Virus record (IMG/VR): IMGVR_UViG_3300009082_000959
Source: a virus
Lineage: Duplodnaviria; Caudoviricetes
Length of the DNA stretch: 64,000 nucleotides
Direction: 5' to 3' (one strand)
Shown here: positions 1 to 64,000 of the stretch, one piece after another
How positions within the stretch are numbered: position 1 is the stretch's first letter
How the letters are laid out: each line of letters starts with the position of its first letter
Program-made: the position numbers and the translations under genes
Notes under the pieces: generated by a model
Told to the model about the DNA's origin: nothing
The model's database searches: none
What the model saw: only the letters and a program-made list of their open reading frames with translations

Positions 1-226
1 TGTTTCTTCTAATAAACTTAAAAATAAACATATAATTTGGTCGCGTTATGGACTTTATAATAATCCACGCAAGCATTGGGAATAAATATGAGTTCAAACA
101 TTTATAGACTATACATTAATATTTTTAAATACGGCGGTCGAATACTAAATCAATTTACAGAACATAATGGAGATATAGTAATAAACTTATCAAATAGTTG
201 GTTTTGTTCTGTTTTAAGGAGTAAGA

Positions 227-1390
227 ATGATTTACCTGGATAATCAATCATCTACTAAAATAGATAAGCGTGTTTTAAAAGCAATGGAACCCTATCTAAC
301 AGAACATTTTGCAAACCCAGCAGCAGCCCATTTTGCGGCAGAGGAACCACGGCAAGCAATCGAAATGGCTCGCAATAATGTATCTTACTTGATTAAGGCA
401 AAACCAGAAAATTTATATTTTACTAATTCAGCAACAGAATCGAATAATATAGTTTTACAGGGTCGTTTAGCGAATCATAGGAAAAATAGCAATAATGCCG
501 CAATCATTATTACATCAAACATAGAACATTCTTCTGTTTCAAAAACGCTTCAAAATATGTGGTCGAAAGATAATCTTTTTTTCAATCAAACTTTAAAGAT
601 AAATAGCAACGGTGAAATTGATTTAGACAAACTCAATCATACAATTAAAAATTATTTCAGCAATCGTGTTATTCTGGTTTCTATCATAGCGGCGAGCAAC
701 GAAATAGGTGTAATAAATAATCTGTCCGACATAGGTGCGATTTGCAAGCGTCACAATGTTTTATTTCACACAGACGCAACACAGGCAATTGGAAAAGTTG
801 ATATTGATGTCAATGCCATGAATATATTTGCTTTGACTTTCAACGCTCACAAAATTAATGGGCCAAAGGGAGTTGGTGCTTTGTTTGTTAGAAATCCTAA
901 TTTAGTTGAGCCACTAATACACGGAGGATATCAGAACACTTTTTCATCAGGGACACAAAATGTTCCGGCAATAGTTGGGTTTGGAGAAGCATGTGATATA
1001 CTACGAAAAGAAGGGAAAAAAGAAAATGAAAGAATTAGTTATAGACGTGATTTGTTATGGAGAAATTTATCTTCCAGCATTCCTGATATTTTTATCAACG
1101 GCACAATGAAAAATCGTTTGCCAAACAACCTAAACATTACTATAAAAGGAGTTAAGGCAGAAATTTTGGTCAAGGGAATGAGTGATGTTGCGGTTTCCGG
1201 AGGTTCTGCGTGTAATTCTGGAAATCTGGAACCCTCGCTGGTAATATTGGCGCTCGGAACACCCTATCCTGATTGTGCTATAAGAATTAGTCTTGGAAGA
1301 TTCACCACAATGGCCGATTGTGAATATGCGGCAAAAAAGATTAAAGACATAGTAGAAAGTGTTAGGTGCAACAATGAAACCAAAATATAA
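227..1390 (+). CDS. iscS: Cysteine desulfurase (IscS/NifS/DndA group, PLP-dependent)
   Basis: IYLDN start, NSATESNN, IEHSSV, HTDATQAIGK, PLP-lysine motif AHKINGPKGVG, catalytic Cys loop GGSACNSG. Confidence 0.92.
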   Translation: MIYLDNQSSTKIDKRVLKAMEPYLTEHFANPAAAHFAAEEPRQAIEMARNNVSYLIKAKPENLYFTNSATESNNIVLQGRLANHRKNSNNAAIIITSNIEHSSVSKTLQNMWSKDNLFFNQTLKINSNGEIDLDKLNHTIKNYFSNRVILVSIIAASNEIGVINNLSDIGAICKRHNVLFHTDATQAIGKVDIDVNAMNIFALTFNAHKINGPKGVGALFVRNPNLVEPLIHGGYQNTFSSGTQNVPAIVGFGEACDILRKEGKKENERISYRRDLLWRNLSSSIPDIFINGTMKNRLPNNLNITIKGVKAEILVKGMSDVAVSGGSACNSGNLEPSLVILALGTPYPDCAIRISLGRFTTMADCEYAAKKIKDIVESVRCNNETKI

Positions 1391-1868
1391 AGTTGGAGAA
1401 ATAGTATTTGACAAAAACGGAGAGCAAGTAAAAGTAATTAAATTTAATCGCAATGAATATATCGTTGAGCCAATCAATAAGCGTTCAGAAAAAGAATCAG
1501 AGCTATTTGCTTCAAAATTAGAATCAGAAAATTATAGTAAAGTAAAAGATTTATTAATAGATAAAGAAAAAAAGTTAGATAAAATTAAATATAATAAGAT
1601 GGAAATAAATAAGTGTAAGAAATTAATAGAAAAATTTAATCGTAAATTAGAAACCGCGCAAAATAAAATATTAACATTAAAGTCTTTTCCAGATAGATTG
1701 ATAAACAGTATTTATAATTTAAGAGATGAAATATACGACAAAAAATCATATATTATAAATTGTAAAACTAATAGTCGCTACCTAAAAGAAAATATAAAAG
1801 ACATTGATAGAGATATAGAAGAACTTAAAAAAGAGCATTTAATTATTCAGTTGGCAGGTATTCAATGA
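1374..1868 (+). CDS. Hypothetical coiled-coil protein, tandem paralog of 1865-2380
   Basis: ATG at 1374 preferred over GTG 1359; N-terminus MKPKYKVGEIVFD and C-terminus ELKKEHLIIQLAG match the next ORF. Confidence 0.75.
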   Translation: MKPKYKVGEIVFDKNGEQVKVIKFNRNEYIVEPINKRSEKESELFASKLESENYSKVKDLLIDKEKKLDKIKYNKMEINKCKKLIEKFNRKLETAQNKILTLKSFPDRLINSIYNLRDEIYDKKSYIINCKTNSRYLKENIKDIDRDIEELKKEHLIIQLAGIQ

Positions 1869-2380
1869 AACCAAAATATAATGTTGGGGATATAGTGCTT
1901 GATAGGCACCAACACGCATTAAAAATAATTGATATACAAAAAACTAATGGAAGAATAAAATATTTTCTAAATTTTGCCGAGCCCATAGAAGCAGATGGTG
2001 AGAGTTTGTTTAAAACAAGAGATGATGTTATACGATTTAATAATATGGAATTTTTATTGGAAAGAAATTACGAAACAAAACGAACTATTAAGTATTACAA
2101 AAAACAAAAAAATAAGAACCAATCGATGCTGAAAAAGAATAAGGAAAAACTTCGTTGCATGAAAATAGAGTTGAAAAATAGAAAACGGCAGAATCTTGCA
2201 ATTTATGGGATATCTAAAAATATTGATAAGTTAGAGCAAACAATTCAACAAAGAATACGCAAAATTAGTGCAATTAATAGGATATTTAAAGATTGTGATG
2301 CCGAACAAAAAGAAATTAATGATAGTATTAAAGAACTTGAAAAAGAATACTTAATACTTTATTTAGCCGGAGTAAATTAG
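1865..2380 (+). CDS. Hypothetical coiled-coil protein, tandem paralog of 1374-1868
   Basis: MKPKYNVGDIVLD ... ELEKEYLILYLAG; ATGA overlap with the previous gene. Confidence 0.75.
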   Translation: MKPKYNVGDIVLDRHQHALKIIDIQKTNGRIKYFLNFAEPIEADGESLFKTRDDVIRFNNMEFLLERNYETKRTIKYYKKQKNKNQSMLKKNKEKLRCMKIELKNRKRQNLAIYGISKNIDKLEQTIQQRIRKISAINRIFKDCDAEQKEINDSIKELEKEYLILYLAGVN

Positions 2381-2382
2381 AA

Positions 2383-2703
2383 ATGAACAGAAAACGAAAA
2401 ACATTGGAGAAACTCGCCAAGGATGTTGGCGTAGCAACCGCAAAGAGTTATTTTGAGATGTTTTATGACGAAAAAAATCGTGGCGAATATTTTCGTTGGG
2501 AATACTTACCAAATTTAGCATATAGAATGGCAATTGCACAAATGGGAACAAGTTGCTCTGAAAGAGAATATGAAAGACTTGGAAAACATTTAGTAATAAT
2601 TGCTGGTGACTCTGCATTTGAAGAAGCAAAAGGGTTAATTGAGCAAAAGTTTCCAGGAACAATAATAGTAGAAAAAGAGGAGAACTATGAAGAAAAATAT
2701 TGA
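2383..2703 (+). CDS. Hypothetical protein
   Basis: Tightly packed ORF in the operon; no recognised motif. Confidence 0.7.
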   Translation: MNRKRKTLEKLAKDVGVATAKSYFEMFYDEKNRGEYFRWEYLPNLAYRMAIAQMGTSCSEREYERLGKHLVIIAGDSAFEEAKGLIEQKFPGTIIVEKEENYEEKY

Positions 2704-2792
2704 TACAAAGAATCGTATAGTTGATTATTGGGATATTAGCACTCTAACTGTTTTATAATTTAAGTAATTATTAAAATTAGGTTATAATATAG

Positions 2793-3743
2793 ATGAAAAT
2801 TTGCACCAAATGTAAAGTTGTGAAAAATGAAAATGAATTTAGCAAAGATAAAAGAAATAAAGATGGACTACATTATAATTGCAGAGATTGCAATAGTGAA
2901 AGAAATAAACAATACTATGAAAAGAATAAGGGAAAAGTTATTAAACATGCAAAAAATTATTATGAAAATAATAAAGAAAAAATTGCCATAGCAAAAAATA
3001 AATATTACCTGAACAATAAGGAAAAATTTATAGAGTATCAAAAACAGTATCGGGAAAATAATGTAGAAAAGATATACACATATCAAAAAGAATATCGCGC
3101 AAAAAATAATGAGAAGGTAGTAAAATATTCCAAAGAATATTGTGCGGCAAATAAATATAAAATAGCAGAATATCAAAAAGAATACTATGTAAAAAATAAA
3201 GATACAGTAGAAAAATATCAAAAAGAATACTATGTAAAAAATAAAGATACAATTTTGATTAACATAAGACAATATTATAAAAACAATAAAGAAAAAATTT
3301 CGGGCAAGGCGAAACAATATCGTAAGAATAATCAAGAAAAGATTGCGATAATGAGAAAACACTATCGATCAAAGAATGTTGCGAAAATATCGGAAAGCTA
3401 CAGAAAAAGATTGAAAACCGATATTAATTATAAATTGTCTTGTAATCTTAGGTGCCGTTTAAATAGGGCAATTAAAAATAATCAAAAGGCTGGTTCTGCC
3501 GTTAAAGATTTGGGCTGTTCAATACCAGAATTGAAAATTTGGATAGAACAACAGTTTAAACCCGGAATGACTTGGGAAAATTACGGTGAGTGGCACATTG
3601 ATCATATAATACCTCTTTCAAAATTTGATTTAACGGATAGAAAGCAATTTTTGAAAGCTTGCCATTAGTTTAATTTACAGCCACTTTGGGCCAAAGACAA
3701 TTTAAAGAAATCTAATAAATATAAAAAAGGAGATAATTTATGA
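2793..3743 (+). pseudogene. HNH homing endonuclease (N-terminal CxxC zinc finger, 15-aa repeats) interrupted by in-frame TAG at 3666-3668
   Basis: WHIDHIIP then ACH*FNLQPLWAKDNLKKSNK; three paralogs read ACHY/ACNW straight into NLQPLW; the read-through frame ends at TGA 3741-3743, overlapping the next ATG. Confidence 0.85.
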
Positions 3744-3988
3744 AGAAAAATATTGATATTGCAAATAGAGTTGTTGAATATAGTAATGTAGAATCTACTT
3801 GTGCCATTGAAGATGAGGTGGTTGGTTATTTAAAACGCCAAATGAAGGTTGTATTTAGAGATGCGTTATTCAACAACAGAAAATTCGTGTTTATTAGAGG
3901 GCCAGGAGACCAGAGCAGTAATTCGATTATGGTAAGTTCTTATAGGCGTAAAAATCCTGGTGAAAAGGTATCTATCTCATTTCAATGA
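3740..3988 (+). CDS. Hypothetical protein
   Basis: AAGGAG upstream of ATG; coupled to the next ORF. Confidence 0.7.
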   Translation: MKKNIDIANRVVEYSNVESTCAIEDEVVGYLKRQMKVVFRDALFNNRKFVFIRGPGDQSSNSIMVSSYRRKNPGEKVSISFQ

Positions 3989-4185
3989 ATAAAGAATACA
4001 ATAATGTCAGCATAAATAATATAAAGCTTATTTATGTAAGTGTTTTTAAGCATCATCACAAAATTGCTGGGTTTGACTGGTCGGATTTGGATACAGATGT
4101 TTTATATATATCACTTACGGCACCAGATTATCTTGACATTAAATTTAGAACTGTTGATGTTCCCATTTGGATAACAAATAAATAG
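3985..4185 (+). CDS. Hypothetical protein
   Basis: ATGA overlap with the previous gene; short. Confidence 0.55.
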   Translation: MNKEYNNVSINNIKLIYVSVFKHHHKIAGFDWSDLDTDVLYISLTAPDYLDIKFRTVDVPIWITNK

Positions 4186-4215
4186 AGGCACCTCTCTAAA
4201 TACAAAGGAGTAAAA

Positions 4216-4812
4216 ATGATTAGTCAAATGAATATGAGCGAATTGTTTCGTAGAATAATAATTTCCGGTTCAATTAGAGAAGATACTGCCTCTCAATTTT
4301 TGGAGCAAATTACTGCTCTTGAATGTATGGATGTAACTAAACCAATTAGTGTTTATATAGATACTTATGGCGGCAGTTTGGATGCTGCAATTACAATATA
4401 TGATGCTATGAAGTCGTGTTGTTGCCCCATTAACACAATTGGAATAGGCAAAGTAATGTCGGCTGGGGTTTTGTTGTTGGCCGCAGGAGATAAAGGAAGC
4501 AGATTTATAACCGACAATACAAGGGTAATGATACACGAAGTTTCCGCCGGCGCAATTGGATCTGTAAGCGAAATGGAAGCATCATTGGAAGAAATAAGAC
4601 ATCAGCAAGAAAAATATATAGAGTTGCTATCAAAAAATTGTGGTGCAAAGAAAGATGAATTATTGGAGGACATGCAGTGTGAAACATTTATGTCAGCAGC
4701 AGAAGCAGTCAAATATGGGATTGCAGACAGAATCGTTCCAATCAGACAACACACCCAAAAAACATACCCAAAACAAAAGAAGAAAGTATCAGCCAAGAAA
4801 ACAAAGAAGTAA
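4216..4812 (+). CDS. clpP: ClpP-family serine protease (S14)
   Basis: YIDTYGGS, IYDAM, catalytic Ser motif VMSAGVLLLAAG, RVMIHE, FMSAAEAVKYGIAD. Confidence 0.92.
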   Translation: MISQMNMSELFRRIIISGSIREDTASQFLEQITALECMDVTKPISVYIDTYGGSLDAAITIYDAMKSCCCPINTIGIGKVMSAGVLLLAAGDKGSRFITDNTRVMIHEVSAGAIGSVSEMEASLEEIRHQQEKYIELLSKNCGAKKDELLEDMQCETFMSAAEAVKYGIADRIVPIRQHTQKTYPKQKKKVSAKKTKK

Positions 4813-4827
4813 GATGGAGATATAATT

Positions 4828-5664
4828 ATGAAAGTCAAGGAATTCTTTAAGCAAGCAAGATTATACGTAAATGTTCATCCATTTCATATTGTAATGACTG
4901 TTGCAATGATTACAATGTTTGTTATGCATATTTCTCACTATATGATGACTGGCACCATGTATAATTGGGTTGCTAAAAATAGCAATGATATAGCAACAAG
5001 TAATATCAAAAATATGCTTAATCGCAATTCAGATAGAAAAGAATTCCTTGACGTGGTGGAGTTAAAAGGAAGCGAATGTGCTAAAAATTTGGCAGCAGTT
5101 AAAGAAGAAACTAATTCAAAGATTGATATTCTCAATAGCTCCATAGACCCAGAAAACAAAAAGAGAAAGTTAATAGAAAAGGTGAGGATAGCAATATCAG
5201 AAAACACTAATACTAAATTAGAAATAAGAGAGTTAAATAATATATCGATAGCAGTTGTTGATTATAGCTATCATTATAATTTGTCAATAGCAAAAGTTTT
5301 AGCACAAATAAGACAAGAAAGCAATTTTGTAATCACAGCACGTTCCCCGGCTAATGCGCAAGGATTAATGCAAGTTATACCAGAAACATGGGAATATGTT
5401 TCCTTGAAAGAATTTGAACGGAAAAATGCAAGCCCGGACAATGTTTATCATAATATAAAAGCAGGATGTTTTTATATGTCGGAACAACTTTTTAAATTCA
5501 ATAATTTTGACGATGCCTTGCGGGCATATAATTGGGGTCCTGATAAAGTCAGGAAATTGCGTGCAGGAGAAATTGATGAAAAACATATTCCGCAAGAAAC
5601 CATTGAGTATGTTGTTAGCATAAATAAATGGATTAAAGTTTTTGAAAGATATGGTTTGGAGTAA
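4828..5664 (+). CDS. Lytic transglycosylase (SLT domain) with N-terminal hydrophobic anchor
   Basis: QESNF catalytic Glu, AQGLMQVIP, AYNWGP; hydrophobic stretch FHIVMTVAMITMFVM. Confidence 0.88.
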   Translation: MKVKEFFKQARLYVNVHPFHIVMTVAMITMFVMHISHYMMTGTMYNWVAKNSNDIATSNIKNMLNRNSDRKEFLDVVELKGSECAKNLAAVKEETNSKIDILNSSIDPENKKRKLIEKVRIAISENTNTKLEIRELNNISIAVVDYSYHYNLSIAKVLAQIRQESNFVITARSPANAQGLMQVIPETWEYVSLKEFERKNASPDNVYHNIKAGCFYMSEQLFKFNNFDDALRAYNWGPDKVRKLRAGEIDEKHIPQETIEYVVSINKWIKVFERYGLE

Positions 5665-6257
5665 TGAACAAATTAGAAATTTGGGAAAATATTGCAAAAG
5701 AAGTTCAGTGTTGTGAAAAATGCGATTTAGGGTGTCAAAAAGAATTGGACGGGCACGATGTTCATGTTATGGGTCAGGGAAATTTAGACGCTGACGTAAT
5801 GTTTATTGCAGAGGCTGCCGGTCTTCAAGAGACCATACATAAACGCCCGCTTACGCCGCCAGGAACATCTGGTAAAATTTTTGAAAAGTTATTGGCTAAT
5901 TTGGGTCTAAACAGAGAGCAAGTATATACAACCAATGTTTGTTTGTGCAGGCCAGAAAAAAATAGAGACCCGGAGCCTTGGGAAATTTTAAAATGCAAAC
6001 CATTTTTAAAGAGACAATTAGAATTAGTTGGCCCAAAAATCATTGTCACATTTGGAAGATTTGCTGCTCAAATATTTTTAAATGATGTAAAAATAACGAG
6101 AGACCATGGGCAATTAAAAAAGTCCAGTAATTTTGATTTTAATGTTTTCCCATTATATCATCCGGCATACATAGGGGCTTATGCTCCGGAAGAAAAAAGA
6201 GTAGAATTTAAAAACGATGTAATTACTTTGAAAAAAATATTAGAGAACACGAGGTAA
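5664..6257 (+). CDS. Uracil-DNA glycosylase family 4 ([4Fe-4S] type)
   Basis: CCEKCDL, VMFIAEAAG, TNVCLCRPEKNRDP, CKPFL, YHPAY. Confidence 0.9.
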   Translation: MNKLEIWENIAKEVQCCEKCDLGCQKELDGHDVHVMGQGNLDADVMFIAEAAGLQETIHKRPLTPPGTSGKIFEKLLANLGLNREQVYTTNVCLCRPEKNRDPEPWEILKCKPFLKRQLELVGPKIIVTFGRFAAQIFLNDVKITRDHGQLKKSSNFDFNVFPLYHPAYIGAYAPEEKRVEFKNDVITLKKILENTR

Positions 6258-6259
6258 GT

Positions 6260-6763
6260 ATGTTAGGTCCGCGTAAAGATTTTTTGTGCTGGGACGATAC
6301 CTGGATGTCCATAGCGCAGGTAATGGCCATGAGAAGCAAAGACCCATCAACGCAGGTTGCCGCCGTTGTTGTTAGTCAATCAAATAGAATGGTTGGAATA
6401 GGTTATAATGGCTTTCCATCTGGGTGCAATAGCAATGCTCTTCCGTGGGATAAGGTAGGAGACCCGCTTAATACGAAATATCTATATGTTTCTCATGCAG
6501 AGGCAAATGCTCTTGACAAAAGCATACAAGATACAAATGGTTGTAAATTATACACAACTCTTTATCCGTGTAATCAATGCGCCATAAGGATAATCCAACG
6601 TGGAATCACAGAAGTAATTTATTTGTCAGACAAGTATCATGACACAGATGAGGCGCAGGCGGCAAGAAAGATGTTTGATTTAGCAAATATTAAGACAAGA
6701 AAATTTGAACCAAAGATAGATAGTTTTGTAATCAATTTAAAAGACCCAGTAAGGTCCGGCTAA
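6260..6763 (+). CDS. dCMP deaminase
   Basis: RSKDPSTQV, GYNGFP, HAEANA, PCNQCA zinc motifs. Confidence 0.93.
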   Translation: MLGPRKDFLCWDDTWMSIAQVMAMRSKDPSTQVAAVVVSQSNRMVGIGYNGFPSGCNSNALPWDKVGDPLNTKYLYVSHAEANALDKSIQDTNGCKLYTTLYPCNQCAIRIIQRGITEVIYLSDKYHDTDEAQAARKMFDLANIKTRKFEPKIDSFVINLKDPVRSG

Positions 6764-7074
6764 TGAAGGCAATTATAACGCTTGGGTGCGAGGGATATCA
6801 AGACCAGGGATTTATTTTTTGCCCAAAAGTAGAGAACAAACTCATTGACTTGGAAAAAATTGTTGGGTCTAAAAATTATTTTCAAGTCATTCAATATTTG
6901 GATTCGGTAGCAAAAATATTTGACGGGCCTTGTAATAATCTTAATATAATAACAAACGTAATGTATAAATTATATACACTTGAATATCTCACAGAAAAAC
7001 AATATTATGATTTAGCATATTTTTATAATATGCACAGAAAGTGTGGATTAATATTAGAATCAAAACTTAAATAA
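6763..7074 (+). CDS. Hypothetical protein
   Basis: TAATG coupling; no motif. Confidence 0.7.
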   Translation: MKAIITLGCEGYQDQGFIFCPKVENKLIDLEKIVGSKNYFQVIQYLDSVAKIFDGPCNNLNIITNVMYKLYTLEYLTEKQYYDLAYFYNMHRKCGLILESKLK

Positions 7075-7083
7075 AGGAGCAAA

Positions 7084-7455
7084 ATGGCAAAACCAGACAA
7101 CGCACAGATTCAACCACCACAAGCATCTTTTGATGTTCAGCAAGACTATGAAAGAAGAAAGAAAGAATTAGAAAGATCGTTTAAAGAGTTTCACAGGTTA
7201 GTTGGTAAAAAAGTATTAGACACAAATAAGTCACCGGAAGTTAAAAAAGCAGAACTCGCAGTAGTAAATGATTTAGTTAAAGCAGCACAATCACTTGATA
7301 ATGTGAATGTTGGAGAAGGTATTTTGGCTCTGGCATCAATAGCAATTAGAGAACAATTAATTGTTAGAGATAGAGTAAATCAGCTCGAATACGAATTATG
7401 TAAAGCCTTAAAAGATATTTCTGATTTAAAGGCAGCCAATGTCAAACCGAAGTAA
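7084..7455 (+). CDS. Hypothetical helical protein
   Basis: AAGGAG upstream of ATG. Confidence 0.75.
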   Translation: MAKPDNAQIQPPQASFDVQQDYERRKKELERSFKEFHRLVGKKVLDTNKSPEVKKAELAVVNDLVKAAQSLDNVNVGEGILALASIAIREQLIVRDRVNQLEYELCKALKDISDLKAANVKPK

Positions 7456-7657
7456 AGAATTAGAAGAAATAAGATTATATATAGAGACACTTGATACGGA
7501 GGAGCAAAATGCTCACTCCCATTTATTAAATACTCTCCAAAACACAATAGGTAGAACTTTTGAATTTGAAAATGTTGCAAAAGTTTTGAGAGAAGTATTG
7601 AATGCCAAATTAGGCATACTTGAAAAAATACGAAAGAAAATTCAAACATATGGGTAA
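7439..7657 (+). CDS. Hypothetical protein
   Basis: Overlaps both neighbours by a few codons. Confidence 0.6.
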   Translation: MSNRSKELEEIRLYIETLDTEEQNAHSHLLNTLQNTIGRTFEFENVAKVLREVLNAKLGILEKIRKKIQTYG

Positions 7658-8699
7658 TCAAGCCGAAGAAATGGCAGAGATTTTGTTGCAATTAAAAATA
7701 AATGCAGACATAATAAGTATAGATAACAGTGGAACTCTAACAAAATATTATCTTAAATTAAATCCAGGGGCCAAAGTATCTAAAATAGAAAATTGTTCTA
7801 CGGAGATAGCGCTTGGTATAAAATCTTATAGTAAGCCAATAATAAAAGTGGTATTAGAGCAGGGACTGGTTGTTCTTGAAGTATTGTCCAAACCAATAAA
7901 TTTTGTTGGCTTTTCAGAGTTGGCATGTGATATTTTGGCAGATAATAATTTGCCAATCCTATTAGGCAGGACACACGACGGAAAAGACCTAACAATTGAT
8001 TTAACAAAAATGCCACACTTGCTTGTGGCAGGAACAACCGGTTCTGGTAAATCTGTGCTGCTTCACTCAATGATAGCAAGCATTTTAACATTTAGTAATG
8101 CTAATTTAGTTTTGATAGACCCCAAGAAAGTAGAGTTTTCACATTACGCAAATATTAAAGAGTTGTTGTTTCCAATTATAACCGAAACCGAAGAAGCAGG
8201 AAAAGTTTTGTCCGACTTAATCAGCGAAATGGAAAACCGCTTTAAGTTTATGTCCAAGCATAGGATGAACAATATATCTATGGCAAAGGGTCAATTTAAG
8301 TATATTGTCCTCGTGATAGATGAATTTTCTGACCTGAACCAAACATCTAAAAAAGAGTTTCAGAATGACCTTTGTCGTTTAGCGCAAAAATCAAGAGCGT
8401 GCGGAATTCATATAATCATGGCAACACAAAGGCCATCCGTCGATGTGGTGACTGGTCTAATAAAAGCCAACTTTCCAACAAGAATAAGTTGTCGTGTCCC
8501 AACTTTGGTGGATAGTAGGGTTATATTGGGTTGCTCTGGCGCAGAAAAATTACTTGGAAACGGAGACTCACTAATCAATGTTGGAAGTGATTTAATAAGA
8601 TTTCAGGGTGCGTTCTTGTCTCAATCTGATATAATACAATTATCAAAAGCACATGAGATGAGCTGGCACTCGAAAATTTTTAATATGATTGGAATTTAA
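7650..8699 (+). CDS. ftsK: FtsK/SpoIIIE motor-domain protein (no TM or gamma domain)
   Basis: MPHLLVAGTTGSGKS, IDPKKVEF, VIDEFSDL, GIHIIMATQRPSVDVVTGLIKANFPTRI, GAEKLLGNGD; ATG 7650 preferred over 7620. Confidence 0.9.
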   Translation: MGNQAEEMAEILLQLKINADIISIDNSGTLTKYYLKLNPGAKVSKIENCSTEIALGIKSYSKPIIKVVLEQGLVVLEVLSKPINFVGFSELACDILADNNLPILLGRTHDGKDLTIDLTKMPHLLVAGTTGSGKSVLLHSMIASILTFSNANLVLIDPKKVEFSHYANIKELLFPIITETEEAGKVLSDLISEMENRFKFMSKHRMNNISMAKGQFKYIVLVIDEFSDLNQTSKKEFQNDLCRLAQKSRACGIHIIMATQRPSVDVVTGLIKANFPTRISCRVPTLVDSRVILGCSGAEKLLGNGDSLINVGSDLIRFQGAFLSQSDIIQLSKAHEMSWHSKIFNMIGI

Positions 8700-9302
8700 A
8701 TGTCGTGGATAGATAAAGATGATCCAGTTGTTGAATATGATAATTTTATAGATATCATTGTAGAAAAAGTTCCAATTTTACAAGTTTTGGATAAATTTGG
8801 AATTGAATATTCGGAGTGCAAGAGTGGAAATTTTACACATAGGGCGAAATGTCCTCTACCACTTCACAGCAATGGTTGCGAAAGAACTGCGTCTTTTTAT
8901 ATTTCTGATATAAATAATAGTTTTTGTTGTTTTGGCTGCAATTCAAACTCTAATTCAATAGGGTTCGTGGAATTATATACTGGAAAACCATACAATGTTG
9001 CTGCAAGATGGTTGGCAGAACAGTTTGGTGTGTGCGGAGATGGAAATGAAGATATTACCATTAAACGAAGGTCACCGGAAGAAATTCCAATCACCCATAT
9101 ACATAAATCTGGCGTTGTTATAAGAGATTTTCTTACGACAATGAAAGACACAGAAGACTATAATAAATGGTGTAAGTGGGCTGATAAAAGATTCGATACA
9201 CTTGATAAATACATAGATACACTAAAAGATGACGAGTGGGAGACAGCCAAAAAATATTACGATAAGGTTGTTTCATTTTTAAACAAAGGTGGTAGTAAAT
9301 GA
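8700..9302 (+). CDS. CHC2 zinc-finger protein (DnaG primase zinc-binding domain, stand-alone)
   Basis: CPLPLH...ERTASF...CFGC; helical C-terminus; no TOPRIM motifs. Confidence 0.8.
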   Translation: MSWIDKDDPVVEYDNFIDIIVEKVPILQVLDKFGIEYSECKSGNFTHRAKCPLPLHSNGCERTASFYISDINNSFCCFGCNSNSNSIGFVELYTGKPYNVAARWLAEQFGVCGDGNEDITIKRRSPEEIPITHIHKSGVVIRDFLTTMKDTEDYNKWCKWADKRFDTLDKYIDTLKDDEWETAKKYYDKVVSFLNKGGSK

Positions 9303-10501
9303 AAATAGGAATCGTTGGTGATACTCACGTCGGAAGTGGCTATAATTTTGGCAAAACAGATGGAGCAACCCAGCTAAATACAAGGTTATTGGATTTGGTT
9401 GAAACTTTTGACAACACAATAGATGAATTTAAAAAGAGAGATGTAAAGTTAGTTGTTATTACTGGTGATGTTTTTGATAGCAAACATCCTTCTTCGTCTC
9501 AACTTAATGCTTTTTCAAAGTGTGTCCAACGCGCCATAAAAGAAAAAATGGAAATTGCGATAGTGGTAGGAAATCACGATCAGCAAAGGGCGATATCAAC
9601 GACAACGGTTGATATATTTGAGGTTTTGGAAATACCAGAAATATCAGTATATGCCCATGCCGGTTCAAAAATAATTAAAGATGAAGATGGTCAAGAGTTT
9701 GGTTTAATTTTTTTGCCATATCGTGACAGGAGAATGATTGGAGAAAAAACTAATACAGATGCAATTGCCGTTATAAAGAAAAACTTAAATGACATATGCG
9801 CTTCTCTTCCGCAAAAGAGAATTGTTGTAGGGCATTTCATGGTTGATAAGCCGGTTTCAGGAGAGAATCCAGACTCTTTCAGTATAAACGAGTTAGTTTT
9901 GCCAATAGATACATTTGATTGTGTTGATTTGGTTGTTATGGGCCATGTTCATAGACACTCGATAGTATCAAACAAAAAACCAAAGATAATAAATATCGGC
10001 TCAATGGATAGAGTTTCTTTTGGTGAAAAAGACCATACAAAGGTTTCCTTGGTAATAGACACAAAAACACTTGAAACAGAAATAATAAAAAGTAAAGTTA
10101 GAAATTTTATAGAAATTTCTCTGGATTATTCTCCAAAAGATAAATATTATAAAAACCAAATTAATGATAAAATTATCGCAGACATAGACAAATTCAATGC
10201 GCAAACAAATTTGTCAGGTTCTATATTGAAATTTTCTGTGAAAGTAAGACCAGATGATTTATGTTTTGTTGATAATGAGAAAATATTAAGTAGTCTTGCG
10301 GCAAAAAATGTAAAATATATAATGCCCATACATGTTGCTGCATCAAATCCAAGACAAATGAGGAACAAAAAAATAACAGAGGATATAAAATGCCAAGATG
10401 CTATGTTGGCCTACATAAATGGGCTAATAGAACCAGAGAACATAAAAAAGAAATTAATAAAAATTGCCACGCATATTATTGATGAGGTAGATTCTAAATG
10501 A
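9299..10501 (+). CDS. sbcD: SbcD/Mre11-like nuclease
   Basis: GDTHVG, GDVFD, GNHD, GHF, GHVH metallophosphoesterase motifs; adjacent to SbcC. Confidence 0.92.
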   Translation: MKIGIVGDTHVGSGYNFGKTDGATQLNTRLLDLVETFDNTIDEFKKRDVKLVVITGDVFDSKHPSSSQLNAFSKCVQRAIKEKMEIAIVVGNHDQQRAISTTTVDIFEVLEIPEISVYAHAGSKIIKDEDGQEFGLIFLPYRDRRMIGEKTNTDAIAVIKKNLNDICASLPQKRIVVGHFMVDKPVSGENPDSFSINELVLPIDTFDCVDLVVMGHVHRHSIVSNKKPKIINIGSMDRVSFGEKDHTKVSLVIDTKTLETEIIKSKVRNFIEISLDYSPKDKYYKNQINDKIIADIDKFNAQTNLSGSILKFSVKVRPDDLCFVDNEKILSSLAAKNVKYIMPIHVAASNPRQMRNKKITEDIKCQDAMLAYINGLIEPENIKKKLIKIATHIIDEVDSK

Positions 10502-12579
10502 CACCAGATTATTTAAAAATTGAAAACTTCTTGTCCCACGATCAATCAGAGGTGGATTTTAAAAAATTCGACCTCGCTCTGATACTTGGGTCATTTGACG
10601 GAGAAACAGACCAATCAAACGGTTCAGGTAAAACCGCCATCATGGCCGCTATTTTGTGGGCTCTTTTTGGAAAATCCAGGCATAAGAAAAAGGATGGAGT
10701 TGTAAAGTGGGACAAACGATCGTGTAGGGTTGAGTTTTCATTCTGGATGAATAATGATTTATACAGAATTACACGGACACGAGATAAGATTGTTGGAGAA
10801 TCTGATGTTGTATTTGAAAAATGGAATGGTTCTCAATACGATAGCATAAGCTGTGATACAAATTCTGCGACAGATAATAAAATAGAAGAAACAATAAATA
10901 TTAATTATGAAGTTTTCATAAATTCTATTTATTTTAAACAAAATGATATATCTATGTTCGCTACTTCTGCTCCCGGAAAAAGAAAAGATATATTAAAAGC
11001 GTTGCTAAAAATGTCCAAGTGGGACCAATATCAGAAAAAATCAAAAGACCGCGCAAAGATTTTATCTACCAAAATAGAAGAAAAATCAAAATTATTGATA
11101 CCATTTGATGGATTGCAACTTGCTTTAAACACTTGCGTTAGTGATATAGAAAATTTAGAAGTATTGTTGGCAAAGAACACAAAAGAATATGATGAAAACA
11201 ATAGTAAGTTTGTTGGTTTGTCATCACAGTATCACACATTATATTCTGATTCAGTTGATGATAATGAGGTAAAATTATCGAAACTTCAAAAAGAGTATAG
11301 CGTGGCGGTTAGTAGAAAGAATAAATTATCCGCCGATATAATTGAAAATAATACATCTATAAGCAACAGCAATGATAGTGTTGCATCTATAAAACAAAGG
11401 GCCAGTGTTTTAAGAGAGAAAGTAAAAGCAAAGAAAGATATAAATTTACAATTTTTGCGTTCAAAGCTAATAGAAGGAAAATCAAAAGATGCATCTATGT
11501 CTGATAAAATATTGGAATTAAACAAAGATGTAGAATTATCAGGTGAGTGCGACCTTTGTGGAAAACAAATAACTAAATCAGAGGCCGATGCCATAAAGGA
11601 ATCAAGAATACAAAAATTATCAGATTTAAAACAAAAACAATCTGAAATAAAATCAAAAATTTCAAAGCTATCAAAACTATTAAAGGAACAAGAGAAAATA
11701 GTTGAGGACGGTAATTCGGCTGAATTAGAAATAAGCAAATTAGAAACAAAGATATCAAAACTTCAATCTGATATAAATAACAAAATTACAGAAAATGAAA
11801 GAATTTCTATTGAATTATCAAAAATAGATGAGAAAAAATTTGAAAGAGAAATTGATTTACTCAAAATAAAGGCAGACGCAAATGGTAGAAAATTATTAAA
11901 AAAAGAAATTGATGATTTGGAATTACTATTAAAATCAACAAAATTATCTGGAAGTAATTTGAGCAAAGAATATGGCCATAAGCTTGGCAAAAAGGAAGAA
12001 TTTGTTGCAAGTATATCTGCCCAAAAAGAAATACAATCTCAAATAGAAAGACTTAAATCCGAGTTTATTATATATGACAAATTAAAGAGTTATTTTGGCA
12101 AAGATGGAATTCAGTCAATTATAATAGAGAATGTTATAGGTGAGCTTGAAAACTATACAAATGAAACTCTTGAAAAGATTTGCAATGAACCCACATCTAT
12201 TTCAATAAAGACGCAAAGACAAAATGAAAATGGGTCTTGGGCGGAAACCATTGAAATATCTACGAAAGTTGGACAAAGAACAGATGATTTTGAATCTTTG
12301 TGTGGCGGAGAGCAGTTTAGGATATCATTGGCAATAAGATTGGCTTTAAGTAGTATTTTGTCGAGTAGAATGGGCGGAAAGATTAAGTTTTTACTTTTAG
12401 ATGAAGTAAGTTCAAGCCTTGATAATAAGGGATTGAGAATGTTTATGGACACAATAAAAGGATTGAGTAATGAGATGAAGGTTTTAGTAATAACCCATGA
12501 TGACCGATTAAAAGATATGTTTGAGCATGTAATAATGGTTGATAAGGGACCAAGCGGCAGCAGAGTAACTATGTCGTAA
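10498..12579 (+). CDS. sbcC: SbcC/Rad50-like ATPase
   Basis: Walker A NGSGKT, coiled coil with CDLC zinc hook, LCGGEQ signature, Walker B LLLDE, ITH. Confidence 0.93.
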   Translation: MTPDYLKIENFLSHDQSEVDFKKFDLALILGSFDGETDQSNGSGKTAIMAAILWALFGKSRHKKKDGVVKWDKRSCRVEFSFWMNNDLYRITRTRDKIVGESDVVFEKWNGSQYDSISCDTNSATDNKIEETININYEVFINSIYFKQNDISMFATSAPGKRKDILKALLKMSKWDQYQKKSKDRAKILSTKIEEKSKLLIPFDGLQLALNTCVSDIENLEVLLAKNTKEYDENNSKFVGLSSQYHTLYSDSVDDNEVKLSKLQKEYSVAVSRKNKLSADIIENNTSISNSNDSVASIKQRASVLREKVKAKKDINLQFLRSKLIEGKSKDASMSDKILELNKDVELSGECDLCGKQITKSEADAIKESRIQKLSDLKQKQSEIKSKISKLSKLLKEQEKIVEDGNSAELEISKLETKISKLQSDINNKITENERISIELSKIDEKKFEREIDLLKIKADANGRKLLKKEIDDLELLLKSTKLSGSNLSKEYGHKLGKKEEFVASISAQKEIQSQIERLKSEFIIYDKLKSYFGKDGIQSIIIENVIGELENYTNETLEKICNEPTSISIKTQRQNENGSWAETIEISTKVGQRTDDFESLCGGEQFRISLAIRLALSSILSSRMGGKIKFLLLDEVSSSLDNKGLRMFMDTIKGLSNEMKVLVITHDDRLKDMFEHVIMVDKGPSGSRVTMS

Positions 12580-12602
12580 ATCTACTAATAAAGGATGATA
12601 AT

Positions 12603-13244
12603 ATGGGCATTCTATATCCATTTAAAAGAGTGTATGGGTTGATTGGCGCACCAAGAAGTGGCAAGGATTTGATAGCAAATTTTTTAGTGGAAACAAGAGG
12701 TTTCACCAAAATTGCCTTTGCTGACCAGATAAAGTTGGAGTTCGGTATTAGCGATGCCGACTTTGATGCAGCCAAATCAACTGGGTCCGACTTGGAATTA
12801 AGAAATAAGTTGTGGGATTTTAGTGCAGAAAAGAAAAAGAATGACCCAGAGTATTTTATAAGAACAGTTATTAATAAAATAAATGCCTTACAAGAGTCGG
12901 TGGTAGTTACAGATATAAGGACACAGGATGAATTGCGTGCATTTTACGGTGTCCCATTAGTAAGGCAAACAAGTGCTGGTAAATTATTTTTAGTCACAAA
13001 GAATGGGCAATATGTGGCAAGTTCTGGTCACATAGCGGGGTCAAAGATATTAGAAAGTGATTTGCAGGATTATTTTGACACTGGTAAATGCCAGCGTATA
13101 GTAAATAATGATAGCGGTTTGTGTGATTTTTACCAGCATCTTGATGAATTTTTCTTTATGCAGGATATTGTAAATTTATCAAACAAATTACAACTATTAA
13201 ATTATTTGCGACAATTTAATATTACAAGAAAGACACAACAATGA
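12603..13244 (+). CDS. Deoxynucleoside monophosphate kinase-like protein
   Basis: GAPRSGKD P-loop, AFADQIK, VVVTDIR. Confidence 0.75.
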   Translation: MGILYPFKRVYGLIGAPRSGKDLIANFLVETRGFTKIAFADQIKLEFGISDADFDAAKSTGSDLELRNKLWDFSAEKKKNDPEYFIRTVINKINALQESVVVTDIRTQDELRAFYGVPLVRQTSAGKLFLVTKNGQYVASSGHIAGSKILESDLQDYFDTGKCQRIVNNDSGLCDFYQHLDEFFFMQDIVNLSNKLQLLNYLRQFNITRKTQQ

Positions 13245-13852
13245 AAAACATACTTTTAGACATAGATGGTGTCATTGCTGATTTTTATGTTGGGTTTGCA
13301 CAACACTTAAATGAAAATCATGGTTGTTCTCTTGATTTAAATTCTGACCCATCAAGTTATTCTATTTCAGACTGGGGACGTGGTGTTTGTGACATCGGCA
13401 ATATAGAAGAAACAATATTGGAATGGATTATGTCTGATGGAATGAGAAAATTACCAACAATTGGAGAAGCAAAAGAGTTCTTTGATAAACTTGAAAAATT
13501 GGGAAATGTTCATATAGTTACGGCCAGAGTGGGTGATTGGAAGCTTAAATTCAATGATAGTGTCGTCAATAAAATAAAAGACAACACTATTGGTTGGTTG
13601 AATGACAAGGGGATTTCAACAAAGAATTTAAATTTTGAACACGATAAAATTTCCTTTTGCAAAAATAACAAAATAAACATTATGATAGAGGATAAACTTT
13701 CCACGGCAATCGATGCAGCAAGGAACGGAATCAAATCTATTATAGTGGATAGAAAATATAATAAAAGCACAGTCAAAGAAGACGGAATGTATAGAGCGTT
13801 TTCCTTTGATGATATTTTAAGAAAAGTTGGTAAATCTAATGGCATCTGGTAA
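13241..13852 (+). CDS. HAD-family 5'(3')-deoxyribonucleotidase
   Basis: LDIDGVIADF, IVTAR, MIEDK. Confidence 0.8.
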   Translation: MKNILLDIDGVIADFYVGFAQHLNENHGCSLDLNSDPSSYSISDWGRGVCDIGNIEETILEWIMSDGMRKLPTIGEAKEFFDKLEKLGNVHIVTARVGDWKLKFNDSVVNKIKDNTIGWLNDKGISTKNLNFEHDKISFCKNNKINIMIEDKLSTAIDAARNGIKSIIVDRKYNKSTVKEDGMYRAFSFDDILRKVGKSNGIW

Positions 13853-14165
13853 GTATATTTTAAAAGAAGATGAATTAATTTCGCTTGTAAATGAAGTTAA
13901 AAATAATGGCCCAGAAAAAACCTACGATAAACTAAAAGAAAAAATTAATTTGGTTGTGGATTTTGATGATAATCTTGATAGTATGCTAATGGATATGCAT
14001 GATTCAGTATTGCAAAGGGCAAGAATATGCGCAGAGGATGATAAAAACATTGATACTTTATATTCAATTACGGTAATATTGAGAAGACTTGCGCACCAGA
14101 TACATAGGGCCTACATAAAACGTGGTAAAGACAAAAGTAATAATAATTTTTTGCATGTAGCATAG
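13839..14165 (+). CDS. Hypothetical protein
   Basis: ATG 13839 chosen; operonic packing. Confidence 0.65.
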   Translation: MASGKYILKEDELISLVNEVKNNGPEKTYDKLKEKINLVVDFDDNLDSMLMDMHDSVLQRARICAEDDKNIDTLYSITVILRRLAHQIHRAYIKRGKDKSNNNFLHVA

Positions 14166-14174
14166 GAAACTAAA

Positions 14175-15059
14175 ATGGCAGTAGTCACACTAACATTTCA
14201 AGGGTCTGATGACGAGATAGTCTCTGGAATACCAAGATACATTTCCATAGAATCAAATGTCACTGCCACAATTTATTTTACAATTGATGGTTCAACGCCA
14301 ACCACTAATTCACCAATATATACAGACACAATTAATGTTCCAACTAATCAAAACTCAATTACATTAAGTGCATTTGGGGTTGGGCTGGATGATGTTAGTG
14401 GTCCAATATTGACACAAGTATTTGCAACAGATGTTTCCAGAATTTCAATTACCAGAATGATTGGGATTGAAGGAATTATGTTAAATAGAGCAGATACTGG
14501 CGCTGACATACCAAATGATTATGATGCCGATGGATTACCTGGAAGATTTTTAGACATAGACCCCAGCAATTTAGATTTTTCGCCAGGAGATCGTGGGTTT
14601 AATGGAATAGCACCAGGAACACGAATAGAGGTCGGATTTCAAGATCCCACATCTACGCCGTCATTACTTGATGATGATATGGAAATTTCATCATCACCGG
14701 AAATAGGTGAATTCTTTAATCCAAATGCCAGAGTTATTTATATAGATAATAGAATACCAAATGATATTTTAATCATTCTTCGGCCATATGGATCACTGCA
14801 CGACCCATATATAGAGTTTGGCGGCAAAAGAATATTAGAGTCATCAGAAGACGCAAATTATGTCAGCGGTGGATTTGTAAAAAGATTTTATAATCCTGTT
14901 AATAATACTATGGTATCGTATTATTTTGATCATAATGAAGCACGATATGTTAGAAATATACAGAATTTACCAAGCAATATTCCTAATAGAGAACAATACT
15001 CGCCCGGCAATCCACTGGTATTTAAGTGGGTTTATGGTGGAAGGCAGTCTAGCTTGTAA
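14175..15059 (+). CDS. Protein with N-terminal chitobiase/Fn3-associated Ig-like domain (possible virion protein)
   Basis: IYFTIDGSTPTTNSPIYT motif. Confidence 0.65.
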   Translation: MAVVTLTFQGSDDEIVSGIPRYISIESNVTATIYFTIDGSTPTTNSPIYTDTINVPTNQNSITLSAFGVGLDDVSGPILTQVFATDVSRISITRMIGIEGIMLNRADTGADIPNDYDADGLPGRFLDIDPSNLDFSPGDRGFNGIAPGTRIEVGFQDPTSTPSLLDDDMEISSSPEIGEFFNPNARVIYIDNRIPNDILIILRPYGSLHDPYIEFGGKRILESSEDANYVSGGFVKRFYNPVNNTMVSYYFDHNEARYVRNIQNLPSNIPNREQYSPGNPLVFKWVYGGRQSSL

Positions 15060-15067
15060 GGAAAACA

Positions 15068-15826
15068 ATGGAAATTAATAAAGAAGAAGAAAATCCGTTA
15101 CTAATAAAGTTATCAGCAAGTTCAAAGAAAACCTATCAACAATGTCCCCGAAAATATTTTTTCAACTATATAGAAAAAGCACCCAAGAAAACTTGGTTAC
15201 ACTTTGACATTGGGAATCTATGTCACAAAACACTTGAATTATTTCATTACAATTATATTAAAAATGGAACACACAAAATGTCCTTATCTGAAATGATGGG
15301 CGTGTCGTTCGCAGAGGCAAGGAAATCGTATCTGGATATGAGTAATGATAATTTAGAAGAAGTAAAGTCAATGTTATCAGATTATCTTGCATCAGTAAAA
15401 GAAAATGGAATGCCAAATGTTAAGGGAACTGAAATTGGTTTCAGCTTTAATATAGATAAAGATGTTTTAATGAGAGGGTTCATAGATAGGTTGGACATTA
15501 TGAAGGATGGCAGGTTTCATATAGTTGATTACAAAACAACAAAAAATACTCAATATCTTGATGATTTTCAGTTGCTGGTTTATGGAATTTGGCTCAAAAA
15601 AGAGTATCCGACCATAGAGTCATTTAGAGGATCATATGTTTTATTAAAGCACAAATCCGCACTTAAAAGTTTTGATTTTAATTTGAGTGATGTTGATATA
15701 GTTCAAAATGAATTAATAGAATATGCATCAAAAATAAGAGAAGAAAATTCGTGGGTTCCAATTCCAAGCAGACTTTGTAATTGGTGCGATTTTTATGATA
15801 TTTGCCCGGCTCAACAGCAGTGGTAG
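15068..15826 (+). CDS. PD-(D/E)XK nuclease, RecB/Cas4-like with four Fe-S-type cysteines
   Basis: LSASS..YQQCPRKY, GFIDRLD, IVDYKT, CNWCDFYDIC. Confidence 0.87.
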   Translation: MEINKEEENPLLIKLSASSKKTYQQCPRKYFFNYIEKAPKKTWLHFDIGNLCHKTLELFHYNYIKNGTHKMSLSEMMGVSFAEARKSYLDMSNDNLEEVKSMLSDYLASVKENGMPNVKGTEIGFSFNIDKDVLMRGFIDRLDIMKDGRFHIVDYKTTKNTQYLDDFQLLVYGIWLKKEYPTIESFRGSYVLLKHKSALKSFDFNLSDVDIVQNELIEYASKIREENSWVPIPSRLCNWCDFYDICPAQQQW

Positions 15827-15841
15827 CCAGATTGGAAAAGT

Positions 15842-16636
15842 ATGAAAGATTTTGAAATATTTAAGAACGATGATAATTGTCAAATTGGGTTTTCTGGTGT
15901 TGTTGCGGTTTATGATAGTGAAATTTATGTAGATACAAGAAGTGGAGTTGGATACGACGAAGTTATAAAAAAACTAAATCCACTTATATATAAATTTACA
16001 AAAAAATATTATATGAGTAAGAAAGATCTTGTAGAGGACATAAAACAAGATATAGTGTTAATTATTCTTGATGGAATAAAGAAATTTAATCCAGAAAAGG
16101 AAACAAAGTTATCTACATTTATAGAAATGTATGTTAATCAAAAATTAATAAAAAAGGTTAGGGATAATAATAGGGATTTTAGAAGTGCAACATCACTTAA
16201 TATTAGTAAATATAAAATAATATGTAGGTGTGGTTTTAGGGATACTGTTAGTTTATCTCCGCAAGATATAAAAGATTATTGTTGTAGTGTTTGCGGGAAA
16301 AAGATTGAAAAAATTCCAAGGCGGATATCCGTTGGTGATATCAATGCATCAGATTTATCAAGCCCACTTTCATCTGATCAATCCTCTAATCCGCCACTGG
16401 ATATGGATATATTTCAGGAGAAAAAAGACGACAGTGATATTTGTTTTGCAAATGATTTACAAAATTGGGTTAGTGATAAAGATGAAAAGTTAGCAAAAAT
16501 TATATCTCTTTATTGTTTTAATGATTACTCAATTACTGCTGCGTCTAAATTAGTTGGAATAACAAGTCAAGGTGGAAACGGCAAGCTTAAAGATTTAAAG
16601 AAAAATAAAAAATTATTAGAAATTCTTGGTAGGTGA
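15842..16636 (+). CDS. Sigma70-like factor with internal zinc ribbon
   Basis: Region-2-like EDIKQD...IKKFNPEKETKLSTF; CRCG...CSVCG insert; region-4-like HTH at C-terminus. Confidence 0.7.
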   Translation: MKDFEIFKNDDNCQIGFSGVVAVYDSEIYVDTRSGVGYDEVIKKLNPLIYKFTKKYYMSKKDLVEDIKQDIVLIILDGIKKFNPEKETKLSTFIEMYVNQKLIKKVRDNNRDFRSATSLNISKYKIICRCGFRDTVSLSPQDIKDYCCSVCGKKIEKIPRRISVGDINASDLSSPLSSDQSSNPPLDMDIFQEKKDDSDICFANDLQNWVSDKDEKLAKIISLYCFNDYSITAASKLVGITSQGGNGKLKDLKKNKKLLEILGR

Positions 16637-17397
16637 AAATGTCTAATTTGGTGAAAATTCTTATTAAGCAACAAAAAACTGATGCAAGAAAATCTATAGC
16701 AGCACAAAATAGAGAGATATCAAAAAGCAAAACATGTGCCCAATACATAATGTTTAAAGTAATTGCTGATGAGAAAAAATTTCTTGAGTATGATTTCTCC
16801 TCGGCAAAAAAAATAGAAGATGTAATGGATATAATACATTCCATTAGACATGCATCGGTAAATAGAAATTCTCATTACTTTAAGTGTGAATTATGTAAAA
16901 AAATATTGGCGCAGGTATCAACGCCACTGCCCGGAACTAATAAAGAATTAACAAAAGTTGATGACGATAAAATAAAAATACGATACGGTAATTTAATTGC
17001 AATATTAAGCAAAAATGTTGCAGACGAAATATCAAAGATGCAAGGCAAAAAAATGCCAAGCCAAAATGATATTACCAGGTGGGCACTAAAAGACGCAGTA
17101 TTAGAATTTTACAAAGATTTTAATGAAGAAGAAAGTGCGATTGTCGTAAAAAATGTTGGAGACGATCGTCTTGATTTGAAATTCGAAGCCGATTTTGATG
17201 TTATTTATAAAAAATGGTTCGATCGGCTTGACAAGTTGCAGCGCCGAAACGATAAATACACATTGCAGATCGAGGAATTTGATCGGGCCCAAGAAGATTT
17301 GGAACAAGGAATGCGTGGTTCAAATTTTGAAAAACAATTGGATAGGTATAGAAAAGAGTTTATGGAACAATTAAATGCAATAAATGGAACTAATTAA
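16633..17397 (+). CDS. Hypothetical protein
   Basis: GTGA overlap with the previous gene; contains CELC. Confidence 0.7.
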   Translation: MKMSNLVKILIKQQKTDARKSIAAQNREISKSKTCAQYIMFKVIADEKKFLEYDFSSAKKIEDVMDIIHSIRHASVNRNSHYFKCELCKKILAQVSTPLPGTNKELTKVDDDKIKIRYGNLIAILSKNVADEISKMQGKKMPSQNDITRWALKDAVLEFYKDFNEEESAIVVKNVGDDRLDLKFEADFDVIYKKWFDRLDKLQRRNDKYTLQIEEFDRAQEDLEQGMRGSNFEKQLDRYRKEFMEQLNAINGTN

Positions 17398-17413
17398 TAA
17401 AGGAAAGGATCGT

Positions 17414-18697
17414 ATGACTAATTGTGTTGAGGTTGAAAAATTAAGTGAAATAAAGTATAAGATTAATATTTCTGTTCCATCCCAAGAGGTGGATAAAAAA
17501 TTCGATGATTTTTTTAAGATAGCTGGAAAGAGTGCGCAAGTTCCTGGTTTTAGAAAAGGGAAAGCCCCATTGTCTTTTTTGAAGCAAACTTTCTATGAAA
17601 AGGCAAAACCAACTGTTGCGCAAGCCTTGGTTGGTGAATATTTTACCAAAGCAATACAAGAGAATTCCATTAATCCCGTTGGGAAGCCGGAAATGGATAG
17701 TAAATTTAACAACGGCAAATACCCAGGATTATTTGGATTTGATAATTCTTTTAGTGCAAGTCTTATTGTGGAAGTTTTACCAAAAATTGATCCAGCTGGT
17801 TATTTAGGAATGGAATTAGATTTGCCAAACATTGATTTAAATAAGATGGTAGAAGCAAAGGTATTGGAAAGCAGAGAGCAGTTTGCAGAGAGAAAGCAAA
17901 TTTCTGATAGACCTGCCCAAACTGGAGACTCCGTAGTAATAGATTTTACCGGAATGATTGATGGAAAGCCGTTTGGTGGAGGGTCTGCGTCTGGCCATGT
18001 GATTAATTCGCTTGGTTCTGGAAGTTTGGTGTTTGGATTGGAGGCAGGAATAGTGGGAATGTCTTTAAATGAAACCAAAAATATCCCAGTGAAATTTCCT
18101 GATGATTATAGAATGAAGAATTTGGCTGGTCAGAATACAACATTTGATGTTACTCTGAAAAGCATAGTGGAAAAAAAGTTGTCAGAAGTAAATGTTGATT
18201 TAGCACTAATGTTGGGATTTACCTCTATTGAAGAAATGATGGAAAAATTTAAGTCTGATGCGCAGGAAAACAAAAGCGCTATGGAGCGGCAAGCACTTGA
18301 CAAGACAATTGTAAATATGCTCATAGCAAAGAATGTTTTTGATGTTCCTTCGGCTCTTATAGATGATGAATTTAGGCGCATAATGACTATATCAAAAAAT
18401 AAAGTTGAAGACTTGCAAAGCGATGTTATTGCAAGTATCAAGAAAATAGCAGAGACAAATGTTAAGCGTGCGGTGTTGTTTGATGCAATATACGAAAAAG
18501 AAAAGTCACTTGAGGTGACTCCAGAAGAATTAAACAAACTATTAGAACAACACTCAAAGGCAAACAATATGTCGAAGGATGATTTGGTTAGTAATTTATA
18601 CAACTCAAATCAAATGGATAATTTTGTGGGTATTTTAAGAACATCAAAAGTTGTTGATTTTATTATCTCACAAGCAAAAAGAAAGGAAAATGTTTAA
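17414..18697 (+). CDS. tig: Trigger factor
   Basis: Ribosome-binding GFRKGKAP, FKBP domain GDSVVIDFTG...FPDDY, C-terminal chaperone domain; AGGAAAGGA before ATG 17414. Confidence 0.93.
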   Translation: MTNCVEVEKLSEIKYKINISVPSQEVDKKFDDFFKIAGKSAQVPGFRKGKAPLSFLKQTFYEKAKPTVAQALVGEYFTKAIQENSINPVGKPEMDSKFNNGKYPGLFGFDNSFSASLIVEVLPKIDPAGYLGMELDLPNIDLNKMVEAKVLESREQFAERKQISDRPAQTGDSVVIDFTGMIDGKPFGGGSASGHVINSLGSGSLVFGLEAGIVGMSLNETKNIPVKFPDDYRMKNLAGQNTTFDVTLKSIVEKKLSEVNVDLALMLGFTSIEEMMEKFKSDAQENKSAMERQALDKTIVNMLIAKNVFDVPSALIDDEFRRIMTISKNKVEDLQSDVIASIKKIAETNVKRAVLFDAIYEKEKSLEVTPEELNKLLEQHSKANNMSKDDLVSNLYNSNQMDNFVGILRTSKVVDFIISQAKRKENV

Positions 18698-18942
18698 TGG
18701 AAACAGCAAGTAAGCAATCGGTAACTGGATTTAAGGTAATCAATTTTCAAAGCAAAACAAGCAAGGATACAGAGAAGGTTCGTTTGGTTTTGGAGGCAGA
18801 AGTAGATACAATGGGAGCCGGCACATATGATGTTGGCGATATACTAAAGGCTTTGCTCCATCATCAAACCGGACAAATAGATGTTGGCCTATCCGTGTTT
18901 GTAAATTCTGCACTTCCATCATCGGAAGAAGACACCCCATAA
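18697..18942 (+). CDS. Hypothetical protein
   Basis: TAATG coupling with tig. Confidence 0.7.
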   Translation: METASKQSVTGFKVINFQSKTSKDTEKVRLVLEAEVDTMGAGTYDVGDILKALLHHQTGQIDVGLSVFVNSALPSSEEDTP

Positions 18943-18971
18943 TATAATAGCATTAGTGTTTCGGCAGAGCA

Positions 18972-19340
18972 ATGCTATTTGCCATTGCTCTGCACCCCAC
19001 ATACATGACAAAATTTTCAGACATCATTACACAAAAAACAACAAGCTGCTCAAAGTGTTTCTCGATGTTGTATGGCTTGCCGTGCCAAATAGACGCAGAC
19101 ATTGCAAACTTTTTAAAATCATTTGGTGGTCCAATTTATCCTTTGCAATCAGTGTCTTTGCTAAAAATAGACTCGACCGACGGATTTCATATAGAGGGAA
19201 GGCTTGGAGCAAAAGTTATAAAATTTGGAATGCCAAAAAAATACGAAAACAGTGATTTGGCAAAGCTTAAAAGAAAAATAGAATTTGAATTACAATTAAA
19301 AAAGTGGTTGGAAAAGAAATTAAATATAAAGATTGGATAG
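18972..19340 (+). CDS. Hypothetical protein
   Basis: ORF filling the gap before dnaE; CSKC motif. Confidence 0.6.
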   Translation: MLFAIALHPTYMTKFSDIITQKTTSCSKCFSMLYGLPCQIDADIANFLKSFGGPIYPLQSVSLLKIDSTDGFHIEGRLGAKVIKFGMPKKYENSDLAKLKRKIEFELQLKKWLEKKLNIKIG

Positions 19341-19344
19341 AAAA

Positions 19345-22300
19345 ATGAAAGATTTGTTTGTTAATCTGCATTCGCATTCGGCGCAGGGAAGTTTGGCGGA
19401 TAGCATGGTTACCGTTGATCAACTTTTCAATAGAGTAAAAGAATTAGGGCAAGAAGCAATTGCTCTGACAGACCATGGAACAATGGCAAGCGTTTTTGAT
19501 GCACGAAAAGCTTCCAAGAAAACTGGAGTAAAATATATACCAGGATGCGAAATTTACTTTGTTAATGATGTATCAGATAAAAAAGGCAAAAGATATCACT
19601 TGGTTCTTTTAGCTAAAAATGAAACAGGATACAGAAATTTACTAAAATTAAATTATCTTGGGTTCAAGTCTGCTCATTATGTTCCTGTTATAAATAAAAT
19701 ATTTTCCGTTGTTGATTGGAATATGCTTGAAGAATATCATAATGGAATTATTTGTCTTACTGCTTGCAGCTCTGGACCAATTGCTCGTGCGTTGTTGGCA
19801 ATTAAAGATAATAATCCAATCAATGAAGTAGAAAATTACTCTAATGCATTGGAAATAACAAAGAGACTCCAAAAAATATTTGGAGAAGATTTGTATCTTG
19901 AAATACAGCCACACGACCTAAAGGCTTATAGTAGAGACAGAAAAACAGGAGATGCATTACTGGACGCAAGTGGCAACCCAATAGTAAGTGTCGACCAACC
20001 ATATATTAATAAAAAAATAATTCAAATATCAAAAGAATTAAATATACCATTAACTGCAACTTGTGATGTTCATTACTTAAACAAAGAAGATGCCAAGGCA
20101 CACGATATGCTCATGGCGATAAATGAAAAGAAGCCACTTAATGATAAAAATAGACACCGATATGAGGTCGAAGAGTTTTACCTTAAGAGTAGCAGCGAAA
20201 TATTAAATTACTTTACAAGTCGTTTTGATGAAAACATTGCACTCGAAGTATGCAACAATAGCATTATAATAGCAAATAAGTGCGAGGACTCTAAATACAT
20301 AGACTCCGACAAAATAAGATTTCCTATTTTTGATGCATCAAAAGAAAAAGATTATGACAAGTTTTTGAGTTGGAATAAAAATCAATCTAATAAAACTTTG
20401 TCAGAGGACAAAGCATATATGAGATTTAAGTGCATAAATGCTTTTGGGAAAATGTATAGACACTTGAGCGAAGATGATAGGAAAATATACAAAGAAAGAC
20501 TCACAGAAGAAATAAAGGTTTTTGAGGAAAAGAACTTTTGTTCTTACATGCTTATAACGTCCGACTTTATAAATAAGGCCAAAGAACACGGTGTCAGAAT
20601 CGGTCCGGGTAGGGGATCGGTCGGAGGATCTCTTGTCGGTAATTTACTTGGCATTCATGAATTAGATCCAATACAATATGGTTTATTGTTTGAGAGATTC
20701 ATTAATAGAGAGAAGGTTGCATTTCCTGACATAGACACTGACTTTAGCCCGGACGGAAGAGAATGGGTAGAGCAATATGTTATAAAGAAATATGGAGAAT
20801 TGAATGTCGCTCATGTTTCAAATTTTTCAAAAATTACTCCAAAGGTTGTATTAAAAGATATAGCTCGCTCATTGGAAATAGGCGGCGGCAAGAGTGAAGC
20901 ATTTAAAATTGCAAATGATATCACTGACTCTATTTCAATTGATTCAAAAACATTTGATAATGCTTTGCAGGAATCAGCGAGCTTGAGGAAAATTTGCGTT
21001 GAATACCCAGACATAGAAAAATATGGCAGAAAATTAGTTGGATTGGAAAAAACATTTGCAACTCATGCTGCTGGAATTGTCATAAGTGATATAGATTTAT
21101 CAACTTATATTCCGTTACGATATGATAAAGATGGGATATTGGCAACGCAATATGAAAAGGAAAGATGCGAAAAGGTTGGTTTGATAAAAATGGATTTCCT
21201 TGGATTAGAGCATCTTAAAATAATTGATGGCGTTATAGCTAATTCCAAGAAATTAGGTCTTGATTGTCCGGACACAGTTGATTTGGCTCCTTTCGACGAT
21301 AAGGGCGTTTGGGATATGATTTCAAGAGGAAAGACATCTTGCGTTTTTCAAATGGGTTCAACTCATATGCAGGCAATGTGCAAGAGAATTAGACCAAGGA
21401 ATATAGAAGATTTAAGTTTAGTTAATGCCTTGGGTCGTCCATCAGCAGCAAAGAGTAGAGACTTATATATAGCAAGAAGAGATGGAAATAAAAAAGTATC
21501 ATATAAATATGATTTTTTGGAAAAAGCATTTAAAGAAACACTTGGTATTTGCGTGTATGAAGAACAGCTGCTTAAATTAGCAAGATACGCTGCTGGTTGG
21601 AGCTTAAATAAGGCCGATGGTTTGAGAAAACTAACAAAGCTAAAAGGCAAAGACCCAAAAATGGCAGCACAATTAGAGGGTGATTTTATAAATGATACTG
21701 TTGCTAATAGTGGATTAACCAATGAACAAGCCAAAGAAATTTGGAAAGATATAATAGAACCATTTGCCGGATATGGGTTTAATAAAGCACATGGAATATT
21801 TTATAGTTTAAATGGATATCATACGGCGTATTATAAACATCATTATCCAGCTCCATTTATGGCTGCTGTTCTAAAATCAGAGGTAGAGAAAACATCTTCA
21901 AATGCAGAAAAAATGAAAGAGTATAAGCAAGAAGCACAAAGAATGGGTATAAAGATTATAGCTCCTGATATAAATTTTAGCGAACATTCTTTTTCAGTGC
22001 GCGACCAAAAAACAATAGTCATGGGTTTTGGAACAGTTAAGGGCGTAGGAGATAAAGCAATTGAGAATATTTTAGAGGTAAGGTCTGTTGGTCCATTTAC
22101 ATCATTTGCCGATTTCTTGCATAGAACAAATTCAAGAGTTGTTCAAAAGAAGGTAATACAATCACTTGCGCAGGCCGGATGTTTTGATTCACTTGGTGTT
22201 TCTCGCCGTGGAGCATTTTTATATTACGCCGAAATAAGAACAAAGACAGCAAAACATATAGAAAAATTGGCAGATAAAAATAATGTTTTGGATGTTCTTA

Positions 22301-22743
22301 AAAACTTGAAAATTGAAAACACTATTTCGGATTTTCATGACGAGTGGAATAAGAAAGAAATTTTGAATGGAGAAATGTTGTCCTTGGGAGAATATTTATC
22401 TGGCGGAATAAATGACATATATAATGAATTTTTTACTAATCAGGGAACAGCTTTAAGTAGAATAAAAAATATGGCTGATGGCGCATCTGTAAGGATTGAA
22501 GTAGTTGTTGATGGTATATCTGAACAAAAAACAAAAACAGGCAAAAGTAAAGGACAAAGTTATGGTAATTGTTCAATTGTAGATAAAAATGGAGATGCAT
22601 CAACTATGAAAATTTGGTCAAATGTATGGAACAAAGTAAGAGATGAAATTAAAGTAGGAAGACCAATAAGAGCTGTTTGTAAAATAAACTCTTATAATGG
22701 AAATAATACACTTGTATTAAATTCGTTAGAAAAGGTAGGTTAA
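19345..22743 (+). CDS. dnaE: DNA polymerase III alpha subunit
   Basis: PHP domain (HSHS, TDHG, GCEIY, DVHY), GRGSVGGSL, catalytic PDIDTD, HAAGIVI, KMDFLGL, GYGFNKAH, C-terminal OB fold. Confidence 0.96.
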   Translation: MKDLFVNLHSHSAQGSLADSMVTVDQLFNRVKELGQEAIALTDHGTMASVFDARKASKKTGVKYIPGCEIYFVNDVSDKKGKRYHLVLLAKNETGYRNLLKLNYLGFKSAHYVPVINKIFSVVDWNMLEEYHNGIICLTACSSGPIARALLAIKDNNPINEVENYSNALEITKRLQKIFGEDLYLEIQPHDLKAYSRDRKTGDALLDASGNPIVSVDQPYINKKIIQISKELNIPLTATCDVHYLNKEDAKAHDMLMAINEKKPLNDKNRHRYEVEEFYLKSSSEILNYFTSRFDENIALEVCNNSIIIANKCEDSKYIDSDKIRFPIFDASKEKDYDKFLSWNKNQSNKTLSEDKAYMRFKCINAFGKMYRHLSEDDRKIYKERLTEEIKVFEEKNFCSYMLITSDFINKAKEHGVRIGPGRGSVGGSLVGNLLGIHELDPIQYGLLFERFINREKVAFPDIDTDFSPDGREWVEQYVIKKYGELNVAHVSNFSKITPKVVLKDIARSLEIGGGKSEAFKIANDITDSISIDSKTFDNALQESASLRKICVEYPDIEKYGRKLVGLEKTFATHAAGIVISDIDLSTYIPLRYDKDGILATQYEKERCEKVGLIKMDFLGLEHLKIIDGVIANSKKLGLDCPDTVDLAPFDDKGVWDMISRGKTSCVFQMGSTHMQAMCKRIRPRNIEDLSLVNALGRPSAAKSRDLYIARRDGNKKVSYKYDFLEKAFKETLGICVYEEQLLKLARYAAGWSLNKADGLRKLTKLKGKDPKMAAQLEGDFINDTVANSGLTNEQAKEIWKDIIEPFAGYGFNKAHGIFYSLNGYHTAYYKHHYPAPFMAAVLKSEVEKTSSNAEKMKEYKQEAQRMGIKIIAPDINFSEHSFSVRDQKTIVMGFGTVKGVGDKAIENILEVRSVGPFTSFADFLHRTNSRVVQKKVIQSLAQAGCFDSLGVSRRGAFLYYAEIRTKTAKHIEKLADKNNVLDVLKNLKIENTISDFHDEWNKKEILNGEMLSLGEYLSGGINDIYNEFFTNQGTALSRIKNMADGASVRIEVVVDGISEQKTKTGKSKGQSYGNCSIVDKNGDASTMKIWSNVWNKVRDEIKVGRPIRAVCKINSYNGNNTLVLNSLEKVG

Positions 22744-22745
22744 TC

Positions 22746-23279
22746 ATGAAGTGTGAAAATTGCGGAGTTTTAATTAATCCAGATTTTGGGTTTGCGATAA
22801 AAAATAATCAATGTCCTGCGTGTGGCAAAAACATTATGAGCAAAGAAAAGGCCATTGCGGTTTCTGACTTAAAGAGCCTTCTTGCGGAAAATATAAAAGG
22901 AATTGACATAGACCCCATTGTTTCGCTGGTGGTGGCCAATTTCGACATCAAACTAATTTCAAAAAACGGGTTGCAAAAGCCGGTCGCGCAGGATAAGATT
23001 GACGATGCCGGTTCGCCACCAGAAAAAGACGACCCGGATGCCGAATTCAAACAAAAACAAAAAAAGGAAGCGCAGGCAATATTAAGGAAATTGAGAGACG
23101 AAGCACTCAACGGCGCTCTACACGACAGATATGGGTTTGAAGAAGATGGAGCTGGTGTTTCAATTGATATAGGCGTGAATGACGGAGAAAGCACATTTGA
23201 GGTGGCAGAAAGAATTAAGAAAGAACAAAAAAGAGATGCAGTTCTTAGTGGCGGCGGTTCATTTAAGAGGTCCGAGTGA
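22746..23279 (+). CDS. Zinc-ribbon hypothetical protein
   Basis: CENC...CPAC at the N-terminus. Confidence 0.75.
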   Translation: MKCENCGVLINPDFGFAIKNNQCPACGKNIMSKEKAIAVSDLKSLLAENIKGIDIDPIVSLVVANFDIKLISKNGLQKPVAQDKIDDAGSPPEKDDPDAEFKQKQKKEAQAILRKLRDEALNGALHDRYGFEEDGAGVSIDIGVNDGESTFEVAERIKKEQKRDAVLSGGGSFKRSE

Positions 23280-23560
23280 TTAAGGGAATAGGCCATAAAA
23301 AAGTAGAAATCACTAACGAAGAGTATTTGTATTACTTGGAATTGGTGAAAAGATACTCTAATGAAACACATAGTGGTGAGGATTATTTTGTTGATTTGTT
23401 TCAAACCGATAAATCAAATAATATATCTGTTATTACACCAACAAATAATGTTCCTTGGGTTATTTTATTCTTTGTCCAAAATCTTATGATTAATCAGCGT
23501 TTAAGAATAAATGACTCAAAGATTGATGAACTTGAAAGGAAAATTGATGGCAGGAAATAG
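23276..23560 (+). CDS. Hypothetical protein
   Basis: GTGA overlap; operonic. Confidence 0.7.
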   Translation: MIKGIGHKKVEITNEEYLYYLELVKRYSNETHSGEDYFVDLFQTDKSNNISVITPTNNVPWVILFFVQNLMINQRLRINDSKIDELERKIDGRK

Positions 23561-24137
23561 TTTAACAGTAAAAGAATTACTTAATCCTGGTGAAAAATTC
23601 GATCCCATGAATATAGACACCAGCGAAATAAAGGCATTATCTAATGCGTTGCCACAAGATGGAAATATAGATACCAATAACGCAGAAGTGATGGCAACAA
23701 AATACTTACGCGGCGCCGATATCTGCGCGGAGCTAACAGCAATTGCTCTTGCTTATGTCCAAAAGACCAGCTCAAATATGAAGATGGAATATAGTCAAGC
23801 AGCTTTGGTGAGGTCAGAGGATTATTTTACTACAAAAAATGGTGGTAAAAAACCAGCAAAAATAACAGATAAAATGAGAACACTTTATGCGGAAATGGAC
23901 GAAGAGTATCTTGCCGCTTGCCAAAAGCATGACGAGGCCATGGCGTTTGCAAAATGGGTGAATGGAAAATATGATAGTTTCAATAAAATGCACTATCACT
24001 GCAAACAAGCTCTTTCTCGCGGGTATGATCATGAACGAATATCGGGCTGGGAAAGAGATATAACGGGAAATCAGGAAAGCGGAGAGTGTAGTTTATCGGT
24101 AAATAAAAGCACAGACGACGATGATTCTGGTTGGTAA
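23547..24137 (+). CDS. Helical protein, possibly UvsY-like recombination mediator
   Basis: GAAAGGA before ATG 23547; helical pattern and position directly before the SSB gene; function is a guess. Confidence 0.45.
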   Translation: MAGNSLTVKELLNPGEKFDPMNIDTSEIKALSNALPQDGNIDTNNAEVMATKYLRGADICAELTAIALAYVQKTSSNMKMEYSQAALVRSEDYFTTKNGGKKPAKITDKMRTLYAEMDEEYLAACQKHDEAMAFAKWVNGKYDSFNKMHYHCKQALSRGYDHERISGWERDITGNQESGECSLSVNKSTDDDDSGW

Positions 24138-24138
24138 T

Positions 24139-24168
24139 ACTTGACTTTTTTGTAAAATCAAGTATAAT
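24139..24168 (+). promoter_or_regulatory. Sigma70-type promoter overlapped by an inverted repeat
   Basis: TTGACT (24141-24146), 16-nt spacer, TATAAT (24163-24168); ACTTGA...TCAAGT inverted repeat at 24139-24163. Confidence 0.7.
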
Positions 24169-24236
24169 AATAAATGTCCGCCGGCAATTTTTAGTTTAGA
24201 TAAAGCCAAAGGACAATTAACAAAGGAGTATTAAAA

Positions 24237-24869
24237 ATGAGTACAAAGGTAGTCGGAAAATTGGATGATTGGAATGACGCGGATTTAGGTGGCAGCGACT
24301 TTATGAATCTCGAAGAAGGTTCAAATCAGGTTCGTATTGTTGGCAAGGCACATCAGTTTTATATACACTGGACAAAGGATGAGACTGGTGCAAATCGTAA
24401 GGTTCACTGCGCCCTTGATGGTTGCCCTCTCTGCCAGAAGGGAGAGCGAGCACAACCACGATGGTTTGTGACAGTCATTAATCGTAAAACCAATAAGTGT
24501 GCTATATTAGAAATTGGTTCTCAAATCTATAAGAGTATTCTCAATTTGTTTAAAAAGGAAAAGTGGGGTGATCCAAGACAGTATGATTTGGATATTGAGC
24601 GCCAACCAAAGGGCTCACAACCATTATATGTTGTTTCCCCCAATCCAAAGGAAGCACTCTCAGATGATGAGAAGGGGCTTGTTAAGGAGTTCAATACAAG
24701 AGTTGATTTGGTTAAGATGGCCGTTCCAGCAACTGTAGAGGAAATTTGTGAGAAGCTGGGATTATCTGCGCCAAAGGCAAAGCCAGCAGTAAGCAATAGT
24801 TTTGATGAGGCTGAGCCAGTCGCAACAGAAGAAAGCGGCAGCGATGACGACTTCAATTTTGATGGTTAA
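24237..24869 (+). CDS. Single-stranded DNA-binding protein, T4 gp32-like
   Basis: HC...GCPLC zinc site, W/F/Y-rich core, acidic tail ending DDDFNFDG; AAGGAG RBS. Confidence 0.78.
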   Translation: MSTKVVGKLDDWNDADLGGSDFMNLEEGSNQVRIVGKAHQFYIHWTKDETGANRKVHCALDGCPLCQKGERAQPRWFVTVINRKTNKCAILEIGSQIYKSILNLFKKEKWGDPRQYDLDIERQPKGSQPLYVVSPNPKEALSDDEKGLVKEFNTRVDLVKMAVPATVEEICEKLGLSAPKAKPAVSNSFDEAEPVATEESGSDDDFNFDG

Positions 24870-24887
24870 TATGTAATTAGCGTGAGT

Positions 24888-24930
24888 AATAAAATCCAGG
24901 ATGACTTAATTGTTATTCCTGGATTTTATT
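24888..24930 (+). terminator. Intrinsic terminator-like hairpin
   Basis: AATAAAATCCAGGA / TCCTGGATTTTATT arms right after the SSB stop, followed by a T-rich tract. Confidence 0.75.
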
Positions 24931-24951
24931 GTTTTATAGTCATTTCAAACA

Positions 24952-25533
24952 ATGTTAATTCTTGCCTTAGATGTTAGTAGTAAATCAACCGGATGGTCCG
25001 TCATTCTGGATGGTAAATTGACAGACGGATACGGACTTATTTCCCCAAACAAAAAATTTTCTCAGGGGGCCAAGTTATCGTTTTTTAGAGAACAAATTAA
25101 AACACTGTATTATAAATATAATCCAGATTTGGTAATCGTTGAAAACATATTTTGCGGAATTAATAAAATATCCTTTCGTTGTTTGGCAGAATTTCGCGGA
25201 GTTGCATTCCAAACATTATTTGAGATAACTGGACGTGACCCATACAGCATAATGGCAGTCGAGGCAAGAAAAATTATGGGAGTTGGGACAAAAAAAGAAG
25301 ATGCGTTTAGTGGTATCGTAAATAAATATAACTTGATTGGTTTTGATTTTGAGAAAGACAATGACATAGTGGATTCATTTTGTCTTGGTCTCGCGTACCA
25401 AAAAATACTCGACGGCGCTCAAATAATGCCAGTAATAAGGTCTAAAAAGAGAAGAACAAAACAATCTACCCGCAGAGATAAGAGTGTTTTGGGTGGAAGA
25501 AAAACTAAGAAAAAAAGAAAGACAAAGAAATGA
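24952..25533 (+). CDS. RuvC-like Holliday junction resolvase
   Basis: LALDVSSKSTG, VIVEN, DIVDS acidic motifs; basic C-terminal tail. Confidence 0.8.
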   Translation: MLILALDVSSKSTGWSVILDGKLTDGYGLISPNKKFSQGAKLSFFREQIKTLYYKYNPDLVIVENIFCGINKISFRCLAEFRGVAFQTLFEITGRDPYSIMAVEARKIMGVGTKKEDAFSGIVNKYNLIGFDFEKDNDIVDSFCLGLAYQKILDGAQIMPVIRSKKRRTKQSTRRDKSVLGGRKTKKKRKTKK

Positions 25534-26528
25534 ATAATCCTTATGAAGTTCTTGGGGTTGAAAAAGACGCGAGCCAAGCCGACATAAAAAAGGCTTACAG
25601 GACTCTCGCAAAACAAACACACCCCGACGTAAACCAAAATGATCCGGTAGCGGAAGAAAAATTTAAAGATATTTCGGCCGCATATGATATTTTGGGTGAT
25701 CCAGAAAAAAGAAAAAACTTTGATACCTTTGGCAGCGTTGATGGCCGAGGCCCAGACAATGGATTTAATCCGTTTGATTTTGTTATGAATGATATTTTTG
25801 GTGGCAGGAAAAGATCAACAACCGGACAGCACATTACAAAGAAAATATCAATTAGTTTTATGGAATCAGCTCTTGGGTGTGAGAAAAAAATTTCAGTAGA
25901 ATATCCGCATCAATGCAAATCATGTAAAGGAAATGGATCAAAGGACGGGACTAATACTAAAACATGTGTAACTTGCAATGGATTTGGAAAAATAGAACAA
26001 AGTCATGGGTTTATGCAAATAATAAATAGGTGTCCGACTTGCAATGGTTCTGGAAACATGATTACAGAAAAGTGCTTAGATTGTTCTGGCAAAGGCATAG
26101 TATTTAACACGGAGACACTTAAAGTAAAGTTTCCGGCCGGAATCAGTACTGGAAACTCAATAAGGTTGGCAAAAAAAGGTATGCCAAGTGATGTGGGTGG
26201 AACTAACGGAGATTTGTTTTTAAATGTGTTTGTTGAGCCTCACCCGAAGTTTAAACATGACGGAGCTAATGTTTTTTCTTTTGAGAACATTAGCTATTTG
26301 CAGGCAATTTTGGGTGAAAAAATAGATATTCAAACAATACACGGTGACATAAAATTAACAATTCCCTCATACACTCAGCCAAATAGTGTATTGAGGGTTG
26401 CTGGTAAGGGAATTATAAATGGAAATAATTGTGGAGATCATATTGTTGTTATTAATATAACTATACCAAAAAATATTTCACAGGAAGAGGAAAATCTTTT
26501 AAAACAATTAAAAGAAATAAAAAATTAA
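25530..26528 (+). CDS. dnaJ: DnaJ chaperone
   Basis: J-domain HPD, four CxxCxGxG repeats, C-terminal domain. Confidence 0.95.
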   Translation: MNNPYEVLGVEKDASQADIKKAYRTLAKQTHPDVNQNDPVAEEKFKDISAAYDILGDPEKRKNFDTFGSVDGRGPDNGFNPFDFVMNDIFGGRKRSTTGQHITKKISISFMESALGCEKKISVEYPHQCKSCKGNGSKDGTNTKTCVTCNGFGKIEQSHGFMQIINRCPTCNGSGNMITEKCLDCSGKGIVFNTETLKVKFPAGISTGNSIRLAKKGMPSDVGGTNGDLFLNVFVEPHPKFKHDGANVFSFENISYLQAILGEKIDIQTIHGDIKLTIPSYTQPNSVLRVAGKGIINGNNCGDHIVVINITIPKNISQEEENLLKQLKEIKN

Positions 26529-26538
26529 CGAGGCACAC

Positions 26539-27384
26539 ATGCACAAAAAGTTTCTTGCACTGATTATGCTAATTTCTGCTTTTTCTTGGTCTTGTCAGGA
26601 TAAAAATAAATTGACAGTTGGAGAACAGATTTCAGAAACCATTGTGTATGTGAATCAATCATCAGGAGTCATTGTATATTCCGATGAAGAACGATCATTG
26701 GTTTTAACAGCATATCATGTAATAGCAGATAATTGCGATTCAAGCGGTAGTTGCAATACAGACGAAATAAAAGTATCCATAGTGTATCCAATTTTTTTGG
26801 ACAAAGAAACAAAAATAAGAGCAAGAGAGATAATGGAGAAAAATGGAACCAGTGAAGATATTATTAATTTAATATTGGATAATGAGTTTATTCAAATACC
26901 AGAGTTTTTTAGTGTTGTTCAATCCGAAGTAGACCCATCCCACGACTTGGCTATATTGGAAATAAAAACTTCGTTAAATTTTCGTTTCTCTAATCTTTCC
27001 AAAAAAGAATGCAAGGTTGGAGACGATGTTTATCTTGCTGGTAATCCAAATAGATTATTCAGAACAATATTAAAGGGAACCGTTGGGTCTATTGATAGGT
27101 TTATAGATAATACCGAGTCAATACAAATCAGTGGCGGAACAATATTCGGTAGCAGTGGCGGTGGAGTTTTTAATCTTGATGGGGAATTAATTGGAATAAT
27201 TCAATCCGTAAGGGCATTGGTTACGCCTTATTGTTATGGCGAGTGGAATGAAGATGGAGATTTTGTTAAAAGGACGTGCGTTGAGTTGCCAGTTGAGTTT
27301 TTGGGTTTTGCTGCAAAAGAAAAAGTAATTATCGACTTTCTATCTGAAAGTCGATTTTGTTTGTATTTTAAAATTTGTAAATAA
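26539..27384 (+). CDS. Trypsin-like serine protease with signal peptide (possible lipoprotein)
   Basis: LTAYHV, DLAIL, GSSGGG triad motifs; N-terminal MHKKFLALIMLISAFSWSC. Confidence 0.82.
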   Translation: MHKKFLALIMLISAFSWSCQDKNKLTVGEQISETIVYVNQSSGVIVYSDEERSLVLTAYHVIADNCDSSGSCNTDEIKVSIVYPIFLDKETKIRAREIMEKNGTSEDIINLILDNEFIQIPEFFSVVQSEVDPSHDLAILEIKTSLNFRFSNLSKKECKVGDDVYLAGNPNRLFRTILKGTVGSIDRFIDNTESIQISGGTIFGSSGGGVFNLDGELIGIIQSVRALVTPYCYGEWNEDGDFVKRTCVELPVEFLGFAAKEKVIIDFLSESRFCLYFKICK

Positions 27385-27461
27385 AAAAGAAAGGTTAGCT
27401 AACTGCACATAATCTGCTAATATCTTCCAACATAGTATGCCACTACATAGGAGGTATTTTC

Positions 27462-28055
27462 ATGTTCGTGCCGCTTAGAAAAGCGGTTGAATTAACGGGT
27501 CTACACCCAAACACTTTAAGGAAATATGCAGACCAAAACAAAATCAAAGCAGTCAGAACTCCCTGCGGGAACCGGTTGTTCGACACCGATTCACTTCCGG
27601 GCCAACAGGCTCAGCGATCAGCCACAGTCTGCTATTGTAGAGTTAGTTCAACCAAACAAAAATCAGGTCTCGCTAGACAAGTTGTTGAACTTAGAACCCA
27701 ATTCCCCCAAGCAGACATCATCCAAGATGTGGGATCCGAGCTCAACTTCAAAAGAAAAGGGCTTAGGTCCTTATTGGACCGATTGCTTCAAGGAGATCGT
27801 ATCACACTTATCGTGGCTCGCAGAGACCGGCTCTGCCGGTTTGGATTCGAGTTGCTTGAGTATTTGGTCACCAAAAACGGTGGAGAAATCATGGTTCTCG
27901 ACCAACCTGAAACAAGTCCGCAATCAGAATTGGTTCAAGACTTGTTGTCAATCATACTTGAGTTCTCTCGCAGAGTCCCAGGACTCCACAGATACTACGA
28001 TGATATCAAAAAAGATACGACTGTTACCAACTCAACAACAGAAACAGCAACTTAA
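27462..28055 (+). CDS. tnpA: IS607 serine recombinase TnpA
   Basis: N-terminal MerR-like HTH (TGLHPNTLRKY), YCRVSS catalytic Ser, DVGSELNFKRKGL, RDRLCRFGFE. Confidence 0.93.
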   Translation: MFVPLRKAVELTGLHPNTLRKYADQNKIKAVRTPCGNRLFDTDSLPGQQAQRSATVCYCRVSSTKQKSGLARQVVELRTQFPQADIIQDVGSELNFKRKGLRSLLDRLLQGDRITLIVARRDRLCRFGFELLEYLVTKNGGEIMVLDQPETSPQSELVQDLLSIILEFSRRVPGLHRYYDDIKKDTTVTNSTTETAT

Positions 28056-29121
28056 TTCGTGGATAAACGGTTTTCGTTTTGTTTATAATCAGTCTTTGGA
28101 GTATGCACAGAAGCAAACAACTACTCCATCGTGGTTTAAAACTAAAAAGCAGTTGTTAGATCAGTTACCCTCTTGGACTAAACAAATTCCCTATCAAATT
28201 AAATCAATTGCTATAAAGGAAGCATTTGATAACCTAAGACAACGGAAAAAACAAGCAAAATTTAAACACACTAAATTTAAGATGCACTTTAAGTCTAAGA
28301 AGGAACCACAACAATCGTGTTATTTGCCTAAGTCTGCGGTTTTGACAAAGGGAATTTATCCAAGGTTGCTGGGGAAACTTAAATACACAGAATCACTGCC
28401 ATCCAATATTGGTGACTCTCGTTTAGTTTACGTTTACGGGAAATTTTACTTAACTATACCAACAACAAAGCAACGGTCTTTAACCGAGAACCAAGGCAGA
28501 ATCGTTGCTCTCGATCCAGGTATAAGAAAGTTTATTACTTTCGTAAGTCATGACAGTGCGGGTTGCTTGGCAACCCATGACATAGGTAGGATTTATAGAT
28601 TATGTTTTTATTTAGACCAATTAGTTTCCAAGACAAGCAAGGCCAAGTCTAAACAAAAACATAATTTACGAAAAGCAGCAAACCGTATTCGTGAAAAAAT
28701 TAAAAACTTAATAGATGAACTACACAACAAAGTTGCCTATTTTCTTGTTAATAATTTTGACCTAATTTTACTACCAACTTTTGAAACACAACAAATGGTT
28801 TCCAAAGCACATCGTAAAATAGGATCAAAATCAGCCAGGGCCATGATGACTTTCAGTCACTATAAATTTAAGCAGAAACTAAAACACAAAGCCTTTGAAT
28901 ACGGGAAAGTAGTAGTTGATGTTTGTGAAGCCTATACTAGTAAAACCAATAATTTTACTGGCGTGGTGGATAAAAAATTAGGCGGAAAAGAATACGTATT
29001 AGTTGGTGGGAAAAAAGTGGATCGAGATATAAATGGAGCCTTGGGTATTTTACTTATGGCATTGGGAGATACACCCTATTTGGACAATTCAGTCCACAAT
29101 TGCACTGCTAATCATTATTAG
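28000..29121 (+). CDS. tnpB: TnpB RNA-guided nuclease, pro-Fanzor-like; frame is open upstream to ATG 27526
   Basis: KKIRLLP..QKQQL HTH start, RuvC-I ALDPG, RuvC-II LLPTFE, RuvC-III DRDING; no zinc-finger cysteines. Confidence 0.88.
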   Translation: MISKKIRLLPTQQQKQQLNSWINGFRFVYNQSLEYAQKQTTTPSWFKTKKQLLDQLPSWTKQIPYQIKSIAIKEAFDNLRQRKKQAKFKHTKFKMHFKSKKEPQQSCYLPKSAVLTKGIYPRLLGKLKYTESLPSNIGDSRLVYVYGKFYLTIPTTKQRSLTENQGRIVALDPGIRKFITFVSHDSAGCLATHDIGRIYRLCFYLDQLVSKTSKAKSKQKHNLRKAANRIREKIKNLIDELHNKVAYFLVNNFDLILLPTFETQQMVSKAHRKIGSKSARAMMTFSHYKFKQKLKHKAFEYGKVVVDVCEAYTSKTNNFTGVVDKKLGGKEYVLVGGKKVDRDINGALGILLMALGDTPYLDNSVHNCTANHY

Positions 29122-29143
29122 CAGAAAGGTATCGGAATAATTA

Positions 29144-30304
29144 ATGAGTAAAAGTATGGCAGATATTTGGAAGACTATAGAAAAGCAACATGGTCCTGAG
29201 GGATTGTATGTTGGCAATACGGACATGACAACATATTCTGGGGCCATTCCTACCGGCAGTTATGGTTTGGACGACGCCCTGGGTATTTGGGGTCTTCCAA
29301 AAGGACACATGGTTCAGTTTGCGGGGTTTGAGCAATCCGGGAAAACACTGATGGCTCTTTCTGCTATCGCACAGTGGCAAAAACAAGGTTCATCTAACTG
29401 GGCCATGTTTATCGACGCAGAATTTACCTACACAAAAGAGTGGGCAGAGATGCTGGGAGTTGATACTTCCAGACTTTATGTTTATAGAGAAAATAAGGGA
29501 CCAGAAATTTTTGCTCGTTTGACTGGTATTCCCGGTAAACCAAATTTGCAAGGCGTGATTAAAAAGGTTAAGCCCGGCATTTTGGATCTTGAAATAGAAA
29601 ACGGCGGAACTGGATTAGGTATTATTGTTCTTGACAGCGTTCCAGCCGTATTAGTGCCCATGGAAGAAGCCAGTGCGCCTGGAAAACAAAATATGGCTCT
29701 AATGGCTCGTTTTCTTCCGCCTGAGCTACGAAAGCTTACACCACTATTGACAAAAACCGGTGTGTTGTTTATTGCAATAAACCAATTACGTTTTACGCCT
29801 GGGGTTATGTATGGAGATCCTACTATGTCTCCTGGTGGTCAAGCATTAAAACATGCTTGTGCACAGATTATTAATTTTGGACGTATGAAAGGAAAAGACT
29901 CGAAGATTGAAGAGGGAGAGGAACAAACAGGTCATCACATCATGGCCAAAATCGATAAGAACAAAAAAGCTCCGCCGTTTCGTAAAGCAACTTTTGGTAT
30001 TAAATACACAGAAGGTGTGGTAGAGCAAAACATAGAAATTCGTGACCTCGGAGCAAAATATGGTGTAATTCTTCGTCCCAACAATAGAATTTGGGAGCTG
30101 GATGGCATAAAATATAGTGGTAAAGATGATATTGCCGAAGCCCTGAAAGAGGAAACCTTACAGCAGTCTGTGTTGGAACGAGTTAAAGAAGCTAAGAAAA
30201 ACTGTATTCATCTAGTTAATGTTGATGACGAAACCGAAACCGAAGAAGAGATGGACCAAGAACAAGAATTGTTGGATGCGGAATCTACACAAGAATTGGA
30301 ATGA
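29144..30304 (+). CDS. recA: RecA/UvsX recombinase
   Basis: IPTGSYGLDDALG, Walker A GFEQSGKT, FIDAE, IVLDSV, IAINQLR, PGGQALKH. Confidence 0.95.
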   Translation: MSKSMADIWKTIEKQHGPEGLYVGNTDMTTYSGAIPTGSYGLDDALGIWGLPKGHMVQFAGFEQSGKTLMALSAIAQWQKQGSSNWAMFIDAEFTYTKEWAEMLGVDTSRLYVYRENKGPEIFARLTGIPGKPNLQGVIKKVKPGILDLEIENGGTGLGIIVLDSVPAVLVPMEEASAPGKQNMALMARFLPPELRKLTPLLTKTGVLFIAINQLRFTPGVMYGDPTMSPGGQALKHACAQIINFGRMKGKDSKIEEGEEQTGHHIMAKIDKNKKAPPFRKATFGIKYTEGVVEQNIEIRDLGAKYGVILRPNNRIWELDGIKYSGKDDIAEALKEETLQQSVLERVKEAKKNCIHLVNVDDETETEEEMDQEQELLDAESTQELE

Positions 30305-30334
30305 TGTTGGGAATATTATTGCATGTGGGATAAA

Positions 30335-31174
30335 ATGAAAATTTGTGGACATTGTAAATTTGAAAAACCAAACTGTGAGTTTAATAAAAACAAACGCACA
30401 AAAGATAAATTAAGTAGTTGGTGTAAATCTTGCACAAAACAGTATCAAGTAAATAACAAAGATAAGATTGTGGCAAGAAAAAAACTATACTATAAAAACA
30501 ATAGAGAAACGATATTGGAAAAAGATAAATATTATAGAGAAAACAATAAAGAAAAAACTGCAGCATGTCGCAGTAAATATTATGAAAACAATAAAAAAGA
30601 AATATTAATTAATAAAAAACAATATTATGAAAATAATAAAGAATCGCTTTTAGAACAAGCTGCGGAATATTATGAAAATAATAAAGACAAAGTTCTAGAA
30701 AAAAGAAAACAAGATTATAAAGATACCAAAGACGAGACGCTTATAGAAAGAAAACTATATTACGAAAACAATAAGGAAAAAATATTAGAAGATGTTAAAA
30801 AATATAGTAATACGCCAGATGGCAGAGAAAAAATAAAACAGCGCCGAAAAAAGCGTCGTTCAACAGATATCAAACATAAATTGTCTCGTAGTCTAATACA
30901 TCGTTTATATAAAGCACTCAAAGGAAACTATAAATCTGGCTCCGCTGTTCGCGACTTAGGGTGTTCCATTGGCGAACTAAAAATGCGTTTAGAAAGACAG
31001 TTTGAGCCAGGAATGACTTGGGAGAATTATGGAGAGTGGCACATAGATCATATAATACCGATTTCTAGTTTCAACCTAACCGATAGAATGGAGTTTTTGG
31101 AAGCTTGCAATTGGTGCAACCTGCAGCCGCTTTGGGCTGCCGATAATATAAAGAAATCTAATAAATTAATATAA
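30335..31174 (+). CDS. HNH homing endonuclease with 15-aa repeats
   Basis: CGHC...CKSC, about eight YYENNKE-type repeats, WHIDHIIP...NLQPLWAADN. Confidence 0.88.
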   Translation: MKICGHCKFEKPNCEFNKNKRTKDKLSSWCKSCTKQYQVNNKDKIVARKKLYYKNNRETILEKDKYYRENNKEKTAACRSKYYENNKKEILINKKQYYENNKESLLEQAAEYYENNKDKVLEKRKQDYKDTKDETLIERKLYYENNKEKILEDVKKYSNTPDGREKIKQRRKKRRSTDIKHKLSRSLIHRLYKALKGNYKSGSAVRDLGCSIGELKMRLERQFEPGMTWENYGEWHIDHIIPISSFNLTDRMEFLEACNWCNLQPLWAADNIKKSNKLI

Positions 31175-31186
31175 AGGATAAATAAT

Positions 31187-31534
31187 ATGCTAATTACGTG
31201 TAATAATCGTGGATGTTTAAAAAGCTCTGATGCACTTTTGGATGTAAAGACAGATAAGGTTATTTGTGGGGAATGTAAGAGAGAAATAACCAATGTATCT
31301 GTCATGATGAAGAAAACACTAAAAAGTTTTGGACAAATTATTAGAGAGACAAAAAAGGCTTTTATGCTTGCGTGTAAGAGCTGCAATGCCAATAGGGAAA
31401 TAGTTCTTGATCAGAAGGGAAATACTTTATGCAAGACTTGTCATAGTCCAATAAAAATTCATCCAGCATTTAAGATCGCAATAGAAGAGTCTGGTGGACT
31501 TGAGAAAATAATACTAGAGGACGATAAAAAATAA
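31187..31534 (+). CDS. Cys-rich zinc-binding hypothetical protein
   Basis: CNNRGC, CGEC, CKSC, CKTC; AAAGGA RBS. Confidence 0.75.
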   Translation: MLITCNNRGCLKSSDALLDVKTDKVICGECKREITNVSVMMKKTLKSFGQIIRETKKAFMLACKSCNANREIVLDQKGNTLCKTCHSPIKIHPAFKIAIEESGGLEKIILEDDKK

Positions 31535-31551
31535 GAAAGAAATATCAAACA

Positions 31552-32289
31552 ATGAGCGAATTTTATAAGAAATTAGCCGACGTTTGTCATAATATACTGC
31601 TTGATGACATTGGGTTGTGGTCGTATTTAAAGAAAGAAAGAAAAATGACAAACAAAACAATAAAAGAATTTGGAATTGGTGCATTTCCATCGGACCTAAG
31701 AAGATTGTTTAATGAGTTTTCCCTTGATCCAGTGGAATTGAGAGAGAATGGAATAATTTGGAATGCAGAACATAGTCAGTTTAAACTGTATCCAATAGTG
31801 ATTCCAATCACCGATATACATGGTTCTCCGATAGCGATAGGTTGCAGAACACTAATTAGTGAAAGTGAAAGAAAAGACATAGGATTGCCAAAGTATAAAA
31901 ATAGTGTTTATAAAAAAACATCTAATCTTTTTGCGCTAAATAAATCATATCAAAGTATAAGAAAAAACAATCTAGCAATTGTTGTTGAGGGATATTTTGA
32001 TGCGATTAGTGCCCACCAAAATAAGATTACCAATGTTGTTGCAACTTGTGGAACAATGTTTGGTAAAAAACAATTAGCAATACTATCCAGATATACTAAT
32101 AATATATGCTTATTATTTGACAATGATGCGCCAGGGAGAACTAGTGCCATAAAGGCAGAGAAAAACTTAAAGGATATAGATGGGGCTAAAATCTTTTTAA
32201 GATTCACACCAGATGGTTATAAAGATTTAGATGAATTCTTGCGAAATGGCGGAGATTATAATACGCTATTTAAAGACTCTAATGTTTGA
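31552..32289 (+). CDS. dnaG: DnaG primase catalytic core/TOPRIM (no zinc-binding domain)
   Basis: IPI...GCR, PKYKNS, IVVEGYFDAI, VATCGT, FDNDAPG. Confidence 0.9.
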   Translation: MSEFYKKLADVCHNILLDDIGLWSYLKKERKMTNKTIKEFGIGAFPSDLRRLFNEFSLDPVELRENGIIWNAEHSQFKLYPIVIPITDIHGSPIAIGCRTLISESERKDIGLPKYKNSVYKKTSNLFALNKSYQSIRKNNLAIVVEGYFDAISAHQNKITNVVATCGTMFGKKQLAILSRYTNNICLLFDNDAPGRTSAIKAEKNLKDIDGAKIFLRFTPDGYKDLDEFLRNGGDYNTLFKDSNV

Positions 32290-32298
32290 GGAAATTTA

Positions 32299-32745
32299 AT
32301 GCCGAAAAATTTTGTATGCAGTGGATCTGGAGACGCAGATGTTTCTGGAAATTATATAGAAATAAGTATAGATCCAAATGTTTTAAATAATTTCTCAAAT
32401 GAAGACGGAATGTCAGCATTTCTTTCATCACAATCATGTTCTGAGGAATTTAAATTATTAAAGGCAGAACTGTTACAGGAAGTTTTACTGATAATAGAAA
32501 TGTGTCTTACCAAAAAACAGAAAGAGGTTATGAAAATGACATTTGTTGATGGTATGACACAGAATGAGATAGCGTCTGAACTTGGAAAGCATCAAACCAC
32601 TATACATAAACTTTTGTATGGAAATTTGGACTACAATAATAAGAGAAGGCGTTATGGTGGTGCAATGAAAAAAATTAGAAAAATGTGCGCAAATAGTAAA
32701 AAAATACAAGAAATACTTACAAAAATGAAACAACAGGTTGAATAA
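32299..32745 (+). CDS. Sigma70 region-4-like HTH protein
   Basis: LTKKQKEVMKMTFVDGMTQNEIASELG. Confidence 0.75.
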   Translation: MPKNFVCSGSGDADVSGNYIEISIDPNVLNNFSNEDGMSAFLSSQSCSEEFKLLKAELLQEVLLIIEMCLTKKQKEVMKMTFVDGMTQNEIASELGKHQTTIHKLLYGNLDYNNKRRRYGGAMKKIRKMCANSKKIQEILTKMKQQVE

Positions 32746-32747
32746 AT

Positions 32748-33788
32748 ATGGGAAGAAAGAAAATAATATTGGATCCGGATAAGCTTACCAATAGTTACAA
32801 ACAACTTTTATCAATTAATAAAGTTGCCTTAGAGTTAAATACTACACCATTTATTGTGCGAGAGAGATTAATTGAACTTGGGGTTAGACTGGTAAATCCA
32901 GGCGGTCAACATAAATATTCGTGTAACGATGATTTTTTCTCAACTGATACTCCGGAATCTTTTTATTGGGCTGGGTATATGGCCGCAGATGGATGCGTGT
33001 CTCAATCATACCGTAATGGTAAAGTGGTGTCTGTATCAAGTATAGACATAGAACATATGGAAAAATTTAAAAAATGTGTTGAATATGATGGACCAGTAAG
33101 AATAGATACTAATTTAAATGAAATAAATAAGACCAAAACTATAAAAAGTACGAAACCATTTTCTGGCATTGGAATTCATTCTGAAAAAATGTTTTATAAT
33201 TTGGCTAGATTTGGAGTAATTCCTAATAAATCATTGATATATGTTTTCCCAGATTGGCTTAAGCAACATGCACTGGTTAATCATTTTATTCGAGGCTGCA
33301 CCGACGGAGATGGTTGCTGGTCTGAATTAAAACCGCGCGGCGGTGGAAGAACCAGAGATATATTGACATATCATTTATGTGGAACAAATAGTATGGTTGA
33401 ATCAGTTAGGGAAGTTTTTAGTAAAAATTGTGGACGAAAAATTACTCAAAAAATATATAAAAATAAAAATATTTTTTGCTTATCGTATTGTGGTAATGTT
33501 CAAGCCAAGGCAATAAGGGATTTCCTTTACGCCGGCGCAAATCAAAATATTTGGTTGAACCGCAAGCACAATATAGTATATAATGATTGGATAGATGTTT
33601 TGTCAGAGTATGCAATGGTTTCGGTAATAGGAACTAATGCGAAAACAAATGAGATAGTTGAGTTTAATGGTATGATGGAAGCGGAGCGACACGGATTTAA
33701 TCATTGCGGAATATCAGAATGTTGCTCCGGGAAAAGAAAGTTACATCATGGTTACAGTTGGAAATTTAACAAAAGGAGTTGTGTTTAA
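32748..33788 (+). CDS. Free-standing LAGLIDADG homing endonuclease with C-terminal NUMOD1-like domain
   Basis: YWAGYMAADGCV and FIRGCTDGDGCW motifs; C-terminal ISECCSGKRKLHHGYSW. Confidence 0.85.
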   Translation: MGRKKIILDPDKLTNSYKQLLSINKVALELNTTPFIVRERLIELGVRLVNPGGQHKYSCNDDFFSTDTPESFYWAGYMAADGCVSQSYRNGKVVSVSSIDIEHMEKFKKCVEYDGPVRIDTNLNEINKTKTIKSTKPFSGIGIHSEKMFYNLARFGVIPNKSLIYVFPDWLKQHALVNHFIRGCTDGDGCWSELKPRGGGRTRDILTYHLCGTNSMVESVREVFSKNCGRKITQKIYKNKNIFCLSYCGNVQAKAIRDFLYAGANQNIWLNRKHNIVYNDWIDVLSEYAMVSVIGTNAKTNEIVEFNGMMEAERHGFNHCGISECCSGKRKLHHGYSWKFNKRSCV

Positions 33789-34258
33789 TGAAGGTAATGC
33801 TCATCAATGAGTCTGGAGAAAGAGTTGGGGAAGTTCTTATAGAGGAAGCAGAAAGGCAAGCAAAACTAGCGGGAAAACAGTTGGCGATGGTTGCCCAAAA
33901 TGTATATAGAATAGTTGAAATAGGCAAACTAAAATACGAAAAAAACCAAAAGCAACGCCAAAGCCGCGTACAAAAAAGGCAGCACAAGATAAAGGAAATA
34001 AAATTGGGAGTAGCAATAGAAACACACGACATAGAAGTAAAAGCAAATCATATACGAGAATTTCTTGAAAAGGGCCTTAAAACAAAGATTACTGTTCAGT
34101 TTAAGGGGCGACAAATGGCTTTTCAGGAAATAGGCTTTCAGAAGTTGAATCTATTAATTAAACCATTTCTTGATAATGGCTTAGCAACACTTGATAAAGA
34201 ACCAAAAATGGATGGTAAAAACCTGATAGCTTTTCTCATTCCAACCCGCCGAAGTTAA
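33788..34258 (+). CDS. infC: Translation initiation factor IF-3
   Basis: VMLINESGE..G, KLKYE, IKEIKLG..IETHD, FLEKG.K.K.TV.FKGRQ; TAATG overlap, ATG start. Confidence 0.9.
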   Translation: MKVMLINESGERVGEVLIEEAERQAKLAGKQLAMVAQNVYRIVEIGKLKYEKNQKQRQSRVQKRQHKIKEIKLGVAIETHDIEVKANHIREFLEKGLKTKITVQFKGRQMAFQEIGFQKLNLLIKPFLDNGLATLDKEPKMDGKNLIAFLIPTRRS

Positions 34259-34340
34259 TCTCACCACTTATACAGTAATCGTATAATTTTCTAAAAATCA
34301 AAACAAAAATACCATCTTTCTATCAATATTTTGAACTTAT

Positions 34341-34376
34341 AATGTTAGGTGTGGTCTATTCTGACTACACCACATT
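34341..34376 (+). other. RNA hairpin in the intergenic gap between the replication and structural blocks
   Basis: AATGT-TA-GGTGTGGTC / GACTACACC-ACATT arms (one G-U pair). Confidence 0.5.
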
Positions 34377-34397
34377 ATTTATGTGGGGTTATATTAA

Positions 34398-34871
34398 ATG
34401 GACACTCTTGATTGGACCCAGTTGGCCGGAAATGTTAATAAAGATGCAAATAAAATAGAATATGAACCAAACAAAGGTTTGTTTAGAAAAATAGCATTTG
34501 ATGTATTTCAACTAAATTCTGCGCCCGTTGAGTCTCTTTGGACACTCGAAAGTAGCGATGACGGAACACAGTATTTGGTCGCAATGTATGCCGATGATGA
34601 CACTGAGACACTAGAAGCAAAAGGTGACTGGAACGCAATTATGTGCAAAAATGCTAGCAGTGTCACACTAACCTATAAAGAAACACCATTATACAAGTTT
34701 GCTTCATCTGATTATGGTTTTATTGAGTCAGATGCTCATATTTTTCAGAGAAGTCTTATAGAAAAATTTAGTTCAGATAAAGCATTTGTGTCATTATTTT
34801 TGAAAGCACAGCCCAAAAATAAACTATCGGAAATATTAAATAAATTCCCAGAACTCAAAGATTTTGTATAA
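34398..34871 (+). CDS. Hypothetical protein (first gene of the structural block)
   Basis: Intact ORF; no recognised motif. Confidence 0.75.
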   Translation: MDTLDWTQLAGNVNKDANKIEYEPNKGLFRKIAFDVFQLNSAPVESLWTLESSDDGTQYLVAMYADDDTETLEAKGDWNAIMCKNASSVTLTYKETPLYKFASSDYGFIESDAHIFQRSLIEKFSSDKAFVSLFLKAQPKNKLSEILNKFPELKDFV

Positions 34872-34919
34872 TAAACTAATGGCCGCCTGGTCGGTCTAAT
34901 TTTTGGAGGAGAATGTAAC

Positions 34920-36482
34920 ATGACTAGCAATATAAATATTGGCGAGCTTGCTCGAATCGCCAAGGAAGCGCTTGATGCAAGAACCAATGGACAAGAGTTC
35001 ATGCTCAACGATGTATATAATGTTACTCGTGCTGCCTATGAGCGTCACCCAGAAGATCACGTAATAAGGCATGTTGCTGCAACAATAGAGAGAATGTATG
35101 AAAGATCAAAGGTTGGCGCAACAATAAACCAGTCCGAGATATCCAAAATATATAATCATTTCGCTAGTTTATCTGGTAATTCGAATTTTAAGAGTGTTCT
35201 TGGCCACTTGTTGCTTGGAGACGTAATAAAAAAATCCTCCCCAGATTACGATAAAATCAATAAAACAGCCCAAGAAGATTTATCTATAGACACACAAGAC
35301 GTAAGAGATGCATCGGCAGCAATACAGACCATGTTTGTTGACACCACAAATAATGTATATGATAAGAAAATTGCATCTGACGGAGTAAAAATTGTTTCTG
35401 CTGAGCTTCGAGCACTCGGCGTTCCATTTCACTCTGTTTCAGTTGTTGGTGGGGATAATAAACTATTGGTTTATTCCTCGCAATTTGATACGAGGAAAGG
35501 TCCATTACAAGTTGCAATACCAGTGGAGATTAAAAATAATCAAGTTTTATTTCCAACAAAGTTCGTAGAGAATGGGCAATTAACTGATCTCACGACTAAC
35601 AACATACGAAAACATATAGATAGGTTTGCAGAAAACAATGAGTTCTATGTAGATAGACAATTTCCAGAAAGTAAACCAGATATTAACACGCACAGTGACG
35701 TTGAAATGCCAAAGTCACTGGAACATTTGGCAAGAGACTTTGAAGATAGCGTAATAGAGGCAGCAAGCTCCTTTGGTCTTGGGTCAATTCAGTGTGGAAA
35801 GGAAATGGTTGGAAGAGAATTAAGGTCCGCTGGATTTAAGAATGCTCAGGTCAAATTTGGAAGCGAGAGCGCGGACTCGGTTGTGTATTTAGCGTCCATA
35901 CCAACGCCTAAGGGCGCAGTCGAAATAGAAGTTCCGGTTGAGATGATTGCAACAGCTGAAAATAAGTTTTCTCCACTAATTCCAACGTATTTTGCTTATG
36001 ATGGAATAATAGAGGATTTTACGGCAGCAAAACTTCAGAGATTTGCAATTAATCTACCAACACCATCAACTGAGAACAAAATTTATAGATCAGCGTTCGC
36101 ATACATGACACTCCCAGAATTAAAAGATGAGATTTTAAAGGCGGCTAGCGCAAACGATTATGTGAGTTGTGAAGCGGCATTATCAGAGATCGAAGAAAAG
36201 TTTTCAGAAGAAGATTTTAAAAATGCAGTCGCAGACTACCACTATATATTGATGCATAAGACACATTCTGAGCACTCTGAGATGCAAAAATGCAGCAGAA
36301 TGATTCCTGCTGGTAAGGGGTCTATATATCCCAGATGCGGCCATTACCTTGTTGCGATGAACAAAGTTGTGGTTGATGAGAACGGAAATTGTCATCTAAA
36401 GTCATCAATTGAGCGAGAAAAATTAAACCCGGCAGAAGACGGTGGTGCAGCCATAAGCACATCAAAGATTTTTATGGCATAA
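34920..36482 (+). CDS. Hypothetical protein with internal domain duplication
   Basis: GGAGGAG RBS; ELRALG...TRKGPLQVAIPVEI...FPTKF repeated as ELRSAG...TPKGAVEIEVPVEM...IPTYF. Confidence 0.8.
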   Translation: MTSNINIGELARIAKEALDARTNGQEFMLNDVYNVTRAAYERHPEDHVIRHVAATIERMYERSKVGATINQSEISKIYNHFASLSGNSNFKSVLGHLLLGDVIKKSSPDYDKINKTAQEDLSIDTQDVRDASAAIQTMFVDTTNNVYDKKIASDGVKIVSAELRALGVPFHSVSVVGGDNKLLVYSSQFDTRKGPLQVAIPVEIKNNQVLFPTKFVENGQLTDLTTNNIRKHIDRFAENNEFYVDRQFPESKPDINTHSDVEMPKSLEHLARDFEDSVIEAASSFGLGSIQCGKEMVGRELRSAGFKNAQVKFGSESADSVVYLASIPTPKGAVEIEVPVEMIATAENKFSPLIPTYFAYDGIIEDFTAAKLQRFAINLPTPSTENKIYRSAFAYMTLPELKDEILKAASANDYVSCEAALSEIEEKFSEEDFKNAVADYHYILMHKTHSEHSEMQKCSRMIPAGKGSIYPRCGHYLVAMNKVVVDENGNCHLKSSIEREKLNPAEDGGAAISTSKIFMA

Positions 36483-36509
36483 TATATAATAATAGGAATA
36501 TATAAAAAA

Positions 36510-37490
36510 ATGGCACTTAATATCAATGAACTAGTGTTATTGTCTGAAACACTATCAAAAAGTGGCAAAATAAAGCAGGCAAAGACTATAGAAGGCATGA
36601 TTGATAAATTATCAGCCGAATGGGACACAATGGATCCAGAAAAACAAAAAAGTTGGGTAGAGAGGCAGGACTGGCACACAAATCCCATCGAATACATAAA
36701 TCGTCCCGAGAAAAAACCAGAGCCACCGACATCTGGTGTTTCAACAAAAAACGAAGACGAAACGAGTATTGATGAGGATAAAATTAATGAAAAGGCACTA
36801 GAAGATGCCAATAAAGAGTTTAGTAAATTTTTATCTTATCTTGATTCTAGCGGCATATCTCCTCAATCGTTTTTTGATACCGTTCATGGGTCTGGTGGAA
36901 TTATATTGCGCAACAATCCAGAAACAAACAAACCAGAGGTGGTGAAAGATTTTCCAGAAGATAATGAAATAGACTCTTCGGCCGCAATTAATAAAAATGA
37001 TGTATTATATAAACTTGCAGAAATGGCAGACAGATTAGATTCTATTGGGGCAACAAAAGAGGCAAATCTTATAGATAATTTCATATCAAAACACGCATCG
37101 GGTCCTGTAGTATTAAAGAGTGCAGACGACCAAGAAAAAAAGTATGATGCAAAATATCATCATTCGTTGCAGGTTAGAGAACCAAAAAATAAGGATAAAA
37201 AAGAAACAAAACATAGTGTCAAAAACTATGAAGGCGGGCACGGATGCAGCACACTTAGCACAAGATACTGCCCAGAACATCCTGGGGTTATGCTCGGAAG
37301 AATAGGCGAGCTTACATATCAGTGTTCTCTAGATGGCCATGTTTACAACTACGAAGCAGGCTGGGTTGATGCCGATGGGACAAATCACCCAGGAGGATCT
37401 GTTGCTGGCCAGACACCGGACTCTACCGGATATGATACGCCACACAGAGTATTTGATAGTAGAGAGAATACATTAAATAGGGGAAAATAA
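36510..37490 (+). CDS. Putative virion protein with two helical tag motifs and C-terminal Cys/His domain
   Basis: LSETLSKSG..QA..IE and LAEMADRLDSIG...EANLID; TRYCPEHPG...QCSLDG. Confidence 0.75.
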   Translation: MALNINELVLLSETLSKSGKIKQAKTIEGMIDKLSAEWDTMDPEKQKSWVERQDWHTNPIEYINRPEKKPEPPTSGVSTKNEDETSIDEDKINEKALEDANKEFSKFLSYLDSSGISPQSFFDTVHGSGGIILRNNPETNKPEVVKDFPEDNEIDSSAAINKNDVLYKLAEMADRLDSIGATKEANLIDNFISKHASGPVVLKSADDQEKKYDAKYHHSLQVREPKNKDKKETKHSVKNYEGGHGCSTLSTRYCPEHPGVMLGRIGELTYQCSLDGHVYNYEAGWVDADGTNHPGGSVAGQTPDSTGYDTPHRVFDSRENTLNRGK

Positions 37491-37493
37491 ACA

Positions 37494-38045
37494 ATGTATA
37501 GTATTGATGAACTTATTGCAATAGCAGACTCTCTTGATGCGTGTGGATTACATTCAGAAGCAGAAACTATAGATGGTATGATAGAAAAATTGGCCGCACC
37601 GACGTCTGGTGCTATTCCATCATTTGTGACAAGGCTAAAAGAGACTTTTGTTTCTGAAATTGGTGATTCTGGGGACCGCATTAGCCTTGAATACATTTTA
37701 GAGGTAATAGACAGTGTTGCACAAAATAGTGGTCCATTTACTGGATATAAGGCTGGCCCAGAAGAAGTAAATAGACTTAAAGTTATGTCACAAGAGCCGG
37801 CGAGCAAGGCACTACACTTACTTGAGCTTCAGAGATCGGTAAAGGACATTAAATCTGAGTTAGACAAAGAAAATGACCCAGAAAAAATCAAATTGTTGCA
37901 GCGTGATTTGAAGAGCGATCAAGAAGACTTAGACGAAATACTCAAAAAAGTAGAACAATGGAAGAGTGGTAAAAGAGATAATGATATTGCATCATATGAT
38001 CTATTTACAAAGATATACAATAGTCGCGGAGAAAATATAGAATAA
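37494..38045 (+). CDS. Putative virion protein with N-terminal helical tag
   Basis: LIAIADSLDACGLHSEAETIDGMIEKLAA. Confidence 0.75.
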   Translation: MYSIDELIAIADSLDACGLHSEAETIDGMIEKLAAPTSGAIPSFVTRLKETFVSEIGDSGDRISLEYILEVIDSVAQNSGPFTGYKAGPEEVNRLKVMSQEPASKALHLLELQRSVKDIKSELDKENDPEKIKLLQRDLKSDQEDLDEILKKVEQWKSGKRDNDIASYDLFTKIYNSRGENIE

Positions 38046-38782
38046 TGTCTGCATCGAAAGTACTAAAGCATCCCGATAAAGATGAAATAATAGAACTACT
38101 TGCAACCAAAGGAGAGTCTGTAAGGGAAATAGAATCAATGTTGCGAAGCAAGTATCCGTCTAGTAAACATTTGTGGATATCATCAGTAACACTTCAAAAA
38201 TTCAGAAAAGAAAACTTAAAGCTTGAGGGAAGAGTTCTTAGGGATATACAAGAAGCCGGAAGAGTTCAAAAGCAGCAATCAGAAAAACAAGAGAAGATTC
38301 GTATTTTGGAATCTACCGGCGCTTACACAAAAAAAATTAATGAAATTGCTGATTCTAAACTAGATGTCCAAAAAAGAATTTTGCAGTTGGATAGAATAAT
38401 AGAATCAAGAATGGAGTACTGGTATAATGCCATTATTAGTGGTACAGAAACTGCATCAAAAGGTGACAAGGAATTAAGACAATTTATGGACAGACAAATG
38501 AATCTTTTGTCGCAATACAAGAAATTGGTTGAGGGAATGGCAGATAGAACAATAGATCATAATGTGAATATAACGGTAATGAATGAACAAATAGGAATAA
38601 TACAGGACGTAATAAGAGAGTGTATATCAAGTTTTTCGCCCGAACAAGCAATGTTGTTTATGGAAAAGCTAAACAGAAGATTAAACGCAACAACTTATCG
38701 CCCAAAAGAACTACAACCGGCATTATCATTAGTTGAACTTAAAAAATCTGAAGAAGATATTATTGACGGTGAATATGAATAA
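38045..38782 (+). CDS. Hypothetical helical protein (N-terminal HTH-like; small-terminase candidate)
   Basis: HPDKDEIIELL...SVREIE pattern; location upstream of terL; weak assignment. Confidence 0.5.
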   Translation: MSASKVLKHPDKDEIIELLATKGESVREIESMLRSKYPSSKHLWISSVTLQKFRKENLKLEGRVLRDIQEAGRVQKQQSEKQEKIRILESTGAYTKKINEIADSKLDVQKRILQLDRIIESRMEYWYNAIISGTETASKGDKELRQFMDRQMNLLSQYKKLVEGMADRTIDHNVNITVMNEQIGIIQDVIRECISSFSPEQAMLFMEKLNRRLNATTYRPKELQPALSLVELKKSEEDIIDGEYE

Positions 38783-40238
38783 TTACCACCAAAGAATTAA
38801 AGTAGCGTATTCTGGCGGCAATGTAAACAAATATATGTCGAAACGATTGTCTGATGCGGCAGAAGACGGCATGACTGACAATTTATATGACGAATTAGAG
38901 CGAGACGCGATTGATGCCAGTGATGTGGGTGTCGAAAGTGACAGAGACTACAACATATACTTTTTTGTAAGCTCCTTAGTGGACGACATACTGCTAGACA
39001 CCTTTAATAAAAAGATTTCACCAGAAGATAAAAAAGAATTGTGTAGGTTTATCCTATCGCACAAGAATGATAAAAATTATAAACTTGACAACTTGACAGA
39101 TTACAGGATACTAATACACAAGTGGTTGTGTGATAGTTTATCAAAAAAGGCTCACCCAAATATATCTGGAAAAAACATAAAAGATCCAACATATTTGATT
39201 GATAAGTGGATAGATGCAATAAAAAAAATATACTCAATAATTCATACCAATAACATCGGACGAAGAGATGCATTTGATTATGTAACCTCAGATTGGGATG
39301 CTGACGAAAGAAGTAAGTTTGATAATTGGATGAAATACTACGAGAGTGGTAATACGGAGAAATATAACGTGAAAACCGCACAATTTAAAAATGTTTTTGG
39401 TGCAGAAATCCCAATACCGAGTACATTACTAAACAGAAGAGAACAATCAAATTCACCTATTCCAATTTCCACATATAAGGCAAATTTAGAACCAACCAAA
39501 AAAGAAATTGATGTGGAAAATGCAAAGCAATTTAAGGCCCAAATGCGTTCTCGGCTGTACTCGTTTAGAAAATTATTAGAAAAATACCACGATATATTGT
39601 CCAAACAGAACATAGACCAAATATACGATGAATTATTTGCGCTAGAAAAAAGTGTTGGAAAATTAAATGTTTATGCATCATTGAGAGATAGGGCCATACT
39701 ATCCGCAAACAGGATAAAAATATTTGGATTCCCAGAGGGAGCAGATATGCTAGAAAAATTTGCCGCCGAGCCGGCAGTTGGTCAAGGAGTAATGAGTGCT
39801 TTGCCGCAGACTGGATCAAAAGAACCAAATTTACCGCCACAAAGTACGTCTATGGCTGGAATTCAAGATGTAATAAATAGACTTGAGTCAATAGGCAAAA
39901 ACCTTAAATCTAGAGATATGATAAGAGAATTAGCTAGCATTGACATATTACTGAACGAGATGGGTATGGCTAGTTACTTCCCAGAATTAAGCGACTCTCA
40001 GGCAAAGCTAATAGAAGCTTATGGTTATGCATCGAACAAGGTTGAGGCAATAATAGCCAAATTACGCGGAAGTGGGCCAAGCAAACCAAAGAAAACCAAA
40101 GAAGAAGCCACACCAGACACTATTAATCCGTTGCCGATTAAGCAATCTCCACCTACACCAGCACAGAAACCGATGGAAACTGGAGAGATAATGGACAAGC
40201 CAGTTGGAAAAGTAGAAAACAGATTACCAATAAAATAA
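38775..40238 (+). CDS. Hypothetical putative virion protein
   Basis: ATG 38775 chosen; several K-x-A motifs; Pro-rich C-terminus. Confidence 0.72.
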   Translation: MNNYHQRIKVAYSGGNVNKYMSKRLSDAAEDGMTDNLYDELERDAIDASDVGVESDRDYNIYFFVSSLVDDILLDTFNKKISPEDKKELCRFILSHKNDKNYKLDNLTDYRILIHKWLCDSLSKKAHPNISGKNIKDPTYLIDKWIDAIKKIYSIIHTNNIGRRDAFDYVTSDWDADERSKFDNWMKYYESGNTEKYNVKTAQFKNVFGAEIPIPSTLLNRREQSNSPIPISTYKANLEPTKKEIDVENAKQFKAQMRSRLYSFRKLLEKYHDILSKQNIDQIYDELFALEKSVGKLNVYASLRDRAILSANRIKIFGFPEGADMLEKFAAEPAVGQGVMSALPQTGSKEPNLPPQSTSMAGIQDVINRLESIGKNLKSRDMIRELASIDILLNEMGMASYFPELSDSQAKLIEAYGYASNKVEAIIAKLRGSGPSKPKKTKEEATPDTINPLPIKQSPPTPAQKPMETGEIMDKPVGKVENRLPIK

Positions 40239-40240
40239 AA

Positions 40241-41008
40241 ATGAATATAAATGAGTTACTTGAGTCAATTGACAAAATATCAAAACTAAGTGGTTTGTCT
40301 AAGCCATTCATGGTTGGCGGCGTTCCAAGAGATCGTTTTTTGGGAAAGCTAGGAAAGCCCTCGGAAATAAAGGATGTTGATATTACAACAGGAAACAATG
40401 ATTCAAGAAAGCTTGCAGAAATATTGCATAAGAAATTTCCCAAAAGCACGTATAGGGAATACGATGACGGCCATATTTCATTAGATATATTTGGATTACA
40501 CATAGATTTCTCAAGTAATTTTGTTGCCCCTGGGGTATCCGAAGAATTGGCTAAAGCCGGAGTTACAGGTATATCACCAATGTTGCTTGAGGTTTATAGT
40601 CGAGATTTTACAATTAATACTCTGCTAGAGGATTTAGCTTTCTCAGGAATCTATGATTTAACAAAAGAGGGCATAAAGGACTTAAAAACCGGTGTAGTAA
40701 GGTGCCCAATAGATCCAGAAATAACAATAGGTGTTGATCCACGAAGAATATTGCGAGCAATTAAATTTTCAATAAAATATGGGTTTACAATTGAAGAAAA
40801 TCTTAAAAATGCTATTATGAATAATAGAAAAAAACTTCAATCTCTTCCTAGAAAATTTGTACAGGACAAAATAAGTGAAATTGTTACGCTCGATAGTGAT
40901 TTGGGAATCGATGAATTAATAAAATATAAAATTTTACCACTAGTTCCTTTATCAAAAACAGTTTCAGATATTTTAATACAAAAAAGAAAAATGGTTCACG
41001 CATTATAA
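40241..41008 (+). CDS. Class II nucleotidyltransferase (CCA/poly(A) polymerase family), divergent
   Basis: VGGVPRD, DVD catalytic pair, RDFTIN, DPRRILRAIKF; templating motif reads LEVYSRD instead of EDxxRRD. Confidence 0.88.
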   Translation: MNINELLESIDKISKLSGLSKPFMVGGVPRDRFLGKLGKPSEIKDVDITTGNNDSRKLAEILHKKFPKSTYREYDDGHISLDIFGLHIDFSSNFVAPGVSEELAKAGVTGISPMLLEVYSRDFTINTLLEDLAFSGIYDLTKEGIKDLKTGVVRCPIDPEITIGVDPRRILRAIKFSIKYGFTIEENLKNAIMNNRKKLQSLPRKFVQDKISEIVTLDSDLGIDELIKYKILPLVPLSKTVSDILIQKRKMVHAL

Positions 41009-41268
41009 TGGAAAAAGAATCTCAAGTCACGGCATTGCAGAATTTTCAAACACTAGAGCAAACACTGCTAAAGATCGACTCCTTGATGAAAGATTTTCAG
41101 ATAAATAGAGATATTATAAAAAACCTAATGTCACAACTCAAAGTTCAGGTTCAACAATTGGAAAAAATAAGAAACCAAGAACCGGGCATTGGAGCAACAC
41201 AAAGTGGCGCTGACGACGGAAAACACCACTCATTTTGGAGAAAAAATTTAGATTATGGCGTCAGATAA
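41008..41268 (+). CDS. Hypothetical coiled-coil protein
   Basis: TAATG coupling. Confidence 0.65.
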   Translation: MEKESQVTALQNFQTLEQTLLKIDSLMKDFQINRDIIKNLMSQLKVQVQQLEKIRNQEPGIGATQSGADDGKHHSFWRKNLDYGVR

Positions 41269-41938
41269 TATTACAAAAAAATGCATGATACGTGGAAACG
41301 GAGCATCTGCTTGTCCGTTTGGCCTACCCGCTATAGAGGCTTGTAAGTGTGCAGGAAATTGTGTTGATAGAATGGCTCCGGTCGACCAAGCAAATGAGCA
41401 GGAGACAGAGAGACTGGCACGTGCAAACAGAATAGTCTATGCATATTGTAAAGAAAAATGTAATTGCAAATATGCAGACAAAATAATTGAATCCAAGGAA
41501 AAGGTTGATTGTGATTTTGGTGATACTGGCGCTGGCCAACGAACACCATCATTTAGGGGAAGTCCGCTATACCCGCAAACATTTCATGGCATAGGTTTGG
41601 ATGGATTATATGGTTATCCACTGGGATATTACTCAGATAATAATGAAAGCAGAAATATGTTTTTTGGGTTATTTAGTTTAATCGGAACACACACAATACA
41701 AGAATTGGTTAAAGTTGGAGACCAATACGATAAGTCAGGAGAGCTAGAGAAAGCAAATATAGTTGATGATTTGTTAGTAAAATTGAAAGGAATAAGAGAT
41801 AATAATAGGGAATCGTTTGATACAATTGAATCATATTTAGAAGAATTTAGAAAAAAATACGATAGAGCCAGGTCTGACACCGGATTGTTGTGGGACTTGT
41901 CGCAAAAATGGTACGGCGCCCGACAATCTGCAAAATAA
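41255..41938 (+). CDS. Cys-rich hypothetical protein with helical tag
   Basis: Nine Cys in the N-terminal half; ELVKVGDQYDKSGELEKANIVD. Confidence 0.75.
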   Translation: MASDNITKKCMIRGNGASACPFGLPAIEACKCAGNCVDRMAPVDQANEQETERLARANRIVYAYCKEKCNCKYADKIIESKEKVDCDFGDTGAGQRTPSFRGSPLYPQTFHGIGLDGLYGYPLGYYSDNNESRNMFFGLFSLIGTHTIQELVKVGDQYDKSGELEKANIVDDLLVKLKGIRDNNRESFDTIESYLEEFRKKYDRARSDTGLLWDLSQKWYGARQSAK

Positions 41939-41952
41939 TGGAGGATTAGACA

Positions 41953-42897
41953 ATGCCAGAATTTTTAGGAGATCAAGTGTTTGTTGATGAGGACGATGTT
42001 TTGCTAGGACAGCAAGACCAAGATAATGATATTTTCGTTGACGAAGACTTCGTCTTTGATGATTTAATGGTAGAGGAAGATCGACCTGGCGATGATGAAG
42101 TTGTGGTTGAGGACGAGCACAGGGACGTAATTCCAGGGTCAGACTCTGTTTTTGTTGATGAAGCTGACGACAATATTGTCGAAGAAAAGGCAAAAGATTG
42201 GTCACATGATAAGGATCACTCTCAATTTATAGCGTATATGAAGGAAAAACTCACAAAGATACCACGACACTCAGGAGAGACGGTGCCCGGTTGTGAGAGA
42301 GCTAAGGCTTATTTAAAGTCATTGGATTCAGAAATAAGCTCGGCCATGAGAAGCGATCTTGATGGCGCAATAGACGAAACAGATATAGATAATATTAGAA
42401 AGCGCATTGAGGACGACTGTGATAGGCTTGATAAACAAATAAAGAAATTGCGAGGAACCAAGAGAGCCAGTATTGATGTTAAGTTGGTTTCAGATGGCCA
42501 TTGCAGTGTGTGCAATTCGAATGTTCCCGTGTGGCACGATGTATCTAGTGATAAAACTATCTGTATGTCTTGTAATGCCTCCAACAAGCAAGAAGATAAT
42601 GAAACTCTGGAAAAAACCGCAGGGACTCCCGTTTTGAATGTATATGTTTCTGCCTTCGAGCGCGCAGTAGTTGGTACCATAATAAATTCTGCCGTTTCTG
42701 CCGGGAAAAATATCGAAGAAACATATTCGCGCATGAAGGGAAAATACAATTTTACTCCGCGTGAAGAACTGGCTATCATACAGCTTATCGCCGACTACGG
42801 ATATCCGGTTGGGTTATTGGATCGTGCAAGTATTAATGAAGATTCAGACCCATCTTCTGGTGAAAGCGCCGAGTGGATTACAAATTATAATGCCTAA
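41953..42897 (+). CDS. Hypothetical protein with acidic N-terminus and zinc ribbon
   Basis: GGAGGA RBS; D/E-rich FVDE repeats; CSVC...CMSC; KRAS and LEKTAG motifs. Confidence 0.78.
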   Translation: MPEFLGDQVFVDEDDVLLGQQDQDNDIFVDEDFVFDDLMVEEDRPGDDEVVVEDEHRDVIPGSDSVFVDEADDNIVEEKAKDWSHDKDHSQFIAYMKEKLTKIPRHSGETVPGCERAKAYLKSLDSEISSAMRSDLDGAIDETDIDNIRKRIEDDCDRLDKQIKKLRGTKRASIDVKLVSDGHCSVCNSNVPVWHDVSSDKTICMSCNASNKQEDNETLEKTAGTPVLNVYVSAFERAVVGTIINSAVSAGKNIEETYSRMKGKYNFTPREELAIIQLIADYGYPVGLLDRASINEDSDPSSGESAEWITNYNA

Positions 42898-43999
42898 ATA
42901 TAACGGCATTGATATCGCAAATAGTATAGCTCACGAGAGGGGCGGACTATGTTTGTCTGAAAATTATACAGACTACAAGACAAAAATGTTGTGGGAGTGT
43001 GACAAGAAACACCGGTGGAATGCAAATTTAGCACAAGTAAAAACATTTAAAAAATGGTGTCCAAAGTGCGCAAAAATATCTGGAGCATCTTCTAGAAAAC
43101 TTGATGGTATAAAAGAAGCAAACCAAATTGCATTAGAAAAAAATGGCAAATGTTTGTCTAGTGAGTATATTAATATAGATAGCAAACTTGATTGGGAATG
43201 CCAACATGGTCATATTTGGAAGGCATCTTTATATGGCATTAAATCACAAAAAACATGGTGTCCTGTTTGTGCTGGTATATTAAAATTAGATGGACTTAAT
43301 GTTGCAAGAAAACTAGCAACCGATCATGGCGGAGTTTGTATGTCAGCAGACTACATAAACAACAAAACAAATATGATTTGGAAGTGTGGAAGAGGACATG
43401 TTTGGGAGGCTACGCTGAATGCAGTAAAAACAGCTAATCATTGGTGTAGAAAATGTTATGAGTTAGATACACTCCCAACACAGAAAAAGCTAAAAAATGG
43501 ACTAGAAATAGCACAACAACTAGCCAAGGCACATAGTGGAGAATGTTTATCAAACGAATATAAGCGTTCAGATAAAAAACTTTTATGGAGATGCAAAAAC
43601 AACCACCAATGGTGTGCATCTCTTAGCCATGTAAGATTCAGTAATTCATGGTGCCCGGATTGTGCACAAATAAATGGAGCGAGAGTACGAAACAACAGAT
43701 ATACAATAAAACACTGGAAAACAAACAAAGAATTGGTGTGTCAGGGTAGTTGGGAAAAACTTGTTGTTGAATATTTAAATAAAAATAATATAAATTTTAG
43801 ATGGCAACCGCGTTCATTTACTATGCCTAATGGGAAAAAATATTATCCTGATTTATATTTATTTGGAATAAAAACATGGATCGAAATAAAAGGGTATTTT
43901 TGGGGAGAATCAGAGAAAAAATGGAATTGGTTTTCGAGCACCAAGACTAATTCAGAACTGTGGAATAAAGATAAACTTAAAAAACTTGGAATTTTATAA
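42890..43999 (+). CDS. Zinc-ribbon repeat PD-(D/E)XK endonuclease (probable homing endonuclease)
   Basis: Four C-[LM]-S...W.C...H.W...WC..C repeats, then E...YYPDLY...IEIKG; ATG 42890 preferred over 42761. Confidence 0.8.
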   Translation: MPKYNGIDIANSIAHERGGLCLSENYTDYKTKMLWECDKKHRWNANLAQVKTFKKWCPKCAKISGASSRKLDGIKEANQIALEKNGKCLSSEYINIDSKLDWECQHGHIWKASLYGIKSQKTWCPVCAGILKLDGLNVARKLATDHGGVCMSADYINNKTNMIWKCGRGHVWEATLNAVKTANHWCRKCYELDTLPTQKKLKNGLEIAQQLAKAHSGECLSNEYKRSDKKLLWRCKNNHQWCASLSHVRFSNSWCPDCAQINGARVRNNRYTIKHWKTNKELVCQGSWEKLVVEYLNKNNINFRWQPRSFTMPNGKKYYPDLYLFGIKTWIEIKGYFWGESEKKWNWFSSTKTNSELWNKDKLKKLGIL

Positions 44000-44010
44000 T
44001 AGGAAACACT

Positions 44011-44625
44011 ATGTCTGAGATATCTCGTTCTTTAATTTATGCTCGCCCAGAAAGAGGGCCGGATTGGTTTAATGATTTTTTGCTCTCTTTTGCGGAACAA
44101 AAAGATTCAACACAGGACATCCTTAATGCAATTCACAATGGGCATCAGACTGTATCAAGCGTAGTACAAGGTTATCGTGAGCAAGTAGGGCTAGACATTA
44201 TAGAATCTGCTGATGACTGCGAGGACAGTGCAATTAAAAATGCAAATGTCAAACACAAACCATTATCTGTCAGGGAAATTAGACTCACATCATCGTTTGT
44301 TCCTCTTTCTATTAGACATGCTCAAGAAGAATCATCTGTAAGTAAAATTAAGGCACAACCAGACTTAGTTGCTGCCCTCGAAAGTTTATGTCGTCATACT
44401 GGTGGAACTATAAAATTCCCATCCTTGATTAATTTTTTAAGGAAGAGGATGGGTAATGATATAAAATTCAATGATGATGAACTTAAAGAATATTTGACTG
44501 AAATAAAGAATAGATATTTGGACGCACAAGTATCCCACCAAAGCCAAGATTACGTTGGTTTGGTTGGCGTTACAAATGAAGATTATGATGACGATGTAGC
44601 GGAATATACTCGCAATGGCAGATAA
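44011..44625 (+). CDS. Hypothetical putative virion protein
   Basis: Directly upstream of terL; PLSVRE and PLSIRHA motifs. Confidence 0.72.
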   Translation: MSEISRSLIYARPERGPDWFNDFLLSFAEQKDSTQDILNAIHNGHQTVSSVVQGYREQVGLDIIESADDCEDSAIKNANVKHKPLSVREIRLTSSFVPLSIRHAQEESSVSKIKAQPDLVAALESLCRHTGGTIKFPSLINFLRKRMGNDIKFNDDELKEYLTEIKNRYLDAQVSHQSQDYVGLVGVTNEDYDDDVAEYTRNGR

Positions 44626-44627
44626 TT

Positions 44628-46502
44628 ATGTCAGCAAACAAGTTATTTACAACGGCAGAACAATGGTTTGAAGACCTAAAAAAAGAAGTCTTAAAGATAG
44701 ACCCAGTGTCGTTTGCTGAAAACTATCTTGTCGTAGACGGAAAACCACTAAAACTTGGCGGCGGGACCGGCTGGAAATACCTTACTGATATTTACAGGTA
44801 CATGGCAACGAAAGCCATGGAAGAAGATGGGAAACCCGTAGTATGTGTTAAGGGTCGTCAGGTAGGCGCAACAACTGCCGCCACTGCACTTGAACTTTTT
44901 TTTTGCACCAGCGGGCTATACGGAACATCTCCAAATAAACCACCAATAAGACTTCTTCATTGTTTTCCTGCACTAGCTCTTGTGCAAAAATTCGCAAAAG
45001 ATAAATTAAGTACAATGATGAGAACATCAAAGGATAATTATATCCTTAATCATTCTCTTGGCTACGACGCTGAATCAAAGAAAAAGAGAATTGATGTTCC
45101 AGAAGATACTCTCACAGAAAAACAATTCACCAATGAAAATAGGCTTTGGGTTGATTCCAACGCCAATGATGCTCAAAGACTTCATGGTATGTCTTTGGAT
45201 GGTATTTTCTATGATGAGGTTCAGAGAATGAACCAAGATGACATAGGAAATAGCAAAAGAACCCTAACATCTGCTCGATATGGGCCCCGCGGACAAGGAA
45301 TCCAGATGTATTTTGGCACTCCTTTGCAGCGCGGTTCAAATTTTCACAAAATGTGGGAATCCTCTGACAAAAGATATTATCATCTTGGGTGTGAAAATTG
45401 TGGTCATTATTTTATGCTATATTCTCCTGGGAATGATGATTGGGAGAAAATATGGCTATATGCTAATGTTGTGGCTTGTCCAAAGTGTCACCACGAACAG
45501 GATAAAGTTGATGCAATAGAGCGCGGTAAATGGATTCCAATGCAACCAGTTCTGCCAGACGGAAAGGAACCACAGTATGTTGGATTTCATTTTAATCAAT
45601 TGCTGATACCAAATTTTCATAAAGAAACGGTCATTAAAGAAAAACCAGGAATACATCCAACAAACTCAGAGCGCATTTGGCAAAACGAAATATTAGGAGA
45701 GTTTTACAGTGGTGAAGATTTGCCAATGTCGGAAGAAGAAATATATAAGTATTGTAGAGATATAGACAGAAGCATTTCATTTGGAGGCCCAGGCACATCC
45801 ATAAAAAGAGTGCAAAGCAACAAGATTTATTCTTCGAGTAAAATTCCCACTTTTTTGGGCATCGACTGGGGTGGTAAAATAGACGATCCAAATTCCAAGA
45901 TAGGAAAATCGTTTTCTTGTATGGCAATTATATCTGTTGATAAGGATGCGGTAGTGAGAATAGAGAATGCATTTAAACTAAAAAAGAATGATTTGCAACA
46001 CAAAAAAGATGTAGTAAGGGAAATGTTCAGAAGATTTGATATCAATTGCGCTGTCGCAGACTTAGGTCATGGTAATGATATAGTTCCAGAGCTTCAGGGG
46101 GAATTTGGAAACAGGTTAATAGGAAGCATAAGCAGTGGTAGTCTAACTAATCCAACGAAATATGACCCAGAGGAACTAAGACTGATTATAAATCATCACG
46201 TATTACTGGAAGATTTATTCGCGCATATGAGAAAGGGTAAAGTATTATTTCCATGGAAAAGTTATGAGCAAATTCAGTGGCTTATAGAGCACTGCTGTTC
46301 AATGGAAAAAGAAATACACACAGTTCAGGGTCGAGTCATATCAAGATTTGTAAAGGGTACCGGACCCAACGACGGTCTTATGGCTCTCCTATATGCCTAT
46401 TTGGCGTATAAATTTTATCTAACGCAAGGGTTTACGATAAAGGCCCACCAACTAAATGCAAAAAGTGCCGGACCAATATTGGCTTATTTGCCAAGTTTTT
46501 AA
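44628..46502 (+). CDS. terL: Terminase large subunit
   Basis: KGRQVGATT Walker A variant, IFYDE Walker B, FGTP, CENC...CPKC, nuclease GIDWG. Confidence 0.9.
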   Translation: MSANKLFTTAEQWFEDLKKEVLKIDPVSFAENYLVVDGKPLKLGGGTGWKYLTDIYRYMATKAMEEDGKPVVCVKGRQVGATTAATALELFFCTSGLYGTSPNKPPIRLLHCFPALALVQKFAKDKLSTMMRTSKDNYILNHSLGYDAESKKKRIDVPEDTLTEKQFTNENRLWVDSNANDAQRLHGMSLDGIFYDEVQRMNQDDIGNSKRTLTSARYGPRGQGIQMYFGTPLQRGSNFHKMWESSDKRYYHLGCENCGHYFMLYSPGNDDWEKIWLYANVVACPKCHHEQDKVDAIERGKWIPMQPVLPDGKEPQYVGFHFNQLLIPNFHKETVIKEKPGIHPTNSERIWQNEILGEFYSGEDLPMSEEEIYKYCRDIDRSISFGGPGTSIKRVQSNKIYSSSKIPTFLGIDWGGKIDDPNSKIGKSFSCMAIISVDKDAVVRIENAFKLKKNDLQHKKDVVREMFRRFDINCAVADLGHGNDIVPELQGEFGNRLIGSISSGSLTNPTKYDPEELRLIINHHVLLEDLFAHMRKGKVLFPWKSYEQIQWLIEHCCSMEKEIHTVQGRVISRFVKGTGPNDGLMALLYAYLAYKFYLTQGFTIKAHQLNAKSAGPILAYLPSF

Positions 46503-46514
46503 TAAAGAGGTTTT

Positions 46515-47180
46515 ATGAATAAAGTTTGTGGGCACTGCAAAGAAAAAAAGCAAGAATTTGAATTTGGAAAAGATAAATCAAGCAGCGACGGCTTGAAGTG
46601 TTTTTGTAAAAGTTGTATTAAACAATATTATATTAACAATAAAAGCAAAATTTCTGTTGCACAAAAACTCTATAGAGAAAAGAATAAAAACAAAATAGCG
46701 GATAAGAAAAAGCAATGGTGCGAAAAAAACAAAGACCGCGTGTTGGAGCATGCAAAACAATATTACGCAGACAACAAAAATGAAATTTTAGTGCAGAAAA
46801 AACATTATTATGAAGAAAATAAAACCGAAATTATTTATAAAAAGAAAAATTACCAAAGCAAAAGATTAAAAACTGACATTAATTTTAAAATAACTTGTGG
46901 TTTAAGGTCTCGGCTACATATAGCACTAAAAAATAATTATAAATCAGGTTCTGCTGTACGTGACTTAGGATGCACTATACCAGAATTAAAACTTCACCTC
47001 GAATCCAATTTTCAATCAGGAATGACTTGGGAAAATTACGGAGAGTGGCATATAGATCACATTTTGCCTCTTTCTAAATTTGATTTAACTGACAAAACAC
47101 AATTGCTTAAAGCCTGTCATTATACTAATCTGCAACCGCTTTGGGCTAAAGATAATTTAAAGAAATCGAATAAAATATAG
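46515..47180 (+). CDS. HNH homing endonuclease with 15-aa repeats
   Basis: CGHC...CKSC, about five repeats, WHIDHILP...NLQPLWAKDN; lies between terL and portal. Confidence 0.88.
   Translation: MNKVCGHCKEKKQEFEFGKDKSSSDGLKCFCKSCIKQYYINNKSKISVAQKLYREKNKNKIADKKKQWCEKNKDRVLEHAKQYYADNKNEILVQKKHYYEENKTEIIYKKKNYQSKRLKTDINFKITCGLRSRLHIALKNNYKSGSAVRDLGCTIPELKLHLESNFQSGMTWENYGEWHIDHILPLSKFDLTDKTQLLKACHYTNLQPLWAKDNLKKSNKI
47046..47104 (+). repeat. 59-nt perfect direct repeat; second copy at 52047-52105
   Basis: TGGCATATAGATCACATTTTGCC...GACAAAACACAATT in the two HNH genes flanking the portal. Confidence 0.88.
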
Positions 47181-47192
47181 GAAACAAAATAA

Positions 47193-50100
47193 ATGGAAAT
47201 ACGAAGAGGTCCATGGAAACCTGCTACAACCAATAAAGTAGCAACAGTAAAATCCAGTAGGTTCGGTGCGCGTCCAGCAACTGTTCTTAGTCCTGGTGTA
47301 TCAAATTCAGAGCACCATTTGGCTAATCGGCAGGCAGATACTGGCGCTATTCCCGAAAAAGTGTCAGAGTTTAGACAGGCAGAAATAATTAGAGCGACAG
47401 GATCCTCAAACAACCAAATCAAAGAGTCGCCTGCTCCATTATTATTATATAGTAATTCGTTCAAAAAATCTCAAGAAATAAAAGAAAATTTCCTGAGAAA
47501 AAGTGCCGCGTCTGTGACTTCTGGTGGATATAGTTCTGCTGGCGGCGGAACAACCATACAGGCACCAGAAATATATTCTCCACTATTTCAAATTGCAAAC
47601 CTACAGCTTCCGCGCGAAAGAATAACAATGAATGCGTGGAATAGAAATTTTTATGATACACATCCATTGGTTCACAACTGCATTAATTTGCACGCAACTT
47701 ATCCAATTAATAAAATAAACATTAAGTGCAAAGATGGCAAAATAGAACAATTTTTTAAGGATATGGCAGAGAACATAGACTTAATAGGTGTTTTGCAGGG
47801 AATGGCACTTGAGATTTTTAAGATTGGTGAGTGTTTCCCCTATGCCGAGTTGGATGAAAGAACTGGTGCTTGGAAAAGTATCGTAATTCAAAACCCAGAC
47901 TACATCCACATAAAAACATCTGTATTGGGAGGTGATCCAGTAATATCACTATCACCAGATGCGGCACTAAAACGATTGGTTCAAAGTAATAATCCAGCAG
48001 ACATACAATTAAGAAGCCAAATAGACGATGAAATTCTATATCACATTCGTAAGGGAAACAACATTCCTTTGGATAATTTTCACATAAGTCATTTGGCCCT
48101 TAAATCAGCTCCCTACGATGTGCATGGAACATCTCCAATAGTTACTGTCTACAAAGATCTTATGCTGTATGACAAACTTAGGGAGTGTTATTCTTCCGAT
48201 ACAGAAGTTTTGACTGATTCTGGTTTTATGAATGGTCTTGAATTGTCATTAAAGTATAAGAACAGTAATCAAAGCGATTTGCCATCTATTGCTTGTTTTA
48301 ATTCAGAAACAGAGATGGTTGAGCATCATAAACCAATAAAAACACATATATCAGAATATAATGGAAATATGTATAGGTTTAAGGGTAAAAAAGTAGATAT
48401 TCTCGTTACACCAGAGCATCGTATGTGGGTCAATAAGAACAAAAAGACTGGTTGGTCTGGATGGCATTTTGAACAAGCAAAGGATGTTAGCCCGTCCTAC
48501 TGGTACAAGTTTAGATGCCACGCAAAATACAATGAAGGCGAAAAGGTTGAATTTATTGATGTTCTTGGTAAAAAAATACCATCGGAACTTTACATGAAGG
48601 TTTTGGGACACATAATTTCGGAAGGATGTGTTTATCAAAGTTATAAAAACGGAAGATATGATAATAATGTTTCTATATGTCAAAATATAGAATCTAAATA
48701 TCAACAAAATATGAGAAATAATTTTAAGCAGTTTGCTGAATTATTGGGGAAAAATCTCGTAGAAAATACTAAGGTGGTTGGGTCTGGGTTTAGTGCACAT
48801 TCTCCAAAAAATAAGTGGGAAGCATTAGTGAGTGGTAAGGATTTAGTAAATTACTTCAAAAAAGAAATTGGAACAAATGATGTTTGTAATTCCGGAACCA
48901 AAAGAATTCCTAGGTGGATATTTGGACTACATTCTGATTTGTTAAAGTGTTTGTTGGAATCATTAATGGAGGGCGACGGGCATTTTTCAAGTAGTTTGTA
49001 TAATACAACATCAAAAGGCTTTCGTTATGACACTGGCTCAAAACAACTAGCAGATGATGTATATGAGTTAGTCTATCGCCTTGGATTTGTTCCGTTATTG
49101 CGAACAGTAGATAGGACTGGAGAAAATACTGGGAAAAATTTATTAGAATACTCTGTCTCTTGGTCAAACACACATTATGGCCGTGAGCCGCGTGTGTATG
49201 GAAAATCAGATTCAAAGCATCACGGTGCCCATATTGGTCAAACAGATTATGATGGTTTAGTTTGGTGCTTCGAAGTTCCTACTGGATTATTTATAACACG
49301 CAGAAATGGCAAAATAACTATTCAGGGAAACTCTAAATATGCACAGGCTGATAGCCTTGTAAATCCAATTACACTAATAAAAGTTGGTGGGGCTGGAGAA
49401 GGAGAATACAAAGCAACCGGTGATGACTTGGAGAAATGGCGTCAAATAATGGAGTGTCATGATGAAGAGACCGAGGTATTGACTGACCACGGTTTTAAGA
49501 AGTTTTTTGATGCAATTGATTACACAAGGAGCGATGATGTTGCTGTTTACACTGCATCACCAAAGACTGGAATAAAAATAGCTTGTTTTAATAATGATAC
49601 AAAACAACTTGAGTATCATATTCCATCCAGAGCTACTTTATATGATTATTCTGGAGAAATGTATCATTTCAGTGGCGGAAAATTAGATATCAAAGTTACA
49701 CCCAATCACAGAATGCTTGTTACAAGAAAACTAAAGAAAGGTTGGTCTAATAGTGAGATAATTACTGCTGAAAACCTTTCACTGGGGACACACTATAGGT
49801 TTAGGTCAGTCGCAAAATTCAACGGTGAAGAAAAAGAATCAATTAATGTTTGTGGGAAAAGTATAAAAACTGATGATTATTTGGAATTTTTGGGAAATGT
49901 TATAAGTGAGGGATATGTTTGTAAGATAAATGACAAGTATTATAATAGCATAACATTATATCAAGAAAATTGTTCTCCAGAAAAAAATAGTATGGAAACC
50001 AATTTAGAAAAAATAGCAAATTGTTTTGGGAAAACCATACAATCAAAAACAATTGATAATAGCCATACTCCATTTTCCGGCACAAATACAAGCACGATGT

Positions 50101-51422
50101 GGCGAGGAATTCTGTGCTCATCTGTTTTAACCAAACATTTGTTTGAAGAAATAGGTGAAAACGGAAAATGTAATTCGCACAACAAACGCATTCCAAGGTG
50201 GATTTATTCTCTATCTACACGACAAATGAAAATACTTATTAATTCTCTTGTCGCAGGAGATGGAACAAAATACACAAGTAAAACTGGTAAGAGTGGATTT
50301 AAATATAGTACAATATCTGAAAATTTGGCAAAAGACCTACATGAATTAGTGTTTTTGGCCGGGTTTGCTCCAAAAGTATATAAAACAAAGAATGGTCAAG
50401 GAAAAGACTATTGGCTTGTTACCTGGACTGAGAGTGGCAAGGGATCATTCCCGCATTTCGGTGGAGTATCAAATAAAAGAGAACAACAACTCACTAAAGA
50501 GCAATATAATGGTAAGGTTTGGTGCTTTACTGTTCCAACAGGATTATTTGTCACCAGACGAAACGGTTTAATTACAATTCAGGGTAATAGCGCTGAGTAT
50601 GATAAAAACTTTAAGATAATTACTCATGCAGGCGTTACGGTTGAAAGAGTTGGTGCTAATGGATCAATATTAGATATAAACCCAGACATGCAGGCTATTT
50701 TAGATAATATTTTGTACGGTCTTATGGTTCCAAAAGCGGTAGTGACACAGGAAGGTTCGTCTTTCAACAGCGCAACTGTTGGTCTAGAAGTTCTTAGGCA
50801 GCGCTACGAGGCTTTTAGGAACATGATGTCGCAGTGGCTCATTAAAAAGATATTTGCTCCAATCAGCGAAATACAAGAATTTTATGAGTATAAAGATGGG
50901 GATAAAAAACTTATTGTCCCAGACATTGAGTGGAATAGAATGATATTGTTTGATATGGATAACTATATCAGTGTATTAAACGGATTGGTCAAAGAAAAAG
51001 CAGTATCCAAGACTACACTTTTTAGAAGCCTTGGTCTAAACATCGATGAAGAGAATAGACTTCGTAAGGAAGAACTAATAAAAGAAGCTATAATAGGAAA
51101 AGAAACAGCTATTCTAAATTCAATGACTCTTGGTGCCTTGCGCTCACTAAAGGCAGAGGACGATATAATAGAACCAACAGACCAGGTTTCTCTACCTGGG
51201 ACACCTGGTTCAGAGGAATCAGGAATACCTGGAATGACTCCTCCTGGCGCCGGCGGATTAGGCGGTGGGGGTCTTGGTGGCTCTCCAATGCCTCCAATGG
51301 GCGGACTTGGCGGCGGCCTAGGTGAGCTTCCAACAGAGGGCCTTGGCGGCCCTGAAGCTCCTGCGGGCGGTGGAGAAACACCTCAAAGCCCAACGCCAGC
51401 ACCTACATCACCAACACAATAA
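47193..51422 (+). CDS. Portal protein containing two inteins (about 649 aa after splicing)
   Basis: Position after terL; extein motifs PEIYSPL, IGECFPY, IQNPDYI; Gly/Pro-rich tail; the portal call rests mainly on context. Confidence 0.8.
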   Translation: MEIRRGPWKPATTNKVATVKSSRFGARPATVLSPGVSNSEHHLANRQADTGAIPEKVSEFRQAEIIRATGSSNNQIKESPAPLLLYSNSFKKSQEIKENFLRKSAASVTSGGYSSAGGGTTIQAPEIYSPLFQIANLQLPRERITMNAWNRNFYDTHPLVHNCINLHATYPINKINIKCKDGKIEQFFKDMAENIDLIGVLQGMALEIFKIGECFPYAELDERTGAWKSIVIQNPDYIHIKTSVLGGDPVISLSPDAALKRLVQSNNPADIQLRSQIDDEILYHIRKGNNIPLDNFHISHLALKSAPYDVHGTSPIVTVYKDLMLYDKLRECYSSDTEVLTDSGFMNGLELSLKYKNSNQSDLPSIACFNSETEMVEHHKPIKTHISEYNGNMYRFKGKKVDILVTPEHRMWVNKNKKTGWSGWHFEQAKDVSPSYWYKFRCHAKYNEGEKVEFIDVLGKKIPSELYMKVLGHIISEGCVYQSYKNGRYDNNVSICQNIESKYQQNMRNNFKQFAELLGKNLVENTKVVGSGFSAHSPKNKWEALVSGKDLVNYFKKEIGTNDVCNSGTKRIPRWIFGLHSDLLKCLLESLMEGDGHFSSSLYNTTSKGFRYDTGSKQLADDVYELVYRLGFVPLLRTVDRTGENTGKNLLEYSVSWSNTHYGREPRVYGKSDSKHHGAHIGQTDYDGLVWCFEVPTGLFITRRNGKITIQGNSKYAQADSLVNPITLIKVGGAGEGEYKATGDDLEKWRQIMECHDEETEVLTDHGFKKFFDAIDYTRSDDVAVYTASPKTGIKIACFNNDTKQLEYHIPSRATLYDYSGEMYHFSGGKLDIKVTPNHRMLVTRKLKKGWSNSEIITAENLSLGTHYRFRSVAKFNGEEKESINVCGKSIKTDDYLEFLGNVISEGYVCKINDKYYNSITLYQENCSPEKNSMETNLEKIANCFGKTIQSKTIDNSHTPFSGTNTSTMWRGILCSSVLTKHLFEEIGENGKCNSHNKRIPRWIYSLSTRQMKILINSLVAGDGTKYTSKTGKSGFKYSTISENLAKDLHELVFLAGFAPKVYKTKNGQGKDYWLVTWTESGKGSFPHFGGVSNKREQQLTKEQYNGKVWCFTVPTGLFVTRRNGLITIQGNSAEYDKNFKIITHAGVTVERVGANGSILDINPDMQAILDNILYGLMVPKAVVTQEGSSFNSATVGLEVLRQRYEAFRNMMSQWLIKKIFAPISEIQEFYEYKDGDKKLIVPDIEWNRMILFDMDNYISVLNGLVKEKAVSKTTLFRSLGLNIDEENRLRKEELIKEAIIGKETAILNSMTLGALRSLKAEDDIIEPTDQVSLPGTPGSEESGIPGMTPPGAGGLGGGGLGGSPMPPMGGLGGGLGELPTEGLGGPEAPAGGGETPQSPTPAPTSPTQ
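48186..49331 (+). mobile_element. Intein 1 with LAGLIDADG endonuclease (382 aa)
   Basis: E|CYSSDTEVLT ... VWCFEVPTGLFITRRNGKITIQGN|S; LGHIISEG and LMEGDG motifs. Confidence 0.92.
49455..50588 (+). mobile_element. Intein 2 with LAGLIDADG endonuclease (378 aa)
   Basis: E|CHDEETEVLT ... VWCFTVPTGLFVTRRNGLITIQGN|S; LGNVISEG and LVAGDG motifs. Confidence 0.92.
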
Positions 51423-51431
51423 GGAAGCACA

Positions 51432-52187
51432 GTGTCTAAAAGACTCACAAGCAATAAAGTAGAAAGATCTATGTATCAACAGTGGTATTATGAAAACAAT
51501 AAAGACGAAATCACACAATATAAAAAGGCATATAACAAAAAAAATAAAAACAAAATAGCGGAAGAACAAAAACTATATTATGAAAATAATAAAGAGAAAA
51601 TAAAATCATATAAAAAGCAATATTACTTAGATAATAAAGACAAAATATCAGAGAAACAAAAACTATATTATGAAAACAATAAAGAGGTTATCGCAGAAAA
51701 AGAAAAACAATACTATGATAAAAATAAAGAAACCATATTGGTAAAAAATAAACAATACTATGAGGAAAATAAAGAAATAGTTTTAGAGAAAAATTCGGCG
51801 TATCGAAAAGAGCACAAAACAGAAATCACAGAAAAACAAAAAGAACGCTTAGAAGTTGATATTAATTTTAAGTTGTCATGTAGGTTGCGAACAAGACTTA
51901 GTGGTGCTTTAAAAAATAATCGCAAATGCGGTTCTGCAGTTAGTGACTTGGGTTGTTCAATATCAGAATTAAAAATTTGGTTGGAACAGCAATTTTATAA
52001 TCATTCTTATACTGGCGAACCTATGACTTGGGAAAACTACGGAGAATGGCATATAGATCACATTTTGCCTCTTTCTAAATTTGATTTAACTGACAAAACA
52101 CAATTATTGAAAGCTTGTAATTGGTTTAATCTACAACCTCTTTGGGCCGAAGATAATTTAAAGAAATCAGACAAAACAAAACAATGA
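51432..52187 (+). CDS. HNH homing endonuclease with 15-aa repeats (no N-terminal zinc finger)
   Basis: About eight repeats; WHIDHILP...NLQPLWAEDN. Confidence 0.87.
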   Translation: MSKRLTSNKVERSMYQQWYYENNKDEITQYKKAYNKKNKNKIAEEQKLYYENNKEKIKSYKKQYYLDNKDKISEKQKLYYENNKEVIAEKEKQYYDKNKETILVKNKQYYEENKEIVLEKNSAYRKEHKTEITEKQKERLEVDINFKLSCRLRTRLSGALKNNRKCGSAVSDLGCSISELKIWLEQQFYNHSYTGEPMTWENYGEWHIDHILPLSKFDLTDKTQLLKACNWFNLQPLWAEDNLKKSDKTKQ

Positions 52188-52459
52188 TAGATATTTTTAC
52201 TAAATTAGATAGTCTTATAAACTATGATGATAATTATAGTATTCTCAAAGCTTTTTCTACTTTGGAAAAAGAATTTAATATGTGTGTTACCAGGAAAGAC
52301 AAAAGATATGCCTATCAAATAGTTTATGCTGCAAACAAATTAGCAGGAAAACTATCATTATTGTTTGGTAATAGTGGGGTTTATTCTTCTGAAAAATTGG
52401 TAAAAATATCATCTGAGCTAGTTAGGAATTTTGGTTTCAGAATAAACAAAATATTGTAG
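52184..52459 (+). CDS. Hypothetical protein
   Basis: ATGA overlap; fills the gap before the giant ORF. Confidence 0.6.
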   Translation: MIDIFTKLDSLINYDDNYSILKAFSTLEKEFNMCVTRKDKRYAYQIVYAANKLAGKLSLLFGNSGVYSSEKLVKISSELVRNFGFRINKIL

Positions 52460-52466
52460 GTAAAAT

Positions 52467-55400
52467 ATGCTATTCAATAATTTTAAAATTTTATCAAAAC
52501 GCGCCAAAGTTGTCAGTGATAAACCTGCATACAAAGACAAACAAGAAAGTGACAGCGGGAACACAATTTATCACTATGACGAAAAACATTTATCAAAACG
52601 CTGGCAACACAAGCGAGATAAGGTAAAAAATCTCGAAAAAAATGTAAAGAAAATACGAGAACAATATGAGAAGGATTTAAGTTCAGATGATCCCAGAACA
52701 CGCGCTATTGCTGCTGTTGTTGGTGTTATAGATGATACGGCCGCGCGCGTTGGAAATCCTGACTCTATTAAAGATCATGACACATATGGTATAACTACGC
52801 TAAAACTAAAGCACATTTCGTTTAGCGGCGGCAAAGCAAAACTAAAATTCCCAGGAAAAGACAATGTTAATCAAGACCTTACTGTTGATAATAAGAAAGT
52901 CATTAAGGTCTTAAAAGAACTTACCAAAGACAAGAAAAAAGATGATTTCCTTTTTGAGGTTGATGGGAAAAGAATTTGGGACCGTGCTATCAATAGATAT
53001 TTGTCTCCCTTTAAGATTAGTGCAAAGGATTTGCGCGGTTTCCATGCCAATCGTTTAATGAAAGAGTTACTGAAGAAAAAAGACTTTGACGAGGCTTTAG
53101 AGGAAACGGCCTCCATTGTGGGTCATGAAAAAGCAACGCTCAAAAATCAATACCTTTTACCCGAATTAGTCGAAAAATACGAAGGCAAAAAGAAAGATGC
53201 TAGCATAATGCGTTTATCAAAACGCGCTGAACTCACACCAGAAGACTTGGCTTGGGTTAATAGCATTAAGGGTTTGACTGCTGATGTTCCTTCTGCGCCA
53301 GCAACACAAACAGGTGGCGTAAAAATAAACAGTTTAATACTAGCTGCTTGGCAAACTTTATTACCATTTTTGCCAAAGGGTTCTGTGATTACTTCCGGAG
53401 AAAGAACGGCAGATGATCAAAAACGAATCCTGGAACACTATTGGCAAAAAGCAACTGGCCAAAAAATACCAGATAAACTTAAAGCCAATGATAGCGTATG
53501 GTTCCAAGTATCTAAGTCTCTTAAAGAGGACTATGGTTATATAGTTGGACCTCCGAAAACAAATGATCCTTATTCTCACTTGAACGGAAGAGCACTTGAT
53601 GTTTCTGGTGCAAACTTAAATCAAATTGCCAATATAGCGGCTTCTGTATCAAACAACCCAAAATTACCAGTAAAATTTAGAAAACCAGTAATAGAGAAGC
53701 AAAACAATTGTGTTCATCTGGGAATAGAGAACGCAGAATATAATCCTGCGGCAATTAAAGAAGTATTAAGTAGCGGATTGGGAGTTACTGCATCTATATC
53801 TGTGCGTGCAAATAAATTTTTGGATGAAATGGGTTTTGGTCTTGAAACAGAACAGGGTGATTTATTTGAGAAATCACCAATATTCAGGCATTATGATGGC
53901 TACCAAACATACAAAATTCATGATATTAGCGAAACAGAAGCTAGCAAATTAGCAAAGAGTGAACCAGACGAATTCTTTTATCGCGGACTACACAAAGAAT
54001 ACGCTAATCTTGTTCCTGGTGCTTTACGTAGCATGATACAATCGAATGCAAAATTTTTCTTTGTATTTGATTATCACAAAGATGAAAAATATTCAGACTT
54101 GTTAATTTTGGCCGCCGAACTATTATCTCAACAGGACCCTAGGGCATTTTTCTATTTCGGCCTACATAAAAAGTTTCCAGAATTAGGCAGAGGTGCTGTT
54201 GTTCAGTTGATTGATACCAATCCGGACTCATTTTTCGATCTTGGTCTGGAAAAAGAATACAGCGATTTAGAGGGAAGTGCTGGTGCTGCCAGAAACATAA
54301 AAGACCCAAATAAAATTGAAATAGAAAAAGATTCTAATTTGAATAAAGCAGCAGAGGAAGACGACGAAGAAAAAAAGAAATTAGAGGAATATTTGAAACT
54401 TCGAGAAAAATATAAGCGATTATTTAAAGACAGAGACTATAAAGAGTTTCCACCAGAGGACCGCAAAAAGGAATTTTGGAAGCATCAATTTAATCCAAAG
54501 GAAATTGGTAGTTTTCCTAGTTTCTGGGAATATCCAAAAGAAGAAGACCCGGATCGTGAGGAAAAAGAAGAAGACCTTAAAAAAAGACGCAAACAGTACT
54601 GGCAGCACCAATTAAGTCCCACCCGGTGGCTTGGCTATGGCGCTATTCCTTTTTGGAAATATCCGAAGAGTTCTGTGATGCCAGTGCTATCAAAACGCGC
54701 AGAAGTCAATGACGTTGCTGGCGTATTTGCAGTATTGCCAAAAGAAATAGCAAAACAATTTAAGTCTCTTGGTGACCACGACAACAGTGATCCACACATA
54801 ACTGTGATTTTTTGCGGTAAAGTAAAAAAGAAAGATAGAAAGTTGCTGGAAGAAACTGTCAGAGGAGTAATAGAAAACTGGAAGCCCTTTAAAGCAGAAT
54901 TAGATAGCAAGGTCACTTATTTTCCTGCAACCAAAAATTCAGATGGCTGTAAAATAGCTAAAATGAGTGTGAAATCCAAAGAACTTCACAGACTGCACAA
55001 AGAATTAAAAGAAGCGATTGAAAGCGCCGGAATAGAAATCGATGATACATTTCCTGATTACAAACCACACGTGACATTGGAATATTTAGAAAAAGGTGCA
55101 ACAAAATACGAAGACGAAGTTCCGGAAGGCTCTTGGGAAATAGATTGTGTAGAAATTTGGGGAATTGGTAAAAATAGAAAAATTAAATTTGACAAGCACG
55201 AGAAGAAAGCGTGTCTATCAAAACGGGCATCATTCACAGAAGAAGAGGCGAAGGAACTGGCCGAAAAAGGTTCTGATACTTTTTTTTACTATCACCTACA
55301 GGAAACCTACCCACATCTCGCAGAACAGGCGGCGCGTAATCTAGCAAAAGTATCAGCATTTGATTTTTTTTATTACAGACTACACGAAACATACCCACAT

Positions 55401-58400
55401 CTTATAGAATACACAGTACAAAAGTTGGTAGAAGAGAATCCCAAAATGTTCTTTTTTCGTGGTTTTCACAAAACATATCCACATCTTACAGAACAAGCCG
55501 CCAAAAACCTAGTAGAAGAGGATTCTGGATATTTCTTTAGTTATGGACTACAGGAAACATTTCCACATCTTACAGAACAAGCCGCCAAAAGCCTAGCAGA
55601 AAAGGATCCTGATACTTTGTTTTTTAGGAAACTAGATAAAATTTATCCACAATTAGGTGAGTTGGCAGCCAAAAACCTAGCAGAAAATAAACCTGCCGAT
55701 TTCTTTTACTTCAAGCTGCATAAAACCTACCCACAAATAGGAGAACAGGTGGCCAAATACCTGGCAGAAAATAATATTAGTACATTCTTTCATTACAATT
55801 TACAAGAAATCTACCCAAAACAGGGCGAGCTACTATCAAAAAATCTAGCAGAAAAGGATCCTGATACTTTCTTTCGCAGGGAATTACACAAAATTTATCC
55901 GCAACTAGGTGAATTGGCAGCAAAGAGTACGGCAGAAGAGGATCCAAAAAAGTTCTTTCTTTTTGGATTACACAAAACCTATACACACTTTGCAGAATTG
56001 GCAGCAAAAGGCATTGCGGAAATCATTCCTGGTTATTTCTTTGATACTGAATTACATAAAATATACCCACAGTTATCAGAACAGGCTGCCGAAAATTTGG
56101 CGAAAGAAAATATTGTGTCCTTCTTTTATCGCAAAATACACGAAACCTATCCACATATCGCAGAACAAGCTGCCAAAAACCTAGCAGAAAATGATGAGGG
56201 AGAATTCTTTAAATTAAATTTGCAAAAAACTTATCCACAGTTTGCGGAACAACCAATAACAAATAGATTAAAAGCACAGAAACAATTTGATTACGAAAAT
56301 CCCGATCACAGAAATAGACCTCTTAAAGCAAAACAATTAGCCAGTAAAATGTATAATCAGGGATATAAAACCTACATACACACTAATGATTTAGATGATT
56401 TGGATGGAATCGGCAGTATTCCTGGGGAAATTTGTGTAAGTTCTTGGGACTTATCCAGAAAACTGTTTTCCTCAAGCCCAATGACTTACGCTGCAATTTT
56501 TGAGGGAAGACCTTCACATTTCTTTAATCAAGATGCTTGGTCTGACGTAGGTCAGGATGGCCTACGATTTTTGACAAGTATTGGGAGAGATAGGGACTTT
56601 TACGAAATGGATGAAAACCATGACGAAGCTTGGTTTAATCCACTAGCACCAGGAAACAAATTAGTTGGCTTTGCTTTAGTGGGAATACCGAAAGATCAAG
56701 AAACATATCAAGATGGAAAGAAAAAACTACAAAAACTGGCGGAGAAAAACGGAGTAGCGTATTTGGAGTTTGGAGAAAATCCTTGGGACTTGAAAAAAAT
56801 CAGAGAAAAACCTTTAATGAAAGAATATGAAAAACCAAACCCAATGATCAGCAAATATAAAAATCTACCAGAAATGAGAGACTACGCTAAACTGAAACTA
56901 TCAAAACGTGCCGAAGAGGAAACAACAATACAACTTACCGACAAAGAAAAACAAATCTTTGATGTTTTGCTTGAAACAATAAAGCATTTTAATTTAAAAT
57001 CCACCATTAGAGTTGCCGGCGGTTGGGCTAGAGATAAAATACTTGGGAAAAATAGTAAAGACATAGATATAGCAATTGATAATATGTCTGGTAAGCAGTT
57101 TGCCGAAAAAGTATTGCTATTTGCTCGCACGAAAAACATTCCAGTAAAATCAGTTGGAGTAATAGAGGCCAGACCAGAACAATCAAAACATCTCGAAACA
57201 GCTGTGGTTAATTTACTAGGCGAGAGTATAGACTTTGTAAATTTGCGCGCAGAAAAATATGATCCAGAAACCAGAATTCCAACGGCAGTTCCTGGAACTG
57301 CTCTTGAGGACTCATATCGTAGAGACTTGACCATTAATAGTTTATTTTACAATATTAATACTGGGAAAATAGAAGATTTGACCGGCAAAGGTATAGATGA
57401 TTTAAAAAATAAAATAATAAGAACGCCAGTTCCGCCGAAGGAAATTTGGTCACAGGTTGGAATTACAGACGAATCACAAGCAATTACTCCAAAGAAAACC
57501 TTTATGGATGACCCACTTCGTGTTCTTCGTGCAATTAGGTTTGCCTCAAGATACGGATTTTCTTTGGCACCAGAATTAATGGAAGCAGCAAAGGACCCCG
57601 AAGTTCAGGAATCATTTAAAAACAAAATATCTAGAGAGCGCATCGAGGCAGAATTAAGAAAAATGATAACTGGTCCAAATCCTGTTTGGGCTCTAAATTT
57701 AATAAACGAGTTGGGTTTTAGGTCTGAAGTATTAAAACTCCCAGAACAAACAAACTGGAAAACCGGTGATGAAGATATTTGGGGAAACATAATTCAAACA
57801 CTGGATAATTTACAAAGTATAATAAAAGAAAGAAATTTGGGTGAAGCAGACAAGTTCGTTATTAATTTTGCGGCATTCTTGCATGATGTTGGCCTACTTG
57901 ATCCAAAAAACCAAGACGCGAAAAAATTGGAGAAATCCATTGGACGATCTGAATCCAGCGTCGTAGTCGCAGAACATGTATTACGAAATTTGCCAGGCGT
58001 AAGGGTTGATGAAATAGAAAGAGTAAAGAAACTAATAGATGCCACCAAACTAATAGAAAACCAAAAACACGATTTGTCTGCTATTACACGAAAACAATTG
58101 GGTAATTTTGTTAGAGCAATAGGAGACGATTGGGAAAATGCAGTTGATATTTTGGCTGCACGAAACAAGGCCAACGAAGGATTTAGTCCAGAGTATTACA
58201 GTGGAATTAAAAAACAGGTAAAGGATTTTGGTCTTGAAAAAGCCCACACAATGAAACCGCTTTTGACTGGCGAAGAATTAATGAAATTGTTTGAAAGAAA
58301 GGGCGGAAAGTGGATGGGAGACCTAAATAGAGAACTAATTCAATGGCAGTTAGAAAATCCAAACGCAACGAAGGATGATGCAATTGTCGCAGCAAAAGAC

Positions 58401-60275
58401 ATTTATGGTAAGTTTGGGTTAGATAAAAAATCATCTCTTGGCCGTTTGTCTAAATTGGCTAGTGCTGGTTTTTCAGATAAAGATGTAATTGATTTATACA
58501 AATTTATGTATTTGCGAAACCAATTAGAAAGAAGAGGAGACCCGGAAAGCGATAGTTATATTGAGTATTTAGATGAAACTATGAATGATAAACTAAAGCA
58601 TATTTTTTATGTCCTGTCGACGGTATTTGAAAAATGGCTAAAAAGACATCGAGCTATGTTTGGTGATTTAAATAATCTAGAGAATTTTGAAACCGCCGTT
58701 GCATGGTATGTTGGTAATTTAATGGATCATGTGCATGAAAAAGACATCAACAAGGCGGAGCAATACTTACCACAGTCTCGTGATGAGGTTTTAAAGTGGA
58801 AAAATACATTTAATACAATACACGAAATATACGAAAATCTTGCAAAAGGTCCATCCAGAGACATGAATAGTAATTTCTCTATAATAAGTCGCGCAATTGG
58901 GGCATCACATATCCATGGTGATATGTTGTCGTATATTAAAGAAACAGTCGATGATCCAAACCAACAAATTACGCCAGAATTAATGTCTCAATTGACTTCT
59001 GGAAAACACGAAGATTTTAAAGAGTGGAACAAAGAACTGCGAAGAATTGGTTGTAAAAAATTACACTTATCGAAGAGAGCGTCTGTTTCTGAAGAAGAAG
59101 CAAAAGACCTAGCAGAAAAAGATCCAGATAGTTTCTTTATAGACAAACTACACAAAATATACCCCAAACTTGGTGGGTTAGCTGCAAAGAATTTAGCAGA
59201 AAAAGATCCTAATAAATTCTTTTCTAGATCACTACATATAACCTACCCACATCTTGAGGAATTAGCAGCCAAAAACCTATCAGAAAATGATCATTATAGT
59301 TTTTTTTATAATGGATTACACGAAATTTATCCGCAACTAGGTGAGCAAGCTGCCAAAAACCTAGCAGAAAATGATTTTCATGAGTTCCTTGCTTTTGGGT
59401 TACACAAAATCTATCCCCAAACCGCAGTTCAAGCAGCAAAAAATCTGTCAGAAAAAGATCCAGAAAATTTCTTTTATTTCGAACTACAGCAAATCTATCC
59501 ACAATTCGGGGCCCTGGCGGCCAAAAAGATAGCAGAAGATGATGCAGAGAAATTCTTTAAATTAAATTTGCAAAAAACTTACCCACAGTTTTCAGAACAA
59601 CTCATAAAAAACAGACTAAAAGCACAGAAACAATTTGACGAGGAAAATCCAAATCGCAAAAATAGGCCACTTAAAGCAAAGCAATTGGCTAATGAAATGT
59701 ATAATCATGGATATAAAACCTACATACACACTAATCACCTAGAAGATTTAGACGGAATTGGTAGTATTCCTGGGGAAATTTGTGTAAGTTCTTGGGATTT
59801 GTCTCGTAAGCTTTTTTCTGCAAACCCAATGACTTATGCTGCTATTTTTGAGGGGAAGCCTTCACACTTTTTTAATCAAGATGTTTATTCTAATATAGGC
59901 AAAGATGGCTTGCGGGTTTTGACAGACACCATGCGTGATGACACCTCTATTTACGAAATGGATGAAAACCATGACGAAGCTTGGTTTAATCCACTTACTC
60001 CGGGAAACAAACTGGTTGGTTTTGCTTTAGTGGGAATACCAAAAGACGAAAAAGAATACCAAGAAGCCAAGAAACAGCTACAAAAACTAGCGGAGAAAAA
60101 TGGAGTATCTTTCCTAGAATTTGGTGAAAGTCCCTGGGACTTGAAAAAAATCAGAGAAAAACCTTTGATGAAAGAATATGAAAAACCAAACCCAATGATC
60201 AGCAAATATAAAAATCTACCAGAAATGAGAGACTACGCTAAACTGAAACTATCAAAACGAACCAACATTGGTTGA
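52467..60275 (+). CDS. 2602-aa multi-enzyme polyprotein-like ORF (TopoIB, M15 peptidase, 2H phosphoesterase, repeat+ART-like x2, CCA-adding enzyme, unknown modules)
   Basis: Family motifs in each segment; LSKRA-type pentapeptides at aa 9, 250, 444, 625, 741, 917, 1478, 1994, 2201, 2595. Confidence 0.88.
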   Translation: MLFNNFKILSKRAKVVSDKPAYKDKQESDSGNTIYHYDEKHLSKRWQHKRDKVKNLEKNVKKIREQYEKDLSSDDPRTRAIAAVVGVIDDTAARVGNPDSIKDHDTYGITTLKLKHISFSGGKAKLKFPGKDNVNQDLTVDNKKVIKVLKELTKDKKKDDFLFEVDGKRIWDRAINRYLSPFKISAKDLRGFHANRLMKELLKKKDFDEALEETASIVGHEKATLKNQYLLPELVEKYEGKKKDASIMRLSKRAELTPEDLAWVNSIKGLTADVPSAPATQTGGVKINSLILAAWQTLLPFLPKGSVITSGERTADDQKRILEHYWQKATGQKIPDKLKANDSVWFQVSKSLKEDYGYIVGPPKTNDPYSHLNGRALDVSGANLNQIANIAASVSNNPKLPVKFRKPVIEKQNNCVHLGIENAEYNPAAIKEVLSSGLGVTASISVRANKFLDEMGFGLETEQGDLFEKSPIFRHYDGYQTYKIHDISETEASKLAKSEPDEFFYRGLHKEYANLVPGALRSMIQSNAKFFFVFDYHKDEKYSDLLILAAELLSQQDPRAFFYFGLHKKFPELGRGAVVQLIDTNPDSFFDLGLEKEYSDLEGSAGAARNIKDPNKIEIEKDSNLNKAAEEDDEEKKKLEEYLKLREKYKRLFKDRDYKEFPPEDRKKEFWKHQFNPKEIGSFPSFWEYPKEEDPDREEKEEDLKKRRKQYWQHQLSPTRWLGYGAIPFWKYPKSSVMPVLSKRAEVNDVAGVFAVLPKEIAKQFKSLGDHDNSDPHITVIFCGKVKKKDRKLLEETVRGVIENWKPFKAELDSKVTYFPATKNSDGCKIAKMSVKSKELHRLHKELKEAIESAGIEIDDTFPDYKPHVTLEYLEKGATKYEDEVPEGSWEIDCVEIWGIGKNRKIKFDKHEKKACLSKRASFTEEEAKELAEKGSDTFFYYHLQETYPHLAEQAARNLAKVSAFDFFYYRLHETYPHLIEYTVQKLVEENPKMFFFRGFHKTYPHLTEQAAKNLVEEDSGYFFSYGLQETFPHLTEQAAKSLAEKDPDTLFFRKLDKIYPQLGELAAKNLAENKPADFFYFKLHKTYPQIGEQVAKYLAENNISTFFHYNLQEIYPKQGELLSKNLAEKDPDTFFRRELHKIYPQLGELAAKSTAEEDPKKFFLFGLHKTYTHFAELAAKGIAEIIPGYFFDTELHKIYPQLSEQAAENLAKENIVSFFYRKIHETYPHIAEQAAKNLAENDEGEFFKLNLQKTYPQFAEQPITNRLKAQKQFDYENPDHRNRPLKAKQLASKMYNQGYKTYIHTNDLDDLDGIGSIPGEICVSSWDLSRKLFSSSPMTYAAIFEGRPSHFFNQDAWSDVGQDGLRFLTSIGRDRDFYEMDENHDEAWFNPLAPGNKLVGFALVGIPKDQETYQDGKKKLQKLAEKNGVAYLEFGENPWDLKKIREKPLMKEYEKPNPMISKYKNLPEMRDYAKLKLSKRAEEETTIQLTDKEKQIFDVLLETIKHFNLKSTIRVAGGWARDKILGKNSKDIDIAIDNMSGKQFAEKVLLFARTKNIPVKSVGVIEARPEQSKHLETAVVNLLGESIDFVNLRAEKYDPETRIPTAVPGTALEDSYRRDLTINSLFYNINTGKIEDLTGKGIDDLKNKIIRTPVPPKEIWSQVGITDESQAITPKKTFMDDPLRVLRAIRFASRYGFSLAPELMEAAKDPEVQESFKNKISRERIEAELRKMITGPNPVWALNLINELGFRSEVLKLPEQTNWKTGDEDIWGNIIQTLDNLQSIIKERNLGEADKFVINFAAFLHDVGLLDPKNQDAKKLEKSIGRSESSVVVAEHVLRNLPGVRVDEIERVKKLIDATKLIENQKHDLSAITRKQLGNFVRAIGDDWENAVDILAARNKANEGFSPEYYSGIKKQVKDFGLEKAHTMKPLLTGEELMKLFERKGGKWMGDLNRELIQWQLENPNATKDDAIVAAKDIYGKFGLDKKSSLGRLSKLASAGFSDKDVIDLYKFMYLRNQLERRGDPESDSYIEYLDETMNDKLKHIFYVLSTVFEKWLKRHRAMFGDLNNLENFETAVAWYVGNLMDHVHEKDINKAEQYLPQSRDEVLKWKNTFNTIHEIYENLAKGPSRDMNSNFSIISRAIGASHIHGDMLSYIKETVDDPNQQITPELMSQLTSGKHEDFKEWNKELRRIGCKKLHLSKRASVSEEEAKDLAEKDPDSFFIDKLHKIYPKLGGLAAKNLAEKDPNKFFSRSLHITYPHLEELAAKNLSENDHYSFFYNGLHEIYPQLGEQAAKNLAENDFHEFLAFGLHKIYPQTAVQAAKNLSEKDPENFFYFELQQIYPQFGALAAKKIAEDDAEKFFKLNLQKTYPQFSEQLIKNRLKAQKQFDEENPNRKNRPLKAKQLANEMYNHGYKTYIHTNHLEDLDGIGSIPGEICVSSWDLSRKLFSANPMTYAAIFEGKPSHFFNQDVYSNIGKDGLRVLTDTMRDDTSIYEMDENHDEAWFNPLTPGNKLVGFALVGIPKDEKEYQEAKKQLQKLAEKNGVSFLEFGESPWDLKKIREKPLMKEYEKPNPMISKYKNLPEMRDYAKLKLSKRTNIG
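55230..56252 (+). repeat. About 12 tandem 28-aa (84-nt) repeats
   Basis: Consensus YPQLxEQAAKNLAExDPxxFFxxxLHKT. Confidence 0.92.
56203..56908 (+). repeat. About 700-nt direct duplication; second copy at 59551-60259
   Basis: Near-identical DNA; the last ~120 nt differ at about one position and run through the LSKR codons. Confidence 0.92.
59082..59600 (+). repeat. About 6 tandem 28-aa repeats of the same family
   Basis: Same consensus as 55230-56252. Confidence 0.92.
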
Positions 60276-60319
60276 AATATACTAATAAAATCACATTTAT
60301 CAGTAGAAGGAGAGAGTTT

Positions 60320-61000
60320 ATGAAAAAAATCGCATCTGGCGCCGAGATTATGAGCACCATACTATCTTTTACTGAAGCACTCGAAGAAATGTATGAGCAT
60401 ATGCATTGGAGGGCTTCTGGACCAAATTACTACGGTGATCATCTTTTGTATCAGAGACTGTATGAAGACATAGAGGGCGAAATAGATGGAATAGCTGAAA
60501 AGGCAGTTGGTGTTTTTGGGCCAGATTCGATAGGCCCAAACAAAAATATTTCAGAAACAGCCAAAATAACTGAAAAACTTATTTCTGATACTGATACAGC
60601 AGAAAAATTTCCAGAGATAGCAATATCCGCAGAGGAAAAGTTTGTTGAATTGGTTTCTCGCGCGCTTAAAGAAATGGATAAAAGCAACGAATTAACCAAT
60701 GGCATAGATAATATGCTACAGGGTGTGGTAGATAGCCACGAAGGTCACTTGTATTTATTAAAGCAAAGGGCTAATAAAAAGGAATCAAGCACAGTCATAA
60801 GACTGTTTAAGTTGGCATACTATTTGGATAGAAAGTCCTTATACAACGAAGCACGAGAAATAGAAGAAGTTATGCTACAATTGGCAAAACGAGTGGGCAT
60901 AAATCAAGAAGAAATGGTATCACTGGCTGATGAATTGGATCAAATTGGGGATACTGTCGTAGCGGATAAAATAGATAATATGATTAAATCAAATAAATAA
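60320..61000 (+). CDS. Dps/ferritin-like protein with two C-terminal helical tags
   Basis: HW...H...Y...D..AE (HMHWRASGPNYYGDHLLYQRLYEDIEGEIDGIAEK); LLKQRA, then two tag copies; AAGGAG before ATG 60320. Confidence 0.78.
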   Translation: MKKIASGAEIMSTILSFTEALEEMYEHMHWRASGPNYYGDHLLYQRLYEDIEGEIDGIAEKAVGVFGPDSIGPNKNISETAKITEKLISDTDTAEKFPEIAISAEEKFVELVSRALKEMDKSNELTNGIDNMLQGVVDSHEGHLYLLKQRANKKESSTVIRLFKLAYYLDRKSLYNEAREIEEVMLQLAKRVGINQEEMVSLADELDQIGDTVVADKIDNMIKSNK

Positions 61001-61001
61001 T

Positions 61002-61376
61002 ATGCGTCCTCTATCAATTCGGCACAAAATAGCAACAATTGAAGCCTCCAAGTCTGGTGTCGGCGTAAGTGCTGGTGCGAGAAAATATATGAGAACCGCT
61101 ATGCCCGAATATAAGAGCGTTGGAAATGCTGAACTAAACGAGCTAATCGTGTTTGAGTTTTCAAAGTGCGCGCCGTGGAGCAGATTCAAACTAAATAAAA
61201 CACTAGATGGAATAGCCGAAATAAGAAAAAGTTCGAGGTTTGTATTCGTCGCTAGAATAAGAGATAGAGGGACATCGCAGTCTGGGTATGATATTATAAC
61301 GATACAACCAAACTCTAAAGAGGTTTCAGAAAAAATTAGAAAACTACGCCTACAGCCCGGTTGGGGCTTTGAATAA
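61002..61376 (+). CDS. Hypothetical protein
   Basis: Starts MRPLSIRHKIA; operonic. Confidence 0.68.
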   Translation: MRPLSIRHKIATIEASKSGVGVSAGARKYMRTAMPEYKSVGNAELNELIVFEFSKCAPWSRFKLNKTLDGIAEIRKSSRFVFVARIRDRGTSQSGYDIITIQPNSKEVSEKIRKLRLQPGWGFE

Positions 61377-61387
61377 CGGAGAACAAT

Positions 61388-61789
61388 ATGGAAATCCTTA
61401 AAAAACTAGCTACTTTGGCAAATGAACTTGATAAGATGGGGCTTACTGCTGAAGCAACTGAAATAGACCTTATAATTGAAAAGTTGGGCCAAAACGGAAT
61501 TGATAATGTTTTTGAGCAAATAAAAAATGAGATTACTCCGTTTATTCCAGCAGGAACGCTTAAATGGAATCCCAAAAAGCCAGTATTATCCCTTCGTCCA
61601 GTATTAGATGAGTATTATCCTGGATTATTTAGAAAGGGAATGACTGCGGACGGATTACTGGAGGCCATAAGAAATTCCAACAAAACAAAGACAAAACCAA
61701 CCACAGCTCCAATTGGTCAAACGAGAGACCCTGGACCAATTAAAGTCGATTTTCAAATGCCATCGCCTGGACCACAACCTAAACTATAA
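61388..61789 (+). CDS. Putative virion protein with N-terminal helical tag
   Basis: LKKLATLANELDKMGLTAEATEID; GGAG RBS. Confidence 0.78.
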   Translation: MEILKKLATLANELDKMGLTAEATEIDLIIEKLGQNGIDNVFEQIKNEITPFIPAGTLKWNPKKPVLSLRPVLDEYYPGLFRKGMTADGLLEAIRNSNKTKTKPTTAPIGQTRDPGPIKVDFQMPSPGPQPKL

Positions 61790-62685
61790 TGGACAAGCTT
61801 GCTATTATTAAAAAACTTCCAAACGGAAAATATCGTCTTTATAGCAAGAAGAAAGATAAAAATGGCAAAAGACGAAATCTTGGGACATTTGATTCCATTT
61901 CAGCCGCGAAAGATAGGGAAAAAGATATAAATTATTTTAAACATAATGCTGATGATGGTGAGACAGATTCAGAGTTGGATAAACTTATTTCTGACCTCTC
62001 CACTATTGCTGCATATTTAGAGGAGGCAGGAATGTCTGGAGCAAACGAAATAAGCAAAGCTATGGACGCAATAGATGGAAGTTTTGCAGATGATGGTATT
62101 CCAGAGTGGGAAATGGAACTTGCTAATATGGATATTTCTCCCAAAGCGCGTAAAAAAGAAAAACTATATCGAAAACACGAAATATTAACTGACCCAGAAG
62201 AAATGGATGAAATGACAGGAGAGAACCCTGATTTATACGACTTAATGTCTTACAATAAAATAAATAAAGAGTTGGATGAAATTTACAGAACAGAAAGCGC
62301 TGGTGGCTACGCAAAAGCACAAAGATGGATAGAGGAAAATGTAGATCAAATGAAACTTTCTGACAATATGAAACAATCTTTATTAGATAGAGTTTCATCA
62401 CCAATGTGGGAAATTTTTGATGCTAACGACGGCGATTATGCTGACGATCCGATAATGGCTAGTGTTCCTGATGTCCAAATGAACTACCCTGGTTCTGGAA
62501 ATTATGAAATGACTGGTGAGGTTGCTGGTGGAACACAAGCACTTTTCTCAATTCCAGAAGCAACCGTAATGGCGCATCTTGTTGAAAAATTAACAAAACT
62601 AGCAAATCATCTTGATGGTATTGGATACTTTGATTGTGCCAGTGAAATAGATGAAATAACCAAATCATTACGAAAAACAAAATAA
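61789..62685 (+). CDS. Putative virion protein: basic N-terminal domain, acidic core, helical tags
   Basis: GKYRLYSKK...RNLGTF; C-terminal LTKLANHLDGIGYFDCASEID. Confidence 0.78.
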   Translation: MDKLAIIKKLPNGKYRLYSKKKDKNGKRRNLGTFDSISAAKDREKDINYFKHNADDGETDSELDKLISDLSTIAAYLEEAGMSGANEISKAMDAIDGSFADDGIPEWEMELANMDISPKARKKEKLYRKHEILTDPEEMDEMTGENPDLYDLMSYNKINKELDEIYRTESAGGYAKAQRWIEENVDQMKLSDNMKQSLLDRVSSPMWEIFDANDGDYADDPIMASVPDVQMNYPGSGNYEMTGEVAGGTQALFSIPEATVMAHLVEKLTKLANHLDGIGYFDCASEIDEITKSLRKTK

Positions 62686-62699
62686 TAGGAGAGAGAACC

Positions 62700-63515
62700 A
62701 TGAAATTTTTGCAGAGACTTATTAAATTAGCAAATGATTTGGACAGCCGCGGTCTTTTTGGCGAGGCTGACGAACTTGATGCAATTATACGAAATGCAGC
62801 GGACGGCGTCTTTGGCCCAGGAACAGGCGGATTGGCTGGATTACCAACACCATCTATGGAGGGAGCCTATCAAAGATACAAATCACGAACCAGTCCAGAC
62901 AATATAAAAACCTGGCAATCACAATATAATGCCGCCCTTCAATTGCTACAAAAACGCTTGGGATTTTTGCCAAGCGGAATGACACCGCTTAAAGTAGATG
63001 GAATAAGGGGCAAAAACACTATTATGGCCATGAATTATGTAAAGCAAATTCTTGGCGGAAAAGGAACACTAAAAAACTTTGTAGAAACAGTTGTCGCTAA
63101 CGAAATGAACAATAAACAATTAGGTAGTCCAGCAGTTGCAACACGAGAACAAATTACCGATGCTCTAAAAAAATATGTTGAACAGAACATGAGCATTACT
63201 GATGCTCCACTCGACGCAGAAGTTCAAAATAATATAACTGGTGTCGCCAATAAATTATTCGAACAAGTTGCACAAGGACAACTAACCCAAAAACAACTAC
63301 TCTCTGCCATAGTTGATTCCGCAAGGTCAATAGGTTCGCAGTTTGAGGAAAGAATGTATGCACAAATGGGTGAAAACCCTCTTAAAGATTTCGAGATCTC
63401 CGCACCAACACAACCAAAACCATCAATGATTAGAGAGCCACGCGGAGGACAGATAGGAACCTATATGCCAATCCCAGACAGCGTAATGCCAACCACAAAT
63501 TACCCAATAAAGTAA
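62700..63515 (+). CDS. Tagged protein with a peptidoglycan-binding-like domain
   Basis: N-terminal LIKLANDLDSRGLFGEADELD; IKTWQ...LKVDGIRGKNT resembles PG_binding_1. Confidence 0.72.
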   Translation: MKFLQRLIKLANDLDSRGLFGEADELDAIIRNAADGVFGPGTGGLAGLPTPSMEGAYQRYKSRTSPDNIKTWQSQYNAALQLLQKRLGFLPSGMTPLKVDGIRGKNTIMAMNYVKQILGGKGTLKNFVETVVANEMNNKQLGSPAVATREQITDALKKYVEQNMSITDAPLDAEVQNNITGVANKLFEQVAQGQLTQKQLLSAIVDSARSIGSQFEERMYAQMGENPLKDFEISAPTQPKPSMIREPRGGQIGTYMPIPDSVMPTTNYPIK

Positions 63516-63527
63516 AAGAGGACTAAA

Positions 63528-64000
63528 ATGATCACCAAACTTGTAAAACTAGCAAATCACCTAGACTCAATTGGAGAACACGATTTAGCAGACCAAATTG
63601 ATGCTATAGTAAAAAGCGCCGCATTGTTGAGCGCAAGAAATAGTTTAATTGATGCGCTTAAAAACGACGACACCAAAAAGGCCAATGACGCAATTATGGA
63701 ATTGGTGTCTCAAATTCCGCGCGGCTCTAATGCCGCTGATGAATTGGGTATTTCCAGCAAAGAATTCAAAGAACTTGCTAATGCCATACACACAGGTGAT
63801 CTTGAATCAGCGCGCAAAGTATTTAATGTTGGCAAAGCGGTAAGCAAGGACCCAAATAAAATAAATCCCTTTACAGGACAACCATGGCCATCCGGAGAAG
63901 TAAAAGAGGAACCAAAGCAGTCTGATACGGGTAAAAAGAAATATGAATTTACGGGGAAAGAAACATCCACAAGAGGGTTTGGTGGAGTAAAAGTAAAAGA
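63528..64000 (+). CDS. Tagged putative virion protein (runs off the window; absent from the ORF track)
   Basis: GAGGA RBS, ATG 63528; MITKLVKLANHLDSIGEHDLADQIDAIVKSAA; frame open to the end. Confidence 0.8.
   Translation, partial: MITKLVKLANHLDSIGEHDLADQIDAIVKSAALLSARNSLIDALKNDDTKKANDAIMELVSQIPRGSNAADELGISSKEFKELANAIHTGDLESARKVFNVGKAVSKDPNKINPFTGQPWPSGEVKEEPKQSDTGKKKYEFTGKETSTRGFGGVKVK

Follow-up and report, generated by a model that had tools for sequence, protein, structure and literature searches.

How does a phage-borne transposon come to encode a nuclease whose amino-terminal domain is written, in the +1 frame, inside the gene of its own transposase? The question is raised by an IS607 element in a 64,000-nucleotide stretch of viral DNA (IMG/VR record IMGVR_UViG_3300009082_000959; hereafter the window). 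Considered as a whole, the explanation that we think likely, and hold with good confidence, is that this is an IS607 transposon with a pro-Fanzor-type TnpB homing nuclease, the N-terminal domain of which is overprinted on tnpA. Comparison with related loci delimits the element ends and the two open frames, and it points to selection on both frames, to a predicted catalytic triad and to a covarying pseudoknot. The features needed for the argument, all on the plus strand, are as follows.

26539-27384, plus strand: trypsin-like peptidase gene, left neighbour; it directly abuts recA in a related element-free phage
27393-27461, plus strand: IS607 left end, starting at the GG crossover dinucleotide (27393-27394), with A before it (inferred TAM 5'-AGG)
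27462-28055, plus strand: tnpA, IS607 serine transposase of 197 aa with a MerR-type HTH and a resolvase domain (NCBIfam match)
27526-29121, plus strand: tnpB long form, predicted pro-Fanzor-type RNA-guided nuclease of 531 aa, +1 to tnpA over 27526-28055
27526-27768, plus strand: TnpB residues 1-81, overprinted leader; poorly conserved, predicted to be disordered (pLDDT below 50), largely stop-free
27769-27999, plus strand: TnpB residues 82-158, overprinted N-terminal domain with conserved P82, W84, L95 and S122-W123-F124; putative counterpart of the Fanzor2 NTD/RuvC-R
28000-28002, plus strand: M159, at which the 373-aa short form called in the database begins; private to the window copy and without a Shine-Dalgarno motif
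28513-29028, plus strand: RuvC triad D330 (DPG), E468 (shifted) and D501, aligned to ApmFz2 D324, E467 and D501, with P417 at the canonical Glu site
29068-29135, plus strand: right end with the predicted 3' part of the omegaRNA scaffold; its loop GATAC (29068-29072) is the complement of GTATC (29129-29133), and a hairpin occupies 29105-29124
29136-29155, plus strand: predicted guide, flanking DNA over the recA start codon (29144), as expected from IS607 TnpB biology (PMC10711439) and the mapped end
29144-30304, plus strand: phage recA, right neighbour; the GG of its ribosome-binding site is the insertion point of the element

The window belongs to a large bacteriophage. Genes for a DNA polymerase, a terminase and a portal protein were found, which bears out the description of the element as phage-borne in an initial annotation of this DNA, and the identical TnpB protein is recorded on a contig reaching 289 kb. 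The DNA may come from freshwater sediment. The IS607 element spans 27393-29135 and interrupts the recA ribosome-binding site. We mapped its ends by aligning multi-copy cyanobacterial relatives and the closest phage relatives; similarity ceases on the left at the GG of 27393-27394, and on the right, where the element ends in ATCGG at 29135, a second contig from the same sample diverges exactly past that position. IS607 elements are defined by a GG dinucleotide at their junctions, without terminal inverted repeats or target duplication (PMC6188088). Here GG was found at both junctions, and no end-to-end repeat was evident in the aligned ends. Removing the element in silico from the sequence restored an AAGGA ribosome-binding site before recA, and the Shine-Dalgarno motif of tnpA (27449-27454) lies inside the left end. 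The corresponding empty gene order, with the peptidase gene directly against recA, is present in a related phage. A search of viral contigs for the empty-site sequence pattern gave no match, and the joined, excised form was absent from the contigs, an absence that is uninformative.

The five closest relatives (60-65% identity) occupy other insertion sites, and at least two of these relatives are carried by related phages. Several phage copies, including the one in the window (27393) and those at L331:1028, L332:2501, L333:2501 and L336:543, are inserted at the GG of an intergenic Shine-Dalgarno motif, and the GG target could give a safe-harbour effect through such insertion. An ATG follows shortly after the right end in 14 of 32 viral versus 17 of 67 genomic loci, so that a preference for ribosome-binding sites is only suggestive. 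Elsewhere in the window we observed two related HNH/endonuclease VII-like homing endonuclease genes (30323-31174 and 51432-52187), the one after recA being missing from the related phage L337. A portal protein of 1409 aa (47193-51422) has LAGLIDADG and intein-like matches and probably carries more than one intein. Next to the portal gene, a 2602-aa ORF (52467-60275) combines a type IB topoisomerase core, a 2H phosphoesterase with a weak Acb1 match and a polyA-polymerase/CCA head domain, and looks like a polyvalent phage protein. Genes for a class-V aminotransferase (cysteine desulfurase-like) and an FtsK-like ATPase lie at 227-1390 and 7620-8699.

The initial annotation held that the tnpB frame is open from 27526 through most of tnpA, and this is what we found: 531 codons up to 29121 contain no stop, the preceding in-frame stop is at 27517, and the PYW and SWFST segments that it quoted are present as described. 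The two genes overlap by 530 nt (176 codons), with 158 codons lying before M159. This arrangement is shared by relatives. Nearly all of the best 120 homologs are 500-550 aa long and cover the extension, and W84, L95, S122 and W123 are invariant across 116 sequences. Wherever tnpA could be detected in the loci fetched, TnpB is read in the +1 frame relative to it, and the overlap is typically 350-700 nt where tnpA is intact. Judged by these loci, the overprint is a clade-wide trait and not special to the window phage; absence of the frame from relatives had been named beforehand as evidence against the idea, and the frame was found to be kept in more than a hundred relatives. Gene callers annotate the long TnpB alone in L331-L336 and skip the overlapping tnpA, and in the window they took the short TnpB.

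The wobble base of tnpA coincides with the middle base of the TnpB codon, which allows selection on the +1 frame to be measured by synonymous re-coding of tnpA. None of 300 such re-codings of the window tnpA kept the +1 frame open, with 9.6 stops expected. Across 72 non-redundant loci selected by TnpB, the +1 frame held 2 stops versus 590 expected. Bias from TnpB-based selection was removed by searching with TnpA alone, which gave 126 loci with TnpA identity to the window down to 35%; these held 74 stops versus 978 expected, and 112 had none, counts that come from related loci and do not represent independent events. The +2 frame of the same 126 loci contained 818 stops. Eight canonical IS607 tnpAs served as controls and showed no depletion (86 stops versus 90 expected), the +1 frame being closed in all eight and open in the clade of the window. 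Depletion was also localized. It was absent over tnpA codons 2-19 (96 stops versus 98.5 expected), partial over codons 26-74 (27 versus 133) and nearly complete beyond codon 74, an onset that fits initiation at an ATG of tnpA codons 22-25; ATG enrichment at the start site is modest (62 versus 49). At the residue level, observed frequencies in the 72 loci exceeded the re-coding expectation for W84 (97% versus 35%), S122 (100% versus 23%) and P82 (90% versus 18%), and the PYW and SWF residues constrain tnpA wobble bases.

Loci in which tnpA has died offer a separate view of the extension. In twelve of them a TnpA ghost can be recognized in the former frame (E 1e-8 to 1e-52, with 5-22 stops), and in 11 of the 12 the TnpB frame is open across the ghost. 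As the frame and its motifs persist after tnpA death, the extension is selected in its own right, with tnpA as the older frame. Five phage TnpBs (L114, L116, L123, L125 and L141, at about 990-3350) begin immediately upstream of the PYW helix, across a tnpA ghost riddled with stops, and may mark the minimal extension needed, about 85-90 residues ahead of the HTH. Both frames bear the marks of purifying selection, and the new frame is confined to a subset of the older gene's range, as in other overprinted genes. On comparative grounds, double coding is under selection, and the proposal that the N-terminal domain is dual-coded with TnpA gains strong support from the stop and residue tests.

Two other accounts of the open frame were weighed against these data. 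The frame could be a by-product of TnpA conservation or of a constraint at the DNA or RNA level, with the 373-aa short form as the real protein. The database gene caller chose that form in the window, Pfam and NCBIfam TnpB matches begin near residue 161, and for some +1 residues (K52, N135 and K163) the TnpA sequence leaves little choice. Against this, re-coding predicts about 8 stops per locus, which canonical IS607 tnpAs do have, and the open frame outlasts tnpA itself. The short form also has a poor start: the M159 position is Thr in all five closest relatives, and an ATG near it occurs in 23 of 72 loci. We regard the by-product account as very improbable. Slightly less so, yet still improbable, is entry into the +1 frame by ribosomes that shift (+1) out of tnpA, which would produce a TnpA'-TnpB fusion with no separate initiation. 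Frameshifting is common in the IS3 and IS1 families, the Shine-Dalgarno-like AGGA of the 27526 ATG is weakly spaced at just 3 nt, and stop depletion over tnpA codons 26-74 is incomplete. Yet an in-frame ATG lies upstream of W84 in all 72 loci, 46 of them at tnpA codons 22-25, the tnpA-dead loci possess their own upstream Met, and the open stretch begins in the middle of the HTH, so a fusion would lack any whole TnpA domain. Separate initiation of a long, overprinted TnpB is the reading that we carry forward.

The core of this TnpB resembles Fanzors. The initial annotation recognized a Pro at the canonical Glu site of the RuvC-II segment LLPTFE, which is P417, and took the Glu within that segment as the shifted one. 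The first part stands; the shifted Glu is predicted instead to be E468, which sits in EAYTSKT six residues before the zinc-finger position and aligns with ApmFz2 E467. The LLPTFE glutamate, E420, was rejected as the catalytic residue, as it aligns with Asn in ApmFz2. D330-P331-G332 is invariant in the 116 sequences; because the overprinted members L180, L188, L302 (DCG), L189 (DQG) and L322 (DVG) have lost the DPG signature, it is not universal in the clade. The reported lack of cysteines in the zinc finger was confirmed for residues 475-497.

We placed the protein in a tree based for the most part on TnpB outside the overlap, leaving out ApmFz2 and the published pro-Fanzor/Fanzor2 reference set. 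In this tree, 74 rows including 14 elements from giant-virus MAGs split from 6 canonical TnpBs (SH-aLRT 97, and 100 in a smaller tree), so that, among the proteins included, the window TnpB groups with giant-virus Fanzor2-like proteins and apart from canonical IS607 TnpB, as the initial annotation had expected. Its assignment to a Fanzor-ancestral clade, a placement resting on Yoon et al. 2023 (PMC10711439), survives in part. A relationship to Fanzors is borne out by DPG, the shifted Glu, ApmFz2 as the best PDB match and the tree, but the cysteine-less group, which lies among C4 members as one side of a branch with support 89, is a derived side branch in this tree. Zinc-finger cysteines are missing throughout this large sublineage, which includes most cyanobacterial copies and has multi-copy genomes among its carriers; loci L114 and L123 are also cysteine-less. 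Zinc-finger loss as such is known from other TnpB branches. The search pattern of Yoon et al. needs two CxxC motifs, which are not part of their stated definition of pro-Fanzors (PMC10711439), and the cysteine-less branch escapes it for that reason.

Is the extension the counterpart of the N-terminal domain of Fanzor2? In ApmFz2, residues 1-53 are disordered, the NTD covers 53-130, and RuvC-R contacts the omegaRNA pseudoknot via N82 and S83, together with D397 and K401 (PDB 9B0L, PMC11832414). Our structure model of the window TnpB has a disordered segment at residues 1-81, a helix at 86-94 whose pLDDT lies in the 70s, and a low-confidence stretch at 102-122. VIA-align pairs model residues 80-518 with 9B0L residues 53-518 (Z 24.4, rmsd 4.0, 401 aligned), and among the matches listed 9B0L alone aligns from model residue 80, the other TnpB structures starting near 156. 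A family profile aligns the SWF of the extension with N82-S83-W84 of ApmFz2, and E398 and K402 match its pseudoknot contacts D397 and K401. In the majority of the giant-virus elements recovered, the overprint and its motifs are likewise present. In a few others tnpA runs along the opposite strand, and wherever stops were counted (L204 and L218) the +1 frame is closed; these elements keep W.P...[ST]WF, as do most of 38 relatives of the non-overlapping L204 protein (the motif regex matches 33, a few at other positions). The Fanzor2 motif P-[FY]-W...SWF named in the initial annotation holds for overprinted giant-virus elements, while stand-alone Fanzor2-like proteins keep mainly W.P...SWF, and ApmFz2 offers the NSW match alone. 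Three loci (L204:1020-2450, L341:667-2688 and L342:1298-3461) encode Fanzor2-like proteins with a divergent opposite-strand tnpA and a shortened free N-terminal domain, and are candidates for the step resolving the overlap.

Homology between the extension and the ApmFz2 NTD is moderately supported by these alignments and the structure model, and we consider it likely. The alternative is that the extension is translated and selected and the Fanzor2 domain arose separately, with a convergent W/F motif. In keeping with it, a search with an NTD-only profile did not retrieve 9B0L at E<=10, the NTD profile matches that of stand-alone Fanzor2-like proteins weakly (E 6e-4, probability 29%), L204, L218, L239 and L149 showed no detectable TnpA ghost, and the AU test (30 rows, p 0.126) does not reject a basal position of the non-overlapping Fanzor2-like genes, so that their nesting inside the overprinted clade is not statistically secured. 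Convergence is harder to reconcile with the same position of the domain in collinear homologs, with a structural alignment that covers ApmFz2 from residue 53, with the retention of the motif in most relatives of the L204 protein and with the presence of the overprint itself in most giant-virus elements, and we think it doubtful. Granting homology, we lean towards an origin of the Fanzor2 NTD de novo in the +1 frame of an IS607 tnpA in a prokaryotic ancestor, after which the domain would have become a structural part of the nuclease and been freed when tnpA died or was inverted.

A last alternative concerns the window copy itself, which might be a relic with both proteins drifting and the nuclease inactive. 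Its TnpA scores 153 bits against the NCBIfam IS607 transposase NF033518 (cutoff 110) and retains catalytic Ser62, and it carries private changes at conserved sites (D69G, G93E, H166L, C170R and R176H). It deviates at 7 of 59 conserved columns (median 2), and of 78 sites that are fixed in the other sequences 11 carry private changes, versus 0-4 in relatives with an intact tnpA; the extension likewise has 11 of 49, versus 2-7 in relatives. This excess over the overlap in both frames, and the absent zinc-finger cysteines, would suit a relic. But TnpB residues 178-515, outside the overlap, change at a normal rate (12 of 172 versus 6-11), the triad, PYW, SWF, element ends and pseudoknot are intact, and the loss of cysteines is common to a widespread lineage with multi-copy genomes. 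Private changes follow the same pattern in a relative whose tnpA start is broken. We therefore find an inactive relic unlikely; the simplest reading is that this copy is probably at an early stage of losing transposase function and keeps its homing nuclease.

The right end provides a candidate guide RNA. Its 5-bp complementarity matches the pseudoknot required by IS607 TnpB, and the pairing is perfect in 79 of 99 loci, where six sequence variants represent compensatory changes. A search of Rfam found no family for the right-end RNA, and its single-sequence folding was unremarkable (z -1.6). The base before the left-end GG was A in 18, G in 6, T in 4 and C in 3 of 31 loci; from these left flanks the TAM is probably 5'-NGG, most often AGG.

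Under the preferred reading, both proteins would be translated from a single transcript, TnpA starting at 27462 and the 531-aa TnpB at an internal ATG located at 27526 or close to it. TnpB would load the omegaRNA of the right end with about 17-20 nt of flank and cut empty alleles bearing the TAM and a guide match, here the start of recA in a phage genome that co-infects the cell or has lost the element by excision. Repair by recombination would then copy the element back into the cut allele. Residues 82-158 may pack on RuvC and, like RuvC-R in ApmFz2, help to keep the omegaRNA pseudoknot in place, and in the cysteine-less branch they may compensate for the lost zinc finger. The domain would have arisen de novo over the older tnpA in the clade ancestor, would outlive a dead tnpA, and would persist, shortened, in non-overlapping giant-virus Fanzor2-like genes. 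We regard the clade-wide dual-coding arrangement in a cysteine-less pro-Fanzor variant as real, and infer translation, cleavage and the role of the domain.

If true, this gives a traceable origin for a domain seen in a Fanzor2 cryo-EM structure. For a clade-wide overprint on the same strand in prokaryotic mobile DNA, the overlap is also unusually long. The dead-tnpA loci are natural experiments already in databases. There are practical consequences as well: gene callers retain one of two frames, so pro-Fanzors cloned from annotations may miss a needed domain, and cysteine-less members have gone unseen in published pattern searches. The literature does contain general statements of overlap between IS607 ORFs; a long tnpA/tnpB overlap is not described in the Fanzor literature that we searched, with subscription papers and ISfinder outside its scope, and Yoon et al. 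2023 (PMC10711439) do not mention the overlap, the frame or the N-terminal extension.

Among known systems, the cyanobacterial pro-Fanzor IS607 TnpBs (PMC10711439) share DPG at RuvC-I, a Glu shifted to just before the zinc-finger region, a serine-recombinase TnpA, GG ends and a pseudoknotted right-end RNA. The window TnpB, which is 45-52% identical to cyanobacterial genome copies, differs in being phage-borne and without CxxC motifs. The mimivirus Fanzor2 ApmFz2/L79 (PDB 9B0L, PMC11832414, PMC10530073) is its best sequence and Foldseek match, with an equivalent triad, a disordered leader followed by an NTD, and a G-rich TAM. That NTD has been described as unique to Fanzor2, its origin not given (same sources). 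Identity is about 21-23%, however, and ApmFz2 has a C4 zinc finger, an NLS and a eukaryotic virus as its carrier; Fanzor2 proteins are encoded by eukaryotes or eukaryotic viruses, whereas the terminase, portal, recA and Shine-Dalgarno motifs here are those of a bacteriophage. Canonical IS607 elements (H. pylori IS607, ISXfa1 and the phage Ma-LMM01 element) have the same TnpA architecture, GG crossover and tnpA-tnpB order, with tnpB often +1, but their overlap is just about 25-65 nt, their +1 frame is stop-filled, and their TnpB is about 370-430 aa with the canonical Glu. The ApmFz2 tnpA is presumably on the opposite strand (L79/R80). Overprinted genes of viruses and bacteria (PMC4683798) likewise place a new frame inside an older gene, with a narrower phylogenetic range and disorder. 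The overprint in the window differs from these in that it lies on the same strand, adds a domain to an enzyme that already existed, and is common to bacterial, phage and giant-virus elements.

What the first reader, a model, noticed from the sequence alone, without database searches (positions are those of the whole stretch)
36510..64000. Portable ~30-aa helical tag shared by at least eight unrelated late proteins
Seen: consensus L-x-K-L-A-x-x-L-D-x-x-G-x4-A-x-x-I-D at ~36516 and ~37005 (ORF 36510), 37494, ~41696, ~60794 and ~60905 (Dps-like), 61388, ~62575, 62700 and 63528, with a looser copy near 39695. It sits at N-termini, C-termini or internally, and the rest of each protein is unrelated. 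It is often closed by a K/R-x-A site (IEKLAA, ISKHAS, IIRNAA, IVKSAA, LEKFAA). Known: T4 internal proteins use a short capsid-targeting sequence removed by the head protease. Inference: a capsid-addressing or core-assembly helical hairpin that recruits cargo and is then clipped off.
Basis: partly seen in the sequence, partly recalled or inferred. Interest (0 to 1): 0.82.

Follow-up and report, generated by a model that had tools for sequence, protein, structure and literature searches.

The report
Shared helical-hairpin module on phage head proteins
A conserved, previously unnamed 32-residue helix-turn-helix module sits on many otherwise unrelated proteins encoded only around the head-assembly genes of a clade of uncultivated huge phages, so it is probably a docking handle for building or loading the capsid interior, though no experiment shows this yet.

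Summary
A profile finds 11 copies of the motif in 8 + strand ORFs between 36.5 and 64 kb. They score 20-49 bits against at most 6.3 bits in shuffles, and nothing else in the window matches. With the copies masked, the eight proteins share no similarity. The "looser copy" near 39695 is not supported, and one extra weak copy lies at 61984.

The module is a TPR-like helical hairpin with core L5, A9, L12, D13, G16, A21, I24, D25 and a mean net charge of -3. It has no Pfam or PHROG family and no match in cultured phages. It matches 3033 metagenomic protein clusters. In six related phage records it occurs almost only within about 20 kb of the terminase, portal and protease-scaffold genes. The same cargo domains carry it on either side, so it is truly portable.

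My best reading is a docking module for head-interior proteins (0.55). Clipping by the head protease is weakly supported. The tail h-x-K-x-A is enriched, but it lacks the strict [LI]SKRA consensus that repeats in the neighbouring polyprotein.

Earlier first-stage notes flagged the same tag in overlapping windows of this same genome, not on other DNA.

The parts
36510..37490 (+). ORF 36510 (326 aa): N-terminal tag, disordered spacer, internal tag, then a conserved C-terminal small beta/Zn-ribbon-like domain. This is the most widespread tagged family.
   Evidence: The family supplies 60 of the 150 best database hits, with the C-terminal domain 55-65% identical. The AF2 model shows two separate hairpins (H5-17/H21-40 and H162-179/H182-196) joined by low-pLDDT linkers, pTM 0.23.
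36519..36617 (+). Tag copy 1 (N-terminal, residues 4-36 of ORF 36510)
   Evidence: 30.3 bits with the 51-copy profile. Leave-one-out E 0.04. Canonical in orthologs.
37002..37100 (+). Tag copy 2 (internal, ORF 36510), ending in ISKHAS, the tag tail closest to the [LI]SKRA motif
   Evidence: 43.1 bits. Leave-one-out E 2e-5. Site listed. K194 and F191 are nearly invariant in the family.
37494..38045 (+). ORF 37494 (183 aa) with tag copy 3 at 37500-37598 (N-terminal)
   Evidence: 46.2 bits. Leave-one-out E 1.7e-8. No Pfam or PHROG family.
41255..41938 (+). ORF 41255 (227 aa): Cys-rich N-terminal domain with tag copy 4 at 41693-41791 near the C-terminus
   Evidence: 36.5 bits but leave-one-out E 2.7. 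Orthologs carry canonical copies. In P0141 and P0102 the same Cys-rich domain lies C-terminal to two N-terminal tags.
60317..61000 (+). Dps/ferritin-like protein (227 aa from the ATG at 60317; a TTG at 60272 is also possible) with a tandem double tag at its C-terminus: copy 5 at 60791-60889 and copy 6 at 60902-60997
   Evidence: Pfam DUF5856 E 4e-7 and Ferritin E 1.2e-4. phrog_3636 E 1e-12. Tags score 35.3 and 40.1 bits. The double tag folds as four helices, pLDDT 84.6, pTM 0.66.
61388..61789 (+). ORF 61388 (133 aa) with tag copy 7 at 61394-61492 (N-terminal)
   Evidence: 40.5 bits. Leave-one-out E 5.7e-9.
61789..62685 (+). ORF 61789 (298 aa): basic N-terminal domain, weak internal copy 8 at 61981-62079, and C-terminal copy 9 at 62578-62676
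   Evidence: 19.7 and 43.5 bits. Copy 9 has leave-one-out E 5.9e-7; copy 8 is not recovered. Same architecture in L018:10490-11245.
62700..63515 (+). ORF 62700 (271 aa) with tag copy 10 at 62703-62801 (N-terminal), followed by a Gly/Pro linker
   Evidence: 37.5 bits. Leave-one-out E 9e-8. Only a sub-threshold PG_binding_3 hit, E 0.06.
63528..64000 (+). ORF 63528 (runs past the window end; 296 aa in the full record) with tag copy 11 at 63528-63623 (N-terminal). The C-terminal half has a GNAxV-type repeat.
   Evidence: 49.2 bits. Leave-one-out E 2.7e-10. Full length read from L024:10829-11719.
44628..46502 (+). Context: large terminase subunit
   Evidence: Pfam GpA_ATPase E 1e-16. tblastn to annotated terminases.
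47193..51422 (+). Context: portal protein interrupted by intein/LAGLIDADG insertions
   Evidence: phrog_16240 portal E 9e-43. LAGLIDADG_3 and Intein_splicing.
52467..60275 (+). Context: 2602-aa polyprotein (Topo IB, 2H phosphoesterase and CCA/poly(A)-polymerase-type domains, and two blocks of 28-aa helical repeats). Its parts are separated by LSKRA at aa 9, 250, 741, 917, 1478 and 2201, plus LSKRT at 2596. It carries no tag.
   Evidence: [LI]SKRA is also present in the G001 ortholog.

Best explanation
The motif is a small independently folding domain: a 32-residue acidic, TPR-like helix-turn-helix hairpin. Helix 1 reads L5-x-x-L8-A9-[DN]10-x-L12-D13, the turn is x-x-G16, and helix 2 reads E20-A21-[DN]22-x-I24-D25-x-x-I28.

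In a clade of uncultivated huge phages it is fused through flexible linkers to many unrelated proteins of the head-morphogenesis gene block. It occurs at either end or in the middle, once to three times per protein.

I infer that it is a docking handle. It would bring accessory or cargo proteins (Dps/ferritin-like, AP2-type and other DNA-binding domains, a conserved Zn-ribbon-like domain, many unknowns) and a scaffold-like acidic protein into the assembling prohead interior. It would do so by binding one shared partner.

Two partners are plausible. One is another copy of the tag, with hairpins stacking like neighbouring repeats of an alpha-solenoid, as in the tandem double-tag unit. The other is a basic surface on the scaffold, core or inner shell.

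Shown: the existence, conservation, fold class, portability and head-block restriction of the tag. Inferred: docking, capsid interior location, and any later removal by the head protease.
For: Reality and conservation:
- 11 copies in 8 ORFs, far above shuffles.
- 44 further copies in IMG/VR relatives.
- 3033 clusters at E<=1e-3 and 144 at E<=1e-10 among 1.84 billion representatives.
- D13, G16 and A21 are 96-97% conserved over 350 copies, while the window copies are only 36-62% identical at the DNA level. The copies are therefore old and under selection.

Fold:
- AF2 gives helix-turn-helix for every copy.
- The tandem double tag is a compact four-helix unit (pLDDT 84.6, pTM 0.66).
- Its nearest structures are TPR and other alpha-solenoid repeat pairs, at weak scores only. 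There is also a weak hhalign match to TPR.

Portability:
- With tags masked, 79 of the top 150 hits outside the window's families fall into 54 unrelated groups.
- The Cys-rich domain of ORF 41255 has the tag C-terminal in the window but N-terminal in P0141 and P0102.
- Ferritin-like and AP2 cargos recur with tags at different distances.
- Proteins of 62-74 aa consist of two tags only.

Location:
- No copies in window 1-36 kb.
- In G001 (162 kb) the copies lie only at 43 kb and 67-85 kb, flanking a protein with a head-maturation-protease domain (phrog_18299, E 1e-12).
- In the complete 442-kb G006, 8 of 10 hits lie in 379-418 kb, together with TerL (409-410 kb) and protease-scaffold (384-386 kb).
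- The pattern is the same in G007, G009 and G010 and in L026.
- The window's own record continues with tags at window-equivalent 64411, 65599 (scaffold-like, acidic C-terminus), 72938 and 79960, around the 1224-aa protease-scaffold gene.
Against: There is no virion proteome, no cultured relative and no identified partner.

The tag-tag complex prediction gave no verdict.

AF2 did not fix the two tags of ORF 36510 against each other (pTM 0.23).

The neighbouring polyprotein, which looks like a processed head-internal protein, carries no tag, so the tag cannot be the only route into the head.

The tag is acidic, unlike the basic coat-binding hairpin of the P22 scaffolding protein.

The major capsid protein was not identified, so 'head block' rests on terminase, portal and protease only.

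A few weak hits lie outside the block in G006, G007 and G009.
Confidence: 0.55

Rival explanations
1. One reading: the hairpin is a capsid-targeting propeptide that the head maturation protease removes at the K/R-x-A site closing it, as with the T4 CTS.
For: The tail h28-x-K30-x-A32 is enriched in N-terminal and internal copies (37-42% match h-x-[KR]-x-[AGS]) and almost absent from C-terminal copies (2 of 45). It is therefore a junction feature, not part of the fold.

It has the same spacing as the [LI]-S-K-R-A motif. That motif separates the enzyme modules of the adjacent polyprotein and sits 5-9 residues from the N-termini of other head-block proteins.

The ORF 36510 family keeps I-x-K-H-A after its internal tag.

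A head-protease homolog is encoded in the middle of the tag cluster.
Against: The strict motif has invariant Ser and Arg, which tag tails mostly lack. Only 1 of 11 window tags (ISKHAS) comes close.

C-terminal tags show no conserved site upstream.

Ala32 after a Lys-rich helix end may simply be a helix cap.

The cleavage specificity of this protease is unknown, and no proteomic data exist.
Confidence: 0.2
2. The hairpin is a general protein-protein association module acting outside the particle. It might recruit an assembly chaperone, tether head-assembly factors to a membrane or assembly site, or hold regulatory complexes together. On this reading the tagged proteins never end up inside the capsid.
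For: Solitary TPR-like hairpins are generic interaction elements. No evidence places any tagged protein in virions. Many proteins carry a tag at both ends, which suits cross-linking of any kind.
Against: The tag is tightly restricted to the terminase-portal-protease neighbourhood across relatives down to 47% TerL identity. It is present on a scaffold-like protein. The cargos are DNA-binding or DNA-protecting domains that make sense next to packaged DNA.
Confidence: 0.2
3. There is no common function: a duplicated helical segment that has drifted, or a compositional look-alike of amphipathic helices.
For: Short helical motifs recur by chance. Four window copies are weak on window evidence alone.
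Against: Scores are 20-49 bits against at most 6.3 in shuffles. D13, G16 and A21 are near-invariant over 350 copies. Orthologs keep their copies. Thousands of clusters carry it.
Confidence: 0.03

Closest known systems
T4 capsid targeting sequence (CTS) of internal proteins IPI-IPIII (Mullaney and Black 1996, as cited in PMC10052503), and the propeptides of phiKZ/SPN3US head proteins (PMC10052503)
   Same: A short shared element on otherwise unrelated proteins encoded near portal, protease and scaffold. A head protease gene lies nearby, and so do candidate cleavage motifs.
   Different: The CTS is about 10 residues, strictly N-terminal and unfolded, and is cut after Glu. This element is a folded 32-residue hairpin found at either end or internally, often in two or three copies. 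It shares no sequence similarity with the CTS, and its cleavage is unproven.
C-terminal coat-binding helix-turn-helix of the P22 scaffolding protein (residues 271-300 seen on the procapsid inner surface, PMC9965877), used to load foreign cargo into P22 particles (PMC9962691)
   Same: A helix-turn-helix hairpin of about 30 residues that by itself addresses a fused protein to the capsid interior. A scaffold-like protein here carries the tag too.
   Different: The P22 hairpin is described as basic (own knowledge, not checked in the paper read) and occurs once, on the scaffold only. This one is acidic (mean -3), is spread over a dozen or more proteins per genome, and has no detectable sequence relation to it.
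Tetratricopeptide (TPR) and related alpha-solenoid repeats
   Same: The pattern of small and large residues around a Gly turn. A eukaryotic TPR protein appears among the profile hits (P0002). The best Foldseek hits to the double tag are TPR proteins.
   Different: All similarity scores are sub-threshold: Foldseek E >= 0.7, VIA Z <= 6.9, hhalign probability 48%, and Pfam TPR_8 in 3 of 37 members below cut-off. The copies are solitary or paired, not arrays of three or more.
Encapsulin cargo-loading peptides
   Same: A terminal tag directs cargo, notably ferritin-like proteins, into a shell. Encapsulin shells have the same fold as the HK97 phage capsid (own knowledge). A Dps/ferritin-like protein here ends in two tags.
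   Different: Encapsulin tags are short, unstructured C-terminal peptides. Here the tag is a folded hairpin, and packaging of the Dps-like protein is not shown.

Membership tests
T4-type capsid targeting sequence / cleavable head propeptide | Located at the extreme N-terminus of internal head proteins | tested here: not met
   Only 113 of 350 copies start within 10 residues of the N-terminus. 45 are C-terminal and 192 are internal.
T4-type capsid targeting sequence / cleavable head propeptide | Removed by the prohead protease at a consensus site directly after the signal | tested here: inconclusive
   h-x-K-x-A is enriched after N-terminal and internal copies. It differs from the strict [LI]SKRA motif of the polyprotein. 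No proteomic data exist.
T4-type capsid targeting sequence / cleavable head propeptide | Sufficient to carry a foreign protein into the capsid; tagged proteins present in particles | not testable with these tools
   No cultured relative was found.
P22-type scaffolding coat-binding hairpin | Helix-turn-helix of about 30 residues | tested here: met
   AF2 secondary structure of the double tag and of ORF 36510.
P22-type scaffolding coat-binding hairpin | Basic surface that pairs with an acidic coat segment; single copy at the scaffold C-terminus | tested here: not met
   Mean net charge is -3 over positions 1-28. There are many carrier proteins and positions.
TPR repeat (Pfam TPR clan) | Significant match to a TPR profile or structure | tested here: not met
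   No Pfam hit reaches threshold. TPR_8 appears in 3 of 37 and TPR_10 in 2 of 37 members, below cut-off. Foldseek best E is 0.73. hhalign probability is 48%.
TPR repeat (Pfam TPR clan) | Tandem array of three or more repeats forming a superhelix | tested here: not met
   Copies are single, or paired 5-10 residues apart, or separated by long linkers.
Encapsulin cargo-loading peptide | Short unstructured C-terminal peptide on cargo such as ferritin-like proteins | tested here: not met
   The cargo type matches (Dps/ferritin-like), but the tag is a folded hairpin and is position-independent.

The most novel reading that the evidence does not exclude
Huge phages of this clade use a modular, sequence-readable cargo code. 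Any protein fused to this hairpin is loaded into the capsid interior, including a Dps/ferritin-like protein, which would parallel encapsulin cargo loading. The capsid-internal and co-injected proteome of thousands of uncultivated phages could then be read directly from sequence, and the tag could be reused to load foreign proteins.
Probability: 0.3. Interest if true: 0.8.

Novelty: new variant of a known kind. Interest (0 to 1): 0.62.

Why it matters
How large phages fill their heads with dozens of internal and ejected proteins is poorly understood, and known addressing signals are few (the T4 CTS and the P22 scaffold hairpin).

This is an unnamed domain family present in thousands of metagenomic protein clusters. 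It marks a defined set of head-block proteins and is demonstrably shuffled between cargos.

If it is a loading handle, three things follow. It gives a sequence rule for predicting capsid-internal proteins in uncultivated huge phages. It suggests that DNA-protecting (Dps-like) and DNA-binding proteins travel with the genome. It offers a small natural tag for packaging foreign proteins.

Even if it only mediates assembly-factor interactions, it defines a new family that deserves a database entry.

Tried and rejected
- Complex prediction of the tag of ORF 62700 with the tag of ORF 63528 scored 0.19 against a mark of 0.34. This is no verdict and is not used as evidence either way.
- The 'looser copy' near 39695 and a tag-like stretch near 39876 do not reach significance with either profile.
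- Pfam and PHROGs give no family for the tag or for most carriers.
- There is no match in 50,697 cultured or GenBank phage records, whether by double tag, DNA, or the conserved C-terminal domain of ORF 36510.
- No relative of ORF 36510 was found in the GTDB species genomes.
- Foldseek against PDB and VIA-align wide on the double-tag model return only generic TPR/HEAT-like pairs.
- The whole genome is not held and the NCBI record could not be searched by handle. I read 19 kb downstream by two exact-protein look-ups instead.
- The search for related loci with the double-tag alignment failed for lack of a conserved 7-10 column stretch.
- I tried to find the major capsid protein in G001. The 443-aa gene after the protease is all-helical, with no useful neighbours. 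The 518-aa gene has no PDB or Pfam match.
- EF-hand and DNA-binding HTH readings were considered and dropped, because the spacing of Asp and Gly and the acidic charge do not fit.
- TerL-42% relatives G002 and G003 give no profile hit. However, their ORF 36510 ortholog carries a diverged tag with a one-residue longer loop, so the profile under-counts distant copies.
Full report
**What the window is.** The window is AT-rich (GC 30-39%) and almost wholly coded on the + strand.
- The first 36 kb hold replication and recombination genes. These include DNA polymerase III alpha at 19333, RecA at 29144, a primase fragment at 31552, a TnpB-like gene at 27526, and homing endonucleases.
- From 36.5 kb the content changes to head morphogenesis. 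The large terminase is at 44628-46502, an intein-bearing portal at 47193-51422, and a 2602-aa polyprotein at 52467-60275.
- An exact-protein look-up places the window in NCBI assembly GCA_902730985.1, on contig CACVHS010000001.1 of 223,498 bp. This is an uncultivated huge phage.
- No cultured phage is close. The best terminase identity is about 25%.

- Translating the + strand ORFs shows the motif by eye at every listed place.
- A profile from the 11 copies finds them at E 5e-9 to 2.5e-14. Nothing else in six frames of 64 kb scores better than E 8.5.
- Leaving out each protein in turn, seven copies are recovered at E 2e-5 to 3e-10. Four copies (36519, 41696, 60794, 61984) are weak on window evidence alone.
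- Those four are nonetheless canonical in orthologs. With a 51-copy profile all eleven score 19.7-49.2 bits, against a maximum of 6.3 bits in 20 shuffles.
- With the tags masked, the eight proteins show no similarity to one another; the best E is 0.75.
A weak copy at 61984 was missed.

**Anatomy.** Over 350 copies from the window, relatives and database hits, the profile is as follows:
- L5 (86%), L8, A9 (89%), D/N10, L12 (89%), D13 (97%), G16 (97%), E20 (65%), A21 (96%), D/N22, I/L/V24, D25 (89%), I/L/V28.
- The tail is softer: K29/K30, then A32.

Both helices carry the same A-[DN]-x-h-D pattern. The core is acidic, with mean net charge -3. The window copies are only 36-62% identical at the DNA level, so they are old and kept by selection rather than recent duplications.

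AF2 models every copy as helix-turn-helix.
- The tandem double tag at the end of the Dps-like protein forms a compact four-helix unit, with pLDDT 84.6 and pTM 0.66.
- In ORF 36510 the two tags are confident hairpins separated by low-confidence linkers, with no fixed mutual position; pTM is 0.23.
- Structure searches return only weak matches to TPR, HEAT and other alpha-solenoid repeat pairs: Foldseek E >= 0.7 and VIA Z <= 6.9.
- One eukaryotic TPR protein appears among the sequence hits, and hhalign gives 48% probability against its repeats.

So the tag is TPR-like in pattern, but I cannot show it is a TPR family member. Each helix has a broader hydrophobic stripe than a lone hairpin can bury (positions 2, 5, 6, 8, 9, 12 and 17, 21, 24, 27, 28, 31). 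That argues for a partner.

**How widespread and how portable.**
- The profile matches 3033 clusters at E <= 1e-3 and 144 at E <= 1e-10, among 1.84 billion representatives.
- The ten looked up are all metagenomic, and the only name any carries is 'hypothetical protein'.
- There is no Pfam or PHROG family, no hit in GenBank phages and none in GTDB genomes for the main carrier family.
- Of the 150 best hits, 60 belong to the ORF 36510 family and 8 are Dps-like. After masking tags, 79 others fall into 54 unrelated groups.
- Some proteins of 62-74 aa are nothing but two tags.

The same cargo appears with tags on different sides. The Cys-rich domain of ORF 41255 precedes its tag in the window but follows two N-terminal tags in P0141 and P0102. 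Ferritin-like and AP2 domains recur with tags at varying distances. Many proteins carry one tag at each end. Between the window and its 76%-TerL relative G001, the set and order of tagged genes differ. This is real domain shuffling.

**Where the copies lie.** They are not.
- In the window, there are no copies in 1-36 kb.
- In G001 (162 kb), copies lie only at 43 kb (the ORF 36510 ortholog) and at 67-85 kb. That second stretch follows the polyprotein and surrounds a 1265-aa protein with a head-maturation-protease domain (phrog_18299, E 1e-12).
- In the complete 442-kb G006, 8 of 10 hits lie in 379-418 kb. TerL (409-410 kb) and protease-scaffold (384-386 kb) are in the same stretch.
- G007, G009 and G010 show the same pattern, with three weak outliers in all.
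- A more distant contig, L026, has portal, protease-scaffold and then three or four tagged genes.
- The window's own record continues with tags at window-equivalent 64411, 65599, 72938 and 79960, and with degenerate copies at 74863 and 75310. These surround the 1224-aa protease-scaffold gene at 67725.
- The 205-aa protein at 65599 (382 aa in G001) has an N-terminal tag, a coiled-coil-like middle and a very acidic tail, so it looks like a scaffolding protein.
- Tail-like genes further downstream in G001 have no tag.

**The cleavage idea.** The adjacent polyprotein has LSKRA at six domain junctions and LSKRT near its end. The G001 ortholog has [LI]SKRA at four junctions.

The same motif sits 5-9 residues from the N-termini of other head-block proteins and inside others. 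In the window, all eight matches to [LI]SK[RKH]A lie in + strand head-block ORFs. By my rough composition-based estimate, about one would be expected by chance in all six frames. This is very probably the site of the head protease.

The tag tail has the same spacing, h28-x-K30-x-A32. Ala32 is frequent in N-terminal and internal copies (44-49%) but not in C-terminal ones (11%). So it belongs to the junction and not to the fold.

But tag tails mostly lack the invariant Ser and Arg. Only ISKHAS at 37083 comes close, although the ORF 36510 family does keep I-x-K-H-A. C-terminal tags have no evident site upstream. I therefore rate clipping as possible but unsupported.

**Mechanism proposed.**
- Shown: a conserved, folded, portable hairpin restricted to head-block proteins.
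- Inferred: it docks these proteins into the prohead interior through one shared partner. That partner is either other tags, stacking as in the double-tag unit and making a cross-linked core with multi-tag proteins as linkers, or a basic surface of the scaffold, core or shell.

The nearest working analogies are the P22 scaffolding hairpin that binds the inner procapsid surface (PMC9965877) and can carry foreign cargo (PMC9962691), and the T4 CTS with the giant-phage propeptides (PMC10052503).

A complex prediction for two tags gave no verdict.

**Comparison and novelty.** The tag is not a member of the CTS, P22-hairpin, TPR or encapsulin-tag families by the tests listed under membership. It works most like a P22-type hairpin turned into a portable, multi-copy, acidic module. 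I class it as a new variant of a known kind.

Earlier first-stage notes on overlapping windows of the same genome flagged the same tag and the LSKRA sites. I verified the parts I use here.

Noticed in passing
window 52467-60275: A 2602-aa polyprotein joins Topo IB, a 2H phosphoesterase, a CCA/poly(A)-polymerase-type nucleotidyltransferase and two duplicated C-terminal modules. They are separated by LSKRA at aa 9, 250, 741, 917, 1478 and 2201, plus LSKRT at 2596. The G001 ortholog keeps [LI]SKRA. It looks like a protease-processed set of RNA/DNA-repair enzymes encoded beside the portal.
   Followed up: partly
window 55215-56300 and 59067-59600 (aa 917-1270 and 2201-2380 of the polyprotein): Two blocks of about 28-aa helical repeats (FFYxxLHKxYPxLxExAAKNLAExDP), each starting right after an LSKRAS site. 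TRF sees an 84-bp period. They could be alpha-solenoid pieces released into the head, and so a conceivable partner for the tag.
   Followed up: no
window 47193-51422: The portal gene is 1409 aa because of intein/LAGLIDADG insertions. PHROG hits to unrelated families (thymidylate synthase, terminase, PhoH) within it probably reflect shared inteins.
   Followed up: no
window 37098-37487 (C-terminal 130 aa of ORF 36510): A highly conserved domain (YDSKYHHSLQ.REPK ... CP.H.G ... YQC.LDG.VYN ... GGSVAAQTPDS) is 55-65% identical across about 60 clusters. It is modelled as a small beta domain with pLDDT 80-89, and has no Pfam, PHROG or cultured-phage match. It is probably a core head-block protein of the clade.
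   Followed up: partly
window 46515-47180 and 51432-52187; also record positions equivalent to 66220, 67064 and 74139: Several paralogous HNH endonuclease genes with YY(E/D)NNK-type repeat N-termini are inserted between the head genes. TRF reports 45- and 90-bp periods at 51486-51794.
   Followed up: no
window 40241-41008: A stand-alone 255-aa nucleotidyltransferase of the PolyA_pol/CCA-adding head-domain type (E 2.6e-11). It is additional to the one inside the polyprotein.
   Followed up: no
window 42902-43999: A protein with four DUF4379 treble-clef zinc-finger repeats, plus a CapR-homology hit and a nuclease-like tail, lies between the tagged genes and the terminase.
   Followed up: no
window 27526-29121 and 33779-34258: A TnpB/Cas12f-like gene (OrfB_IS605 and TNB domains) and a gene matching a PHROG annotated as translation initiation factor (phrog_9787, E 9e-24) lie in the replication block.
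   Followed up: no
L024:10829-11719 (window 63528 to 418 bases past the window end): The full ORF 63528 is 296 aa. After the tag and a linker it carries a GNAxV/GNAxI repeat region that looks like a beta-helix or bactofilin-type polymer-forming domain.
   Followed up: no
L022:1291-2010 (G002, TerL 42% identical): The ortholog of ORF 36510 carries a diverged tag with a one-residue longer loop (LDQLNTMTTALDMSGDVDLKKAASVIDELLLTVAAPP). The profile misses it, so the family extends further than the counts suggest.
   Followed up: partly

Follow-up and report, generated by a model that had tools for sequence, protein, structure and literature searches.

Head cargo of T4 carries a short N-terminal leader that is removed by the head protease gp21, and the cargo goes into the cell together with the DNA. 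Herpesvirus assemblin has a protease-scaffold precursor with cleavage after Ala at hydrophobic-x-Ala-Ser sites, and to our knowledge no herpesvirus-type polyprotein of enzymes exists. RNA viruses place many enzymes in one ORF with a short protease recognition peptide between them, as at the picornavirus 3C sites. Prohead proteases of phages take short propeptides off N-termini and also cleave ejection proteins at short motifs, and functions of the T4 propeptides have been described (PMC10052503). Internal head proteins of phiKZ and SPN3US are cut by gp175 and gp245 at A-x-E; the propeptides range from 20 to 254 residues, and a protein is cut more than once (PMC10052503). In phages and conjugative elements, polyvalent proteins join two to fifteen unrelated domains per polypeptide (Iyer, Burroughs, Anand, de Souza and Aravind 2017; PMC5512222); they are encoded among late/virion genes, have been suggested to travel with the DNA and to be divided into units by autoproteolysis through a zincin-like MPTase hub domain that is frequent but not universal, and include 2H phosphoesterase among their phage-type domains (PMC5512222).

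The 64-kb window (the whole stretch of phage DNA that was analysed) contains a single ORF, P0001, that combines type IB topoisomerase (TopoIB), LAS-like peptidase, 2H and CCA modules, X domains and repeats, with the peptide LSKRA or a variant of it at the joints. The preferred reading, to which a probability of roughly 0.5 is assigned, is that P0001 is a head-packaged precursor that is cut at this motif by the head protease into a delivered kit for DNA/RNA repair and wall lysis. The features of the locus are as follows.

44628..46502, + strand: large terminase subunit (phrog_675, E=1.2e-57)
47193..51422, + strand: portal protein, 1,409 aa, enlarged by insertions (phrog_16240, E=9e-43)
52184..52459, + strand: conserved 91-aa ORF, always between portal and polyprotein
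52467..60275, + strand: polyprotein ORF P0001, uninterrupted, 2,602 codons (2,602 aa), with 18 homologues found
52491..52505, + strand: motif 1, LSKRA, aa 9-13, preceded by an 8-residue leader
52506..53213, + strand: type IB topoisomerase module, aa 14-249 (Pfam PF01028, E=1.9e-30 at aa 47-240)
53214..53228, + strand: motif 2, LSKRA, aa 250-254, pLDDT below 50
53229..53795, + strand: LAS/M15-like zinc peptidase module, aa 255-443, by fold and invariant residues
53796..53810, + strand: decayed motif ISVRA, aa 444-448, pLDDT below 50
53811..54338, + strand: divergent 28-aa helical repeats, aa 449-624, fold matches only to generic alpha-solenoids
54339..54353, + strand: LNKAA, possible remnant site, aa 625-629, pLDDT below 50
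54354..54686, + strand: charged, Trp-rich spacer of low model confidence, aa 630-740
54687..54701, + strand: motif 3, LSKRA, aa 741-745, pLDDT below 50
54702..55214, + strand: 2H phosphoesterase module, LigT/CPDase-like, aa 746-916 (PF13563, E=9.5e-12)
55215..55229, + strand: motif 4, LSKRA, aa 917-921, pLDDT below 50
55230..56249, + strand: tandem array of about 12 helical repeats of 28 aa, aa 922-1261
56250..56897, + strand: domain X1, possible ART-superfamily fold, aa 1262-1477, model pLDDT 78.9
56898..56912, + strand: motif 5, LSKRA, aa 1478-1482, pLDDT below 50 (second model)
56913..58445, + strand: class II CCA-adding enzyme/tRNA nucleotidyltransferase module, aa 1483-1993
58446..58460, + strand: variant motif LSKLA, aa 1994-1998 (ISKLA accounts for 8/89 family sites)
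58461..59066, + strand: module without an assigned family, aa 1999-2200, common to P0010 and P0011
59067..59081, + strand: motif 6, LSKRA, aa 2201-2205
59082..59597, + strand: six 28-aa helical repeats, aa 2206-2377
59598..60248, + strand: domain X2, a duplicate of X1, aa 2378-2594
60249..60263, + strand: LSKRT, aa 2595-2599, with the stop three residues later

The six exact copies of LSKRA compare with 0.004 expected from the composition of P0001 itself, and a six-frame scan of the entire window found no further LSKRA outside this ORF. The first-pass annotation had placed the copies and their variants exactly and had observed correctly that the codons differ between copies; those of LSKRA include TTA/CTA, CGC/CGG/CGT/AGA and GCC/GCT/GCA/GCG. 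A recombination or repeat signal at the level of DNA is ruled out by this variation and by the fact that the sole DNA repeats are 84-nt repeat arrays. Internal translation starts at the motifs are also ruled out, because no Met precedes the internal copies and many of them begin with TTA or CTA, neither of which is a start codon. ISVRA at aa 444 is a decayed copy because it aligns with a canonical ISKRA in homologues; LSKRA or ISKRA is found in the region of LNKAA (aa 625) in three homologues, and P0001 has a deletion there, so that LNKAA is a putative counterpart. With two decayed junctions in P0001, strict cleavage at all joints has not been kept up, which counts against the preferred reading. 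The C-terminal LSKRT came along with the duplicated cassette of repeats and X domain; between the two copies, the X part plus motif has 84% amino acid identity, with 46 synonymous and 36 non-synonymous codon differences.

The identities of the TopoIB, 2H and CCA modules, as first labelled, are confirmed. The TopoIB module scores 106.4 bits with PF01028 (cut-off 23.7) and its candidate catalytic residues are readable in the sequence; the 2H module scores 45.6 bits with PF13563, both of its H-x-T motifs are readable, and its predicted fold matches drCPDase of the CPDase/LigT group with Z 15.0 and Acb1 with Z 9.3; the CCA module matches PF01743 (E=6.6e-25, 88.3 bits versus a cut-off of 23) and phrog_2244 (E=2e-37) and has a readable GG-x-x-RD plus DxD signature. 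The M15 label of aa 255-443 is supported by the predicted fold, although Pfam and PDB sequence-profile searches with this module gave no match: the best structural matches, which include VanXYg (Z 7.6), VanYB (7.0) and T5 endolysin (6.4), are all LAS enzymes at Z of just 5.0-7.6, and 14 sequences share without variation a TSGxR...DQ block, H-x6-D, a distal His and a Glu, of which H-x6-D and the distal His are the candidate zinc ligands. The assignment of the X domains as ART-like is weak. The X1 model matches CteC (Z 6.8), Tpt1 (5.8) and DarT (4.8-5.3), with a full range of 4.4-6.8 that lies entirely under the caution line of Z 8, and the best Foldseek match is a weak one (E=0.02). The catalytic triad of the superfamily is H-Y-E or R-S-E, and conserved His, Glu and Asp-Glu residues are present in the X domains. 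A Pfam search with the X domains gave no match, an ESM Atlas search with X1 yielded nothing useful, and relatives of X1 number just 10 among 1.84 billion representatives. For aa 1999-2200, the ESM Atlas gives only a weak DUF3644 lead. What had been called a W-rich module (aa 630-740) is indeed Trp-rich, but its low model confidence and charged composition fit a spacer instead of a module.

The modules lie between the motifs. The Pfam envelopes (TopoIB, aa 47-240; 2H, aa 769-879; PolyA_pol/CCA, aa 1515-1975) stay between motifs and never span one. An AlphaFold2 model of aa 236-935 places all five of its sites (aa 250, 444, 625, 741 and 917) in stretches of pLDDT<50 flanked by confident domains, and a second model, which took in X1, gave the same result for aa 1478, so that all six modelled sites are in disordered linkers and none is within a folded domain. 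These findings bear out the first-pass annotation, which had located the motifs between modules and had named structure prediction and the comparison of homologous loci as checks; the latter comparison revealed shuffled module orders with the motif at the joints.

Fifteen homologous giant proteins, all from uncultured huge-phage contigs whose source samples include JGI 3300009678, 3300037297 and 3300042731, have 3-12 copies of [LI]SK[RL]A each, and their N-termini follow M-x(1-11)-[LI]SKRA. The 16 family members have 89 sites between them. S, K and A never vary at these sites, the first position being I in 48, L in 40 and V in 1 and the fourth R in 81 and L in 8; the downstream flank is module-specific and the upstream flank is variable and rich in K and S. 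The order of modules differs among homologues, the motif is always at joints, immediately ahead of each module, and BLAST segments between homologues, within which modules are 35-65% identical, start or stop at the motif. Relatives possess additional modules: LigD 3'-phosphoesterase, Prim-Pol, ATP-dependent ligase and HD domain. Three more distant homologues lack ISKRA and have repeated peptides of their own: P0017 (IK[KR]LA) and P0019 (RVAAR[WY]) have theirs at the N-terminus and immediately ahead of the TopoIB module, and P0018 has WLRLA at three internal sites. Among GenBank phages, the whole protein was found in no record and matches were to single modules only; the TopoIB of LR745208.1 is in a 508-aa protein without the motif.

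The gene order of terminase, portal, small ORF, polyprotein, small proteins and a protein of ~1,250 aa is conserved in relatives, and the portal is 35% identical, as two blocks, to the portal gp14 of phage G. The protease and capsid genes are both absent from the window and were examined in relatives, where the gene of the ~1,250-aa protease-scaffold protein is ~6.4 kb downstream of the polyprotein; with that spacing, the protease gene is expected just past the end of the window. The relatives' ~1,250-aa protein is predicted from its sequence to be an HK97/S78-type head maturation protease: phrog_18299 'head maturation protease' is matched by its N-terminus (E=1e-12), gp19 of phage G shares 34% identity with it (E=4e-29), further matches are to proteins annotated as capsid maturation proteases, its KDH, VSMG and ELSLVxxGAD blocks are invariant, and its Atlas neighbours are S78, S77 and S80. 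It has 802 homologues in public data. Pfam searches for S78 (PF04586), S77 and HK97-type capsid in four related IMG/VR records/contigs found nothing, a scan that is uninformative because the S77 control also matched nowhere, and a PDB sequence search with the protease domain returned nothing significant. Against the preferred reading, [LI]SKRA does not occur in the protease-scaffold protein itself, except that 10 of 120 homologues contain ISKLA or MSKRA; there are three conserved [KR]-R-A-Y sites, which lie inside a conserved repeat and could be structural instead of cut sites. Complex prediction of the protease domain with a 41-residue linker segment scored 0.00, which is evidence neither way.

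Under the preferred reading, P0001 would be a 'polyvalent' precursor of the head module in which the N-terminal edge of each module bears [L/I]-S-K-[R/L]-A within a disordered linker. During head assembly, the HK97/S78-like maturation protease of the phage, namely the ~1,250-aa protease-scaffold protein's N-terminal domain, would read the motif as a strict form of a hydrophobic-x-K-x-A code. The predicted products are TopoIB, the LAS/M15 wall peptidase with its repeat tail, the LigT-like 2H phosphoesterase, the CCA-adding enzyme, two repeat+X proteins (possibly ART-like) and one module of unassigned family. The released enzymes would be kept in the capsid and then enter the cell alongside the DNA, and, ahead of phage gene expression, the wall would be opened, DNA relaxed and damaged RNA ends healed in the host; the kit of relatives would include LigD-type DNA-end repair modules too. 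In this reading we infer that the chain is cleaved, with the bond that is broken following either Ala, as it does in assemblin, or Lys, and we infer the packaging, the ejection and what the enzymes do in the host.

The motif is not confined to giant genes. Among free-standing head-region genes of relatives, nine have an N-terminal leader of this kind versus 0.18 expected, an example being a NUDIX gene near the head module that starts M-Y-ISKRA; six free-standing proteins with the leader, compared with the polyproteins by BLAST as a test of fusion or fission, gave no match. [LI]SK[RL]A is a strict form of hydrophobic-x-K-x-A, which occurs 28 times in the late proteins of the window versus 8.6 expected (z=6.6; 3.3-fold enriched) and 15 times in the early region versus 17.8 expected. 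P0001 has 11 such sites, of which 8 are module joints. In one relative, the capsid protein also appears to have a site of this form near its N-terminus, IVKYA. A tentative extension of the preferred reading, somewhat less probable than the reading itself, is that [L/I]-S-K-R-A is a portable code for cargo cassettes, by which any enzyme with the leader, free-standing or part of a polyprotein, would be loaded into the prohead for the head protease to free, the giant genes would be evolutionary assembly lines that swap modules at the motif, the kit would act before phage gene expression, and the peptide of each related clade would match its own protease.

Many ORFs near P0001 bear a different N-terminal helical tag, and therefore portable tags are in use by the phage. 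This other tag, the movement of the motif with its downstream module and its position at the start of free-standing genes, like that of a targeting leader, are what would be expected if the motif were a docking or targeting handle (for capsid targeting or for binding a chaperone or scaffold), inherited by fusion of leader genes, with the chain working intact and uncut. The capsid-targeting sequence of T4 is a comparable N-terminal signal (PMC10052503), and plasmid polyvalent proteins are able to act uncleaved (PMC5512222). A handle of this sort is nonetheless unlikely: one continuous chain would need no internal copies for its targeting, but the S, K and A of the motif do not vary at any family site while the modules have diverged; the sites are in exposed disordered linkers; and ejection of a 300-kDa chain through the tail would be awkward.

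A less probable alternative is that the motif is cut, but by a host protease after entry or by the LAS/M15 zinc peptidase module of the chain, acting in cis or in trans. A dibasic K-R is a common protease determinant, and the K-R of the motif would fit one. All 15 homologues with the motif have the LAS-like module and the three with other peptides do not, a co-occurrence that keeps another protease as a candidate but may reflect mere kinship, and autoprocessing of polyvalent proteins by embedded metallopeptidases was proposed by Iyer et al. (PMC5512222). Against a role for this module in processing, its structural neighbours are all peptidoglycan/D-Ala peptidases and endolysins, which is the usual virion role of such domains, and the enrichment of hydrophobic-x-K-x-A extends over many head-module proteins, as cleavage by a head protease predicts. 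Least probable is that P0001 is a late, non-virion, cytoplasmic multi-enzyme for nucleic acid maintenance, processed or not, that is encoded in the head block by happenstance: a PolyA_pol-like gene (255 aa, 40241-41008) and the ligase genes of relatives do lie outside the polyprotein, but the placement between portal and protease is kept in every relative examined, a wall peptidase module would be of use solely at entry or lysis, and the code of the motif is confined to late/head proteins.

Should a protease indeed cut at the motif, sequence alone would suffice to predict which proteins are injected by a large, uncultured clade of huge phages, and a dsDNA phage would be filling its capsid, by way of a polyprotein, with pre-made enzymes that include a topoisomerase and RNA/DNA end-repair activities, a cargo that could oppose host nucleases (restriction, CRISPR, anticodon nucleases) upon entry. 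It would also mean a head-protease specificity, hydrophobic-x-K-x-A, of which no phage description was found, and a natural modular means to package foreign proteins in capsids. If the peptide is a code for cassettes, the toolkit would be lineage-specific: TopoIB, LigD-type DNA-end repair, tRNA-end repair, wall peptidase and ART-like effectors.

The first-pass annotation had read P0001 as a processed polyprotein encoded near the portal. The position near the portal is as it described, with the predicted head maturation protease on the other side in relatives, and all in silico tests (shuffled joints, linkers, leaders, gene context) fit the reading, in which cleavage, packaging and injection are the predicted steps. 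Its statement that it knew of no described phage polyprotein with this cargo needs a qualification: polyvalent proteins with 2H domains are already a class (PMC5512222). In that paper the word 'linker' is never used, 'topoisomerase' appears once and the architecture of P0001 was not found; literature searches turned up no account of LSKRA or of cleavage motifs in phage polyproteins, and the multi-omics/proteome paper on phage G mentions neither polyproteins nor cleavage sites. Like polyvalent proteins, P0001 has many unrelated catalytic domains in one chain and a late/head gene context; the zincin-like MPTase hub domain has no Pfam match in P0001, whose sole peptidase module is predicted to have the LAS fold, and what is new in P0001 compared with them is the uniform peptide of five residues at its junctions.

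The parallel drawn at first with the motifs of T4 and phiKZ does not extend to the peptide, hydrophobic-S-K-R-A being unlike L/I-x-E (T4) and A/S/G-x-E (phiKZ, SPN3US). T4 cargo is encoded by separate small genes and follows a hydrophobic-x-E code, and the T4 protease is of the S77 type, not of the S78-like/phage G gp19 type. Substrates of phiKZ and SPN3US shed propeptides and are not strings of enzymes released by one motif, and the phage lineage differs as well. The predicted fusion of protease and scaffold in relatives resembles the assemblin precursor, and [KR]-R-A would match too, as its Ala is small and probably occupies P1. The tRNA repair enzymes Pnkp and Rnl1 of T4 and bacterial LigD share the healing of nucleic acid ends with the 2H and CCA modules; P0001 is without a ligase module, and Pnkp and Rnl1 are expressed after infection and not pre-loaded. 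RNA-virus polyproteins organise the expression of replication proteins, whereas P0001 would load a capsid, in a dsDNA phage that needs no polyprotein for expression.

The polyprotein is encoded by an uninterrupted open reading frame of 2,602 codons, in which a scripted scan reproduced every coordinate listed for the motif in the first-pass annotation:

52491, 53214, 54687, 55215, 56898 and 59067, + strand: LSKRA
53796, + strand: ISVRA
54339, + strand: LNKAA
58446, + strand: LSKLA
60249, + strand: LSKRT
52467-60275, + strand: the open reading frame as a whole

The composition of the protein predicts 0.004 occurrences of LSKRA compared to the six exact copies found, and a six-frame scan of the whole 64 kb located none in the window outside the polyprotein. 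The reported codon differences among copies are real, so the repeat exists at the level of the peptide and not of the DNA; at the DNA level the frame repeats only the 84-nt units coding for 28-aa helical repeats. Homologues have canonical ISKRA aligned with ISVRA (aa 444), which is thus a decayed copy; LNKAA is of doubtful orthology, the canonical site in three homologues lying some 20 residues C-terminal to it.

Among 5.8 billion proteins searched there were 18 giant homologues (1,472-4,243 aa), all encoded on metagenomic contigs, the longest 468 kb, and all without an informative name; 15 of them contain three to twelve copies each of [LI]SK[RL]A. Across 89 sites in 16 motif-bearing proteins, S, K and A are invariant, with I (48), L (40) or V (1) in first place and R (81) or L (8) in fourth. 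Downstream residues are module-specific, with a conserved continuation peculiar to each of the topoisomerase IB (TopoIB), LAS, 2H and LigD-phosphoesterase modules, and those upstream are variable and rich in K and S; therefore, the motif is part of the N-terminal edge of each module. Module order differs among the proteins and BLAST segments begin and end at the motif: the alignment of the 2H module of homologue P0002, for example, spans exactly the stretch between two motifs, and in P0007, P0010, P0013 and P0014 the motif marks the start of the TopoIB module. Additional cargo in the family comprises LigD 3'-phosphoesterase, LigD Prim-Pol, ATP-dependent DNA ligase and an HD domain, and the overall theme is nucleic-acid end healing plus wall lysis. 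At one related locus (L011:13206-19771) the polyprotein occupies two adjoining frames of 865 aa and >1,317 aa with six motifs apiece, the second beginning within the CCA head domain, which could reflect a frameshift, an assembly error or genuine fission. ISKRA is absent from the three most distant homologues, each of which repeats a peptide of its own:

P0017: IK[KR]LA at aa 7, 485 and 805, TopoIB module from aa 804
P0018: WLRLA, three copies
P0019: RVAAR[WY] at aa 13, 1019 and 2073, TopoIB module from aa 1032

The peptides of P0017 and P0019 occupy the N-terminus and the TopoIB joint, and RVAAR[WY] is also found in the gene adjoining P0019. A clade-specific peptide at corresponding positions is as would be expected of a recognition signal that co-evolves.

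Pfam confirmed three of the module labels proposed earlier and matched no family over the remaining segments, including aa 1999-2200:

aa 47-240, + strand: type IB topoisomerase (E=1.9e-30)
aa 769-879, + strand: 2H phosphoesterase
aa 1515-1975, + strand: class II CCA-adding enzyme (also phrog_2244, E=2e-37)

An AlphaFold2 model of aa 236-935, built from an alignment of 29 rows of homologous pieces, contains a very confident domain at approximately aa 286-435 and a confident 2H domain. The latter, by structural comparison, scores Z 13.5-15.0 against bacterial CPDase/LigT and 9.3 against the anti-CBASS enzyme Acb1, and thus bears a closer resemblance to an RNA-end enzyme than to Acb1. The better structural matches of aa 277-424 are all LAS-family zinc peptidases (VanXYg, Z 7.6; VanYB, 7.0; T5 L-alanoyl-D-glutamate peptidase, 6.4; DD-peptidase 1lbu, 6.2; also the endolysins Ply500 and LysB4). 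The scores are middling and Pfam assigns no family, but T-S-G-x-R...D-Q, H-x6-D and a distal His are invariant across 14 homologues, and so the M15/LAS label is accepted as likely. What had been called a W-rich module (aa 630-740) is rather a charged spacer of low model confidence. Domain X is present twice (aa 1262-1477 and aa 2378-2594, 84% identity) and is rare, with ten relatives in 1.84 billion representative proteins. Its model (pLDDT 78.9, pTM 0.75) is matched best by proteins of the ART superfamily (CteC, Z 6.8; tRNA 2'-phosphotransferase Tpt1, 5.8; four DarT entries, 4.8-5.3; Scabin, 4.4), but every Z is under the caution line of the comparison tool and the best Foldseek match has E=0.02, so that the earlier designation "ART-like" is a weak lead and not a finding.

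None of the six motif sites tested was predicted to be inside a folded domain, the placement that the first-pass annotation had named as refuting its reading: in two models these sites (aa 250, 444, 625, 741, 917 and 1478) have pLDDT <50 and are disordered linkers flanked by confident domains. Given that about 28% of residues in the first model have pLDDT <50, simple multiplication puts the chance of five of five sites being in such stretches at approximately 0.002, making coincidence unlikely. The most economical reading is that the chain would be made late and taken into the prohead, that a head protease would cut it at the exposed hydrophobic-S-K-R-A linkers, and that the freed enzymes would remain inside the capsid and pass into the cell along with the DNA.

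The motif also serves as a leader: M-x(1-11)-[LI]SKRA opens nearly all family members and, counted apart from the polyproteins, an N-terminal motif opens nine free-standing frames compared to 0.18 expected from shuffles (426 frames, 18 loci). Those near the head module of related phages include:

locus L001: a NUDIX gene and a 122-aa gene
contig G001: a 213-aa gene
locus L004: a 240-aa gene
five loci, upstream of terminase: a recurrent coiled-coil protein of ~165-240 aa

The window orthologue of the L004 gene (41255-41938) has no leader, so the leader has been gained and lost. LSKRA, LSKLA and LNKAA each match a wider pattern, hydrophobic-x-K-x-A, which apart from the polyprotein and HNH genes is enriched 3.3-fold in the late proteins of the window (34.3-64 kb; 28 versus 8.6 expected, z=6.6) and is not enriched in the early region (15 versus 17.8 expected). 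Within the polyprotein, eight of its eleven matches are at module joints and three are within folded domains. A motif that opens free-standing proteins as well as modules might be a docking handle that is not cleaved, which we consider rather unlikely beside cleavage in the prohead. The start of a helical tag, L-A-x-x-L-D-x-x-G-x(4)-A-x-x-[IL]-D, matches the wider pattern as L-x-K-L-A; the tag opens many small genes in each related locus and is N-terminal, C-terminal or internal in seven + strand frames of the window:

36510-38045, + strand: tags at 37023 and 37521
60272-64000, + strand: tags at 60923, 61415, 62599, 62727 and 63549

A conserved protein of ~124 aa downstream of the polyprotein (61002-61376) has the motif-like start LSIRH, which varies among orthologues (ISKLA, ISLRH, LSQRQ).

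Genes upstream of the polyprotein include, in order:

40241-41008: free-standing 255-aa PolyA_pol/CCA-like gene, separate from the CCA module
42761-43999: HNH/endonuclease VII-like gene
44628-46502: terminase
46515-47180: HNH/endonuclease VII-like gene
47193-51422: portal
51432-52187: HNH/endonuclease VII-like gene, followed by a conserved 91-aa frame and the polyprotein

All relatives examined keep the order terminase, portal, ~100-aa frame, polyprotein, small proteins and a protein of ~1,250 aa. The PolyA_pol/CCA-like gene upstream of terminase is conserved in all relatives; several have no HNH/endonuclease VII-like genes at the three places. The window portal is enlarged (1,409 aa versus 650-680 aa in most relatives), and the PHROG matches within it to thymidylate synthase, terminase and PhoH families resemble insertions of inteins or homing endonucleases; locus L003 likewise has a long portal (1,413 aa), with LAGLIDADG matches. 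The head module is distantly phage G-like: the window portal shares 35% identity with phage G gp14, and the capsid protein of the relative G001 shares 46-66% with phage G gp27. The major capsid gene of G001, a close relative (L026:9353-12440; G001 89353-92440), matches gp27 in three pieces about 1 kb apart, with HTH/homing-endonuclease-like frames around and between them, and appears to be broken by two intervening sequences; the frame of its first exon is extended N-terminally by ~40 aa that include IVKYA. Phage G and a more distant 472-kb relative have small genes only between portal and protease, so the polyprotein is an insertion specific to its clade. CheckV completeness of 40% for a 162-kb relative suggests a genome of ~400 kb.

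Several lines of evidence mark the ~1,250-aa protein as a fusion of protease and scaffold, and hence as the candidate cutter. Its residues 116-225 match phrog_18299 "head maturation protease" (E=1e-12), and the protein, which has 802 homologues, shares 34% identity with phage G gp19 (E=4e-29), listed as the head maturation protease in a 2025 phage G study. Further matches are proteins annotated as capsid maturation proteases in Gordonia and Burkholderia phages, and its language-model neighbours are S78/S77/S80 clusters. Its KDH, VSMG and ELSLVxxGAD blocks, invariant in 28 homologues, resemble the His block, Ser block and terminal strand of HK97-type proteases; elsewhere the protein consists of coiled-coil or low-complexity sequence. 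At three conserved [KR]-R-A-Y sites it has K/R-R-A in common with the polyprotein motif; as these sites lie in a conserved repeat, they may be structural. The element RRAYWLGGGG(V/I)NEP occurs twice, with a third RRAY near the C-terminus (L025:13309-17106, P0029-P0148), and some homologues contain inteins (Hint/LAGLIDADG Pfam matches). The gene starts ~6.4 kb after the polyprotein in relatives, so in the window phage it would be just past the window end. That the cutter is instead the LAS peptidase within the chain, or an enzyme of the host, is improbable, and that the polyprotein, next to these head genes, is a cytoplasmic enzyme is slightly more so.

The class to which the polyprotein belongs is already known: "polyvalent proteins" of phages and plasmids have up to 15 domains, 2H phosphoesterases among them, and are encoded beside virion genes; their proposed fate is delivery and processing, the latter usually via an embedded zincin-like peptidase (Iyer et al. 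2017, PMC5512222). Cleavage of cargo by head proteases at short motifs is known as well, at L/I-x-E in T4 and, by gp245 of SPN3US, at A-x-E with propeptides of 20-254 residues (PMC10052503). The first-pass statement of knowing no described phage polyprotein with this cargo is thus narrowed: multi-domain polyvalent proteins have precedent, but the literature searched yielded no description of this cargo set, notably pre-loaded TopoIB and CCA-adding enzyme, of a uniform junction peptide delimiting interchangeable enzyme modules, or of K-x-A-type specificity. Cutting after the Ala of the motif, if it occurs, would parallel herpesvirus assemblin, and cutting after the Lys would match where Glu stands in the T4 code.

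Follow-up and report, generated by a model that had tools for sequence, protein, structure and literature searches.

The window (the whole stretch of DNA analyzed here, 64,000 nucleotides from an uncultured phage) contains two modules, A and B, each consisting of an array of short tandem repeats followed by a domain of about 220 amino acids, hereafter domain X or simply X. What kind of protein these modules belong to, and what they might do in the infected cell, are the questions raised by this locus. An earlier note, made from the nucleotide sequence, had interpreted them as two ADP-ribosyltransferase (ART) effectors. This interpretation gained partial support, namely, from the predicted fold of X, a conserved triad of residues and the location in the head gene module; the near identity of the two copies that it included did not hold.

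Two modules within a single polyprotein

The window has a G+C content of 35%, and the + strand carries essentially all long ORFs. Both modules lie within one ORF of the virion gene block, and the large protein that it encodes joins several unrelated enzyme domains to two copies of X. The modules are cassettes of one polyprotein divided by a short motif, LSKR followed by Ala (LSKR-A), an arrangement absent from the earlier note. The relevant features are as follows.

44628-46502, large terminase gene, upstream of the polyprotein ORF
47193-51422, intein-bearing portal gene, upstream of the polyprotein ORF
HNH gene, also upstream of the polyprotein ORF
52467-60275, + strand, giant polyprotein ORF (2602 aa) enclosing modules A and B
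aa 13-253 of this ORF, topoisomerase IB cassette (Pfam Topoisom_I, 1.9e-30)
aa 254-744, cassette with four degenerate repeats, domain unassigned
aa 745-920 (nt 54699-55226), 2H phosphoesterase cassette (PF13563, 2_5_RNA_ligase2, 9.5e-12; TIGR02258, 2.3e-11)
aa 921-1481, module A cassette
aa 1482-1997, CCA-adding enzyme/poly(A) polymerase cassette with an HD region (PolyA_pol, 6.6e-25)
aa 1998-2204, cassette without an assigned domain
aa 2205-2598, module B cassette
60272-61000, Dps/ferritin-like gene, directly downstream of the polyprotein, in the head module

Besides its match to RNA 2',3'-cyclic phosphodiesterase, the 2H phosphoesterase cassette showed a sub-threshold match to the anti-CBASS protein Acb1 (E = 1.6e-4; 21.9 bits, with a cut-off of 27); judging from these matches, a packaged enzyme degrading cyclic nucleotides is conceivable. 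In the cassette at aa 254-744, a motif is repeated twice at aa 655-741 (nt about 54430-54690), each time a basic stretch and then Y/F-W-x-[HD]-Q-x-x-P ... F-W-x-Y-P. This pair precedes the LSKR site of the cassette, and the same motif occurs twice in the relative P0006 (aa about 1290-1370), just before a repeat array. An M15/LAS-type peptidase motif spotted by eye in this cassette was unsupported by Pfam, NCBIfam and PDB sequences, and no embedded zincin peptidase domain was detected in the polyprotein.

A recurrent motif at the cassette boundaries

The tetrapeptide LSKR occurs eight times in the 2602-aa ORF, against an expectation of 0.065; a count of eight was not attained in any of 20,000 shuffles. 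No LSKR was found in the other ORFs of the window. Six of the eight are followed by Ala and are located at domain boundaries. In another, located within the topoisomerase domain, the next residue is Trp, and this one probably does not represent a site. The sites, all on the + strand, are the following.

52491, 53214, 54687, 55215 (55215-55229, before module A), 56898 and 59067, LSKR followed by Ala
58446, the variant LSKL followed by Ala, also at a boundary
60249, LSKR followed by Thr, four residues before the stop codon

The codons differ between the LSKR sites, which indicates that the constraint is on the peptide. Sites of the same kind, [LI]SKR followed by Ala or Ser, are concentrated in the polyprotein of the syntenic relative P0005 (locus L001). 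LSKR-A is a candidate protease cut site. A Trypsin_2 gene located downstream in L001 was considered as the source of the protease and not adopted, its N-terminus resembling a lipoprotein signal; the last ORF of the window is not a homologue of this gene.

Duplication and divergence of domain X

The composition of the modules given in the earlier note was borne out: modules A and B contain 12 and 6 exact 28-aa units, respectively, followed in each case by X. The two copies and their candidate active-site residues map as follows.

56253-56909, + strand, domain X copy 1, aa 1263-1481 (219 aa), predicted ART fold
56379-56381, copy 1, His1305
56433-56441, copy 1, Cys1323-Val-Ser1325
56532-56534, copy 1, Asp1356
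56625-56627, copy 1, Glu1387 of the pair Asp1386-Glu1387
59601-60260, + strand, domain X copy 2, aa 2379-2598; conserved counterparts His2421, Cys2439-Val-Ser2441, Asp2472 and Glu2504

The DNA of the two copies had been described as near-identical; we found 85% identity over 712 alignment columns (84% at the protein level), and only the last 44 codons (56778-56909 versus 60129-60260) reach 97% (dS = 0.14), with the rest of X at 78-84% (dS = 0.7-1.4). The overall dS of 0.77 implies that the duplication is not recent, and dN/dS of 0.12 indicates that purifying selection acts on both copies; across the core, the ratio stays uniformly at about 0.1. The conserved tail, which is poorly modeled, carries the motif KY-x-x-[LI]-PEM and the LSKR site, and its near identity between the copies suggests gene conversion or an extra constraint on this region. 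Both copies indeed end in KLKLSKR, as previously observed.

Contigs from Logan, the product of a second assembler, reproduced both arrays and both copies of X without differences. The DNA is present in a single public run, from a freshwater sediment metagenome, which is probably the source sample, so that the agreement of the assemblies does not amount to independent data; no RNA run was listed as containing this DNA. The relatives examined have one X each, so the duplication is specific to this phage; P0007, encoded on a different phage contig, contains three diverged copies of X.

A rare family found in phage polyproteins

When 1.84 billion cluster representatives were searched exhaustively with HMMER, only eight proteins were identified, five of them large and multi-cassette and three short. 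The large ones have these architectures.

P0002, CCA/HD, then X, then GGACT
P0004, long repeat array, then X
P0005 (locus L001), topoisomerase IB, then repeats, then X, then LigD phosphoesterase
P0006, ATP-dependent ligase, then repeats, then X
P0007 (L002, 10001-17701), 2566 aa, three diverged copies of X, ending in YLSKR

The loci of four relatives were retrieved, and all are phage contigs. In three of these, the X protein is encoded in the same terminase-portal head block or its equivalent; in the fourth, that of P0007, the terminase is nearby on the other strand. A two-barrel RNA polymerase reading of the C-terminal half of P0007, suggested by eye from D-x-D-G-D-like motifs, obtained no support from any tool.

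No Pfam family (E up to 10) was matched by either copy of X or by any of the 12 family members, and there was likewise no match for X in PHROGs, in NCBIfam or among PDB sequences searched with phmmer and with a profile. Searches of 50,697 phage records with tblastn and megablast, pattern scans of IMG/VR (with one protein and with the alignment), a metagenome contig scan and a word-indexed protein search with the X alignment all returned nothing, and only unnamed or weak rows came from searching the ESM Atlas by shape and from BFVD, a viral library. The alignment that we compiled comprises 12 copies; their identity to copy 1 is 24-46%, except for its paralog, copy 2. Invariant or nearly invariant in these copies (X numbering) are H43, E59, [ST]63, G85, D94, S97, D124, E125 and P130.

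Predicted ART fold and candidate active site of domain X

AlphaFold2 modeling of X with the family alignment (pLDDT = 83.7, pTM = 0.78) produced a split beta-sheet ART core with the order strand 1, helix, strand 2, strands 3-4, loop and strands 5-6. In the PDB, Foldseek placed the mono-ADP-ribosyltransferase CteC on top (E = 0.012, probability = 0.97) and DarT and Tpt1 next, and the named matches in the AlphaFold DB were DarT/DUF4433 and yeast Tpt1. The check by AlphaFold and Foldseek proposed in the earlier note thus came out on the side of an ART-like split-sheet fold. Among the language-model neighbors of X are clusters of DarT, OspC, Arr and PARP; none of them reaches 0.9, and they are hence leads only. 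It is highly improbable that X is unrelated to ARTs and shares with them a common alpha/beta arrangement while performing another function, such as that of a protease cutting the LSKR sites. ART-superfamily proteins fill the top ten rows of the structural comparison, about 3 Z units above the best unrelated folds, and there is no protease fold among the matches listed. Moreover, Ser63 is replaced by Thr in two members and Cys61 by Ser in others, a poor pattern for a nucleophile, and X is present in only two of the eight cassettes. A cysteine protease was considered separately and rejected, the cysteine of ICVSS being Ser in P0005 and in one copy from P0007.

The motifs YIHT, ICVSS and HDEAW, on which the original ART assignment was based, are present in both copies, and their conserved residues fall on predicted ART-like strands. 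H43, found in all 11 copies that cover this column, is located on strand 40-45, opposite R65 of CteC and H862 of PARP1 as judged by the offset from the ends of the aligned ranges rather than by superposition. The [CS]61-x-[ST]63 motif, present in all copies, is on strand 60-64, and the D124-E125 pair is invariant in all 12 copies, with E125 opening strand 125-128 and placed, by the ends of the aligned ranges, within one residue of E988 of PARP1. The active site of CteC consists of R65/S97/E220 together with D134 (PMC10810742), for which D94 of X may be the counterpart. As read from the alignment, the candidate signature of X (His, an S-x-S-like motif and Glu) is a mix of features of the two classical ART classes.

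CteC itself is a type III secretion effector of Chromobacterium violaceum that acts in eukaryotic cells, where it mono-ADP-ribosylates ubiquitin at Thr66 (PDB 8UX2 and 8HTE). It is only about 11% identical to X, its Arg65 corresponds to His in X, and it contains a ubiquitin-recruiting insertion (F157-R194), whereas X has no stretch long enough to accommodate one.

Under a possible, albeit unlikely, alternative, X is a nucleic acid-directed ART that removes 2'-phosphates like Tpt1/KptA or ADP-ribosylates bases like DarT, and would provide, together with the co-encoded repair enzymes, the NAD+-dependent step of an injected repair or modification kit. Tpt1/KptA proteins are two-lobed, and the N-terminal RNA-binding lobe carries most of the Arg-His-Arg-Arg tetrad. 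The structural match of X is confined to the C-terminal NAD+ lobe (chain residues 101-230); X did not match PF01885, and the family alignment contains no conserved Arg. The repeat arms of the modules are acidic, which makes a protein target likelier than a nucleic acid.

Repeat arms

Three arrays of the 28-aa repeat were delineated in the polyprotein, and direct-repeat families with 84-nt spacing were found independently in the DNA.

55227-56252, + strand, module A repeat arm, aa 921-1262, 12 units in exact 28-aa register, pI 5.6
59079-59600, + strand, module B repeat arm, aa 2205-2378, 6 units of 28 aa, pI 5.3
53958-54293, + strand, degenerate array, aa 498-609, 4 units of the 28-aa repeat in cassette 254-744, with no X after it

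The last of these corresponds to the roughly four degenerate units noticed earlier near 53930-54280, and the stretch is 50% identical in P0005. The consensus of the unit is P-[HQ]-L-G-E-Q-A-A-K-N-L-A-E-x-D-P-x-x-F-F-x-x-x-L-H-K-[TI]-Y, with variation concentrated at positions 4, 14, 16-18 and 21-23. The model of the module B arm is an alpha-solenoid with three helices per unit (pLDDT above 90). As in the alpha-solenoids of the Armadillo, PUF and PPR kinds, the modeled arm is a superhelix of short tandem units with three helices apiece, and the variable residues cluster at fixed positions. The 28-aa units gave no clear match to the known helical repeat families (HEAT, ARM, PUF, PPR and TPR), and a word-indexed protein search with the repeat arm recovered one unnamed protein only.

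Arrays without X (cassette 254-744 and the first array of P0006) and X without arrays (P0002 and P0007-P0009) both occur, so the fusion of the arm with X is frequent and not obligatory. Such free variation in the number of repeats, together with the existence of arrays lacking X, fits a role of X as a non-enzymatic pseudo-ART, a binding or structural module of internal head proteins in which the solenoids would serve for packing or as spacers, unfolding for ejection. The conserved, poorly modeled tail, with its 97% identity over the last 44 codons, suggests a role in assembly or processing and points in the same direction, as does the helical tag of head proteins that directly follows X in P0004. 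We nevertheless regard a pseudo-ART as quite unlikely: the His, Asp and Asp-Glu at the NAD+-site positions are invariant despite sequence identity of 24-46%, a pattern more typical of catalysis, and the low dN/dS is uniform across the core.

The tag in question is a helical segment of roughly 30 aa, L-x-K-L-A-x-x-L-D-x-x-G ... A-D-x-[IL]-D, that opens or closes several unrelated proteins of the head region. It is found in the window at 61388-61480, 62700-62800 and 63528-63620 and in L001 at about 18542, 19231, 20986, 23096 and 24328, and in P0004 it occupies the place where the window has LSKR-A. This tag may be a capsid-targeting or docking signal.

Modules as putative head-packaged cargo

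The reading that we favor, at somewhat better than even chances, is that the modules are cleavable, head-packaged cargo in which the ART-fold X uses NAD+ to modify a host target and the arm serves for binding or as an adaptor. The polyprotein would probably be made late and loaded into the capsid, a phage protease would cut it at LSKR-A, and the cassettes would be delivered with the DNA. The proteins so released, of ~65 kDa from module A and ~46 kDa from module B, would each comprise an acidic alpha-solenoid arm and a C-terminal ART-superfamily domain. X is envisaged to bind NAD+ via the His of strand 1 and the [CS]-x-[ST] of strand 2, and the Glu of strand 5 could then transfer ADP-ribose to the host target or cleave NAD+.

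A more far-reaching proposal, which we rate as unlikely, is that X is the founder of an undescribed ART clade with the mixed signature His, [CS]-x-[ST], Asp-Glu, and is the NAD+-dependent member of an injected repair/anti-defense kit, with the arms serving as length-variable adaptors that aim the copies at different substrates. This kit would include topoisomerase IB, the 2H phosphodiesterase and the CCA-adding enzyme, along with the ligase and LigD phosphoesterase of the relatives, and would be loaded by huge phages as one polyprotein cut at LSKR-A.

Cargo of the kind favored here has precedents. For polyvalent proteins (Iyer, Burroughs, Anand, de Souza and Aravind, 2017), packaging and delivery along with the DNA are predicted, and ART is the commonest protein-modifying domain among them, sometimes present in several copies (PMC5512222). 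Like this polyprotein, they are very large, are encoded in the head/packaging gene block and string together unrelated enzyme domains. The polyvalent ARTs, however, belong to the H-Y-D family (Tox-ART-HYD2/ART-PolyVal), whereas X matches no Pfam family, and the polyprotein, unlike polyvalent proteins, has its cassettes separated by the short LSKR-A motif and contains no detected zincin peptidase. The paper on polyvalent proteins holds no description of the 28-aa repeat arm (PMC5512222). The second precedent is T4 Alt, a mono-ART that is produced late, processed by a protease, packaged in the head and injected together with the DNA (PMC9503650, PMC5512222). It resembles the favored reading of X as a late, head-carried ART, packaging of X being what we infer. 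The signature of Alt, a member of the Alt/VIP2 clade, is R-S-E; in X, the first position is occupied by His, and X has no sequence match. Furthermore, Alt is encoded by a separate gene and lacks a solenoid arm, in contrast to X, a polyprotein cassette with an arm.

The protein class is already described; the novelty lies in a rare sequence family of ART fold whose signature is mixed, fused to an apparently undescribed 28-residue solenoid repeat and present twice. The phage proteins that act earliest in the infected cell include head-packaged ADP-ribosyltransferases, of which only a few (T4 Alt, for example) have been studied; X would contribute a sequence family that is missed by current profile libraries and whose active-site signature is unusual. 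The compact repeat could find use as a new solenoid scaffold. With X situated beside RNA- and DNA-end-repair enzymes in one putatively cleavable cargo, the locus could be used to test what is injected by huge phages to pre-empt host defenses.

Other features of the head gene block

Several additional features of this region were observed in the window and in the relatives. The portal protein reaches 1409 aa because of intein insertions, with LAGLIDADG and Intein_splicing matches as well as a PhoH-like piece; the portals of the relatives are 677 aa without inteins (L001) and 1054 aa with one (L003). A second tRNA-nucleotidyltransferase-like gene (40241-41008, 255 aa) is located outside the polyprotein, and its counterpart in L001 is 59% identical. 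The Dps/ferritin-like protein may be another packaged protein; in the relative L004, a gene of this kind (6739-7455) is near the cargo genes. In L003 (6826-9407), the CCA-adding cassette is split, such that one ORF ends with the first 47 residues of the cassette and the next opens with the remainder; a DUF7487 gene (6983-7756) lies between the two parts, as if a mobile gene had been inserted into the polyprotein.
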